Positions 1 to 64,000 of a DNA stretch of 64,000 bases are shown in pieces. Each line of letters begins with the position of its first letter. Within the stretch, counting starts at the first letter, position 1. This stretch comes from Chiloscyllium plagiosum (taxonomy: Eukaryota): contig NC_057716.1 of NCBI RefSeq assembly GCF_004010195.1, positions 26,997,157 to 27,061,156 of the forward strand. The letters run 5' to 3'. Both the position numbers and the translations under genes were made by a program. The notes beneath the pieces were generated by a model, which did no database searches, was not told the origin of the DNA, and was given only the letters and a program-made list of their open reading frames with translations.

Positions 1-2605
1 ATAACAAATCAATCACAATTATTACATCGCACATATAAAATGGGAACGACAAACAGACAGACAGTCATTAAATAATAGACATGGAAGGATCAAACAATAT
101 TGGCTGGCAATCTCATATAGTGTCTGGAAGACACAATATCTAACTAAATATGCTACAACTGCATGCAATTCCTGTCTGCAACGCTTGAGTTTCCCATTTC
201 ATACATTGTCTGCCGATACAAGACTTTGAAAAGTCTAAGAACAGTGCCTCCAGTGAGGAATAAAAATTGTTATTATTTGTTCTGTAAGCATGTTATGCTG
301 TAATAAGAGTTGACAGGAAATCATGCAAATATAAGGCTTTTAATAAATATGGATATATCTAACCTCGGAGGCATTATGATATGCAAACATGTGGCTTAAG
401 AAGTAAAGTGATTGAATATAAACTTTATAACTTAAATTATCTGAAGCACTCATTTGAAATTCATTTTACCTTAAAGGATGCCACACAGGACTTCTGCTGG
501 ATTTGTCATCAAAAGAACTAATTTTAATATTCTTAAAATTAATCTCATTGAACCTTCAATAAAAATAGGCTTTAACAAACAATTCAATGAGGAACAATTT
601 TACTCATAAAAGAATCAAAAAATGAGAGGGAACAGATGAAATAATTTTCAAAAGAAACTAATGTGATGCAAGAAAAAATATTTTCACACCGAGTTAGGGC
701 TTGGAAGCAATGCCTCAATGTATGGTGGATGCAGGTTCACCTGAAATATTCGAAATGTTTCTATTCACAAAATCATATACCAATGTGCAGGATTACAGAA
801 AAAAGACAGGAGGATGGCACTAATTCAACATGCTCAGTTGGAGAGCAAGTGCAAATATGATGGGCTGAATGCCCTCTTTCTGCATTGTAATCATTCTGTG
901 ATTTTGTGAACTCTCCAGTAATTCTTTGGCCTATGCCTTTGTCTTGTCATTCTCTGTTAGTTTCATTATAAAAACAACATTTGTCTGTGATATTCTTCCA
1001 AAGACTGTACAATTTCACTCAGTATAATTCCTTGACTTTCTCTTTTTCCTCTTACTCAAGTGCTTCAGCACTTCTCTCCAAACACTCCATACCCTTCCAA
1101 TGCAGCCTCAGGCAATTCTTACAGTTGCTGTTTGGAGAACTCTGGCAGCAAGTTAGTAGCCGAGAATTCTCCTTTAGGCTAGAGAGAATGCAAGTGTCCA
1201 TCTGTTTGGGTGAACTAATGGAGCAGTTCAAGCAGTGCATTCACCAGGCAGGCATCTCAGATCTAACAGTATTCCTGCACTCTAAGGCACCATACATAAG
1301 CAACATTCTGGGAATGCCTTGTAAAGAGATAAAGTCTCACAACTTGTAATAAAGGACAGCAAACACAAGAGCAGGAGTCAAATATTGAGCCCCTCAAGCC
1401 AATTCTACCATCGACTTAATTAATAAAAGATTTGTACTCGAAATCTACAAACACACATCTTGTTTCTATTATCCCTACTCAACAAAAAATGACCTATTGT
1501 CAATTTCAAACATTCAAATGCCACAAAGCTGCTAGAACTTCTGTGGAGGGAGCGTTCCAAAATCCCACTACTTTGCATGAAGTACGTCTATTTATCATCC
1601 CTGAATGACCCAGCTCTAATGTTACAGCTGTGCGCCAAGTCCTTCTGGATGTTTCCATCAGAAGAAATATATTCTAACATCTCAAACTCTTTAATCAGCT
1701 GCAATTGTCCATAAGATCAGTCCCTTTCTCTTCTCTTGCCATGGGAATGCAATGCATCATAATTTGATACGCTTTAGAAACTGGTGGAATTTATTTAATT
1801 CAGAAGGATACCTGACGACATATTGAAATAACAGAAGATTTAACATTATTGCCACAAAATAGGGTAAGCTTAGCACAAACATTAAATGGAACTTCAAAGT
1901 ATTCTGCCCTTAGTGTATTTTGTTTATTTTCTGGCCTTAAATTGTATTCTCAACACTCTCACAAAAAGCAAACAGCTGGTGTGAACAGTTAACTTTAACT
2001 CGCCAGCAAATTTATTCATAAGGCAGCAGGCAATTCCTTGGTTAGTAGCCATCAGCTTTGTGGAAGGGACATAAGTTTCATACCTGCCTCTATCAGATCT
2101 TCAGTCCTGAACACTATATTGCAGCTCATGTTGAAATAAGCACCTTAGGAACCCACAATCAAAACTTCAATTGTAAGCTGCAAAATGGAGATTATCTGCG
2201 ATTTGATATTATTGGCTTAAAGGTACTCCAATTTTTTTTATTTAGGAGGTACAATATACAAGAACTTTTGTATCAATTTTATGTACCCATTCCACTTTTA
2301 CTTTTAATAAATCTGATTTTATTTATAGCACAAGGCTCACTGTCCACAGGGTTTGTTCAAAATAGCATGGAAACAGGAGGGTTTAGCAGTGAACAGCTTA
2401 TAGTAAAACAACTTTGGTCTGATACCTAGACAGTACTGCATTGCCAGATATAATACAGTTCCAAGGAGAATGAACGTCATCTATAGGCATGGAACACAAG
2501 TAAAATTGATGGAAGCCACCAGAATTATAACACCTTTACCCTATTACATCTTCACTCATGGAAGCAAGGACTTTTTACATTCATTATTATCATTAGCAGT
2601 GATAC

Positions 2606-2687
2606 CTGGAGATCACATTCCCCTCCTTGATCACAGATGGGACAATCCAATGGGTGATTAGCCAGCAGAAACTCCATCACACCTTCC
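2606..2687 (-). CDS. NDUFS1: NADH:ubiquinone oxidoreductase 75 kDa subunit, exon 6 (gene continues beyond left edge)
   Basis: 82-nt AG/GT-bounded exon encoding (R)[27 protein letters not shown], the HxxxCxxCxxxxxC Fe-S motif of NDUFS1/NuoG; phase matches exon 5. Confidence 0.97.
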
Positions 2688-3551
2688 CTATTATGGCAAA
2701 ACAAAAATGAAGCACAATGACTAGATTCAATAATACACAAGGTAATGAAGCTCAAATCTTTTGTTGCACAATGAACATTGAATGTTCCACTAAGACACAA
2801 ACCATCAGTGAAACCTGTTCGGTCTCCGGAGTACACGGTATCTATCTTACCAATACTGTTCAACCCAAACCAAAACCTTATGTTTTGTCTTCTGGAAAGC
2901 ATTCGCATTGTCTTTCTCCTTCCTGCAAGTTACTTTCACCCCCCCCACCCCAAGAACCTCAAGTTTTCACAAAACTTGGCAATTAACATCCAAAATCAGT
3001 TTGACAATTTATTTCATTAATAACTGGTACCGATTGCAATTGAGCAGTACAAAAAAATGGTTCTTTCAGTTTATTTTAAACAAAGCAATTTCGGTTTTAC
3101 ATAAAGCAATCTACAAAAGGCTTCCATACATAGGAATGGGAGTAGGCTATTCAGACTGCCTTAATACCACTTTTTCACACTGTCACCACATGCTTCGATG
3201 AGTCTTCAGTGATCTATTGCTTTATGTCTTGAATATGCTGGTTGATATGAGCTTCAGCAGCCCTTTGGGCTAGAAGGATCCACAGATTCACAAGTTTCCA
3301 AGTGAAGAAACTCCTCCGCATCTCTTTAACCCTTATTCTGAAATTATGTGCCCCAAGTTTGTGAACTCAACAGACGGGAGAAATATCCCATCCACACTCA
3401 CATCACCACATACTGCAAGAACTTTCTCCGTTTTGCATCCTTAATCCTATCCTTTTTCTAATCGTAACTACCCACCTCTAATTCTAAACCCTAACCCATG
3501 TATACAACCACAACCACTAAGCTGAAATCCTACTCTTAACCATATCTCCTA

Positions 3552-3730
3552 GTTAAAAATCACACCACCAGGATATAGTCCAGCAGGTTTATTTGGAAGC
3601 ACTAGCTTTCAGAGCCCTGCTCCTTCATCAGGTGGTTATGCACAACCACCTGATGAAGGAGCAGCACTCCAAAAGCTAGTTGTGTGATTTTTAACTTTTG
3701 TCCACCCCAGTCCAACACCTACTCCTCCAC
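3552..3730. mobile_element. Palindromic Penelope pLTR-derived mini-element with two head-to-head minimal hammerhead cores (family A)
   Basis: Inverted arms centred ~3640; 13-bp direct repeat accatatctccta at 3539-3551 and 3731-3743; sequence matches the ends of the Penelope element at 14521-16443. Confidence 0.8.
3600..3634 (-). ncRNA. Minimal type I hammerhead ribozyme core
   Basis: Minus strand: cac CUGAUGA a ggagc agg gcucu GAAA GCUA gug; stem I cac/gug, stem II, palindromic AGCU stem III. Confidence 0.7.
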
Positions 3731-4430
3731 ACCATATCTCCTAACCCACTAAACATAGTAATCTCTAAACCTAACATCTGAACCTCACCACTAAGTGTTA
3801 AATAATGACTCCTGCCCCTTATCCACATCCAGCTACCAGTCACTGAGATGGACAGGAGTTGAGAAAATTGTGGTGGGGAGTATAGGGTGTATGCTACTGG
3901 GGGTGAGGGTACACAAACAGAAAGTGGGGAAAATTCCACCTCATTTCTATCATTAAGCAGAGACCTTTTGTTTTTAAATTGTGCTTCTGATTTCTAGATT
4001 CCTCTGCAAAAGGAAAGATCCTATCAGCATCTATCCTGTCAAACTTCTAAATACGAATCCAAACTGCTACAAACCACAAACCTAATTAATATCACCAATC
4101 ACTGATCATAATACTAACAAAGGAAATAGGAGCAGAAGTTGATCATTCAGCTCCCCCCTCCCAGGCCTGCTCTGCTGTTCAGTAAGATCACCATTGAGCT
4201 GTCTGTGTTTCAAATTCCATCCTTCCATCTGTCCCCAGCATTTGATTCCCCTGACAATAAGAATCAATCTGCCACTGCTTTAAAACATTTAAAGACCCTG
4301 CCTCTACCATCTTCTGAGGCAGAGTGTCCCAATAACCCACTGAAAAAATTTACCCTTTTTTAAAAATTGTGCCCCCTAATTCTGGACTGACCCCACAAGT
4401 GAAGACATCCTTTCCCCATCCACCAAGTCA

Positions 4431-4640
4431 AAAACAAAAGCAGAAATTGCTGGAAAAGCTCAGCAAGTCTGGCAGCATCTGTGGAGAGAATGCAGAGTTA
4501 ATGTTTCAAGTATAGTGAGCCTGAACTCAAAATATTAACTTTGTTTTCTCTCCACAGATGCTGCCAGACTTCTTAAGTTTCTCCAGCAATTTCAGTTTTT
4601 GTTTGTTTCAGATCCCCAGCATTAGTTCTTTGTTTTATTT
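4431..4640. mobile_element. Palindromic Penelope pLTR-like element (family C), degenerate
   Basis: Arms ~4431-4510 and ~4525-4604 are reverse complements (gcagcatctgtggagagaa / ttctctccacagatgctgc); related to the copy at 50611-50743. Confidence 0.65.
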
Positions 4641-4796
4641 CATTCCACAATGTTAAGACATTCATGAACTTATACATTCCAATCAAGTCAGCCTCTCACT
4701 CTGAACCAATGCAGAAAAAAGTGTAATTTGTCTAATGTGGGGGGTCAGTTAACTCAGTTGGTTAGTTTTTAAATGCAGAGTGACACTAATATAGGA

Positions 4797-6400
4797 TCAT
4801 AGAATTTTACAGTACAGAATTCAGCCATTCGACCCATCATATCTGTACCAACTCCCTAAAGAGCTACCCAGCAAGTCCCACTCTCCAGCCTTTTCTTTGC
4901 AGCCCTTTAGCTTCATCACTCTGAAGGATATATCAAGCTCTCTTTTGAATTCTCCTATGGAATCCACCACCACCACCCTCCCAGGCAGCACACTGCAAAT
5001 CCTAACAACTCTAAGTGAAGAAGTTTCTCCTCATTTCACTCCTAGCGCTCTTGCTGACAATTTTGTGAACCCCAGTTACTGACATATCAAATAGTGGAAA
5101 CAGAATATCATTCTTTACCCTTTCAAAGTGTTCCTAATTTTGAACCTCAAGGTGGTCACCACTTAAACTTCTCTGCTCAAAAGAGAATAAGCCCAATCTC
5201 TCTAACCTGTCCTTGTATTGAAAATTCTTCATTCCTGATATAATTCTCATAAATCTTCTTTGAACTTCCTCCAGTGCTTTAACATCCTTCTTAAATAAGT
5301 TGTCCAGACCTGAACACAGTACTCAAATATGGTCTGACCAATGATTTATACATGTGTAGTATCACTTCCTTGTTATTGTACTCTACCTCCATTTAAAATG
5401 CAAAGATTCTAAAGGCCTTCTGAACCACAGTTTTCACTTGTCTGGCTACCTTTACAGAATTGTGTAAGTAAACTATGAGGTCCCTCTGCTCCTGTACTCC
5501 ACTCAAAGTTGTACCATTGAGCAAGTATTGTCTCTCTCTGTTTCTTCTACTAAAATGCATTACCTCACATTTTTCTACATTGAAATTCATTTACCAGGTG
5601 TCTAACATTTGGCAAACGTATCATGTCCCTCTAAAGGTGCTCAGCATCATCCTCACAATTCACTATACTCCTGGGCTTAAATACATCTGCAAATTTAGGG
5701 ATTGTTCCCTCAACATCCAAACGGTTTACATAAATCAGAAAAAGCAAGGGTCCCAACACTGAACCCTGAAGTACACCATTTCAACTCCTCTCCAATTTGA
5801 GAAATGCCCATCAATACCTATCCCCGTTTCCTATCTTTTAGCCAATTTCTAATCCATGTTGCCAAGGACCCATCAATCCTAAACATTTCTAATATGCCAT
5901 GTGGCACTTTATCAAATGCTTTCTGAACGTCCAAATATATAACATCCACAGCACTGATAGAACATCTTCCACTGCCTGTATCAATTTGTCAAAGAATTCA
6001 ATTAAAATGTGTCAGACATGACCTGTGGTGGATAATACCAAGTTTACTGCCTAGTATTAACTTTTCCTTTTAAGTATATATTTACCTTATCCCATTTTAC
6101 AGTTTCCATCAGTTTTCCCACTACTGATACCAAGCTGATAGGCCCGTAGTCTCCTGTGGTATCCTTTGTCCATTTCTTAAATAATGGTGTCATATTTTCA
6201 AATCCTCCAACCTCTAGGACTAATCCTGTGTTCCAGGGAGGCCTGGAAACGTTCTGTCAATGGCTCCACAATTTCTTCCTTTAACTCTCTCAGCAATCAA
6301 GGATGCATCTTATCTCAGCCTGGCGACTTCTCTAACACGAGTGCTGCCAGCCTTTTCAGCACGTCGTCTTTATCACTATACTGTTCAGTTGCTGAACACA
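4797..6400 (-). mobile_element. CR1-type LINE fragment
   Basis: RT C-terminal remnants (MNFNVEKCEVMHF...QRDL in ORF 5393-5590) and CR1-like 3' end near 4800. Confidence 0.8.
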
Positions 6401-7132
6401 CATTTTTGACTAGGCCATTGTCACCTTTTTCTAGAAGCAAAATATTCATTTAGGACCACGATCATATCCTATGTTTCAGTAAGCAGCTTGTTCCTTGTAG
6501 CCCCTACTCTATCCTTCACTAATCTTTTACTATTAATATGCTTAAAGAACACCATGTGTTCAATTCCAATACCAGCTGAGGTTACCATGAAGGATTCTCC
6601 TTCTCAGCTTCTGTCCTCACCGGAGGTGTGATCACTCTCAGACTAAAATACCATCAGTTGTCTCTCTAATGAACAGCTCCGTAGTGTAGTAAGAATATGG
6701 CAACTTTACCTTTACTGAGAATATCTAAACTTTTCTGCACCTTAGAATTCCAGTTAGTTAGTCAGTCAATCTCCTTTTAAGTAATACTTTCCTTTTCATT
6801 TTCCTGCCAAAATGACCAACTTCCCATATTTCTTCATTTGCCAGACGTTTTCCCACACAAACCACCCTATCTATATGCATCTACAACCCATTTGTCTTTT
6901 TCACAACACGCTTTCTAACTAATCTTGGTATCAGTACAAATTTAATCACCATATCTTTGCTCCTCTTATTAAACACTAACCCCAAAACGATAATCCTAAA
7001 CTGTCTGCTGCCTGGAGATATTCTTGCACAAAGGAAGTTGAAGACTGGACTTGACACTTGAAATCAGTTTCCTCTTTACAGATGCTGCCAAACCTGTTGA
7101 GTTCCTCCAGCAATTTCTGTTTTGACTGGTTA

Positions 7133-7282
<150 letters not shown>

Positions 7283-7304
7283 TTAATCAGAAAGTAAATC
7301 ACAT

Positions 7305-7920
7305 TTGATATGCTTTCCTTTATTGGTCAGAGTATTGAGTACAGGAGTTAGGAGGTCATGTTACGACTGTACAGGACATTGGTTAGGCCACTTTGGAATA
7401 CTGCATGCAATTCTGGTCTCCTTTCTATTGGAAGGATGTTGTGAAACTTGTAAATACTTTCTGAACCCTTTCAAAGATGTTGGAGGATTTGAGCGAAAGG
7501 GAGAGGCTGTTTTCCCTGAAGTGTCGGAGGCTGAGGGGTGACCTTATAGGAGGTTTATAAAATCATGAGGGGCATGGATAGGGTAAATAGACAAGGTCTT
7601 TTCCCTGGGGTGGAGGAGTCCAGAACTAGAGGGCATAGGTTCAGGGTGAGAAGGGAAAGATATAGCAGAGACCGAACAGACAACTTTTTCACGCAGAATG
7701 TGGTATGTGTGTGGAATGGGCTGCCAGGTGGTGGTGGTGGTGGAGACTAGTACAATTGCAACATTTAAAAGACATTTGGATGGGTATATGAATAGAAAGG
7801 GTTTGGGGGAATATGGGCCGGGTGCTCGCAGGCAGGGCCGGATTGAGTTGGGATATCTGGTCGGCATGGACGAGTTGAACCAAAGGGTCTGTTTCCATGC
7901 TGTACATCTCTATGACTCTA
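7305..7920 (+). mobile_element. CR1-type LINE 3' fragment
   Basis: RGMDRVNRQGLFPGVEESRTRGH...FFTQ motif and CR1 3' tail. Confidence 0.85.
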
Positions 7921-8408
7921 TTGGCAATTTGATATAAGTATATATAGTTTCAGAAATTACAATTAACTTCAACTTTTCAGGAATATGAAAAGGTTTTAAA
8001 TGGATACTTTTTCTTTGGTCAAAAGTGTGCAGTGCCTCACCTCCAACAGCACTGTATTGATAAAGGTGACAATTCTGCACGTTTACATGTTAAAAGGTAA
8101 AGAAAATGTTCAGGCATGAGAGATAGAGAGAAATAAAAAGACAAATGCTATCACTTCAGATGCAGCACTGGAACGACACATTGAATGACTTTCTACAACA
8201 CTGAATGTGCTGTATTTCTTAGTTGCCTCACTACCACTCTTTCACATATCCCAATAATAAAAGAAATCCTTCCACACAGCTCATTGAATGTGGGAAAGTC
8301 ATTATTCCTGGGACAAAAACCGTTTTACTCAAGTACGCAATATCATGACAATAAAATTTACTTCACAATACCATCACTTTTCATTGCCCATCTTTTCCAG
8401 CTTGTTTA

Positions 8409-8564
<156 letters not shown>

Positions 8565-8709
8565 TCAGAAGAGACAATGGGTTGGTCACATAAAATGGAA
8601 AATAACTCAAGAATTTATCTTTCACTGGCAAGCATTCTTGTAGCATGGGGAGAACTGCTTACCTAACGAGTTGATGGATACCTGGAGAGGAGATGGCACG
8701 GAGATAAAG

Positions 8710-8920
8710 GAAAAGTTGCCATCGTTCTACCAGACCAAAGGCCGCACTCTCATTACACAGAAACCACAGGTGTGGTTTAACCCAAGGGTGACCGCGCTCC
8801 AGGTGAGGAGAGAGGTCGAGAAGGAGGGTCCTTCAGAGGAACCTCAACCAGTGTAGGAATTGAACCCATGCTGTTGATGTCACCCTGCATTGCAAACCAG
8901 CCATCCAGTCACGTGAGCTA
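8710..8920 (-). mobile_element. tRNA-derived SINE-like repeat (related pieces at ~6555-6715, ~28820-28910, ~36640-36790)
   Basis: B-box-like gggttcaattcc on the minus strand; body similar to the other copies. Confidence 0.5.
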
Positions 8921-9762
8921 AGAAACTCTTGTACTGCCAGTTGATCTCAGAAGAGGTACCACAATTGGCTGAGCAATCTTTTAGTCTCTGCTCCTTATAT
9001 TGAAAGCTCATAAACCGGCGAAACTAAGGTAAATATAGAGAAATGCTGTTTCCCTTAGCATCTTGAAAATTTCAATCACATCTCTCTACAACCTTTCAAA
9101 CACAAGACAATACCATCTGGTTTATGCAACCTGTCCTCAAAATTTAACCAATGGGAATCCAGCAACATTCTGGCAAGTCGAAACGATAACCCATCCAAGA
9201 TCAAGAATATCAATGTTGGCTCTGACATCTAATACTGTAGGTAAACCTCTCAATGATGATGCCCCATTAATATGAAGACTTGTAGAACATGAAACAATTA
9301 TTTCAATTGAAATCAGCACAAACTCAACAAGGATAACATTAATAGTTTCCTCAAGATGAGAAATGTCACAACTAAAAAAACAAAAAAGTGTTCAAGCTGA
9401 ATTGTGTACATATATTTGCCATTAATAATTAAATTTACTTCAATTGTGCTTGTGTCCAATTTATTCATGATCAATGTGGTGGACTCTTAACTGCCCTCTG
9501 GGCAATTAGGGATGGGCAATAAATGCTGACCCAGGCAGAGATGCCCTTAACCTGTGAATGAATAAAAAAATCATTCTGCGCTATAAGCAACATCAATTAG
9601 ATTTCTTGGCATAAGAATTTAAGAAGTATAAATGGCACTCCAGGACTATTGGCTACAGCAGCAAGAGTATGCTAATTCTTGATGTAATAGCCAATAACAG
9701 AGAAAGCAGCAATTCCAACTGCAAACACTGAATTGGTGAGCGACCCTGTCAAAGCCCAACAG

Positions 9763-10092
9763 GGGGTGGCATGGTGGCTCAGTGGTTAGCACTGCTGCCT
9801 CACAGCACCAGGGACCCAGGTTTGATTGCTGCTTCAGGTGACTGTCCGCGTGGAGTTTGCACATTCTCCCTGTGTCTGCGTGGGTTTCTTCCAGGTGCTC
9901 CTGTTTCCTCCCACAATCCAAAAAGATGTGCTGGTGAACTAGCTATGCTAAATTTACCATAGTGTTAGGTGCATTAGTCAGGGGTAAATATAGGGTACGA
10001 GAATGGATCTGAGTGGGTTACTCTTCGGAGGGTCAGTGTGGACTTGTTGGGCCGAAGGGCCTGTTCCATCCTTAGGGAATCGAATCTCATCT
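9763..10092 (+). mobile_element. HE1-type shark SINE
   Basis: tRNA-like head ggtggctcagtggttagcactgctgcctcacagc, conserved body gagtttgcacattctccc, CR1-like tail. Confidence 0.85.
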
Positions 10093-10846
10093 AAACTTAT
10101 CAATATCGCCTTCCAAAAGTGGTGTCCAGAAATGAACTCAGTACTCCAGATGTTAACCACAACAAAGTACTCCAGAAACACAAATTTTCCTCTTTTATGT
10201 CACCATCTCAGTTTAAAGCTGATAAGTCTATTGGCCTTCTTGACTACTTGCTGTACATCTCCATGACATTCTAATAATCCGGGTTTACGGAACTCTACTG
10301 GTTCTAACGTTTCACCAATTAAAGGAGTACTGTGATCTATCCTTTGTAATTCCATATTGAACTTCCTCACACTATTCCATATCAAAACCCATTTAATACA
10401 TTTTTGCTCATATATTTAGATCATCAATATCTCTAATTGTACACTTCCATTTACACTGTTTACAAAGATACCAAACATTGTGCCACAAGCACAGCTTGAT
10501 ATGTGGCTCTCTCCCACTTAATGCACTGATACCTAACAGAGCAACAAGAGCAGCCATCTTTCAGTCCATAGGTCACAGACAATACTTTTGCCCCATTATT
10601 CTGGTTAAAGCTCAGCAAATCGGGTCCTATTTGTGTCTTGCAAGATTTGGACACTCTAGGAACACAGGATTTAAACAAGGATAAATATTGGCATTATGCT
10701 TAATTCCCAAAGGCTCATCCACTTGAGTAATTTTATTTGAAACTCAGCTTCCTCTTCTGCTCAAAGATATCATCATAGAATCCCTACAGGGATCACTGCA
10801 GCAATGTCCTCTTAACCCTTTCCAGCCCGGCCCAGGTCTAAATTCA

Positions 10847-10996
<150 letters not shown>

Positions 10997-11901
10997 CTAC
11001 ATGCAAGAAAATATTATAAAGACATGAATAAATAAAGTAACTTGGTAAAGTGCCATTTTAGGATTACAGTGCACAAGTGAATGATACATTTCCTTTCTGT
11101 TATTTGAGCAGTGTTTTCCAAACAACGGCACTGCTAGCAGGTGACTGAACTTGGGTCAGGGTGGGCAGGGCTGTGGTGTGGCGTGGCAAATTGACAAAAT
11201 GTATAGAAATACACAGTTTGAGTATCTGAAATCTGAATATCCAAATCCTCGAGATGCTCATTGGAGATAATCTCCTTTGACTCTCACTTCAATGAGAAGC
11301 TCACGATGGAAAAACTGATTTTAAACATGTGCCATAACTCTTGAGAACCAGTAATATTATAATTCAAGAATTTGTTGTGAAAGTTGAGTGCAGAAAACAG
11401 ACACTGCTAGCAACAAGATGTGTAACAAAGTAAGAAAAGAGCATTCCCAGAGTTCAGAAATATTCAACCCTATGGGGGGGATTCAGTATTATTAAACTTA
11501 AACTGCAACAGAACGGAGACAGAAAGAAGAAAAGTAAGGAGTCAAAAATCTCCATACATCTTTGTGCAATTAAGACAAAACCAAAAAGATTTCATTGATG
11601 CAATTCAGACCTTGCCAGCTAGTCTGGTTGGTACATGATGCAGACCCATACAATGTGGTGACACTCAAAGATCACGGATGGTGCTAGCAAACCATTAGTT
11701 ATAACTGCTGATCGCTATCTTCACAGGAAATGAGGGTGAGTCATTAAAATTATTCAGGCCAGCAAAGCCAAAATCCAGAGGACAAAACAATGAGAAATTA
11801 GTTTTACTTATTTTAGCTCAAGCAACACAAAAACGATCTTGTAAAGGTCCACATGAAATCCTCGTAAGGTCAAACATTGTTGATCACAGCACTTTCCGTA
11901 C

Positions 11902-11983
11902 CATTGTTTTTTGCTCCCAGGATATCTTTGGCAGACTGGGAAGCGCCTGTTAATGCCTTGCGAAGCACAGGTAATCGCAGCAT
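11902..11983 (-). CDS. NDUFS1: NDUFS1 exon 2 coding part (start codon, mitochondrial presequence); exon begins at 11992
   Basis: ATG at 11983 encodes MLRLPVLRKALTGASQSAKDILGAKNN, phase 1 into exon 3; acceptor ttatgcag upstream and donor gtacgg. Confidence 0.93.
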
Positions 11984-12603
11984 GATTGTGTCCTGCATAA
12001 ACAGAGAGAGTATTCAGTTAATGGTTACAGGTGTTGTCAAGACTGTACTATACTCATATGGAAAAATAAATGTAAAGCCCATACAGGAACTCTTTATCCA
12101 AAGCATATTGTTTCAGATAAGTGCCATGAGCGGAATTATGTTTCCTTTGTCACTCCAAGCTGCTAGGACCTCTGCGCTTTTAAAAAAAATTCACTTGTGG
12201 ATGTGGAGGTCACTGGTTGGATCATCATTTACCTTTGTATATAAAATCGTCCTTGAAAAAGTGGTGGAGGGCTGCCTTCTTGAACCGCTATAGTCCATTT
12301 GGTGTAGATGGACCCATAGCACTATTTGGGAGAAAACTGCAGGATTTTGACCCAGTGACTCTGAAGGAACAGCAATAATTGAAGACTCCCACTCTCATCA
12401 TAGCTGACAGCAACAAAAATCTTGAAGAATCAAAAGTTGAAAGATTCTAAGATTCAATACATCACTGAAAGGTAGCAAATCTGATTGTGTTATTCAACAG
12501 AAGCTGGTTATTGAGAAAAACTGGATGAGCGACTGAAACAATTCAAACATTATGATGTAGGAGAAAGTGAGTACTGCAGATGCTGGTGATCAGAGCTTAA
12601 AAA

Positions 12604-14035
12604 TAAGCCCATAAGACATAGGAGTGGAAGTAAGGCAATTCGGCCCATCGAGTCCACTCCGCCATTCAATTATGGGCATTTCAACTCCACTTACCCGCAT
12701 TCTCCCCGTAGCCCTTAATTCCTTGTGACATCAATAATTTATTAATCTCTGCCTTGAAGGCATTTAGCGTCCCGGCCTCCACTGCACTCCGCGGCAATGA
12801 ACTCCACAGGCCCTCCACTCTCTGACTGAAGAAATGTCTCCGCATTTCTGTTCTGAATTTACCCCCTCTAATTCTAAGGCTGTGTCCCCGGGTCCTAGTC
12901 TCCTCGCCTAACGGAAACAATTTCCTAGCATCCACCCTTTCCAAGCCATGTATTATCTTGTAAGTTTCTATTAGATCTCCCCTTAATCTTCTAACCTCCA
13001 ATGAATACAATCCCAGGATCCTCAGCCGTCCCTCTTATGTTAGACCTACTATTCCAGGGATCATCCGTGTGAGTCTCCTCTGGACACGTTCCAGTGCCAG
13101 TATGTCCTTCCTGAGGTGTGGGGACCAAAACTGGACACAGTACTCCAAATGGGGCCTAACCAGAGCTTTATAAAGTCTCAGTAGCACATCGGTGCTTTTA
13201 TATTCCAACCCCCTTGAGATAATTGACAACATTGCATTAGCTTTCTTAATCACGGACTCAACCTACTCAGCCCCCTGACTCCCTTTAATTGTTGGGATAT
13301 TACTCATGTCTTCCACTGTGAAGACTGACGCAAAGTACTTATTAAGTTCTCCAGCTATTTCCTTATCTCCCACCACTAGGCTTCCAGCATCAGTTTGAAG
13401 TGGCCCAATGTCTACTTTTGCCTGTTGTTTGCTTATGTATTGAAAGAAACTTTTACTATCATTTCTAATATTACTGGATAGCCTATCTTCATACTTGATT
13501 CTCTCCTTCCTTTTTCTCTCTTTGTTATCCTCTGTTTGTTTTTGTAGCCTTCCCAATCTTCTGATTTCCCAGTGCTCTTGGCCACTTTATAGGATCTCTC
13601 TTTTTCTTTGATACATTTCCTGACTTCCTTTGTCAGCCATGATTTGGAGATGCCGGTGTTAGACTGGGGTGTACAAAGTTAAAAATCACAATAGTGGAGG
13701 AAACTCTGTGTTACGATCGTGCCCTTCACTATCACCTAATGAAGGAGCGTCGCTCCGAAAGCTAGTGTGCTTCCAGTTAAACCTGTTGGACTATAACCTG
13801 GTGTTGTGTGATTTTTAACTTTGTCAGCCATGGCTGTCTAATCCCTCCCTGGATAATCTTTCTTTTCTTGAGGATGAACCTCTGTGCAGTGTCCTCAATT
13901 ATACCCACAAACCCATGCCATTTTTGCTCTACTGTCTTCCCCGCTAGGTTCTGCTTCCAGTCTATTTTCATGAGTTCCTCTCTCATGCCCTCATAATTAC
14001 CTTTATTTAATTGTAACACCATTACATCCGATTTT
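12604..14035 (-). mobile_element. CR1-type LINE, internally deleted, inserted within a Penelope pLTR fragment
   Basis: ORF pieces 12681-13010, 13035-13253, 13263-13556, 13777-14058 (LYKALVRPHLEYCVQFWSP; RLRGDLIETYKI). Confidence 0.9.
13641..13818. mobile_element. Penelope pLTR mini-element (family A) inserted into the CR1
   Basis: TSD ctttgtcagccat at 13628-13640 and 13819-13831; starts gatttggagatgccgg like 14521; hammerhead-like core 13733-13767 with CTAATGA. Confidence 0.85.
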
Positions 14036-14068
14036 GCTGGAAAAATGCAGCAGGTCAAGGAGCAGGAG

Positions 14069-14104
14069 AATCGACGTTTCGGGCATAAGCCCTTCTTCAG
14101 GAAT
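14069..14104 (-). ncRNA. Minimal hammerhead ribozyme core (family B, ACGU type)
   Basis: Minus strand: auuc CUGAAGA a gggc uuau gccc GAAA CGUC gauu; all core residues present, GUC cleavage triplet. Confidence 0.7.
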
Positions 14105-14520
14105 TATGATGTGTCAGTTTGAGGATATTAGCATTTGATATCACATATCATGAACAGTATTTCATTTACAATATATATAATCTTATCCAGGTAATTTTGT
14201 TTTGCACCAAACTGAACACTTCCAAGATTTCCTCCAAAGCACATGATCCTGACTTGGAAATATAATCATTATCCCTTGACTGTCACTGGGTCTAAATCCT
14301 AGAACTTCCTCCCAAACCTCACTGTGCCTACAGCAGTTCAAGGAAACAGATCACCACCAGTTTTGCAAGGGCAAACAGGGATGGGAACAAATATTAGCCT
14401 TGTTAACTACACATACATCCCTGAGCAAATAAAAGGACAAGAGCTCTATCAACCAAAGGCATTAAAATCAAGGTACATTTTGGAGACAAATAGCAGCAAA
14501 AATAAATTTTAATATAGCAT

Positions 14521-15830
14521 GATTTGGAGATGCCGGTGTTGGACTGGGGTGTACAAAGTTAAAAATCTGCCAATCTCCAAACACCGTCCTACAACTCATC
14601 CGCTTTATCTTCAATCACAACGTCTTCACCTTTGACAACCAGTTCTTCACCCAGACACATGGAACAGCTATGGGGACCAAATTTGCACCCCAATATGCCA
14701 ACATCTTCATGCACAGGTTCGAACAAGACTTCTGCTCCACGCAGGACCTCCAACCAACATTATACACCAGGTACATTGATGACATTTTCTTCCTCTGGAT
14801 CCATGGCAAGGAGTCACTGATAAAACTACACAGTGGTATCAGCAAGTTTCATCCCACCATCAAACTTACCATAGACTACTCTCGACTATCTGTCTCATTC
14901 TTGGACACATGCATCTCCATCAAGGATGGACACCTCAGCACCTCACTCTACTGCAAATACACAGAAAACCTCACAATGTTACACTTCTCCAGCTTACATC
15001 CAAAACATATGAAAACAGTCATCCCCTGTGGACAAGCCCTACTCATACTCCAGATCTGCTCAGATGAGGAGGAATATAACGGACACCTGGAAGTACTCAG
15101 GGATGCCCTCATAAGAATGGGGTAAGATGCTCAACTCATCGACCGCCAGTTCTGACCTCCTCAGGAGACAGACACATGCTGCAACTGACAGGGTACCCTT
15201 CATTGTTCAGTACTTCCCAGGAGTTGAAAAACTACGCCTTGTTCTTCGTGACTTGCAACACATTATCAATGACGATGAGCACCTCGCCAAGACCTTCCCC
15301 ACACCTCCACTGCTTGCCTTTAAACCATCGCCAAACCTCAAACAGATCATTGTTCGTAGCAAGCTTCCCAGCTTTCAGAACAACTCCATACAACCCTGTC
15401 ATGGTAGGCGCTGCAAGACGTGTCAGAGTGTGGACATGGACACCACCATTACATGTGAGGACACCTCCCACCATGTAGTGGCAGGTACTCCTGTGACTCA
15501 GCCAACGTTGTCTATCTTATACATTGCAGGCAAGGACGCCCTGAGGCATGGTACATTGGGGAAACCGAGCAAAGGCTACAACAACGGATGAATGGGCACC
15601 GCACAACAATCAACAGACAGGAGTGTTCCCTCCCAGTTGGGGAACACTTCAGCAGTCCAGGACATTTGATTTTAGACCTTCGGGTGACCATCCTCCAAGG
15701 CGGACTTCGGGACAGGCAGCAACGAAAAGTGGCCAAGCAGAGGCTGATAGCTAAGTTCAGTACCCATAGGGAGAGCCTCAACCGGGACCTTGGGTTCATG
15801 TCATACTACAGGTGACCACCATTGTACTAT

Positions 15831-15862
<32 letters not shown>

Positions 15863-16443
15863 CTACACAGACACAGACATGCATCCTCTCACAGACTTAG
15901 ACCATTCTACACTCATATACACTCTCTCACACTCACAACCCCCTAACCTAGACAGACAGACACACATACAAAGACCCACACATATACTTATACGCTTGTG
16001 GAGTGAATTTGTACTTGTAGAGTTACATTGAACTTTGCTCAAAAACTGCATGAATTCATGTAAGACTCTGTTATCTCACTTTTTAGATTAGAATCAGTCT
16101 AAACATTATGGCACAGAGAACACAAGGGGCTAACACCTTCAACATATTGTCTAACTAACACCAATTGTTACAGTTAACCTGAGAATGCAACATTTTAATA
16201 AATAAAGTTTTGTTACTTACACATGAAAGAAGTGAAACTATCATGGTATTTGAACAGGTGAAAGACTCAACAAACAATCAAGGTATTTTTCAATGTATCA
16301 TTTCACTGTAAACTTTTGCGATAAATTCTGTGTCTTACAATTGTGTCCTCCACAACCACCTAATGAAGGAGCGGTGCTCCGAAAGCTAGCGTGCTTCCAA
16401 TTAAACCTGTTGGACTTTTACCTGGTGTTGTGAGATTTTTAAC
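14521..16443 (+). mobile_element. 5'-truncated Penelope-like retroelement (RT + GIY-YIG endonuclease, frameshifted)
   Basis: GTAMGTKFAPQYANIFM and YTRYIDDIF RT motifs (14670-15125); PC..RCKTC linker; GIY-YIG-like C-terminus (15588-15815); inverted pLTR piece 14521-14567; 3' pLTR with hammerhead-like core 16357-16391; TSD ttaatatagcat at 14509-14520 and 16444-16455. Confidence 0.92.
15829..15870 (+). repeat. (CA)n/(TA)n microsatellite in Penelope 3' region
   Basis: Direct observation. Confidence 0.9.
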
Positions 16444-16892
16444 TTAATATAGCATCTTTCACATCATGTTAAAGTGGTCCAAAACTGAAGAAAACATTTT
16501 TAAAATCTGTCACTGTTCCAATATAGGAAACACTCTGAATGTTTCTGGGGCCTTGCTGTGTAAACAAAACTGTGAAACTGAGCGGATAATCTGTTCAATA
16601 ATGTGAGTCGAGCAAACAACAGCAAAACACAGGGATAATTTCCACACTCTTCAAGATATTTGAAGGAGCTATTAAGTTAACCCAGAAGCAGGCATCTTGC
16701 AGTTTCAGTAGAAAATCACAGCCTTAAAAAAAACATACTGCTTGCCATTCCTTTAGTGATTGATTTTCCACTCAAGCCTCGGAAGTGGGGACTTCTACCT
16801 GAACCTTCCAAATCACGAGAAGGATCCTGAGAAGTTATGTTGTTATTGTAGGATCGCAGGGGGCAGCATCTACTTGTATAAGTAAAATAAAC

Positions 16893-17135
16893 AACTGCGG
16901 ATGCTGGAAACATGAAACAAAAACAAGCAGAAATTGCTGGAGAAACTCAGCAAGTGCGGCGGCATCTATGGAGAGAAAACCAGAGACAACGTTTGGAGCC
17001 CAGTGACCCTATTACTATCCTTAAGCAACTACTCTCAGTGCGTGCAACAGAAAATTACTGCAGATGCTGGAATTCGTACTAAAACCAACAACAAAAAAAT
17101 GCTGGGAATCACAGCTCAGTTCTGTGCATCTTAAT
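16893..17135. mobile_element. Degenerate Penelope pLTR-like fragments (family C)
   Basis: actgcggatgctgg...gcagaaattgctggagaaactcagc...catctatggagagaa, similar to 4431 and 50611. Confidence 0.55.
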
Positions 17136-17280
17136 TTCAACACAATGCAGAAGAATATTCTTAGCTGTTGACAGGGAAGAAGCGAGGAGGCAAATTTGAT
17201 TCATGCAAAAGAAACTAAACGGGCGGAGATGTGTTTACAAAATGAGTTGCATTAAAACGGTCAGGTCAACCTGATCAACA

Positions 17281-17438
17281 TTTGGAGGTGCACACGACAC
17301 CAGGTTAGAGGCCAACTGGTTTATTTGAAAGCACTAGCTTTCGGAGCGCTGCTTCGTCATCAGGTGACAGCTACCTGATGACGGAGCAGCGCTCCGAAAG
17401 CGAGTGTTTCTAAATAAACCTGTTGGACTATAACCGCC
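17281..17438. mobile_element. Palindromic double-hammerhead mini-element (family A) in NDUFS1 intron 1
   Basis: Inverted arms around ~17369; cores at 17332-17366 (-) and 17372-17406 (+); flanking direct repeat gatcaaca at 17273-17280 and 17439-17446. Confidence 0.8.
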
Positions 17439-17621
17439 GATCAACACTCACATACAGAGAAAGAGAGAGAGAGAGAGAGAGGTGCAGGCAGCTCATGACC
17501 AGCCCTCTAAAGGAGGACCTCCCAGACGCCTCTCAAGGGCAAATCCCACCAAACCCGGGTCGGCAAACGGCAGACACCGGAGCTGGTTCGCGAAACTGTT
17601 CCACCGGGCACGCCAAATTAC

Positions 17622-17720
17622 CTCAGTCAATCGTAGCGGACAGTGACCGGCGTCGCTCTCACCCACCGGCGCTACTCGCCTTCACTGTTTGGTCTTCTCA
17701 ACCAGAACAGCGGCGCAATG
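17622..17720 (-). other. NDUFS1: Probable non-coding exon 1 of NDUFS1 (5' boundary approximate)
   Basis: Strong donor GAG|gtaatt on the minus strand at 17622/17621 inside the GC-rich island facing EEF1B2. Confidence 0.65.
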
Positions 17721-18352
17721 GCGGCTCCAGACTCGGCTCTTTCCGACCACCGCTCGGCAATCTCCGGGAAGTCAGGCGTCCGCAATTTAAAAAAACAGCC
17801 CCGAAAATTACAACATTTTCGGTTTAACATTACCCCTCACCCTTTCTTCACCGCTATTTAAAACTTTACCATATTTTAGAAAAAACAAATGAATAAAATC
17901 ATAAAGGCCGGGGGGGGCGGGGGTTTAAAAAAAGCTTCGGCAATTTCCGTAACCCAACCAAAAGACGCGAACTTTCCCGAGAGCAGCTGGTCACGATTTA
18001 ATATTAACATTAAATTTTAATTTTAAATGTGTTCGGTTGCGGGATAGTGAAGAATACGGCGGGATGGTGTTTGTTTCGGATTATTTTGTTATTTAATTTC
18101 TTTTTTGGGTTCCGCCCCGCCCCCCTCCGTCGGCCCGCTTCCGGTGAGTATATAAAGGTCGTCGCGCCTGCGCTTCGGCCTTTTGTAACGGACACCGCAG
18201 GCGGAACGGGCACGTGTCAGTGAAGACCGGGAGCTGCTGAGTCTTCCCGCCCTCCCTCTCACACGCACGCAGATAGACAGAGCAAGGCCGCTTGCTTTTT
18301 TCCGCCTTCCTCTCTCTCTCTCTCTCTCACACGCCCACTCTTAACCGGCCAC

Positions 18353-18432
18353 ATGGGATTCGGCGACCTCAAATCACCCTCCGGCCTCAAGGTGCTGAAC
18401 GACTACCTGGCGGACCGGAGCTACATCGAGGG
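18353..18432 (+). CDS. EEF1B2: Elongation factor 1-beta, coding exon 1
   Basis: ATG at 18353; [26 protein letters not shown](G); donor gtgggt. Confidence 0.98.
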
Positions 18433-19208
18433 GTGGGTAAGGCCGCGCTTGAGGGCGGATATGGTCGGCTGGGGTCTGCCAACGCATGCCGGGTGAGGCC
18501 CTCGCCCCGCCGCCCGGGCAGGTGTCTCCGCCCCGTGGTGGGTGTCACTCGGACCCTTCGCCATCTCGACAGTTCGATCTTTTCTTCCCCCACCCCCCCC
18601 CCAAAGACTCACTTCAGTTAAATTTCGTCCTGATCGTCTCCTGTCTCTCCCTTTCTCTTTCCCCCCCCCCCCCCCCCACCTTTCTATTACTCTTTCTCTT
18701 TTTTTCCCACCCCCTTACCAGGAGCCTCCGTGTTTTTGTTCATTCTATTTTCCCTACATGACTTAGCCCTCACCTAACACTTTTTTTTTCTGGGTAGGTT
18801 TGTTCCTTCCCGCTTCTTCCACTGTTTCCGACTGTATTCTCTTTCTTTCCCACTTCCCATATGCGCTCTCATCCCCCACCCCCCTTTGGTATTCTTCTAT
18901 TTCAACAGCCTCTCAAAATATACCACTACTATATTTTTTCTCTTCTCCCCCTCCCTGACGCTTTCCTGGACTGTCTCCTCTTTTGCTCCTGCCCCAGCTC
19001 GCGTGCCCAAAATCTTGGGATCCATTCCCTCCCTATATCTCCACGCTCTCCTTTCAAGGACCCCAAGGTGTTCTTGATCTTACATGAGATCTCCCTTGGT
19101 TATTTTTAAAACTTCAGTTGTTCAATGCCCTAGATAAGTTAGCTTTTAGTAGCAGTTGTGTGTGGTGGTAATCTTTTATTTTGAACAGTAATTCCTAATC
19201 TTTTGCAG

Positions 19209-19331
19209 GTATGTTCCATCACAAGCTGACATAGCTGTCTTTGAAGCTCTTGGTGCTCCACCATTAGCTGACTTCTACCATGCACTTCGTTGGTACAATC
19301 ATATCCTATCCTATGAAAGCACCAAGGATTG
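19209..19331 (+). CDS. EEF1B2: EEF1B2 coding exon 2
   Basis: 123 nt, [40 protein letters not shown]; AG/GT boundaries. Confidence 0.98.
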
Positions 19332-21249
19332 GTATGTTCAGTTTGATATGAGCTGTTTGGCATTTATTGTGAATCCCACTAGTGATAATGACTTTAGTGA
19401 CCATTGGGCAATTATTTCATTGGTTAAGGTAAAAGATCTGCAATGTGATAGCTTAACTATTTTTTTTGATGTTTGGATGATCCAGGAGATTGCTGTTCAA
19501 TTGTACACTGGGAGTCAGGTTTACTATTGATGTTGTCACTTCCTTTGATATGTAAGGAGACAGAATTTCCCTGTTTCTATTAAATGTCTTGTGGACTTAA
19601 TGTCTCAAATTTGTAAGCTCATAATTCATGACCGCCTGATAACTTAATTCTCAGGCTGAGTCTGATGTGCTTGAGTTAATCATACCAGTTCAAAACAAAC
19701 TGATTTGTTATGAACTATATGTTACCATTTTGACATTTCTTGGTCCATTAAGCTTGTACTGGCTTTCATCGAGTATTCAGTATGTATCTGGTTTTAAAGA
19801 TGGGGCTTTCTAAAGATCCAGTTATGACTATTCAAACAGCTCCCTGCTCTTTGTACATTTCTGTATCCATTGACGTTTCAGTATCTGACCAGGAGTATGC
19901 CATTAAGAATGAAAAATAAATTGCTTGCAAAACTCAATTGTTTTAGTCGTATCTGTGGAGACAAAGTCATTGTGTTCAGAGATCCTTCTCCAAAACAGTC
20001 TCTGGACTCATACTTACTTCATGGATGCTGCCAGATTTTGTTCCTCCAGTTTGTATTTGTTTCAAATTTTGGGCATCTGCAGTTCTTTTTGAAGTTTCTA
20101 TTTATCGTCCTGTGGTTGCACATTTAAGTTGATCAGTTGTCCAACTACTGTAAAATTTCTTGATGATTTCAAACTCTTTCCATGATCTTAGTCCATGCAT
20201 TTCCTCCACCCTGACTGTGGTCAAATCTGGCCTCCAAATCAGTGATCAGTGTTCTCAGCTTTCCTATTCTGTTCCTGCCTCCTGCAAAACTGAGTTTTTC
20301 AAACCTTTGCTTTGAGTTTAGCATAAGATAATTTTCAGTCCTAATACTCAGGAATGTATTAATACATTATACTTGAGTGGCTTGTCACTTAGAGGAAGAA
20401 CTCTCCAATAGTGAGTACCAAATACTGTTTACTTCGCTGCCTCTGTCTAATTTAAGCTGATAACTGTAATCATGCATATGTGGATGACTGCTGTTTCATT
20501 GCTTCATCTATACAAGACTTCTAGTTCAGTTTTTGGCAAATGATCTTAGATTGACTTAAGACCTGTTTAGTCAAATATTGCCCTTCCATTTATGTTGAAG
20601 CAGAGACTTGAGTGGTTTCGAGATCCCATACCTTGGCAACTGCCATTGAGATCCAACAGCAAGTTAGCTTCCATGTAGTGTGACAATGTTATGTAGTACT
20701 CACCAGTTGTTGATCTCTTCAGTCACATGGCAATCCATGGCAAAAACTTCAGATGTCACACTTGGGTTCTTCAAAAAGATAAGAATTAACTTTGAGACTG
20801 CAAATCAGTAATCAAATCAGTTCATCAGAGCTGTATTCAAAAGCTATGGATTTAGGCTTTCTTGTGTAGTGATTATTTCTGTTTTGTTCCTTTCCAAATG
20901 TCTTGATATTGATCATGTCCAACTCAAGTCTGCGCCCACTTCATTTTCAACTTGGAGGATTCCAACTCCAGAAATTTTACCCAAATGGTAACAATCTCTT
21001 GACCTGGGAAGAATCAGCAACATCCTGCCATGTAAAGGTTTGAAGATTTGATCTGAGGCAGAGTAATTGCAGCTCCAAAACCAGTCTTTCCTTGGTGTCT
21101 TACAAGAGGGTGGGTAGGGGAGCAGGATTTATCAAAGCAACTTCATGATCTATTCTGTTCATACCTTTATCAGTTTACTGGGTGGATAGAAGTAGAAACT
21201 GTCAAATCTGAAGTTTGCTTTCTTGTTACTGAACTTAAATCATTCTTAG

Positions 21250-21376
21250 CCTTCCAGGTGTTAAGCAACCCCTCAGTAAATATGGTCCACAAAATGTAGC
21301 AGATACAACATCAGCAAAAGCTGTGGATGATGACGATGACAATGACATCGATCTCTTTGGTTCCGATGATGAAGAG
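21250..21376 (+). CDS. EEF1B2: EEF1B2 coding exon 3
   Basis: 127 nt, [42 protein letters not shown] with the conserved acidic DLFGSD motif. Confidence 0.98.
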
Positions 21377-22051
21377 GTGGGTTCTATGCAGTTCTTCTAC
21401 TTGTGATTTAAACCCTCCCGGAATAGGCTGAGATTAAGGCCAAGAATGTTTTTGCTATGGGTAGTCTTGTGGAAACTGTTTTAAATTTAAGTACTCTTAC
21501 TTAAATTCAAAATTGAATGGCTTCAGATTTCTTCATCCTTGATTCATAACTTGGCCTGACACTCAACTGAGCTGGTTGGGGCACTAGTGAATCTGTTTAA
21601 CTTCAAAAGTAGCTTCATGTAGTTGCAAATTTGTGGAATTTGCTTAAAAATTGGAGTGGCTGAGACAATGAAGCACTATTCTGTCTTGGATTGTGGAATG
21701 AGGCTGGTTGTCACCATCTGAAAATGATTTGGGTATAAACTGGATTTGAGGGCAGCTTGAGAAACTGACTTGGAGCCAAATAATATGCTATTTGGAATGC
21801 CATGGTTTGTCACTTCCTGGAGTCTGAGACTAGTTTTTGATTTTACCATTTGCCATCCTTTAGCTGAATTTGTGGTTATGCTTTGTCTAATGAAATTGGT
21901 GCTAATTTTCACTAAAACTGCAGAAGCTGGAGATGAAACAAATTGCTGGCAAAAAGTCAGCATCTGTAGAGAAAGCATACTTGAATATGGATATATATTT
22001 CAGTACACTGTTCTGCGAGCACACGTGACAGTTTGCATTTGTTTCTTACAG

Positions 22052-22118
22052 GAAAGTGCAGAGGCTAAAAGGCTCAAAGAAGAACGTCTAGCTCAATATG
22101 AAGCTAAGAAGTCCAAAA
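22052..22118 (+). CDS. EEF1B2: EEF1B2 coding exon 4
   Basis: 67 nt, ESAEAKRLKEERLAQYEAKKSK; AG/GT boundaries. Confidence 0.98.
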
Positions 22119-22360
22119 GTAGGTTGTCATGTTTTAAGTTTAAAGTAGTCTTCAGTAGGTCCTTAATTCGTCAGCTTCTTTAAATACTTTTTAGCTTTGT
22201 ACGATATTTTTTATTTTTGATATGTCCAAATAGATATGTTAAATGTGGTGACAGAGCTATGCAAGTGCACACTGTTCAGATTCCATTTCATTCCTAATGT
22301 ATTCTGTAATGCTGATTGTTTGCAGCTGCATTAAGTAGATGATGCTGTGAAATACAATGG

Positions 22361-22430
22361 TTTTAATGATGATTTCAATTCACCATCTTTCGACTGAATC
22401 AGTGATGTGAATTAATTGAATCTGACAAAA
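22361..22430 (+). ncRNA. SNORD51: Box C/D snoRNA SNORD51 (U51) homologue in EEF1B2 intron 4
   Basis: C box ATGATGA 22366-22372; guide TCACCATCTTTCG complementary to 28S rRNA CGAAAGAUGGUGA, followed by D' CTGA 22394-22397; C'-like GTGATGT; D box CTGA 22422-22425; terminal stem atgg-tttt/aaaa-ccat; EEF1B2 is the known host gene. Confidence 0.9.
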
Positions 22431-22620
22431 CCCATGTTTCTAATAAGCTGAAATGTTAGCAGTAAGATTTGTCTGTTTGTATATAAGGAGTGTCTGGGGT
22501 GCTGGGATACTGGTAAGATGAGACATGCACTCATTTGTATGCTAAGTCCTCTGTATAACTGCACGTAATTGCAAGCTGCTCCTTAATGATCATGCTTGTC
22601 ATCTTGTCATTCTCTTTTAG

Positions 22621-22746
22621 AGCCAGCACTTATTGCGAAATCATCTATTTTGTTGGATGTAAAGCCATGGGATGATGAAACTGACATGGTCAAATTGGAA
22701 GAATGTGTACGTTCAGTGACAATGGATGGCTTACTTTGGGGTGCCT
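22621..22746 (+). CDS. EEF1B2: EEF1B2 coding exon 5
   Basis: 126 nt, [41 protein letters not shown] (GEF domain). Confidence 0.98.
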
Positions 22747-23070
22747 GTGAGTATTATATTACAATATTGTAAGCGGTCTGGCAGTTGTCATGTGGTACAT
22801 AAATACTGAATCAGTCAATATTGTTAGGTCTTGAGGTCTCTTGGCTCAAGTCACTTTTCTGTAGATATTTTTCAAATGTTGAAAAGCAAAGAATTAAGCA
22901 GTCAAGTGGATTATTGGCTTGGGTAGCAACAGGAGCCATGTACCTGTATCATTCGGATGGCTAGTTGCAGTTATCTACATGAGTGATTACTGTGCTGGAT
23001 TTCATTGGTCCATCTGGGGTAAGGTTAACATCAATATTTTTGTATACAGGCATATGTTGTGTAACTTTGT

Positions 23071-23371
23071 GGGTGGCACAGTGGTTAGCACTGCTGCCTC
23101 ACCGCACCTGAGACCTGGGTTCAATTCCTGCCTCAGGCGACTGACTGTGTGGAGTTTGCACATTCTCCCCGTGTCTGCATGGGTTTCCTCCGGGTGCTCC
23201 AGTTTCCTCCCACAATCCAAAGATGTGCAGGTCAGGTGAATTGGCCATGCTAAATTGCCTGTAGTGTTAGGTAAAGGGTAAATGTAGGGGTGTGGGTGGG
23301 TTGCGCTTCGGGTCAGTGTGAACTTGTTGGGCCGAAGGGCCTGTTTCCACACTGTAATGTAATCTAATCTA
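23071..23371 (+). mobile_element. HE1-type SINE in EEF1B2 intron 5
   Basis: tRNA-like head, conserved body, (AATCT)n tail. Confidence 0.9.
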
Positions 23372-24296
23372 AAACCGTTTACTGTCATCGATTTACAGCA
23401 TAGAAACAGACCCTTCGGTCCAATTGGTCCATGCTGACCAGGTATCTTAAATTAATCTAGTCCAATTGGCCCATATCCCTCCCATCTCCTATTCATAGAC
23501 CCATCCAGGTGCCTTTTAAATGTTGTAATTGTACCAGCGACTGCCTCTTTCTCTGGCTCATTCCATACACACCACCTTCCATGTGAAAAAGTTGCCCCTT
23601 TTAAAATCTTTTCGCTCTTTAAACCCATACATCCACTTGATATATTTGGGTGATAGTCATTGCATGTAGTTAAATATCTTAATCACTTTCAAACAAAGTC
23701 ACTCTCTGCATTGGAGTTTATTGGTTTCATTTTCTTTTGCAGTCTATTTTAAATTGGGTGAAACTTCTGTCACTGCTTCCCAAAATGGGTTTGAGACTGT
23801 TGTGGTGCTTTGTGCAGCTGAAACAATTTTAATCCTCTTGTTTTTAAATTGTGGCCTAAATGACAGTCTGGGAAGCTTTTGTAGCCATTTGAAAATGGTA
23901 GACATTACAAACTTATTTGAAATTGGTTCATGATGCATTCCAATCCCCTCCCTGACTGCCCATGTGCTCCAAGGTATCTGAGGGGTTATGACATTTGTCT
24001 AATACTGAAATAGGCTCTGGTGGTGCAAATGTTTCAGTAACCTTTGCTCTGTGTCGTTGAGTAACTTTAAGTTTGCATGATTTGGGTAGAACCTCTTTAC
24101 CTTACTTCTGAAGTTATAAATTTCCTCAAATGTAGTTGGCACTGATACATTCCATCACTCAAATCAGAGGGTTGAGCAAACTGTTTTGGCTGGTTTAGAA
24201 TTAAATTGTGGCATAGACTTGAGTTGACTTTGTTAGGCTAATTCTGAGATGGGGGGGTGCTTTTTTGTATATCTAATAATCTCTCTCCCCTTGCAG

Positions 24297-24364
24297 CCAA
24301 ACTGGTTCCTGTAGGCTATGGCATCAAAAAGCTACAGATTCAATGTGTAGTTGAAGATGACAAG
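24297..24364 (+). CDS. EEF1B2: EEF1B2 coding exon 6
   Basis: 68 nt, [22 protein letters not shown]; acceptor ttgcag, donor gtaaga. Confidence 0.97.
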
Positions 24365-25809
24365 GTAAGAACAGCAAACAAATCTAATTAGCTGCTGAAA
24401 GCCTGTATTTAAGTGCTTGTACGAATTTTTAAAGCTGCCTATTTTAATTCATTTGAATTATTGAAGTATTCTAGAGTTAAATTGATTTTCCAGAAAAGAT
24501 TGGATAGAATTAGTCCTGATTTTTTAATTGAGTGCTTTTCAGCTGCCCCTCTTTTACACTTGGGTTAAATGCTCACTTTATTGTCTCATGAAGTATTCTG
24601 TTGATGCTAACTGTTCCTGCAGAATTTTGAACCTGACTAATAAAGGTAAATGAGTGACCTATTAAACATGTGATGCTTCTGAATTTAGTTTTAGCTTGTC
24701 ATTGCCAGCTTCAAAAATTCAGAGCCAATTCATAAGCATGAACTCTGTCCCTTTTACGACTGAACTGAGAGCAAGTACAAGTATTTGATTTGCTGTTTTG
24801 ATGAATTAACATTTGGAATGTTTGAATCCTGTTTCCTTTTAAACATGATGTTGAGTAAAAATTTTGACTGTCGGGCTTAAACTTTAATTTGCATGATTTA
24901 GCTGAACCTTGAATTTTGCAAACTTCTATTACAAATGCACAGATTTGCTTGTGAAGAATTTGGTATTAATTTGCTTAGGCAAATCCCACAAATCAGTGCT
25001 TTGTTATAGTGCATACATTTTGATGAAGCTTCATGTTAGAATGGGTGAGATTTGTTTATGGTCAATAAGTAACATCCTACAGAATTTCCACAGTGCAGTC
25101 TCTGTAGCCACTATGGTCTTAGAATCATATAGTACAGAAGAGGCACTTCAGTCCATAAAGTCTGTACTGACTACTCCAGATCTATACTGGTCGCGCTTAG
25201 TAGCACTTGACCCAAGGTCTTGAATGTTGCTATTGAGTGGTTGTGCAAGTTCTTGTTTAAAAAGTTAAGGTTTTGTGCTTAGACTGCCCCCTCAGGCTGT
25301 GCATTCCTGATTGCTGTCACCCTCTAATAAAATCTCCTCAAATCCCCTCAGATTTGCCTCTGTCCTGAATGGTCCCTCTTTCCCCAGTTGTCATGTCCTT
25401 GATGTACTTATCCTATAACTTTTTGCTTTCTCCCCAAACGTTGTATGGCAGTGGTGTACTTCTACTTGTTCTGGAATTGGAATTTAGCTTTTCCTTTATC
25501 CATTTGCCACTGGGAAGTTCAAGTTCTAGTAAGTTGAAGGTGGGAACATGGTGAAACTCAAACTCTATCTTTTTGTTTCATATATCTACTGTCTGAAGCA
25601 TAATGATTCCTGTGGTTATGATTGTTAATTTACTGGAACCCTCTCATTTAAATTGTTGGTTAAATTGATTTATGAAGCAAGCTGTTTACCACAACATTTT
25701 ACGTGAATTGACTTCCTGTTACTGTATTTTTAAATCCCAAATGCAGTTTTGTAAAGTATCTTGGCACTTAAAGGTGCATACACAATTTTGAATTTGTATG
25801 GACTCCGAG

Positions 25810-27170
25810 GTATACAGCATGGAAACACCCTTTGGTCCAGTGTGATCATGCTAACTGTCACAAAGTAAACTAATCTCACCTGTTGCACTTGGCCTGTAGC
25901 CTTTTAAATCTTTCCTATCCCATGTAATTATCCAAATTTCTTTTAGATTTTCAAACTATTTTGGCATTCACCACTTCCTCTGGAAGTTATTTTTAAAGTC
26001 TATCATTTTAAATCTTTTTCCCTTGCCTTAAAAATATGCTTCCCAGTCTTGAACTCTTCTACCTGAGGGACAAGACACCTGCTTTTCACTTTAATTATAC
26101 TCATGATTTTATAAACCTCTACGGTCACCTCCAGACTCCTATGCTGCAATGCAAAATGTGCCGGCTTGTCCTTATGACTCAAACCCTGTCTTCCTGGCAA
26201 CATTCTGGTGCATCGTTTCTGAACCCATCACAATTTAATATCCTCTCTAGCAGGGTGACCAAGACTGAGCACGTACTCCAAGAGGCCATACCAATGTCCT
26301 ATACATAAACCTTGTCCTTGTTAGTTTATCAACTAGTTAGTTTACCTCTTATCCAAATTAAACTCATAATTACCACTCCTGAATCCATTGACCCAGCTAA
26401 TCAAGGTCTCTTTAATGTTAAATAACCACCTTCACTATCTGCTATACCGCTGAATTTGGTGTCATCCACAAATGTAACCATGCTTCATTTTCATCTAAAT
26501 GTTTATTTTAGTGATAAAAGTGGACCCTGTGGAGCACCACTGGTCAGAAGCCTCAAGTGAATTGGCAGGCTCACCTTGAATCCTAGAAGATCAAACTTCA
26601 CAAATTAGTCTACCATGCAGAACCTTGTTTAAATGCTTTAAAGTCAATGTAAACATACTCTGCCCCCTCCTTCCCGAGTGTTGGTTTCTTCCTCAAACTC
26701 GAGGCACATTTGAGAGATATGATTCTTTGCACAAAACCAGGCTGACAATCCCTAGCTTGGCCTCTTAAGTACACAAATTTATCTTTAAGAATCACCTCCA
26801 ATTTACCCACCACTTTAACAGTCTTTCTTCAAGGCACAACATTGTCCATCCTCCAGTCAACATGTACCTCATCTGTAGTTATAGATAGCAATATTTTGGC
26901 TAGGGCCCCAACAATTTCTTGCCAAACTTCTAAAGTATCCTGGGGTGCACTTATTAGGTCCAAGCGATTTATCAACTTTTTCTCAGCACTCCACCACTTC
27001 CTCCTCTAACATAAACTGTTTTTGAAACATGAATTTTTAAATTCTGGACCCTCCATTTCTTTCTCCATAGTAAATACTCATTTCAGTATCTGTCCCATCT
27101 CCTGAGGTTCAACACAGATTCTCATTGATCTTTAAGGGTTGTGTTCTCTCTTGTTCTTATGTAGTTGCAG
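25810..27170 (-). mobile_element. Degenerate CR1-type LINE in EEF1B2 intron 6
   Basis: VEVYKIM and VGKLEVILKD-type remnants; CR1 3' end near 25810. Confidence 0.7.
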
Positions 27171-27241
27171 AATCTTTGGATTTAACCTTAACTGCCAATA
27201 GTGTATGTCTTAGAATAATCTAATTGAGTATTTCTTTTCAG

Positions 27242-27328
27242 GTGGGAACAGATATGCTGGAAGAAGCTATTGTTGCATTTGAAGATTATGTACAGTCTGT
27301 TGATGTTGCAGCCTTCAACAAAGTGTAG
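27242..27328 (+). CDS. EEF1B2: EEF1B2 coding exon 7 (stop TAG)
   Basis: 87 nt, [28 protein letters not shown]; the exons sum to 678 nt = 225 aa + stop. Confidence 0.98.
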
Positions 27329-27349
27329 AATGACAACAAATGAACACTT

Positions 27350-27355
27350 AATAAA
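27350..27355 (+). terminator. Polyadenylation signal of EEF1B2
   Basis: AATAAA 21 nt after the stop codon, with a GT-rich tract downstream. Confidence 0.8.
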
Positions 27356-27849
27356 AATTGACGTCCAGAACTTAACCTGGTCCTTTGTCTTATTGAGGTG
27401 GGCCTTTGTAGCCTTGGAATTTCAAAAACCAAGGAAGTGAAGATTACCAGTCTGCCATGGAAGATTTTGAACAGAATAGTCTTACTGAAGTTGACAGTGT
27501 ATGAAGTTGCTTAAACAGGAGTCTCAGTTCATGGTGACATAGAACAGAATTTGGTTAAGTCACATGGAATTGCCTGTTTCCCTTTACTTCATTTAATTTG
27601 TTTCAACAGCAATTCCTTCAACTTGATATTTTTAATCCAGTGTGCAGGTAAACGCTGACTTGAATGATCAATTTTCAATCTGATAGGCAAGCTGTTTTGT
27701 GCACCATTGATGTGGAGACTGCAATGGAAGACCAACTATTGACTTTGTAACTTGTAGTTTTCCCACAGTATTAAAGGTCAAGTTTTCTATGAAAGGAAAT
27801 TGTAATCCAGTGTTAATGTAAATTGCATTGCTTGTTTGGAATAAATCAA

Positions 27850-28400
27850 AGCATGGAAACACACTTCAGTCAACTCACCTGTGCCAACCAGACATTCCAA
27901 TCTTGCTGAGTTCCGTTTGCCTTTGTTTGGAACATATCCCTCTAAACCTTTCCTATCCATGTCCCCATTCAGATGCATTTTAAACACTAACTGCACCCAC
28001 TTCACCTTCCTCTGGCAGCTTGCTCCATATAAGCAACCCTTTGAAAAGGTTGCCCCTCAGATCCTTAATCTTTCACCTCCTCTCCAGCCTATGCCCTCTA
28101 ATTTTGGATTCCCCTACTGAGCATAAGACCATGGCTATTCACCTTATCCGTGCCCTATGTCCTTCCAAACCCCTATAAAGTTACACCTCAGCCTTTGACA
28201 CTTCATAAGGTGGTGGGGAAGCCTGAACTGTTTTGACATTCAATATAACTCAAAGCCTCCTGTCCTTGCACAATCCTTGAAAATATGTGCCTTCATGTTT
28301 AACAACCTTCTAATAGGCCAGAATTGACACTAAAGTAGCCTTAAGTGTCCTGCACAATTGCAATGCACCAACCTGTCTACCTGCAATTTGTTTCAATGAA
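27850..28400 (-). mobile_element. CR1-type LINE 3' fragment
   Basis: FKMHLNGDMDRKGLEGY remnant; similar to other CR1 3' ends in the window. Confidence 0.7.
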
Positions 28401-31400
28401 CAATGCACCTGCACCTAAGGTGAAGTTGAAGGTTCAAAATACCAACTGTTGATCTGGAATTTAAAGGGTTTTCTGTAACTTTCATTGGCTGTATGAAGCT
28501 TGAAAGGCCTCTTTGCCCCTCCTAATTGCCCTTGAAGGTATTTGAGCAGTATCCTTGAAATGCTGTAGGTAGACCAGTCTGTGTGAGGAGAGGGTGAATT
28601 GCAGTATTTTCCCCCAGCAGGAGTAGAGAAAGATACTAAGTAAAGATAATGGTGGCTTGGTGGAAAATGTCCCCACTGGTGATGCACACATGCCTCGTCT
28701 GTTCTTAATGGCAGAGATTACAAGTTTAAAAGCAAACTTTGAGTTGCTGCATTGTAGATAGTGAACTATCAGTGGTTGAAACAGTAGCACTCAACCACCT
28801 TGAACATTCAATCTGATTCAGTAAGTTGGTTGGACAACTGGTTTGTAGTGCAGTGACTCTCATCAGCCCAAGTTCACTTTCCTTGACAGCTGAGGTCACC
28901 ATGAAGAGCCCAGTCTGATTTTGGAAGTATCCTATCATTCCCATCCTTTCCTTGAAAGGAAGGTTGTTAAAGATTGCTTGGGTGTTACCATGTGAAAATC
29001 CTGCAGTGATGTCCTAAACTGAAGATTGACGTCCAAAAACCTACGACCATCTTGCCATCTGTAACCACTAATGGGGCTCCTTGATTACATATTCAACCTA
29101 ATGTGTCTTGATGTCAAGAGCAGTCATTCTTCCTTAGCCTGTGGGTCTGAGCTGTTTTTTTTTTGGGCTGTAATAAAGTCAGGAGTGAGTACCCCTGGTG
29201 AAGTATTGGTCAGAATGCTGATTAGGTGCTGCTTGATAGAAATACACTTAACCATGCTTAACAATGAGCTGACTAGTGAGGTGGTAATTGACTGGATTGT
29301 TTTTTGTCCTGGTTTGTGTTAAGGACATATCTTGGAAATGCCAGAATTGGAGCTGGAGCTAGAGCACAATCTTCAATATTGTTGGAAAGTCTGGGCTCCT
29401 TGACTTGGCAGCATCCAGTACCTTCAGCCATTACTTTGTCTTGAAGTGAATTGAATTTGCTTTACACTGGATACCTCTGGGGAGTTCTGTTAGAGGTTAG
29501 TATCCCATTGTAGATCCTTGATCTGACTAATGCCAAGATTTCATACAAACATGGGTGAACTATTGTCACAGGTTACACTGACTCCATCCCCTCACCAAGC
29601 ACAACAATTGAGATCAGTCTCATTGAATATTTGCCCTTCTGGTTCTCCATGTTAGAAATGCCATAAGTTGAGTTTCTAACAGCAATCTGACTGTTGATTA
29701 CTGTACTTTTGAAATACTTTTTTCAGGATTGTCAGTTGTGCCAAATCCTAATGCATTGCTGATTGTTAAAATAAAGTTCTTATTTCATGGTTCGGAGTGT
29801 GATATCAAGCAGGTGAAGCTATCAATCAATGCAACTTTTGTTAAATGATTAGTTTGACAGTTATGAAAACAAAGGGCAGTGTTCCCAGTGGTAAATTGAA
29901 CAAATATGAAAGATCAGATTTGAAGATGGCAAAAGATTTGTGAAGGATGTTGTTAGTCTGTGATGTAATCACTAGTGTTATGGTCAGGGTATTCAAGAGG
30001 ATGAGATCTGATTTGTCTGATCAGATAAAAAGCACGGGAAAAAGCAGGAATGGCCCCTTGTCATATGTCCATTGGGAGAGCTGATGCAGACAAGTGGCCA
30101 CCTTCCTAACTCATTCTTGATGCTGGGAGTCTGCTTTTCAGCTCAGGTCCATTTAGGACTTGAAAATTCTTTTTCACTGAAATACTGTAGGGTCATATCA
30201 CTTGCTGAACAATTTCAAGAGCAATGAAATTGCAAGATTAATCTGTAATCTTGCATGGTGACTTCTATTTGGCTATACTATTTACATTTAATGGGTAGAT
30301 TTAACAGATTACTTTCCATTGTTGGAATGGGGAAAGTGGTATCACTGAAACAAAAGTTATTCCCTGGTGTACAGTGATCAATCCTCCTTGGCACCCAGGG
30401 GCTTTAAGGAAAGAAGGCTGTTATTCCAACTTAGGACATGAATGATTACTTCTGAGCTGGGATTTGTGCCATGTTGCAAGATAAGTCACTGGTTTGTGCA
30501 TCAGTGTGGAAAAACCTGGTTCTTCAGGTCAGGTATATGGAAGCCAGTGATTACTGCCAAGTCTTTGCAAAAATGAGTTTTGAATACCTTTGAATTCTCC
30601 ACATTAAAAATGCTTTTGAAACCTTGCTGTACCATTGTTTTGAGGTCTAAGAATTCCAAGCATTATCTGATACTACACTGATTTTTATCTTTGCAAAGTG
30701 TAGTTCGGATTCAGCTCGCCTGTTGAATTAGTGAATCTTGGCTGGGAAACTTCAGTAATACGATCTACTCCAATATTTTTGTACTTGGTGCAGTGATGAG
30801 GATAAGTGGTGATATTGCAGTGTTATCCATTAGGTTTGGATTAATCACCGGGAATTCTTTTGCAGGACTTCACAACTAACCAGCTTTAATTGGTAGATAA
30901 TATTGCATTTTCTTGGTGTTTCCAAATGATTTTTTTCCCTTTCAATTTAGATGTTCAAACAAATGATTTCTTTCCACAGACACTGAAGTATTGAACTATA
31001 AATGAATTTTTGCATTTACTGGGCTTTCGACTACAAGTTGCTGCATTTGAAATTTACTTGCAATGAACAAGTTTTAGCTTTTTCAATCCATTTGAGAGGG
31101 CTAGAACTGGTAAAAAGAACTAGCAATGTAATGGCACAACTTGGCAATTCAACTCTGACTTGAGGCAATATTGGCCCTTTGGCTGTAAACTCTTTAACAG
31201 AATATGCATAGCATGTAAACAAGAGTTAGCCTCCAAGTCTGTTCCACCATTCACTGAAATCATGACTGAACTGTGGCTTAACTCCATATGCTTGCCTATA
31301 ATTCAATCTTTCTTAATCTAAAGTATTCTCAATTAGTTAGTGACTGATCCTACATCTCATGTTTTGTCAAAAACTTCCAAATATCTATCAACCTTTGAGA

Positions 31401-31650
31401 AACACTTTATACACCTCTTCAGTGCATGCTTCCTAATATTTAGACAGTTCCTATCTTAGAATCCCTAATCAATAGAAATGGCTTTGTTATCTACTGTTTT
31501 TCTCTGCTAATATTGTAACTTTGATCAGATCATCTCTAGCCTCTTAAAGTTCAAAATCAAGCAGGCCTAATCTATGTATTATTTTGCTCATAGTTAAACC
31601 CCTGAAGTCAGGTTTAAGAAGGATGTTCTTTGGACCACTGGGCCACCACT

Positions 31651-31939
31651 GGGCGGTACGGTGGCACAGTGGTTAGCACTGCTGCCTCACAGCGCCTGAG
31701 ACCCGGGTTCAATTCCCGCCTCAGGCGACTGACTGTGTGGAGTTTGCACATTCTCCCTGTGTCTGTGTGGGTTTCCTCCCACAGTCCAAAGATGTGCAGG
31801 TCAGGTGAATTGGCCATGCTAAATTGCCCGTAGTGTTAGGTAAGGGGTAAATGTAGGGGTATGGGTGGGTTGCCCTTCGGCGGGTCGGTGTAGACTTGTT
31901 GGGCCTGTTTCCACACTGTAATGTAATCTAATCTAATCT
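31651..31939 (+). mobile_element. HE1-type SINE (young copy)
   Basis: gggcggtacggtggcacagtggttagc head, CpG-rich, (AATCT)n tail. Confidence 0.92.
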
Positions 31940-32001
31940 GCTGTCAGTACTCCCGAGTGAGCTCGTAACTGCAGTAGTATTTCTTTGTACTCTGGTCCTG
32001 A

Positions 32002-32291
32002 TTAGATTAGATTAGATTCCCTACACTATGGAAACAGGCCTTTCAGCCCAACAAGTCCACACTGACCTTCTGAAGAGTAACCAACCCAGACCCATTCTCT
32101 ATATTTACCCCTGACTAAAGCATCTAACACTGGGCAATTTAGCTTTGCCAATTCACCTAGCCTGCTTTGTGGATTGTGGGAGGAAACCCACACAGACACA
32201 GGGAGAATGTGCAAACTCCACATAGTCACCTGAGGTGGGAATTTAACCTGGGTCCCTGGTGCTGAGAGGCAGCAGTACTAGCCACTGTGCC
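32002..32291 (-). mobile_element. HE1-type SINE, inverted relative to its neighbour
   Basis: (AGATT)n tail at 32002 and reverse-complement body and head. Confidence 0.88.
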
Positions 32292-32777
32292 ATTTTCTTC
32301 AAGATCTTTATGCCTGAATCACCAAGTCATTTTGGACATCCATTGTATTTCACAATGTACCATCTAGAAAGAATCCTGATCTATCTTTTGATGCAAAATG
32401 ATCTCACAATTGCTTTCACTGTCTGCCACAGGGTTGCCCATTAAAATTACTAAGGGATATGGATATAGACTAACACCTAGTGTACAATGCTGCCTAGGTT
32501 TGTTCACTAGGCCATTCCATGAGCTGCCAGTGTCTGTACTTATGTTCTCCTTGAATAGTCTTCATCTTTCCACCTGATTTTTCTTAAATGCATCCAAACT
32601 CTTTCTTCAACCACTGCATATAACGAGCCCCATGTTTTTCCTGCACTGGGTGAATGTTTCTTCTGAATTTCTTAGTAACTTGTGTTGATGAGTAGTTACG
32701 TTATTCCCTGCAATAGAAAATGATTTCTGCATTCTTAACTGAGCTTTTCATAACTGAAAGCCTCAGCCTTTTTTTAA

Positions 32778-32990
32778 GGAGAAAGTGAGGACTGCAGATG
32801 CTGGAGATCAGAATAGAGTGTGTGGTAATGGAAAAGCAAAGCAGGTCAAGCAGCATTCGAGAAGCAGGAGTGTGTTTTAGGCATAATCCCTTCAGCAGGA
32901 ATCCTGAGGAAGGGATTATGCCCGAAACGTCAATTCTCCTGCTCCTCGGATGCTGCCTGACCTGCTTTGCTTTTCCAGCACCACGCTCTG
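32778..32990. mobile_element. Palindromic Penelope pLTR mini-element (family B)
   Basis: Arms reverse-complementary around ~32901; hammerhead-like CTGAGGA...GAAACGTC at 32904-32931. Confidence 0.75.
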
Positions 32991-34779
32991 GATTTAGCCT
33001 TTGTCAGGCTGTTTCTGCAGATTGTGCTTCACTGGTGTGCATAATTGCACACTTTAACCAAGTGAAAGTGAAATCATTTACACTTTAGATGCCATCTTTT
33101 TGGTAGTAAATTGAGTCCCAGTTCAGAAACTTCAAGTGCTGTCTAGGCACGTCCAATGTGTACTCAAGGTCTGCTGCACTGTGGAGTGCCATTTTTCAGT
33201 TAAGATGTGCCCTGTCTGACCCTGGATTTCAAAAAAAAATTGTTCCAGCGCTAGCTAACATGATTAGTTATACATTGAACTGGCTAAATTTATGCTTTAT
33301 TCTCATGACTACAGTTTTTCTTGCTCTATTTGCACGACTTTGACTCTGACGTTGTCCTGTTGAGTTGATTGCCTAGTTTCAATTTGTTAAAGTTAATGTT
33401 TTAAGGACGTAGGTTGTGAAAAGTGCAGTACAAATGAAAGTTATTCTTGTAGTAATATATTCGTAGAATCATGCGCAAAGCCTGTTTTGTACTTGAAATG
33501 TGTTCTGTCATAGCATGTGGTGATGTAGTTGCTAGAATGTCTCAAATAAAATCTTTTTAAGCTGTAGAACTGACCTTTCACAGTCTATGACAACGATGTG
33601 TAGAACAGTCAAATTAAGTGCAGCAATTTTTTTGTGACAAAACACTTATTGGCAGAGCTGCAGGTTTGAGGGGTAGCTGGAAGAGCCGATGCACTCCAGA
33701 CTGCCTTGAGTTTAATAGTTGACAAAACTTCTCTCCAACCACTGAACTCCCATTTTTACTCTGATCAATTGCACGTTGTATAGTGACAGCAATCTGAGCC
33801 CTGTCGGCACCCGTGTCTTTGCAGTTGTTACGTCCTGACTAAATCATCCAACAAGTAGCGTGATTTGTAACAGTGAAATACTCGCTCCGAGCAAGTCCCA
33901 TCTCAAAAATTAGTTCACCTATCTTAAACAGTGTTTTGACTTGGTTGAATCCTGTCATGTACTGATACCAAATAACTCCTCAGGAGTAAGAGTCATAGAA
34001 GGGAGAAAAATCACTAATCTCGTTGATTTGAGGGAAAATGCCTTAATTCACAATGAAGAAAGGATTGACTTGTTTGCTGTTCATCGATGCCTATCATAGC
34101 TGCAGAAGTGTCAATATCTTAGCGGGGGGTGGCATTTAATTGTTAATCCCGATCCGATCCCGATCCAGAAAATAGCTGTGTGTTGAATCCAGATCTTAAA
34201 CGCTAATTCTCAAATCTAAGGATGTTGTTTAGTATCTTTCTGCTGTTTCGCCTGTTGTGTTTCTTCCAAGTGTCGCAATCTTCGACCTTTTGCTTCAAGA
34301 TCTGTCCTCTGCCTTGACAATTACCTGGCAAAAGTGCCACCATCTTTGTGTGACCACGGGTGCACGGAGTCTCGAATACACCGTTTGCATTGAGAAATGT
34401 GGAGAAGGGTGAGCCTTGGTCGTTGACTTGTTGTTCCAACTGGACCTCAACAGCCAGAGCATCGACACGCCTCCATTCCTAAATGTGTCCATCTGCAGTT
34501 GCTAATGTGGAATAAGTACTGAAATTATCCCTGTCCAGGATCTTTCCTGTAATTCCTGCTCAGTTTTGAATAGCAGCCAGAGTCAAATGAAACACTTTGA
34601 AGTGCATTCTAACAAAACCGATGGCAGGTTTTGCTTACAGATATTCATATTTGCTTTTTTCCAGTTGCTGGCACGTCCAAGTGCTTTCAGCGCTTTGTTT
34701 TTTTTTTAAAAAACGTCAAGCTCCTGTGCGTGGTGGGGATGGGAAGGGAACAAAAATTTCCTTTTTCTTTTCTGGGAGC

Positions 34780-35420
34780 CTCGGCTTTCTATGGTGCAGT
34801 CGTCTCCGGGCGTTCCCTCCCGGGCCTGTGGGGAAACATGAAGTCGAGGTGTCCCTTTAACGGTGGGCGCGGCCGCGTTTCCGCGTCGGCGGCCAGCAAA
34901 TCGCCCTGCAGCCCCTTTAAGGGTGGCCAGGAAGTAGAGCAGGAAGCAGCTGAACTCTGACCGTGAGGGTGGAAGCACATTCAGCGCGCTCGAAAGGCAC
35001 GGTAAGGGGAGGGGGCGACGCTGTGTATCTGGGGGCCCTACTCGACTGGGAGAGACGTGTGTGTGCGCGCGCGCGAGGCGAATCCGTAGTACCACGCGGG
35101 GACCGCTCAATTTACTTGTTACTTTCAATGTTGCAATTTGCGCGGTGTATCTTTTCAAGCCCTAGGGGGAACACATCAGCTAAAGAGTTTGGTTTTATTT
35201 TCGCACGGGGGGGGGGGGCTGAGGTGGTAGTGTTGAAATGCATTCGGACGATTGTCTACTCCACCCACCAGGGCAACCCATCTGCTCTAACGCGAATTCT
35301 ATTTGTTTTGATTCGCTTGACCTCAACACCGGAATCTTAATCCTTCTCCTGACACCCCCCCGGTCTGTCAGCAACTGCTGAGCTGTCAATGGTCGAGGAG
35401 GGGGAAGGAGACAGGTGTTA
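34780..35420. promoter_or_regulatory. CpG island, probable ZDBF2 promoter; candidate exon-1 donor at 35001/35002
   Basis: High CpG density (cgcggccgcg, gcgcgcgcgcg), paired CCCTTTAA motifs, donor ACG|gtaagg; only CpG island upstream of the ZDBF2 coding exons. Confidence 0.7.
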
Positions 35421-36124
35421 CTCGTGCAGCTCAAGCGTCACCATTTAAACGTGTGTTTTCTGGAGTTTTTAAGGCAGGCCATTTCTAAAGAGACAGAATA
35501 AGCAGTTGCGTTTACTGAAGACGTCTGGCTAAGCTCGTATAAGTCTAACAGTCAATGTAAACTTTCTGCTTCCTGTGTGCTTAAAGACTGCAACTGATGG
35601 CCTTGTAGAATATATTTTGAGCTGTAAGCAAATGATTTCGATCAAAGCTTGTGCATCTGGTATCGAATCAAAATTCTATTCGTCTCTGCCTGAAGATTAA
35701 CCAATGTTGTGCACAAGTTTGACAGCAGAAGCTAGGCCTATTTTGAATCAAGATATTTTAATTTGATCCAATTCCCCTATCGTTTGGGGGGGGGGTACTT
35801 TTGAGTGAGTTGTGTTAGCACCTTCGAAGTCAGCAAGTAGTGTTTCTCTCCCTGCATTAACTGAATTGAGATCTGCAGTTGACAGCTGACAGTGTGCAGT
35901 CTCGTGTTAAGCTGCAGCGTCCATCTTTTTAATGTTGAATTTGTGGCAGGGATCCAGTGGCAGCCTGGTAGGTTTTGCACTGTCAGGTATTGTTGATTCC
36001 AAGTTTGTAATTCGATGCAGATATTTTCTAATTAACCAGTTCAGAAATTTTATTACACACTTTGAGAGAATGTGGGATTTGAACCAAGGTTTCCTGGCCC
36101 AGAGGTAGACACATTACCACTGCA

Positions 36125-36408
36125 GGAGAAAGTGAGGACTGCAGATGCTGGAGATCAGAGCTTAAAAATGTGTTGCTGGAAAAGCGCAGCAGGTCAGGCA
36201 GCATCCAAGGAGCAGGAGAATAGACATTTCGGGCACTAGCCCTTCTTGCAGAGGATCCGGAGGGAGGTCTGTTGCTGGAGACTTCAGATTTGTTGTAGGT
36301 ACTGGTTGTCCTGGTTGGGTCCAAAGGGCTTGTGCACGAAACATCGATTCTCCTGCTCCTTGGATGCTGCCTGACCTGCTGCGCTTTTCCAGCAACACAT
36401 TTTTAAGT
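36125..36408. mobile_element. Palindromic Penelope pLTR mini-element (family B) with TSD
   Basis: Long inverted arms; 14-bp TSD acattaccactgca at 36111-36124 and 36409-36422; degenerate hammerhead cores. Confidence 0.85.
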
Positions 36409-37199
36409 ACATTACCACTGCACCACAGGAGCCCTTCTGTTGTCAGATGTGTGTGATGTTTGGAAGTAATGTGATACTAGTACTGGTAATCTTTTGAAGT
36501 TACAGACTAAAAAAAAATACAAAAATTGGTACTTTTAGGTTTTTTTTAACCTCAAACTGGAATTGTGAAAATGGTCAGGTTACAGCTAATGGGCTCAGTG
36601 ATCTTCATGTGTTCATGCATGGATACTATTGTGGATAGGAGTTGACTGGCTGGTTTGTGATGCAGTATGGCACCAACAGCATCAGTTCAATTCCTGTACC
36701 TTGCCTGAGGAGTGGTGACCTCGTCTTAGACCACCACCACTCATATCTCTGAGAGAGCAACCTGATAATCCTCTGGGACTATAGCCACAGTAATAAGGTA
36801 AAAGTTGCCATCAGACAAGACTAGATGCTGGTAATTCTGTTACAACTCACTCTTCAAAGCCTGTGCATCATCTCATTGTTGTAGAAAGGCAGTCAACATT
36901 ATCAAAAACTTCACCCCAGTTATAATCTCTTCCAACATCTTCCATCAGGCAGTAGATATAAAAGCTTAAACACGTGGACCAACAGTTTCAAAAGCAGCTT
37001 CTTACCTATTGTTATTAGACTGCTGAACGGACCCCTCAAATTTCAAATCTAATGTTGATGTTGCTTTTGTACACCTGTGCAGCCATAACTTTGTACGCTT
37101 TGTTCTGTTCAATCATCTTATGATCTACCTGTACTGCATGCAAAACAAAACCTTTTTCACTGTACTTAGGTGTATCTGACAATAAATCAGATCACATGG

Positions 37200-37690
37200 C
37201 AGAATTTAGGAGTGTGGTGGAATATTCCCCAATTGCCAGGATGAGTGTAGCTCCAACAACATTCAAGAAGCTTGATATCATCCCGGACCAAGGAACCTGC
37301 TTGATTACCACTCCATTTAACATGTTCAGCATGCACTCTCTCCACCGCTGACAGTTGCAGTGCATATTATCTGCAAGACCAACTGTACCAACTCACCAAG
37401 TCTCCTTCGTTTGCAGTTTCCAAACCTACAGCAGTACCCACTTTGCACAAAGGTAGCAGATGCATGGGAAACACCATCAGCTTCCTCTCCAAGCCATAAA
37501 CTATAATTGATTGCAACTATCGCACTGTTCTTTCAGTGGCTCCAGGTTAAAATTGTGTCACTTCCTTCCAATAGCATTGTGCATGTAGCTACACCACATG
37601 GACTGCAGAGATTCAGAAAGCAACTCACCACCACCACCTCAACAGCAGCCAAAGAGGAGAACTAAATGTTGGCCTAGCCTGTGAATGAAT
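37200..37690 (+). mobile_element. LINE (CR1/L2-like) 3' fragment of a second family
   Basis: Colinear similarity to 54400-54865 and 40124-40375 (gactgcag...ttca...ctcaccaccacc). Confidence 0.6.
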
Positions 37691-39606
37691 TAAACACGTC
37701 TTTTTTTTCCCTGGATTGGGGCAATACCTTTACACCAATTATCACTTCAGTCTGTTTTTGAAAGTGCGAACTGCGAGGCTGTACACATTTAACTGACCAT
37801 TAACACAGTTTTAATAATAAGCTATTTAATGAATTTGCAAAGTTTCAATATTTGGGAAAACTAGTCCCAACTCCTTTTTTAAATGTTAAATTGAAATAAA
37901 ATGTTGCACTTTGTGCAAGGTACTATATAATCTCCCGATGGCTATAAAGCATCTGGAGACAATGTAGTACTTTTGATATTAAGCAACTATTTATGTTGGA
38001 AACAATTTGCATACATCCAAATGATAATATGATGAACAGATCATCTGTATTTCTTGCAAATATAACGTTTATTGCAAGACAAACTTAGACAAAATCCCTT
38101 TTTCTATCAACTCAAGATCATCTATTCCTGGGTATATGATAGAGGGTAAGCAATGCCCCGGGCTCCAGGAAGAGTAATCTTGCAATAGTATCATTAATCT
38201 TTTATGTCCACTTGAGTGAGTAGATTGGACCTCTTTAGGATCTGAACTGAAAAGATAGCATTGGAGTAAGGCTTAGTATATAATCCGGACAGCGGACCAG
38301 ACCTTCACCCTTTAATTTTCTGATCCAAAAGTGTGCAATTGCCGAGCTCTGATTGTCTGAAGTTGTAGGATGGTCTCCAGCATGTTGTGGAGTCAACTAT
38401 ATGTCCCAAATGCACTGAAAACCAAGGGTACAACTTTGACTTAATTACTACTCTGCAAGAAGATTATGATCAGCTTGTGTTTTTATCATATCCTAGGTTG
38501 TGATCAGATTATTTTCTTTTTCTGAATTTAACCAAAATAAAACAGAAGTTTCAGTATTAAATTCAGGAAGAAATTGTGGCTGGAGTGTGGTGAGAATGTG
38601 GCAGTTATCATCATATGGAATGGTGGGGACAAATAAGATTCCTTATGTTGGTGATGGCTACAGACATGGGACAGAAGTATGCCATTTGGCCCATCGAGTC
38701 TATTTTGTCATTCAATGAGATCATAGCTGATTTAACTGCACTTTCCTGCCTTTGTCTCCATGCCCCGTGATTCCCTTACTGATTTAAAATTCCGTCTATT
38801 TCAGCCTTGAATATAATTAATAATCCAGCTTTTGAGTGCACGCTGCAGTACATATTTCTGCAGATTTATTACCCTTGGAGAAGAAATTCCTCCTCATCTT
38901 TGTCTTACATGGGTGACCACTTATTCTGCACTTTTGAGGTGGAAATTTGAGTTAATATAGACCAACTAGACCAAATAGTCTTTTTTTAAAAATGCATATT
39001 CAATATAATCAAAACTGTTCGCACTTGGAATAGTTTGCATTGCATTTGAAGTATTTTAGGCTTGTGTTGAGTGTTCTTGATTTAGACATGTATAGTTTCG
39101 TCAGAAGAATTGGTGGAGAGGATTATAATTACAACATTTAAGACAGCTGGGTGGCTACACGAACAGGAAGGGTTCGAGGGATTTGGGCCAAATGCTGGCA
39201 AATGGGACGAGGTCACTTTGGGATGGCTGATCAACAGCAGACGAGTTGACTATTGGATGTATGAATTTCACTCTGCCCCCAACAATGGTTTCGGCACTTA
39301 ATGCTGACAGTGTTTGTGGATAAAACTGATTTCAAAATGTTTACTTAACAATATGCTCTGATCCTATATTCAAGCTGAGTTAGATTTTTGATGGACCAGG
39401 AAATCAAGGTATGCAGGAGTGGGAACAGTAGCAGAACAGAAGTTTATTAAGATCACAATAAAATCATCCATGGCCTTTGCAAAAGATTGCGCAGGCTTAA
39501 AGGCCAAATAGTCCACTTGGATTCCTGCAGAAATTCGTCAAAGAGCATGAGACAGCACTTTTCAAATCCACGACCGCTTCTGTCTAGAAGGACAAGTGCA
39601 GCAGAT

Positions 39607-40123
39607 AATAGACAATAGGTGCCGGAGTAGGCCATTCTGCCCTTCGAGCCTGCACCACCATTCATTATGATCATGGCTGATCATACTCAATTAGTATCCT
39701 GTTCCTGCCTTATCTCCATAACCCTTGATTCCACTGTCCTTGAGAGCTCTATCCAACTCTTAAATGAATCCAGAGACTGGGCCTCCACTGCCCTCTGAGG
39801 CAGAGCATTCCACACACCCACCACTCTCTGGGTGAAGAAGATTCTCCTCATCTCTGTTCTAAATGGCCTACCATTTTTAAGCTGTGTCCTCTGGTTCGGG
39901 ACTCACCCATCAGCGGAAACCTGTTTCCTGCCTCCAGAGTGTCCAATCCTTTAATAATCTTATATGTCACAATCAGATCCCCTCTCAGTCTTCTAAACTC
40001 AAGGGTATACAAGCCCAGTCGCTCCAATCTTTCAACATAAGATAGTCCCGCCATTCTAGGAATTGACCTCGTGAACCTACGCTGCACTCCCTCAATAGCC
40101 AGAATGTCTTTACTCAAATTTGG
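39607..40123 (-). mobile_element. CR1-type LINE 3' fragment nested in an older LINE 3' end (39530-40375)
   Basis: KDILAIEGVQRRFTR...RLRGDLIVTYKIIKGLD; the host repeat resumes at ~40124. Confidence 0.85.
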
Positions 40124-43100
40124 AAAGACAAATGGGAATACCACCGCTTGCAAGTTCCCCTCCAAGCTACTCACCATCCTGCATTGGGAATATATCACCA
40201 TTCTTTCACTATTGCTGGGTCAAAATCCTGGAATTCATTCCGTAATGGCATTGTTGGTCAACCCACAGCAGGCGGACTGCAGCAGTTCAAGAAGTCAGCT
40301 CCCACTACCTTCTCAAGGGCAACTAGGGATGGACAATAAATGCTGACCAGCCAGTGATGCCTGCACTGAAATAAATAAGTTTGTGTTCTTAGAACCTATA
40401 AGCTGGTTATGGTACAAAAAAAGAGGCCATTTAGCCCATTGTGTTTGCCCCAGCTAAATAAACTAGTCACCTGTTCTAATCACACCCTTCAGCATGTGGT
40501 CCGTTACCCTACTGGATATGAAGCTTCAGACGCACATCTAGGATCCTTTCAAAGTGAAAGGGTCTCTCCCTCAACCACCTAATTTGGCAGTTATTTCCCC
40601 GCTTTGGGTGAAAAACAGTTTCCTCATATCCCCTCTAAGTCTTCTACTGATCACCTTAAATCTTAGCCCCTGGAAAGACGTCTTCTCTGTCAATTTTAAC
40701 CAAGCCCCTCATCATTTCATAACCTTGATTCAGTCACTACTCCGCCTCCTCTGTACTAAGGAAAACAATCACAGCCTTTCTAATTTCTCCTCTGACCTGG
40801 GACTTTCAAACCCTGCCGATATTCTTGTAAATAACCTCTGCACTCTAACTATGGCAGCTGTGTTATGAATGTAAGTACAGCTCTCAGCTGTGGACTGACC
40901 AACGTCTTGTATAGCTTCAGCATTATGCCCTGCTTCACATGCAAAACTTCACCCAATGAAGAAAAGTGTATAAAAGGGACCGAAGGGGCAACTTTTTCAT
41001 ACAGAGGGAGGCATGTGTATGGAATGAGCTGCCATAGGAACTGGTGGCGGCTGGTACAATTACAACATTTAAAAGTCATCCGGATGGGTATATGAATAGG
41101 AAGCGTATCAAGGGATGTGGGCTAACTGCTGGCAAATGAGACTAGATAAATTTAGGGTATCGGGTCGGCATGGAAAAGGTGGACGGAAGGGTCTGTTTCT
41201 GTGCTGTACAGCTCTATTCCCTATGTCGTCCCTGCCTACCTGTTCTGCCACTTTCAGGGACCTGTGAACATGCACTTCCTCTGTCCCTCCCAGTATCTTC
41301 CTTGGGGTATTTCCTAGGTTGCTTTACTTCAAAATGCTTAAAATTCTGTGGATTGAATTCTATTTGCCTCTCACCCAACCGAGTTACTGGTATCATTGTG
41401 AACCACGTGGCCAACTTTCATGTCATTTGCAATTTTCATTTCCAAGTTAAGTCAAATGCTGTCTCTAGCTATATGTAATTTTCGTCTTTAATGTGTTGGC
41501 CTAGCTTGGTTTTTGGACGAAGGTGGGTGCGCAGCTTGGTCTCTGAATGAAATCTAAGTATTGAAAATTAATCAAACGATGCATCTTTGAATTTCAGTTG
41601 CTGTAAATTTAAAAACTAATTTAGCTTTCAATTTTTTTTTTTACCTGCACTGTTCTCTGAATAAACTTCAGAGGTGACTGGTTAGGTTTCAGTATAATCC
41701 AAAGGGGGCCTTTGCAAAGTTACAAGGGGACATGTCTCTGAACAGTTCCAGTACACAGCACAACATGACTGGAGAAGTTAGGACTGTTCTCCTTGAAGCA
41801 GAGAAGGTTCAAGGGAGAGTTAACCGAGTCGTTCAAAATTACGCAGAGTTTTGATACAGCAGATGAGTCGGTAACCAGAAATTTACAATAAGATACAAGA
41901 GAACAAGTGAGGGAGGTCATTTGGTTCAGTGCGTTGTTTTCTGAAATGCACCGACTTCAAAGGGCGATGAAAGTGGATTTCTTAGCAACGTTCAAGAGGG
42001 AATTGAGTTGATGCTTTCATTAGAGATATCTGCAGGAGGATGGTGAAAGAGCAGTTCTAATTGGAGAGCTCTTTCAGTGAGGCACGATGGGCAAGAGCCC
42101 TCCTCACCGTGTGGCTGTGTTTGACATGCAGTGTTAGCTCGGAATGTTGATATTATGAACATTCCCCTGGTCTATTGTGTGGTGTAGGTTTAGAATGTTT
42201 CTGCTGTAAACATTCTCCATCTATTGTTGTGCAACATGGTCTCGGCAGAGACAGCATTACACAAAATAGCTTGCTGCAATTTAATATTCACTGCAATTTC
42301 CATGAACTATGACATGTTAAGAAAAAAACTGATCTTTATTAGGGCATCGAGTTATTCCAGCCCTGATACACAAATCAACTGGCAGAGCAAGTCCACTGTC
42401 ACTCCCTAGTGACAAAGGTAAGGGCCCCTGTTCTCTTGTCATCCTATACTCATTGACCTACATTGGCTACCAGTCGAGCAACAGCCCAGTTTTAAAACTC
42501 TCATTCTCGTTTGTAAGTGGCCATATGACTTTACCAGTCCAACCTCCTGTAGCCCTCCGGATATCTAGTCCGGTCCATTTTCTTTTGTTGCTCCGCTGTT
42601 GGTGACTGAGCCTAGAAAGCTGTAGGCACAAGCATGACAACTTCACCAAACCTCTGTCTCTTTCCATCTCCTGGATGCTTCTAAAAGCCTATTTCTTTGG
42701 CCAGTTCTATTCAAATGTCCCCTTACGTGGGCTGGGTGTCACATTTCCTCTGGTTTTGTGAAGTGACATGGGATATTGTACTGCATTGTGTTGTATAATT
42801 ATATGCTGTTGACTGATTAATGTACCCTCCTCACATGACTATTGGTGCAACTGTTTGAATGGGTTAGATGTTATTCATTCATGTACTGTACATAACACTC
42901 TGACCCAGTTTCTTTCAGTAACATGGGGGGCTCAGATTGACCTGGCTTGTTTCATAGTTCTGTGAGCGATTGAATGGATTTGCCAGCAACGTTTACACTC
43001 ACTATTAGCTGGATTATATTTTATGTTGTAGCTCAGGACCAATTTTAAATCCGTGTTACAATACGCCATTGGAACAGAGACCACTTCACAGTTCAGGACA

Positions 43101-45134
43101 ATTTAATTCTGTCTTTGTGGCTCAGTGTGGTTGGAGCTGATTTAGTACTGCGTCATACAGGTGGATAATTTTTCAGGTTTTATTTTCTGTCTGCAATGCA
43201 TCCTTCTGAGAAAGTAGTGAGGGGGTTTCTTCATGCTTCAATATCCCGTGACCTGTGGGGTTCTGGGGTTGGGCTCATTGCACGAGTAACTTGTTCGTAT
43301 TCACTTCTTCAGAGCAGCACTTGAAGAATGCCTTCTTGGGGTGAGGTACCAGCCAGGTCAAATCCATGAATTATTTGCACTCCAGAGAGAGAAAGAGGTA
43401 AGGTAACAAAACCCAGGAGCCGACAGATTCCCATTTCCTCTGCATTAAGTTTGAAGGAAATCTCACTTAATGATTTTGTTGTCTCTTGGTCAATCCCAAT
43501 GCTGGAACACTGTGCGAAATCTATTCTTTCCTCAGCAATCACTCGGTTGAACTGACCAGTAATTGAGCAACAGGTTTTATAAAACAGAGGGCTCGATTCT
43601 GCTGTGTAAATGCTCAGCAAATTCTTAGAATGTGTATCTGTCTGCTTTTTTTTTAAATGAAGTCACTCATCCATTCATATTATTCCTTGGCAGAGCATTG
43701 CTGCTGACTCAGTGGGTTTGGGTTACTACGTGTCCTGTGTCAGCTGCCCTCTAGTCAGGAGCACTCTACTGTCAGGTTCAGAAGGTCATGAGTTCAGGTT
43801 CCTGTTCCAGGGTCTCCACTGTCGCACGGGGTGTGCTAATCAGTGGAGAGGTCGGAGGTATCATCTTTTGGGTGATGCATTACACTGAGCGTGCTCTATC
43901 TGCCTTTATTAACATGGGAAACAGGGCAACCAATTTCACAAGTGACTGTGCTTCAAAATAAAGGTTTTGTTGGCTGTGAACCATTTTGGGATGTCCTGTG
44001 GTTAAGAAAGGCGATATTAAAAATATCGCTCCCTTTTATTTTTGGCACACAGCCCCCCTGCCCTTGGAAGCAGTGTTTATGAACTACAATAGCTGAGTAG
44101 AATATTTTTGCAATTACTGAAAGAAGCCACTAAATAAGCTTCACTAGGGAGGTCATTAAGGGCCTTATGTAAACAACTGATGATGTGCCAAATTGCCTTA
44201 TGAGGCAATGGTATCGGCTGCTTTTAGTCTTTTTAAATCTTTAGACTCCATTTCAACATCTTGCATTCCTATTTTCAGGATATTTGATATCAAGCATTCA
44301 ATAGTAAGAGTGGTCTAGGTTTTCTGGGGGTTTTTTTAAGCTTGTTTAACCAATACACTTACAATGCTTTCCATCTCAAGGGAATTAAGTATCAGCAAAA
44401 TTGCTTTGGTTCAATATGCCTGAAATTGTGTTGATTTCGTCTAATTACATACACACAAAAATGACAGCATGGATGCTGATTTTGGACTACTGTGACAGGG
44501 TTGAAGACCTAGCTTGTTTCCCTTTTGTCAAGGATATAGCAGTTGCCGGTAGAGATTGTCCTCTAGTCCGTGCTGTACATCTGACTCCATAAGGCCAACT
44601 TCCTGCTGAGGGCTGTGGAACTGCTCCTGGCTGGGTTTGACATTGTAGCTTTGCTGTAAGTTATCAGAGCCAGTGCACCCATAAGCTTTCTGCTATAGCA
44701 GGCTTCTTGTTTGCAGAACGTAGATACGGTGAATATTGGATTCTTGTTTTAACTGTGAACTTTTTTTTTACAGTAAACAGTCCAATGCTTTTTGAACTTC
44801 TCCAAAATAATAGGAGAGTGTGAATTACCTCCTCAATCTTAAAAACACTGACTTTTATACCCTTTCTTGCTGGCAAAGACATTCTTCATAACATTTCCAT
44901 TCTCGTCTCTCTCACTGTTTTCACTACCTGCCCCCCCCCCCCCGCCGTCCCTAAACACCACCACATTAGAATGATGCTGTTGAGTTTGCTGTTTATAACA
45001 ACTTCTCTCAGACTTTTAAGATCTTGCAGCTGTCTTGTCTTTAATCTTCTCACCAGCCTGTGGAAGATCCTTTTTTTTCTCCCCTCACTGTCATGCATCC
45101 AGCAGCCCCCATTTTAAACAGGAACTTTTGGTAT

Positions 45135-45627
45135 GGGAAGGATTTTGTGAAACTTGAAAGGATGCAGAAAAGATTTACAAGGATGTTGTCGGGTTTGGAG
45201 GTTTGAGCTACAGGGAGAGGCTGAATAGGCTGGAGATATTAGCCCTGGAGCCTCGGAGGCTAGGGAATGACCTTATTGGGGTTTATACAAGTCATGAGGG
45301 ACATGGATAGGGCGAATTGCTCAGTTCTTTTTCTCTAGGGTAAGTGAGTCCAAAACTAGAGGATATGGTTTAAGGCGAGAGAGGAAAGATATAAAAGGGA
45401 CCTAAGGGGCAGCTTTTTCACACAGAGGGTGGTGCATGTATGGAGTGAGCTGCCTGGGGAAGTTGTGGAAACTGGTACAATTACAACATTTAAAAGGCAT
45501 CCAGATGGGTATATAAATAGAAAGGGTTTAGAGGGATAAGGGCCAAATGCTGGCAAGTGGGACTAGATTAATTTAGAATATCTGGTTGGCATGGATGAGT
45601 TGAACTTTGCTATAAAACTCTATGACT
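45135..45627 (+). mobile_element. CR1-type LINE 3' fragment
   Basis: Similar to 7305-7920 and the reverse complement of 60209-60878. Confidence 0.85.
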
Positions 45628-46344
45628 CCGTCATTAATTCAGAGTTTTGAATTCCTGTTGAAACTAGGATTGAAAAATCTCAAAGCATCATCTTTATAAA
45701 CGGGATAAGTAATGCTTTGATGTACATGTAAGGGAAGAAGAGTTCAGGTAATCTTATTCATAAGTTTTGTTTCCCCTTCACTTGTGTTTTGGTCATTGCC
45801 ATTCACTGCTAGCACTCAGACAGGGATAGGATATGTGCAATTTAGAGTTACACGCAAAGCACCTTTTGGTTTTACCTGGAACAGAGCTACTATTAACATG
45901 AATATAATTTACCAAGTTCTTTATATCCTGAATGTTCTGTTTTCAAATCCTGCAACATGTCCTGCTATGCCGTAATGATTCTGTAATGATTCTTTTGGGA
46001 GACACGTTGGATGATAGAATCACTTAACTTCAGCGTCTGCTTTCATGCTTTTCAGACCTTTGTTCGTTTGTTTGTTTGTTTGTATGTGTTTCAGTTTGCA
46101 AAAGACAGCCATCTGGAAACAACTCAAAATTCCTACTACTCAGGCAGGCCAAAGAAATAGGAGGCCATCTGGCTCTGAGCCTGGCTACCGTCACCTGCCT
46201 GCATGTTCCCATCTCCTCCATGCTTCCCTGAAAGTCCAAAAAGTATTATATTGGCCTTGAAAATATTGAATAACTTTGCATTGACAGCTCTCTGAGGTAG
46301 AGAATCCGTGTCATTCACTAACTCCTCCATGTCCCTTCAGTTTA

Positions 46345-46885
46345 ATTCAACAGAGGGATAGTATGAAATCTTAGAGGCTGGACAAACTAGGGTTGTTTTC
46401 TCTGGAGTGGTGGAGGCTGAGAGTAGACCTAATAGCAGTTTACAAAATTGAGAGGCATAGATAGGGTTGACAGTCAGAATCTTTTTCCCAGAGTTAAAAC
46501 GTCTATTACTAAATGGCATGCATTTAAGGTGAGAAGGGAAAACTTCAAAGGAGATTTGAGAGGCAAATGTTTTTAAGACAATGGTAGGAGTCTGGAACGT
46601 GCTGCTAGGATAGTGGTGAAGGCGGATAGGATAGGGGTGTTTACGGGGCTTTTAGATAAGCAAGTGAATAAGCAAGGAGTGGAGGGATGTGAACCATGGG
46701 CAGACAGAAGGGTTTAGGCTGCTTTTATTCCTGATGAAGGACTTTTGCCCGAAATGTCGATTTTGCTGCTCCTCGGATGCTGCCTGAACTGCTGTGCTCT
46801 TCCAAACCAATAATCCAAAATTTGGTGTCATGTTCAGTACAACAACATGGGTTGAAGGGCCTGACCCTGTGCGTACAGTTCTACA
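46345..46885 (+). mobile_element. CR1-type 3' fragment interrupted by a family B hammerhead pLTR piece (~46722-46820)
   Basis: CR1 tail motifs; attc CTGATGA aggacttttgccc GAAA tgtc gatt at 46727-46762. Confidence 0.7.
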
Positions 46886-47582
46886 TAGCCACCACTTTCA
46901 TTGACAAACTACTGCTAGAGTCTTTCATGTTGTCTTTGGAGATATTACTGGTATAAGAAAGCAATGATCTTAAACTGAGGCAGGAAATAAATTGTACTTA
47001 TAGTGCCTTTTTATAATCTAAGGCTGCAACCAAGTGCTTTACACCCAAGGCAATATTTTTGAGTGTAGTCTAATTAAAGTTGTATTTTCTTCTATTAATA
47101 ATTGATAACTGTTACAGAGATGATCAAGGTAATTTTTTTTATTCTTTGATAGGATGTGTGTGTCATTGACAAGGTCAGCGTTTTTTGATTTTTAATTTGA
47201 TTTATTATTGTCACATGTACCTAGGTACAGTGACAAGTTTTGTTTTGCATTCACTACAGGCAGATCAGACCATACAAAGGGCATTAGGTTAATAGAACAG
47301 AATGAGAAATGTAGTGTTAAGGCTGCTGAGAAGGTGCACAAAGAATGAGATCAACATAAAATTTAAAATTTGAGTGGTCCATTCAGAAATCTGATAACAG
47401 TGGGGAAGAAGCTTTGTTGCACACCCACAATTGCCCTCCAGCTGAGTGGCTTGCCAGAGTCACTTCGCAGATCACTTCAGACTCGACCACATTGCTGTGG
47501 GTCTGGAGTCACATGTAGGCCAGACAGCTTACAGGTTTCTTTCCCCTGAGGGCATTCATGAATCAGATGGTTTTATATCATC

Positions 47583-47862
47583 ATAGAATCCCTACAACGT
47601 GGAAGCAGGCCAAGTGGCCCATCGAGTCCACACTGGCCCTCTGAAGAGCATCCTACCCAGACCCACCCCATCCCTGAAACCCTGTATTTCCCATGGCCAA
47701 TCCACCTAACTTGCACATCTTTGGACTGTGGGAGGAAACTGGAGCACCAAGAGGTGGCCCACGCTGTGTGCAAATTCCACACAGTCGACTGAGGGTGGAA
47801 TCGAACATCAGCCGCTAGTGCTGTCAGGTAGCAGTGCTAACCACTGAGCCACCATGCCATCC
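47583..47862 (-). mobile_element. HE1-type SINE
   Basis: Reverse-complement head gcagtgctaaccactgagcc and conserved body. Confidence 0.8.
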
Positions 47863-49259
47863 TAATGACCATCATTGAGAGCAATGGTGACCATGAAACT
47901 GAGACAGGCTTCCAATTCCAGATTTAATTCATTGAATTAAAATTCCACCAGTTGCCTCGGTGGGATTTGAACCCTTCTAATAAGATTAACCCTTTGGATT
48001 ACTCGTCCGGTGATCGTATGCCACCATCTTTCCCCAAATTCAACTGGAGCTGAAGAAGCCTAGTAGTATTTTGACATCGGGATGTTGACATCACTGTTCT
48101 GTCTCAGGCTGTAGTTTGTAAGGAAAATAAATTGTCAGAAACGACTCTTCTCCAGGTCCTCTTATTCTGACACTATGGTTATCAATATACTGAAACACAA
48201 CATGAGCAAACCATTCTACCCAGCGTTCCGGGCTGGTATTTGTGTTACAAACATACTTCCTCCCTTACTTGATCTCACCCTTTCAGCATGCCACCCTGTT
48301 CCTTTTCCCTCCTGCACTCATCTAACATTTCCCACGCTACATGGAAGCTGATCACCTCAGCTATTCCTTGGGGTAGTAAGAACCACAGTCTCATAACTCC
48401 CTGGGTAAACCAATTTGTCCTGAATCCCTTATTGGATTTCCAAGTGGTTCCCTTACATTTGTGGCCCCTTGTTCCGCACTCTCCCCACAAGTGGAAGTCT
48501 CATTTCTCCGCTTATTTCCATGATATTTGGTTGGATGTGAAAGTAAGGATTTTAATCAGTTCCATAGCTGCCCGGTTTAAAAATAGTGCACAGTGTAGAA
48601 AAAGGCACAAAAGGAAGCTTATGCTCTGAGAGGACATAGACGTCGTTCAGAGATTCCATTTCAAACAGTAACTATTTGTGTGTTGCAGAGTACCTGTCAT
48701 GAAGCCAAGCAATGCCGAAGTGCTTTACAAATATTTTAAATACTCTTGGAGTATAATCTCTCTCATAATAGAAGAAAGACAGCAGATAATTGCTGTCCAC
48801 TACATCACCAACTTTGATGTCATCTGCAAACTGACTAACCACATCTCCTACATTCATACCTCAATCATTTATAGAAATGACAAAAAGCAATGGACCCAGC
48901 ACTGTCATGTCCTTCATAAGGTGCTGCAACTCAACTGGATGAACTGAGGTCTAGCTAGTGACTTCTCTAAGTTCAACAGAACTTCCTTGCTCTTGTACTC
49001 TATACCCCTTCTAAAGACGGGCATGCTTTATTAACTGCTCTCCCAACCTGTCCTGCCACTCTACGTTAAGCTTCAGCTGTCACCAATGTTCCCAGCCCAC
49101 CAACCTAACATCTTTTTGAAGTTCTCCTCAGTTTCAGATACGTCTGAATTTTGTATCATCTATAATAATCCAAAATCATTAATGTACAATGATCACAATT
49201 ATCTCCTGAATAGTTACAGGTTTTTAGCATTGGAAGAGGCCCTTCTGCCTATTGTGTAC

Positions 49260-49745
49260 ACATGAAGGATATGATTAAACTGGAGAGGGTTCAGAAGAGA
49301 TTTACTAGGGGGAAATGGAGAGTTTGAGTTGTAAAGATAGGTTGGGATATTTTTCACTGGAGCATAGGAGAGGTGACTTTTGTAGAGGTTCATAAAATCT
49401 TGAGGCGTATCGATAAGGTGAATAGCAGGTGCCTTTTCCCAAGGGTTTGGAGAGTTCAAAATTAGGGGGCACATTTTTTAAGGTGAGAGAAGAAAGCTTG
49501 AAAAAGGTCTTGAGGGACAACCTTTTTTTTAAAACACAGTGGTTCGTGTGTGGAATGAAATGCCAGAGGAAATGGTGGATACAGGTACAGTTATGTTTAG
49601 GACATGTGGATAAGTACATGAATAGGAAAGGTTTGGAGGAATGTAGGCCAAGTGCAGACAGGTGGGACTAGTTTAGTTTGGGGACCTGGTTGTGTGGATT
49701 AGAACTAATTGAAGGGTCTGTTTCCATGCTGTATGATTCTGACGC
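49260..49745 (+). mobile_element. CR1-type LINE 3' fragment
   Basis: gaggttcataaaatcttg...tttaaggtgagag...aataggaaaggtttggagg tail. Confidence 0.75.
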
Positions 49746-49974
49746 TATGACCTGTCATCAAACATCTGATCTTCTCCCACTGATACCTGATCTATTTGGC
49801 CTACTCTATATAGTTGGGCAATACATGTACAATACTGCATCAAGCTACTCTGGCTGCACTTTTTGAGCAAATACATAATGCAGTACCTGAAGTTAAAAAC
49901 CAACAAAACCTTATGTTTGGTTTCCATTCAATCTGATAGGTGTATCAAGAAGAGAGAGAGAGTCCTTTGCAGAG

Positions 49975-49991
49975 ATGAATGACAGTGCCAG
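49975..49991 (+). CDS. ZDBF2: Probable first coding exon of ZDBF2 (exon ~49940-49991)
   Basis: ATG AAT GAC AGT GCC AG|gtaagt with perfect donor; phase 2 matches the next exon; the frame is also open upstream to the acceptor at 49939. Confidence 0.55.
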
Positions 49992-50610
49992 GTAAGTGTG
50001 ACAACTCTATAAGACCAGTGGCAAATTGCAAGGGGTAGGGATCTATTGGGTATGGAAGCTGGTTGACTGGACAGCATCCAGAGTATCTGGCTGGATAGCT
50101 GAGGGGAATTAAAAACCATATCGAGTAATTATTATCAAAATTCCATCCGTGTCAAGGAACTAACTGTCCAAAGGTTTTGTTTGGAGGGATGAGTTCACAT
50201 CTTGCAAAATATCAAAGCGCCTTAGCTTGGGAAGAGAATATTTTCAGCAAAATGAATAAAATTGGCAGAGATTGAAATATTTTCATCCATGAATAATGGC
50301 CTTGAAAGGACTGGGTGATGTATCAGTCATCAGCTTGGGATCCTTTGATCTCCTCTGCTGGACGTAAGAATCTTATTGAAATTAGACTGAATGCTAATAG
50401 GTCTGGGTTCATAATTATGCCACTCCTAAGCTTGATAGTTATTTTGAGGCCATGTGCTGTGAGAAATGGAACAATATCAGCAATGTGGTATCTACTGAGG
50501 AAATGCACTTTGAAGCTTTCTGTTTTGTACACATCAGGTCAATTTGCAAAGCGATACTAAAGCAAATGGGGAAAGTATTTGAACTATATGAGATAAGATT
50601 GCTAAATAAA

Positions 50611-50743
50611 AACGGAAAGAACTGCGGATGCTGTAAATCAGAAACAAAAACAGATGTTGCTGGAAAAGCTGAGCAGGTCTGGCACCATCTTTGAAGAGAA
50701 GTCAAAGTTGACGCTTTGGTTCTGGTGACCCTTCCTCAGAACT
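50611..50743 (-). mobile_element. Penelope pLTR piece (family C) with degenerate hammerhead core 50706-50743
   Basis: Minus strand: aguu CUGAGGA agggucaccagaacc aaag CGUC aacu; stem I perfect, GAAA mutated. Confidence 0.65.
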
Positions 50744-50855
50744 GGGATAAGAGTCACTGGTTGGTTAGCGAGCGGACTCTGGTCGAGGCATCGCATTGGA
50801 GAATACACCAGTTAATGATGACTGGCAGGTGACTGCCAGACTATGCTTATAAATT

Positions 50856-52200
50856 TTAAACCAGACAACATACTTGATCAAGACATGGCCTTGAGAAATG
50901 AACCAGAGAAGAGCTGCCGCCTGTACAGTTGAGTTGAAACGGGCACTGTGTGGCGATGTTCTTTATCTGCACATGTATATTAATATATGCAGTTTCTAGC
51001 ACACATAGCTGACTATGCAAAATCAGTATAATTCTTTGGGGACATTTGCTAACCTGTCCTATTGTGGAATCACAACCGATGTGGGATACTGTTGAGTTTT
51101 GTGAACATGGCCTAGTTGGATATGGTCTGTACATTGTTGAGAACCAAGGGCCATGCTGTTTGAAATGATCCATCAGTTTTTGGGATGTACGGCACCATAC
51201 CAGCACTGAAATTCATAGACAACATTTCTCAGTTTTGTGATGGGCATCTTTTTAGCTGGACAATAACATCCTTTCCATGGTGAACACCACTCATGTTACT
51301 TCCACACAGTAGCAGCATGAAACAGCTACCTTCGTGACTGTTTTGGTACCTTGATCGTACAGTGCAATCTGACACTTTACAGGATGAAAAGTGACAGCCC
51401 TTGGCCTGTTCATGAGTTTATTCAATACGCTGAAAAATGGGTCTGATCAAGGTAGGCATTATTCCATAGGCTGGTTTTGACGAAGCCTAATTTCAACATT
51501 AAGGTTGCACAGTGAACAAATGTCTCCGGCCCTATTTATGAAGTTTCAATAGGCCAGCATTATATTGCATGGAACTTTAGGAATCCCAACACATATACTG
51601 AATGGAAAGTAGACAATGATAGAGAGCCTTGGGCCGATTTTCCCCTTGCATGTATCTGATGACACACTTCTTACGTTTGGCTCTATAGTTGCACGTGCAA
51701 AATTATTTGTCTTAGTGGGCTCCATCCTGTCGACCTTTTAAAATTAAGACTGCAATCTTGTCAATGGGGCTAGGCCATTTATTCACTGCTGATGAAATAA
51801 GGCACGTCAAAACCATCCTGCTGGAACATTGCTGCCAAGATCCGATAATTTCTTGCCTTCTGTTGCACACTTTAAAATAGACTCTGTAGCAGCAGGAGCA
51901 ATGATTTCCCTTTTGTATATGCTACACTGCGCATATTGTCTCCTTTAAAGGGAACACTGCATAGAATGGTTTTAACACATTGCACACCCAATAGCAGCAT
52001 CAGGACAGCTACAGCATGAATAACTCCAGGAATATCTGGAGTTTCTTGATGACGTAGTTGAGATCTTGAGTCATATCCTCCATGCCTTGTTCCTGATTGT
52101 AGAAGCTCGTTCCCATCACAGCTAGAGGGGCTAGGAAAGGGTCTGAGTGCCTTCACTATGGGATACATCAGAGTAATGTTCGAATTCAAAGTGAAAATTG
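50856..52200 (-). mobile_element. Heavily decayed Penelope-like element
   Basis: Minus-strand remnants NVVYEFQC...RTSQKLMDHFKQH...STIGQ...VLETAYI (GIY-YIG-like), with weak upstream RT-like remnants; multiple frameshifts. Confidence 0.6.
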
Positions 52201-52559
52201 AGGATCTGAAAGAGAATACCTGACACCAAGTAGAAACAACGCCCAGCCCATCAGGTGTCTTTGGAGAGAAAGGCGGTGACTAGACAGTAGAGACAGAGGC
52301 TGAGACATGTAAGCAATTCCAACTTCTGTTCAATAAAGTGGGAAGAAACTTCTCATTGCATCATTTAAAATTTCAGAGAGTCTGACAGAACAGTTCTATG
52401 GTCTTAAAAGGCTCCTTTCCCTTTATCACCTTCTGATGTATCACTGCTAAGGCTGGGATTTCTTGGCCATCCTAATTATGGTGAGGAGATGTGATAACTG
52501 CATTGCTTACTAGCCATTTTGGAGGGGGGGAGTTGTTTCATTGTGGGATTGTATCCAGA

Positions 52560-52795
52560 AAACACTGGAGAAACTCAGCAGGTCTGTCAGCATCTGCGGA
52601 GAGAGAAAAACATTTTGACCTTTTTAGCCCAAAGACTTTCTTTGGATTTCAGACTTGCCGAAGAGTCTTTGGATTCATAAAAACGTCAACTGATTTTTTT
52701 TCCCCTCTCTCCAAAGTTGCTGACACAGCTGCTGAGTTTCAACAGCAACTTCTGTTCTTATTTCAGATTTCCAGCATCTATGGTGTTTTTGCATT
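52560..52795. mobile_element. Degenerate palindromic pLTR element (family C)
   Basis: aaactcagcaggtctgtcagcatctgcggagagag / ctctctccaaagttgctgacacagctgctgagttt inverted arms; aaacgtcaact core remnant. Confidence 0.6.
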
Positions 52796-53207
52796 TATTA
52801 TTTTGAGGTTGTAGTTACAACATTGGCCAGTTAATGATGGCCGCTTTCTTTCCCTAAAAGGCATCTATTGGCTGTTCTTAGACAATGCCTTGAAGATAAT
52901 TTCCATTAATATCAAATTTTCATTTTCCCAGACAATCTGCACAGTTGAAATTTCAATTTATCATGATGGGGTTTGAGCTCCATTCTCTGGATTACTAGTC
53001 CAAGAGTCACACAACCAATACACCGCATCATTTTCTCATCGGGGACATGACCCTATTGATGGAAGTGAGAGATGGCGATTTCTTCATCCTTGCACACAAT
53101 AGCTACTGTTTGGTGTTTTTGTTAAAACAATACCTGGTTCAGCCCAGGTCAGCTTGCTATGTGATGTGTGTCTAATAGGATTAGTGTGCTGCTTTTGGCC
53201 TTTGCAG

Positions 53208-53313
53208 TGGCGATGGACCACACCAGGAACAGCCAATACCAGAGACATTCTCGAAACAGAGCAGGCGAGGCTATTGCGGCTGCTGTAAAGAGTTGTATAC
53301 CTGTCTGGAACAG
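53208..53313 (+). CDS. ZDBF2: ZDBF2 exon with first half of the DBF4-type zinc finger
   Basis: GDGPHQEQPIPETFSKQSRRGYCGCCKELYTCLEQ; acceptor tttgcag, donor gtaagg; resembles mammalian ZDBF2 RQGYCSYC...LEQ. Confidence 0.9.
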
Positions 53314-53854
53314 GTAAGGATAGTGTGAGTGCTTCATAATTATCAAAAAAATAAATTGAGTCCAGCATAGCTTGATAATGCAGGCCCCAGTGGTCGTCCT
53401 CTTGGCTCATTACTTGTGCATCCACTTCTGAGCAGGAATGTCATGGATTCAAGCTGAATGCCAGATAATTCAGTACTTCACCTCAACTGGTAAATCAGTG
53501 CAGTGCTGATGGAAGGCTGCATTGCCAGCAATGCTGTCCAGCTGATAGCCTGTCAACTTCCACAAGGTGATTGAAAAGGATTACCTAGCACTATGTGAAG
53601 CAAAGCAATTCTCTCTGCTTTCCTGGCCCATGTATTTTCTCTTGACCAATATCAGTAGAGTGGTAACATGAAAGCAAAATGCTGCCAAGCTGGAAATCTG
53701 AAATAAAACATTGGAGATACTCCATGGGTCCACCAGTTTCTGTGGATAACGAAACAGGTCACAGAGCAGAAGCAGTGATTGTCAGTGGCCTAGTGTCTCA
53801 ATTCCCTTCAAAAGAGAAGTTCCTATAATAATGGAAAATGGGAAAAGTTCTCTG

Positions 53855-54865
53855 CTGGTTGGAGTAAGGACTGGCACATAGGACGATGGTTGTGGGAGTT
53901 CAATTGTATCAGCCCCAGGATGCCTCTGTAGGAGTTCCTCAAGGTAGTATCCTAGACCCAACCATCTTCAACTCCTTCAATAATGATCTTCCCTCCGTCA
54001 TAAGGACAGGAGTGGGGATGTTCATTGAAGATTGTACCGTACAACGTTCAGCATCATTCTCAACTCCTCAGGTACTGAAGCAGTCCATGTTCAAAAGCAA
54101 CAAGATAAGGCTTGGGCTGACAAGTGGCAAATAACATTCACAGCACACAAATGGCAATGGCTATCTCCAAAAAGAGACAATTTAACCACTACCCCTTAAC
54201 ACTCAATGGTGTTACCATCACTGACTCTCCCACTATTACCATCCTGGGGGAGGGGTTATTATTGACCAGAAACTCAAATGGACTTGCTGGATAAATACAG
54301 TGACTATAAGAGCAGGCCAAGGCTTGGAACATTGAGTAACTCACCTCCTGACTTCACAAAGCCTGTCCACTAGCTATAAGGCATAAGTCAGGAATGTAAT
54401 TGAATAGTTCCCACTTTCCTGGATGGGTGCAGCTCCAACAACACTCCAAGAAGCTTTGACATCATTCAGGACAAAGCTCCGCATGAATGGCACCAAATCC
54501 ACTCCCTCCACCACTGATACACAGTAGCAGCTGTGTGTGCTATCTACAAGATGCACTGCAGAACTTCAGCAAGGATCCCGTAGAACCTTCCAAACCCATG
54601 ATCGCTTCCATTCAGACAGAAATGGGTAGCAGGTTCATGGGAAAATCACCACCAGCAAATTCTCCTCCAAGCTACTTGCCATCCTGACAAAATATGTCAT
54701 TGTCCCTTCAGTGTTGCAGGCTGAAAATCCTGGTATTCCCTCCCTAAAGGCATTGTGGGTCTACCTGCAGCAGTTCAAGAAGTCAGCTCACCACCACCTT
54801 CTCAAGGGGCAACGAGGGACAGGCAGTTAATCTGTCCAGCGATACCCAGGAGTGAATACATTTAT
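53855..54865 (+). mobile_element. LINE (CR1/L2-like) RT and 3' end fragment
   Basis: GVPQGSILDPTIF...MFIEDC RT motif in ORF 53886-54134, plus family 3' end. Confidence 0.8.
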
Positions 54866-55460
54866 GAAGATGTCATTCCTGATTTCACTGCTGTGACAGC
54901 AGACTCTAAAGTTTCGACTCTTCTGCCTGGTCTTGGAATCTCCAATTAGAATTGGTTTTCCCTTCTCTAACTTATCAATTTCCTTTTGCATTTTGAAAAC
55001 CACAAACAGCCCTTTTTCTTTAAATTCCAGACCTATTTTGAACAATACTAGTAATTTAATCCTTTGGGTAAATAAACACTGTGCCCACTCAAGCAATTTA
55101 TACCCTTTCCAGAGGATAGTGTCTCAAACTAGGTTTAGTTTCTTGGGGGCTGTTTAGCTAAAGAAGAACTGACCTCTTGTATTCTTTATTTCTGGACGCA
55201 AAGATCAGCATTCCATTTGGGATTTTGATTACTTTCTGTAACATTTTGTGATATTTTCATGGATTTATCAGATCTCCAAGTCTATTCGGTCCTCTGCTAC
55301 TTCTGGCAATTTACCATGTCAAAAGTACTCTCTTTTATCCTTAAAGCCCAAGTCATCTCTATTTGCCGACATTGAAATTCATTTTGTGTGCTCTTGTGGC
55401 TACCTCTGATCCAGGAGGCCCAGGGTCACACCCACCTGCTCTGCATCTGAACAGGTTGAG

Positions 55461-57440
55461 TCATAGAGTCCTACAGCCCTTCAGCCCAAACTGATCCACA
55501 ACTACCAAAATGGCCATCCATGCTAACCCCATTTCCCTGCACTTGGCCCATATCCTTGTATGTATTCAAACACCTTTTAAATGTTGTTAATGTACCTGCC
55601 TCAACCACTTCCACTGTCAGCTCATTCCATATGCCTACCACCCTCTGTGTAAAAATGTTGCCTCTCAGGTTCCCTTTTATTCTTTCCCCTCTAACCTTAA
55701 ACTGATGCCCCCTCTTCCTCGATTGCCCAACCCTGGGAAAAAAGACTACGTGCATTCACCCTATCCATGCCTCTCATGACCTTATACCTTTCTATAAGAT
55801 CCCCCCCTCAGTCTCCTATGCTCTAAAGAAAAATGTCCTAACTTGTCCAACCTCTCCCTGTAACTCAGACCATTGAGGTAACATCCTTGCAAATTTCTTC
55901 TGCATTCTTTCTAGTTTAATAACATCCTTCCTATAACAAAGTGACCAAAACTGAACAAGTGCATTCTCACCAACGTTCTGTGCAGCTACAAGATAACTTC
56001 CCAACTTCTATACTTAATGTCTTGACTGATCAAGGCCAGTGTGCCAAAGACCTTCTTCACTGTCTTGTCTACCTGTGACTCCAGTTTCAGAGAACCATGC
56101 ACCTGAATGCCAAGATCCCTCTGTTCCACTCTTTAAAGCCTTGCCATTCACCATGAAATTCCTACCTTGATTTGACTTTCCAAAGTGCACTTATCTATAT
56201 TAAACACCATTGCCATTTCTCGGCCCACTTCCCCAGCTGATCAAGGTCCTGCTGCAATTTCAGATAATCATCCTCACTGTCCGTGATACCACCTATTTTA
56301 GCGTCATCTGCAAACAAACTAATCATGCCTTGTATGTTCTCATCCAAATCTTTGATATAGATAACAAACAGCCATGCGTCCAGCACCAACCCCTGAGGCA
56401 CTCCACTAGTCACAGGCCTCCAGTCCGACAAGAATCCTTCCAGTATTACCCTCTATTTCCTTCCATCAGTCAATTGTGTATCAAATTTGCCAGCTCATCC
56501 CGGATTCCATACGATCTAACCTTCCAGAGCAGCCTACCATGTGGAACCTTATCAAAGGCCTTACTGAAATCCATATAGATTTCTACTGCCCTTCCTGGTC
56601 ACTTCCTCAAAGATCTCCCACTCACATAGCCATGCTGACTACTCCTAATCAAACCTTGTCTTTCCAAATGCCTGCATATCTTAGCCCTCAGAATCTTCTC
56701 AAATAACTTACCCTCCACAGATGTTAAACTTACTGGTCTATAGTTCCTAGGTTTTTCTTTGCAGCTCTTCTTGAATAATGGCACATTCGCTACCCTCCAG
56801 TCTTCCAGGATCACACCTGTGGCTAGTGATGATGCAGATATATTAGCCAGGGCCCCTGCGATTTCTTCTCTAGGCTCTTCCAGTGTTCTTGGATATATCT
56901 GGTCGGGATCAAAAGGTTTAACCATCTTCATACATTCTAATACACCCAATACCTCCTCTACTGTGATATGGACTATCCCCAAGATATCACCATGAACTTT
57001 CCCAAGTTTTCATGGCTTTCTCCATGGTAAACACAGAGGAGAAGTATTCATTTGAGGACCTCGTCCATTACCCTGTGGTTCTATGCATACATGTCCTGTT
57101 TGGTCTTAGGGCCCTATTCTCTCTAGTTATTCTTTTTCCTTTAATAAACTGAAAGAACTTCTTTGAATTTACCCTAATCTTCTCAGCCAAGGCTATCTCG
57201 TGCCCACTTTTCACCCTCTTGATTTCCTTCTTCAGTAAACTCCTGTATTCCCTGTATACCTCCAGGAATTCCCCTGATCCCAGCTGCCTGTACCTGAGTC
57301 ATGCCTCCTTTTTTCTGATCAATGCCTCAATATTTCTTGTCGTCCAGGGTTCCCTATTTCTGCCAACCTTGCCCTTCACCCTCACAGGAACACATAGACC
57401 TTGAACTCTAGCTCCCTCACTCTTAAAGGTCTCCGACTGC
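55461..57440 (-). mobile_element. CR1-type LINE (RT region, decayed)
   Basis: DWRVANVPLFKK..NYRPVSLTS; VTSGVPQG..FADD; RGHQFKV..FTQRVV. Confidence 0.92.
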
Positions 57441-57860
57441 CAGAGGTTGACATTTCAACAAAAGCTACATTTGAAATCAGATTGACAATGTTGACAAATG
57501 AGTTGAGCCTTCAAAATTTCTTGCGTGCTTCCATCTACAGTGCTAAAAATGCTGCCAATTTCTCACTGGCAAATTAATTCATAAGACATTAGAGGAGAAA
57601 TTAGGCCATTCAGCCCATTGAGTCTGCTCCACCATTCAATCATGGCTGACAGGTTTTTTTAACTGCATTTTCCCACCTCCTCCCCATAACCTTTGATACA
57701 CTTGGCAATCAAGAACTTATCTGTCTGTGTTTTAAATATACTCAATGACCTGGCCTCCACAGTTTTCTGTGGTAATGAATTCCCTAGACTCGGCACTCTC
57801 TGGCTAAAGAAGTTTCTCCTTATCTCAGTTCTAAAGGGTCTTCTGTGCTGATCCTCAGAA

Positions 57861-58076
57861 TTAGATTAGATTAGATTACATTACAGTGTGGAAACAGGCC
57901 CTTTGGCCCAACAAGTCCACACCCTGTGGGAGGAAACCGGAGCACCAGGAGGAAACCCATGCAAACACGGGGAGAACGTGCAAACTCCACACAGTCAGTC
58001 GCCTGAGGCAGGAATTGAACCCGGGTCTCGGGCGCTGTGAGGCAGCAGTGCTAACCACTGTGCCACCGTACCGCCC
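57861..58076 (-). mobile_element. HE1-type SINE, internally deleted young copy
   Basis: Head identical in type to the 31651 copy; (AGATT)n tail. Confidence 0.88.
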
Positions 58077-58758
58077 ACAGTGTTAATAACCGAAAATTAT
58101 TGAGTCCCAGCCCTTAACCTTATGGGACACCACTGGTCACGTCAGCTACAAAGTATTCTGGGATTTCTGGTGGTCATGCAATATAAAATACAATCCTTCA
58201 TCTGAGGTGCTGAATTCCGATGAGATGTTGAAGAAAGGGATGGGGAACGGATGTGAAAGATCCCACTTCGTCATTCGTGAAGTTGAAGTGATTTCCCAGA
58301 ATCCTGGTTGATATCTATTCCTTCAAACTGTATTTCTCTCGCAGTGCTGATTGAGAGACATTGTTGAATGCAGAAATTTAAGAAGCAGAGGTGACTCGCT
58401 GAGAAATGTATAGTTGGTCATTGAGCACTGTGGATCTGATGGTCAATCCTTGTGCTGGCAGTGACAGATTTAGGCCCACCTCATGGTTTGATCGTTGATA
58501 AATTGAGAGAAGCTGAACTGGGGGGACTCCATCGCCTCCATCAAAGTGAAATGTGTGTGTTCAGTCTGGTTTGTATTGTGACGGTCCAATGAAAATGTTG
58601 CTAAGCTCTGGAAGCACGCACACTCCAGCTGGAAAAAGAGTCCAGACTCACCTTTAAAGCTGAATGTGTAGAACCTCTCCCATTCACTCAAGTTGGTTGT
58701 AATGGTTTGCAGCTGTCAATATAGCACAGGAAAATCCCAGGCTCCATTCCCAACCTGT

Positions 58759-59098
58759 CATAGAATCCCTACAGTGTGGAAACAGGCCATTCAGACCATA
58801 CTAACCCTCAGAGTATCGCACTTAGACCCACCTCCCTATCCTATCCCTGTAACCCTGCATTTCCCATGGCTAACCTGCCTCGCCTGCACATTCCTGGACA
58901 CTATGGGCAATTTAGTGTGGCCAATTCACCTAAAGCGCACACCTTTGGACAGTAGGAGGAAACCGGAGCACCCAACAGAAACTCTGCAGACATTGGGAGA
59001 ATGCGCAGACTCCACACAGCCTCCACGACGGTGGAATCGAACCCGGGTCTCTGGCGCTGTGGGGCAGCAGTGCTAACTACTGAGCCACAGTGCCACCC
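58759..59098 (-). mobile_element. HE1-type SINE
   Basis: Reverse-complement head and body. Confidence 0.8.
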
Positions 59099-59460
59099 AC
59101 CTATGCTGATCCTACTGAAGCACTCGGCGAGAGTTGGGGTAGCAGAGGGCTCAGACTAGCTGTGGCAGCTCAGCAAAGAGGAAGAGGAGCATTTGGCAGG
59201 CTTTCCCGTGCTGAATGCTGTCTGTGAGAGAGCCCATGGAAGGGAATAGGAACAGGTTCTGAGAGTGAGGCTGGAGAACAGCCATGTCTGGCAGTGCAGC
59301 CAGTCAAAGGAGCAAGCTTCTCATATGCTTGGGTACAAATTGGGTCAAGCCTCTTTTGAAGAGGGAGTCAGATGGGGTGAAGGTAGCTGCAGTGAAATTA
59401 GGTGTAATCTTGGCCGAGTCGTGTTCACTTTAATGTTCTGTGCTTTTGTTTTTTGCTCAG

Positions 59461-59588
59461 CACCTCCAGACCATTCGGCACAGGCAATTTGCCAGTGAGT
59501 CCAGGAACCAGGGACCAGCTAAAAGCCTCATGGAACGCTTCCTGCAGGATGTCATCCAATACCACCCTTCCCGGTATAAAGACAACAG
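59461..59588 (+). CDS. ZDBF2: ZDBF2 exon with second half of the zinc finger
   Basis: 128 nt, HLQTIRHRQFASESRNQGPAKSLMERFLQDVIQYHPSRYKDN; completes C-x2-C-x9-H-x5-H; SLMERFLQDV is the ZDBF2 signature. Confidence 0.93.
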
Positions 59589-60208
59589 GTAAACAAAGGG
59601 CACTCTTAGACATGTTAGTCTGAACGCTGTAACTCTCCACCACTTAGCAGCTGACTGTCATGAGAGCTGGTCTGTGTAGCTAGTCACTGTCCATACACAC
59701 TGCCTCATACTTGCAGCATATAACATAGATCTATGATCTGATTAAGGAGCCTGTGTGAATTCCTAGATGCAAGCAGCAAGAATGTTTTAATAGTTCAAAA
59801 AAGAAAGAATACCTCGTGAAGCTCTTCCCATCGCTTTTCAATGCTTGTAAGATTGCAGAACAGTGCTAAGTGGAACTGCTAACAGTTAAAAGAATCATCC
59901 GGGTTCTCTCTCAATCTATACAGCACGTTTATTGAATGTAAAGTGGTTTCGGAGCTGAGGTCATGAAAGGTGCTGTATAAAATGCACATCCTTTCCTTTT
60001 TTGAGCATTTTGTCTGTTTTGGGGTAGACAAAAAGTATTCAGATGTTAGATGATCCTCCCTGTCTACAGGTGAATGCTCAAATACAGTGTACTTCAAGCT
60101 GCCATAGTTTGCCAATTTACCATACCAGTTTTGTTTTTGCCACTAACACTGACATGAACCAAAAAGCTCAATCTTTATTTCTTCTGGAGTGTTGCTTTCC
60201 TTGCCACA

Positions 60209-60878
60209 GAGTCGTAGCGATGTACAGCACGGAAATAGACCCTTCAATCCAACTCATTCATTCCAACTAGACATTCTAACCTAATTTAATCCCATTTGCC
60301 AGCACTTGGTCCATATCCCTCTCAACCCTTTCTATTCATGTACCCATCCAGATGCTGTTTAAATGTGATTGTACCAGTCTCCACCACTTCCTGTGGCTGC
60401 TAATTCCATACACACACCACCCTCTGTGTGAAAATGTTGCCCTTTAGGTCTCTTTTATATCTTTCCCCTCTCACCCTAAACCTATGCCCTCTAGTTCTGG
60501 ACTCCCCCACCCCAGGGAAAAGACCTTGTCTATTTACCCTATCCATGCCCTTCATGATTTTATAAACCTCTGTAAGGTCACACCTCAGCTTCTGACACTC
60601 CAGGGAAACTAGTCCCAGCCCATTCAGCCTCTCCCTAGCGTTCAAACTCTCCAATCCTGGCAATATACTTGTAAATCTTTTCTGAACCCTTTCGAGTTTC
60701 ACAACATCTTTCCTATAGCAGGGAGACCAGAACTGAATGCAGTATTCCAAAAGTCACCTAACCAATGTCCTGTACAGCTGTAACATGACATCCCAACTCC
60801 TATACTCGATGCACTGACCAATAAAAGCAAACACACCAAACACCGCCTTCACTATCCTGTCTACCTGCAACTCCACTA
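60209..60878 (-). mobile_element. CR1-type LINE 3' fragment
   Basis: EYCIQFWSPCYRKDVVKLERVQKRFT...RTRGH (ORF 60400-60750). Confidence 0.9.
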
Positions 60879-61145
60879 TTCTTGAAAAGAGATATGCCTT
60901 GTGCAGAACAAGACATTTTACCAATCAAGACAAAACAAGAATGCCAGATTTCAAATTATCACAACAATTTATGCCAAAGAAAAGTAATATTTTCAAGCCT
61001 TGTGTCTTTTTATTTGAATTATTAAAAAGCCTATCATTCCTTAGTTCTTACTCTACATTAGCACCTTGAGCCAATCAGAGTTGACTTGTCTTCTGTTATT
61101 TAGATTGTTGTGATTGTTTATTTAAAATTGGACACTTTTGCATTT

Positions 61146-61660
61146 AGACCATAAGACACAGGAGCAGAAATTAGGCCATTCAGCCCATCAAGTCTGCACT
61201 GCGATTCAATCATGGCTGATAAGTTTCTCAACCCCATTCTCTTGCTTACTTCCCATAACCCTTGATCCCCTTGACAGTCAAGAACCTACCTATCTTGGCC
61301 TTAAATATACTCAAATGACCTGGCCTCTACAGTCTTCTGTGGCAGTGAATTCCATAGATTCATCACTCTCTGGCTGAAGAATTATCTTCTTTATCTCTGT
61401 TCTACAGGGTCTTCCCTTTCATGCTGTGCCCTTGGGTCTTAGTCTCTCCTGCCAATGGAAGCATCTTCCCAATGTCCACACTATTCAATATTCTCTGTTT
61501 CAATTGGATCTCCCCCCCCCCCCACCCCCCCCCCACCGTCAACCTTCTAAATTCTATCGAGTATAGACCCAGAGTCCTCAAACATTCTGGAGGCCTTCTA
61601 GGGCCAGTACATCCTGAGGCAAGGGTCCCAAAATTGCTCACGATACTCCAAATGTGGTCT
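61146..61660 (-). mobile_element. CR1-type LINE 3' fragment (family also at 57580-57845, 38660-38930)
   Basis: cataagacacaggagcagaaattaggccattcagccc end; LGLYSIEFRRL remnant. Confidence 0.8.
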
Positions 61661-61760
61661 GTCCTGAACTTTATGAATGGGTACAGAATGAAGAGCTATT
61701 AAAGTCCTGCATTACGAAACTGTTGTTAACATTTTTTTAAAAAAAACTTGTGCTCCTCAG

Positions 61761-64000
61761 GTCGACGTACATGGATCTGCCGTCAATTAATGCCCCACTT
61801 CTCCCCAGGAAGGAGCTCGCGGACATACACTCCTGTCAAGATGACAAGGAGACCATTGGGACCAGAGAGGAGTTGCCCAGCACCGATAACGAATCCATCA
61901 GATCAGCACACTTGATGGTTGGGAAGAATGCAGCAGTTTGCAGTCGGGCTAAAGCCAGTGTATCATCTCCAATGCCTATTGGCGCTTCACTGATTCACAA
62001 AGATGCCACTATTAAAGAAACAGTGTATGGCGAGCATGTGATTGACATCAGCTCCCCTACACCTAAAGGCATACGCAGGGCTGCTTTTTTAGGTGTGAGT
62101 GAGGGTATCCTGTCATACGGTAAAGTGGATCGGCATGGACATCGTATCGGTTTAGGTCTGTACCGACCTACGCCAAGGAAGGGAATAAAGGACCACGATA
62201 AGACTGTGGCTGTCATCCAACCCAGATGCGAGCAACGTGAAAACTGGAGTCCTGCTCAAATGAACTTTCCTAACGTCTCCTCAGGGCCAGCTTTGCGGTT
62301 TTCCAGGTTGCACAATGTTAACTCTCAGGGCACAGTAGCAGGGTCTCCTCTTCCTCAACTCAGGGACTACACCGGGGCCAGCAGCCCACGCTGCGCGGGT
62401 GGGCCAAGCCAAGCCGAGGAGTGCAGGCCGCAGAACAGGAGCACCGTCACTTGCCTCAGTACCCTCAAAGAGGCGAAAATCGTGGACCGCATAGAGGACC
62501 TGGTCTCCGAGACCATCGAGACAGTCATTCAGAACTACTGCAACAGGCAGGTGTCGCAATCTCAGGAGAGTGACAGTGAGAATTCAGCAGCGGAGGTCAA
62601 AGGGATGCCGACTTATTGTCAGCTCGAGAAGAAAAGGAAAGTGGTAGAGACAGGCCTACAGGGCAGTCTGCCAGGCAGGAAATGGCCTCTTGAAGGAGAG
62701 CACCATCCGGGTGTCACTTTGAACAGTAATGACGCGGTTTGTAATAGACAGGCGGTGAGGGATACAGCGTCTTGCTTCAAGAAAATGCTGTCTTTAAGCC
62801 TATCCAGTGAAAGGAAAGCAGGGGGACAGCAGCCAGCTGCTAGTGAAGATGGCAGTTCTGGTGGCAGCATCTGTTCCCTTGGTAGTCACCTGGGGCACCT
62901 GAAGTCGACCAGCAGCTCCGAGTGGGACACCTCTGTCAAGGTGGAAAAGGACTGCTCGCGGATAGCGAACAAGGACCTGGAGCTCCTGACGGATACCCAG
63001 ATAACCCTCGAAGACAGAGGCTACAAAACCCAGCTGAGCTCCGTCCTGCATTTCCAGCCAGAGGAGTGCGACAAAATGGAAGAGGAGAATCCCGCCCACA
63101 CTGCGAACGGCGTGAAGGTGGAGCAGGTGGAAACCAGGCCGCAGCCCCTCGAAGGCGAGCGGAAGCTCCGGTCGCTGCCATACGTGCCTGCGTCGTTCGC
63201 GGGGAAGACCTGGTCGGAAATCATGGCGGAGGATGACCTGAAGGTGGAGGCGTTGGTCAAGGAGTTCAAGGAGGGGCGATACTTGTGCTACTTCGACAGT
63301 GAATCACTGGCCAACCGCGGAAAGAAGCAACGCAAGAAACACCAGGCCGGCAACAAAGATCCGTCACAGGCCAACTCCAAGGCTTCAGCTGAAACCGCCA
63401 GGGGTTTACCCCAGTTGCAGGAGGGCAACGACGAGGCCGAGCTCGAGCCGGGCCCCTGCAAGCCGGAGCCGGGCAAGAAACCGGGCCTGAGGCACTGCCG
63501 CCTGGCGTCCCGGTGCCAGGTGGTGAAGGTGAGCCATGGTACCCAGACCAGCGAGGCTGGCTACCCAGTGGTCAAGAAGAAGTCACGGAGGGTGGAGCAG
63601 GAGCCTGAGAATGTCTGGGCAGGTGGTGAGGCTGAGGCCGAGGAGAGGCCCGGTGCTAAGGCAAGGCTGTGTTCAGTGAGGCTGCCCAGGGCCTACAGCA
63701 AGATCATGAGCCCGGTGCAGCCGAGGACCGTCATCTACGTGCTGTCATCGCCAGATTTCGCGTCGGCCACACGGGCCGCCTGCCACGAGGGCAAGAGGAC
63801 CTCAAAAGCATCTGATGACGGCGCCAGCCCGGCTAAGTACAAGTACAAGAAGTCACCAGTCAGATACTATGACCCGGCCACCAACAGGATCGTCAAGACG
63901 CCGCCAGGCACCCACCACGTGCGGCAGCTGTTCAGGAGCCTGAGCCCGGATATCAACATGGGACAGTTCACCGAAAAGCCGCGGCTCAAGGCCGCAGGAG
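61761..64000 (+). CDS. ZDBF2: ZDBF2 large exon (open to window end)
   Basis: Acceptor tgctcctcag; in frame with the previous exon and no stop seen to 64000 (so absent from the ORF track); contains LPYVPASFAGKTWSEIMAEDDLKVEALVKEFKEGRYLCYFD, recalled as a conserved ZDBF2 block. Confidence 0.9.

What the first reader, a model, noticed from the sequence alone, without database searches (positions are those of the whole stretch)
3539..52795. Three families of hammerhead-bearing Penelope terminal-repeat elements that insert as short palindromes
Seen: about a dozen short elements fall into three sequence families, each with a minimal hammerhead core whose stem III is a bare palindromic tetranucleotide. 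Family A has stem II ggagc-NNN-gctcc and AGCU (3552, 13641, 16357, 17281). Family B has gggc-ttat-gccc and ACGU (12559/14069, 32778, 36125, 46727). Family C has a gggtcaccagaacc-like stem and ACGU (4431, 16893, 50611, 52560). Many are ~160-280 bp inverted repeats, and several have 8-14 bp TSDs. Established: Penelope pLTRs carry minimal type I hammerheads that act as dimers, and Penelope insertions often have an inverted 5' pLTR copy. Inference: these may be a non-autonomous, palindromic, ribozyme-carrying retro-MITE-like system mobilised by shark Penelope RTs, with a core on both strands. The simpler alternative is extreme 5' truncation of ordinary insertions.
Basis: partly seen in the sequence, partly recalled or inferred. 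Interest (0 to 1): 0.72.

Follow-up and report, generated by a model that had tools for sequence, protein, structure and literature searches.

The report
Penelope stubs ending at RNA cap
These short mirror-image repeats are real, very abundant insertions of the ribozyme-bearing ends of Penelope-type jumping genes in a shark-like genome, with centres that differ from copy to copy; each was likely built anew by two copying enzymes that started from both sides of a cut and likely ran off the capped start of the element's RNA, which would explain a long-noted but unexplained layout of this group.

Summary
The elements are real. Families A and B are the pseudo-LTR plus tail of two Neptune-type Penelope-like elements with RT and GIY-YIG genes; C is an older relative of B. 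In 1.6 Mb of random genome, junctions differ between copies (21 centre lengths in 27 A pairs, 48 in 76 B pairs), so a self-propagating palindromic MITE is not supported. Random 5' truncation does not fit either. Arms stop about ten times more often just before the hammerhead core than on either side. They carry an extra G there (60 and 63 of 100 listed hits), about 30 nt downstream of a conserved AT-rich box, and they do not pile up at the cleavage site. One arm carries the tail and the other does not (90 of 103 pairs), and in 45 of those 90 neither arm can be a fold-back copy of the other. Best reading: twin-primed cDNAs that run off the capped 5' end and join head to head. The layout is published; I found the cap and twin-priming reading in no paper searched. 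This scan noted it earlier on other shark DNA.

The parts
3552..3730 (.). Family A palindrome: tail-less arm (left) and tailed arm (right, internal deletion); 13-bp TSD at 3539-3551 and 3731-3743
4425..4640 (.). Family C palindrome, old, cores decayed, no clear TSD
7049..7123 (+).
12559..14104 (-). Family B single tailed arm split by later insertions (pieces 12559-12604 and 14034-14104); intact core at 14073-14100; starts at position -4; 10-bp TSD
13641..13820 (+). Family A: inverted tail piece plus forward pLTR reaching about -35; 13-bp TSD
14520..16446 (+). 5'-truncated Neptune-type Penelope copy of family A: inverted tail (14520-14567), RT core and thumb, CX4CxxC linker and GIY-YIG region (broken frames), 3' UTR, pLTR with hammerhead at 16361-16393, no tail at the 3' end; 10-bp TSD
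16880..17010 (-). Family C tailed arm, decayed core (a further small fragment lies at about 17056-17115)
17281..17438 (.). Family A palindrome with CUGANGA...GAAA on both strands (the + core has lost U16.1); centre has an extra G before the -8 start; 8-bp TSD
32777..32994 (.). Family B palindrome, tailed left arm and tail-less right arm; junction at -4 with an extra G
36124..36407 (.). Family B palindrome with a 79-nt spacer, tailed left arm; 14-bp TSD
46727..46830 (+). Family B single tail-less arm starting just before the core
50605..50745 (-). Family C single tailed arm starting about 5 nt before the core; GAAA mutated
52556..52795 (.). Family C palindrome, old and decayed

Best explanation
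These are insertions of the hammerhead-bearing pseudo-LTR and tail of Neptune-type Penelope-like retrotransposons whose centres differ between copies, and each was likely made anew when the element's enzyme primed DNA synthesis from both cut target strands and both copies likely ran off the capped 5' end of the RNA just before the hammerhead. Shown: family identity, fixed 3' starts (tail end and a site about 35-45 nt before it), one tailed and one tail-less arm, TSDs of 9-17 bp, variable and often microhomologous junctions, clustering of stops at about -8 (A) and -4 (B) from core C3, an extra G there, and an AT-rich box about 30 nt upstream. Inferred: that site is the Pol II start and the G is the copied cap; the two cDNAs come from two RT subunits using the two internal start sites of the same pLTR-tail stretch; when that stretch is the 5' copy both products are about 90-130 nt and are end-joined into a short palindrome, and when it is the 3' copy they run into the body and give the classic long element with an inverted pLTR. 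The short products lack the upstream box and are probably dead ends. Ribozyme cleavage does not set the end of most templates.
For: RT and GIY-YIG coding sequence lies directly upstream of A and B arms. Per-nt stop rate in B is 0.066 at -9..0, against 0.004-0.007 at +11..+40 and 0-0.006 at -20..-59 (228 arms); in A it is 0.055, against 0.006-0.012 and 0-0.013 (65 arms). Extra G: in A, G:A is 60:12 before the -8 A against 21:17 one base upstream (first 100 listed of 1816 and of 1838 hits; p=0.003), and 17 of 22 true stops among 30 inspected loci carry G. In B, G:A is 63:20 before the -4 A against 25:23 one base upstream (first 100 of 8093 and of 3876; p=0.007). TATAAA (at most 1 mismatch) lies 28-32 nt before the A stop in 42 of 53 body-bearing A arms, and TTATCT 30-32 nt before the B stop in 33 of 39 B arms. 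Tailed/tail-less pairing holds in 24 of 27 A and 66 of 76 B pairs. In 45 of those 90 pairs the tail-less arm reaches more than 3 nt further 5', so neither arm is a copy of the other. Short arms pair with short and body arms with body: mixed 2 of 36, expected 8.6; 4 body/body pairs, expected 0.7, permutation p=0.0003. The tail runs on into shared element sequence in 5 loci. In vitro, an Anolis PLE cuts and extends both strands and starts at two internal sites that bracket the tail (PMC11167929). An extra G marks cap copying at full-length L1 junctions (PMC11702581 passage).
Against: No transcription start was measured: the one informative RNA run showed no place where many molecules begin. Stops are spread from about -12 to +10, not at one base; trimming during end joining must be assumed. 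In B and C the -4 stop is also the first base of hammerhead stem I, so a structural stall is confounded with the start site. Some Gs could be templated by the partner arm (about 5 of 17). In the random sample the B extra G was less prominent (7 G against 6 A) than in the genome-wide list. In A the sequence upstream of the TATA box is also conserved, so the box is not a lone conserved island. The D. virilis Penelope promoter is described as TATA-less with a start further upstream (PMC2377424 passages). No intact full-length tandem source element was seen. No RT link was shown for family C.
Confidence: 0.68

Rival explanations
1. Ordinary insertions cut short because RT stalls or falls off at the hammerhead fold; no RNA end is involved.
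For: The stop zone overlaps the core and the 5' strand of stem I, and many stops lie inside the core at +1..+10 (52 of 173 B arms at risk). 5' truncation is general in PLEs (PMC8557442 passages).
Against: The stop rate peaks at the far (5') side of the fold rather than on entry, and falls to background upstream. A stall gives no reason for a G excess at one base, for the 30-nt spacing to an AT-rich box, or for short arms pairing with short arms. Stem I is only 2-3 bp in most copies.
Confidence: 0.14
2. A non-autonomous palindromic retro-MITE: a few master palindromes are transcribed and copied whole by Penelope RT, with cores on both strands as a functional feature.
For: Copy number is very high. 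Two B junctions recur (5 and 4 of 76 pairs), and one A centre recurs among the best matches to the window copy (a sample selected for similarity).
Against: There are 48 centre lengths in 76 B pairs and 21 in 27 A pairs. The recurring junctions have the tail on either side, occur in different stem II subfamilies and sit on 2-3 nt microhomologies. A centres carry the upstream bases of their own subfamily. Palindromes lack the upstream box, and their RNA folds as one hairpin. The same layout runs continuously up to 3-kb RT-bearing copies.
Confidence: 0.05
3. Self-priming or fold-back: one cDNA (or an antisense template) snaps back and copies itself, and the endonuclease trims one end to leave the tail on one side only.
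For: Proposed for PLE inverted junctions (PMC3846280 passages; PMC8557442 attributes the tail to endonuclease resolution). It fits the 25 of 90 pairs in which the tailed arm reaches further 5', and the microhomology at junctions.
Against: In 45 of 90 pairs the tail-less arm reaches further 5', which fold-back of either arm cannot give. Window element 14520-16446 has a long tail-less arm and an inverted tail-only arm. Both arms can carry the extra G (L073).
Confidence: 0.08
4. Templates are hammerhead-cleaved RNAs or retrozyme-like circles, so ribozyme cleavage defines the unit.
For: Cores are conserved. There is a small excess of purine-preceded hits at the cleavage site: 571, against 290 and 494 at the neighbouring bases, and 6 of 12 inspected were true stops.
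Against: Those counts are about ten times below the G-marked class at -4 (about 5100 of 8093). Most arms retain the whole core upstream of the cut. Copies are dispersed or inverted rather than head-to-tail arrays. PAc insertion in vitro does not need cleavage.
Confidence: 0.05

Closest known systems
EN+ Penelope-like insertions with inverted pLTR, one-sided tail and TSD (PMC3846280 passages; PMC8557442 passages)
   Same: Head-to-head inverted pLTR copy, 30-45 nt tail on one end only, TSD, palindromic junctions; TATA- and Inr-like motifs in the pLTR were noted in Adineta, where one inverted pLTR is 37 bp shorter than the full one.
   Different: Here the commonest product has no body at all, both arms stop near the predicted start with an extra G, and the data favour two RNA-templated cDNAs over the self-priming those papers propose.
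Minimal type I hammerheads of metazoan PLEs (PMC4209133, parts 1-2 of 4 read)
   Same: Core with a bulged base before stem II, G10.1-C11.1, palindromic 15.2-16.2, no helix III; mostly dispersed single motifs; dual motifs 100-700 bp apart on opposite strands were already reported in Schistosoma.
   Different: No shark families or junction analysis in the parts read; density here extrapolates to roughly 2.5e5 intact cores against 4,000-9,000 in coelacanth and Xenopus (different descriptors).
Poseidon_Ac of Anolis in vitro (PMC11167929, parts 1-2 of 4 read)
   Same: Two internal RT start sites bracketing the tail, cutting and extension of both strands, predicted dimer, uncleaved RNA as template.
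   Different: Poseidon clade, not Neptune-type; it does not address palindromic products or run-off at the RNA 5' end.
L1 twin priming and cap-derived extra G (PMC11702581 passages)
   Same: Second primer from the opposite target end, 12-18 bp TSDs, microhomology at the joint, extra G at complete 5' ends.
   Different: In L1 the two cDNAs copy adjacent parts of the RNA; here they copy the same stretch twice from fixed starts, giving a palindrome.
Non-LTR retrozymes (10.64898/2026.07.22.740005, part 1 of 5 and passages; PMC7229834 listing only)
   Same: Non-coding, type I hammerhead, PLE-related.
   Different: Retrozymes are head-to-tail tandem units cut at the ribozyme; these are inverted or solo arms with TSDs that keep the whole core.

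Membership tests
EN+ Penelope-like elements (Neptune/Nematis type) | RT followed by C-terminal GIY-YIG endonuclease upstream of the pLTR | tested here: met
   A: window 14523-15800 and L261-L266. B: L037, L042, L054, L068, L118, L171, L178. Pfam scores are below the curated cut-offs; motifs read by eye.
EN+ Penelope-like elements (Neptune/Nematis type) | CX2-5CxxC linker before GIY-YIG and cysteines between GIY and YIG | tested here: met
   Present in both A and B proteins; definition from PMC8557442. No tree was built, so Neptune against Nematis is not resolved.
EN+ Penelope-like elements (Neptune/Nematis type) | Inverted pLTR, one-sided 30-40 bp tail, TSD | tested here: met
   90 of 103 pairs tailed/tail-less; TSD of 9 bp or more in 14 of 27 A and 49 of 76 B pairs against 11 of 400 control sites.
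EN+ Penelope-like elements (Neptune/Nematis type) | RT link for family C | tested here: inconclusive
   C is homologous to B and has copies with upstream sequence, but no ORF was tied to it.
Minimal type I hammerhead | CUGANGA, bulge, stem II of 4-5 bp, GAAA, palindromic dinucleotide, UH, short stem I | tested here: met
   111 hits in 1.6 Mb against 0 in shuffles; CG or GC in 86 of 111, and CA or TG (CpG decay) in 20.
Minimal type I hammerhead | Self-cleavage as a dimer | not testable with these tools
   Bench assay needed; genomic stops show at most a small excess at the cut site.
Non-LTR retrozyme | Head-to-tail tandem units with a hammerhead in each unit | tested here: not met
   Copies are head-to-head pairs, solos or body-bearing; only occasional partial tandems.
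Non-LTR retrozyme | Abundant circular RNA of unit length | tested here: inconclusive
   One polyA single-cell run showed no back-joints among listed joints; such a library is unsuited to the test.
MITE-like propagating palindrome | Uniform length and centre across copies | tested here: not met
   Lengths 111-434 (B) and 123-357 (A); 48 of 76 and 21 of 27 distinct centre lengths.
Catalogued Dfam/Repbase family | Match to an existing consensus | not testable with these tools

The most novel reading that the evidence does not exclude
Penelope-like elements routinely make a strong-stop-like product: a dimeric RT-endonuclease primes from both target strands on one pLTR-tail stretch, and on the 5' copy both cDNAs run to the cap and are joined head to head. 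Hundreds of thousands of shark palindromes would then be a base-resolution record of the transcription start, the two RT start sites and the cut stagger, and the same step, followed by a template jump, would regenerate the partial tandems that these elements need to be active.
Probability: 0.5. Interest if true: 0.68.

Novelty: new member of a known kind. Interest (0 to 1): 0.5.

Why it matters
How Penelope-like elements build their inverted pLTR, one-sided tail and partial tandems is stated as unresolved in the papers read (PMC3846280, PMC8557442, PMC2377424). The shark copies give large numbers of natural junctions that separate the models. They point to two RNA-templated cDNAs rather than fold-back, and to the capped 5' end rather than the ribozyme cut as the usual stop. 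That can be tested directly with the existing in vitro PLE system and with CAGE. It also warns annotators that these abundant hairpins (rough extrapolation: about 1.5e5 A and 4-5e5 B insertions) are not MITEs or microRNA precursors; Rfam gave weak miRNA matches on them.

Tried and rejected
Rfam scan: no hammerhead family at E up to 10, only weak miRNA hairpin matches. Top matches to the window palindrome looked uniform, but that sample is selected for similarity, so I did not use it for the uniformity test. Monomer folding of four cores shows stem II but no significant z-score, so it says nothing on activity. The search for an intact full-length tandem source in six long-frame loci failed: all were 5'-truncated or gapped. 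Run search: no RNA holder listed. Of two raw-read runs laid, X22 gave no reads. X21 showed loose ends at -4 and at the tail end, which mirror genomic copy ends and not RNA starts, and no pile-up of molecule starts. Pfam missed two of the A-family protein pieces. The cleavage-site pile-up test gave only a weak excess. Literature searches for a shark Neptune description (0 papers), a palindromic non-autonomous vertebrate Penelope (1 review, not read), PLE start-site or mechanism papers and extra G with twin priming showed no paper stating the cap run-off reading; subscription papers and supplements were not seen. Family C was not quantified because copies are too diverged. Rows dropped: arms below 80% identity (pairs) or 85% (stop rates), arms at N gaps or locus edges, C cross-matches in B, one nested duplicate pair (L054:3291), duplicate loci.
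Full report
Observation. All listed elements are present. Six arms keep CUGANGA...GAAA and two pass a strict minimal-hammerhead descriptor, which hits 111 times in 1.6 Mb of random genome and never in five shuffles. Site 16357 is the 3' end of a 1.9-kb Penelope copy with RT and endonuclease sequence, an inverted tail at its 5' end and a 10-bp TSD. Several listed elements have only one core-bearing arm. B and C are homologous.

What the families are. I fetched 160 evenly spaced 10-kb stretches from contigs C1-C34 (65 kb are N). A and B arms often continue upstream into a 3' UTR and an RT plus GIY-YIG frame. The A and B proteins are about 25% identical. Both have the CX2-5CxxC linker that marks Neptune and Nematis (PMC8557442 passages); no tree was built. 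In five loci the B tail runs on into shared sequence of up to about 130 nt, so the tail is an internal part of a longer element RNA, as described for other PLEs. No RT was tied to C.

Is the palindrome a propagating unit? No. Head-to-head pairs number 27 (A) and 76 (B), with 36 and 148 unpaired arms, the latter including some C cross-matches. Centre lengths take 21 and 48 values. The two commonest B junctions (5 and 4 copies) lie on 2-3 nt microhomologies and have the tail on either side, and the first occurs in three stem II subfamilies. A centres carry the upstream bases of their own subfamily. The same layout extends to copies of about 3 kb. Both cores are complete in only 10 of 27 and 15 of 76 pairs, and palindrome transcripts fold into one hairpin.

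Is it random truncation? Not mainly. Numbering from core C3, the per-base stop rate is about ten times higher at -9..0 than on either side (B 0.066, 80 of 121 arms at risk; A 0.055, 21 of 38) and returns to background upstream. Genome-wide exact patterns show a G excess at one base. Before the A at -8 in family A the first 100 listed of 1816 hits are 60 G, 28 T, 12 A, against 21 G and 17 A one base upstream and 30 G, 55 T, 15 C one base downstream, where A-to-G is a transition. Of 30 inspected loci 8 were C-to-T changes in continuing arms and 17 of the other 22 had G. Before the A at -4 in family B the first 100 of 8093 are 63 G, 17 T, 20 A, against 25 G and 23 A one base upstream. These letter counts were made by eye from the listings. 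Continuing arms outnumber these stops (7170 and 17741), and most of 30 inspected continuing A arms run on into the body. A TATAAA box (A, 42 of 53) or TTATCT (B, 33 of 39) lies about 30 nt upstream of the G-marked base; the Inr-like context and TATA spacing are recalled knowledge. An extra G is the known mark of cap copying in L1. Against this: some Gs could come from the partner arm, the random sample showed 7 G against 6 A for B, and in B and C the site coincides with the start of stem I.

Does the ribozyme cut set the end? Purine- or pyrimidine-preceded hits number 571 at the B cleavage site and 290 and 494 at its neighbours, and half of 12 inspected were point mutations. This is at most a small excess, about ten times below the -4 class. 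It agrees with uncleaved RNA being the PAc template in vitro.

How two arms arise. One arm starts at the tail end and the other about 35-45 nt before it in 24 of 27 and 66 of 76 pairs (p about 2e-5 and 1e-11). Among pairs with a validated TSD in all loci, 116 of 117 rows are of this kind (one nested duplicate included). TSDs centre on about 12 (A) and 15 bp (B). In 45 of 90 pairs the tail-less arm reaches further 5', in 25 the tailed arm does, and 20 are within 3 nt. The first class cannot come from fold-back of either arm. Short arms pair with short and body arms with body more often than chance (small numbers). Together with two-strand cutting, two internal starts and a predicted dimer in PAc, the best model is twin priming on one pLTR-tail stretch. 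On the 5' copy both cDNAs run off at or near the cap and are end-joined; on the 3' copy they enter the body.

Comparison and novelty. The inverted pLTR, tail, TSD and junction palindromes are published, with self-priming as the proposed cause, and opposite-strand hammerhead pairs were reported in 2014. My searches showed no paper with the cap run-off or same-template twin-priming reading. Subscription papers, supplements, Dfam and Repbase were not seen and could hold it. Papers seen: PMC11167929 and PMC4209133 parts 1-2 of 4; 10.64898/2026.07.22.740005 part 1 of 5 and passages; PMC3846280, PMC8557442, PMC2377424 and PMC11702581 passages; the rest as listings. I noted this reading, before opening earlier scan notes, which reach similar conclusions on other shark DNA; they are not counted as support. 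One gave me the lead to PMC2377424 and one prompted the cleavage-site test.

Verdict. The elements are real and belong to a known class with a known layout, and they are not a new MITE-like system. Their junctions carry a testable mechanistic signal about an unresolved step of Penelope transposition. Interest 0.5.

Noticed in passing
families C and B, about +30 to +47 from core C3 (e.g. window 4535-4560; L031, L109, L112): Just after the hammerhead cut site lies a branch-point-like TTAAC, a pyrimidine tract and CAG directly followed by ATG, like a 3' splice acceptor before a start codon. Clear in C, kept in some B subfamilies and lost in others; no matching donor was located.
   Followed up: no
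L083:2132-2711 and L252:about 390-600: Partial tandems in which a B arm is preceded by a second piece starting 80-136 nt downstream of the tail, as if the cDNA jumped to another template after stopping; a possible route to pLTR regeneration.
   Followed up: partly
family A tail end (L075, L092, L219, L228): The tailed end is ragged over about 8 nt, with a conserved continuation containing an ATG, suggesting a spread of RT start positions.
   Followed up: partly
window 31650-32292: Two copies of a tRNA-like SINE in inverted orientation form a 640-bp palindrome; further copies at 9756, 23072, 47581, 57860 and 58758.
   Followed up: no
window 2552-2929 (-), 21761-22183 (+), 22358-22434 (+): Host context: NDUFS1 exon, EEF1B2 exon and a SNORD51-like snoRNA (below the Rfam gathering score).
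   Followed up: partly
window 12606-14030: A LINE-like fragment splits the family B arm and itself holds the family A insertion at 13641, giving the local order B, LINE, A.
   Followed up: no
L075:5166-6953: Four or five family A insertions cluster within 1.8 kb, suggesting a local insertion hot spot or nesting.
   Followed up: no
window 62800-63303 (-): A 167-aa open frame without a Pfam match; possibly the antisense of a coding exon.
   Followed up: no
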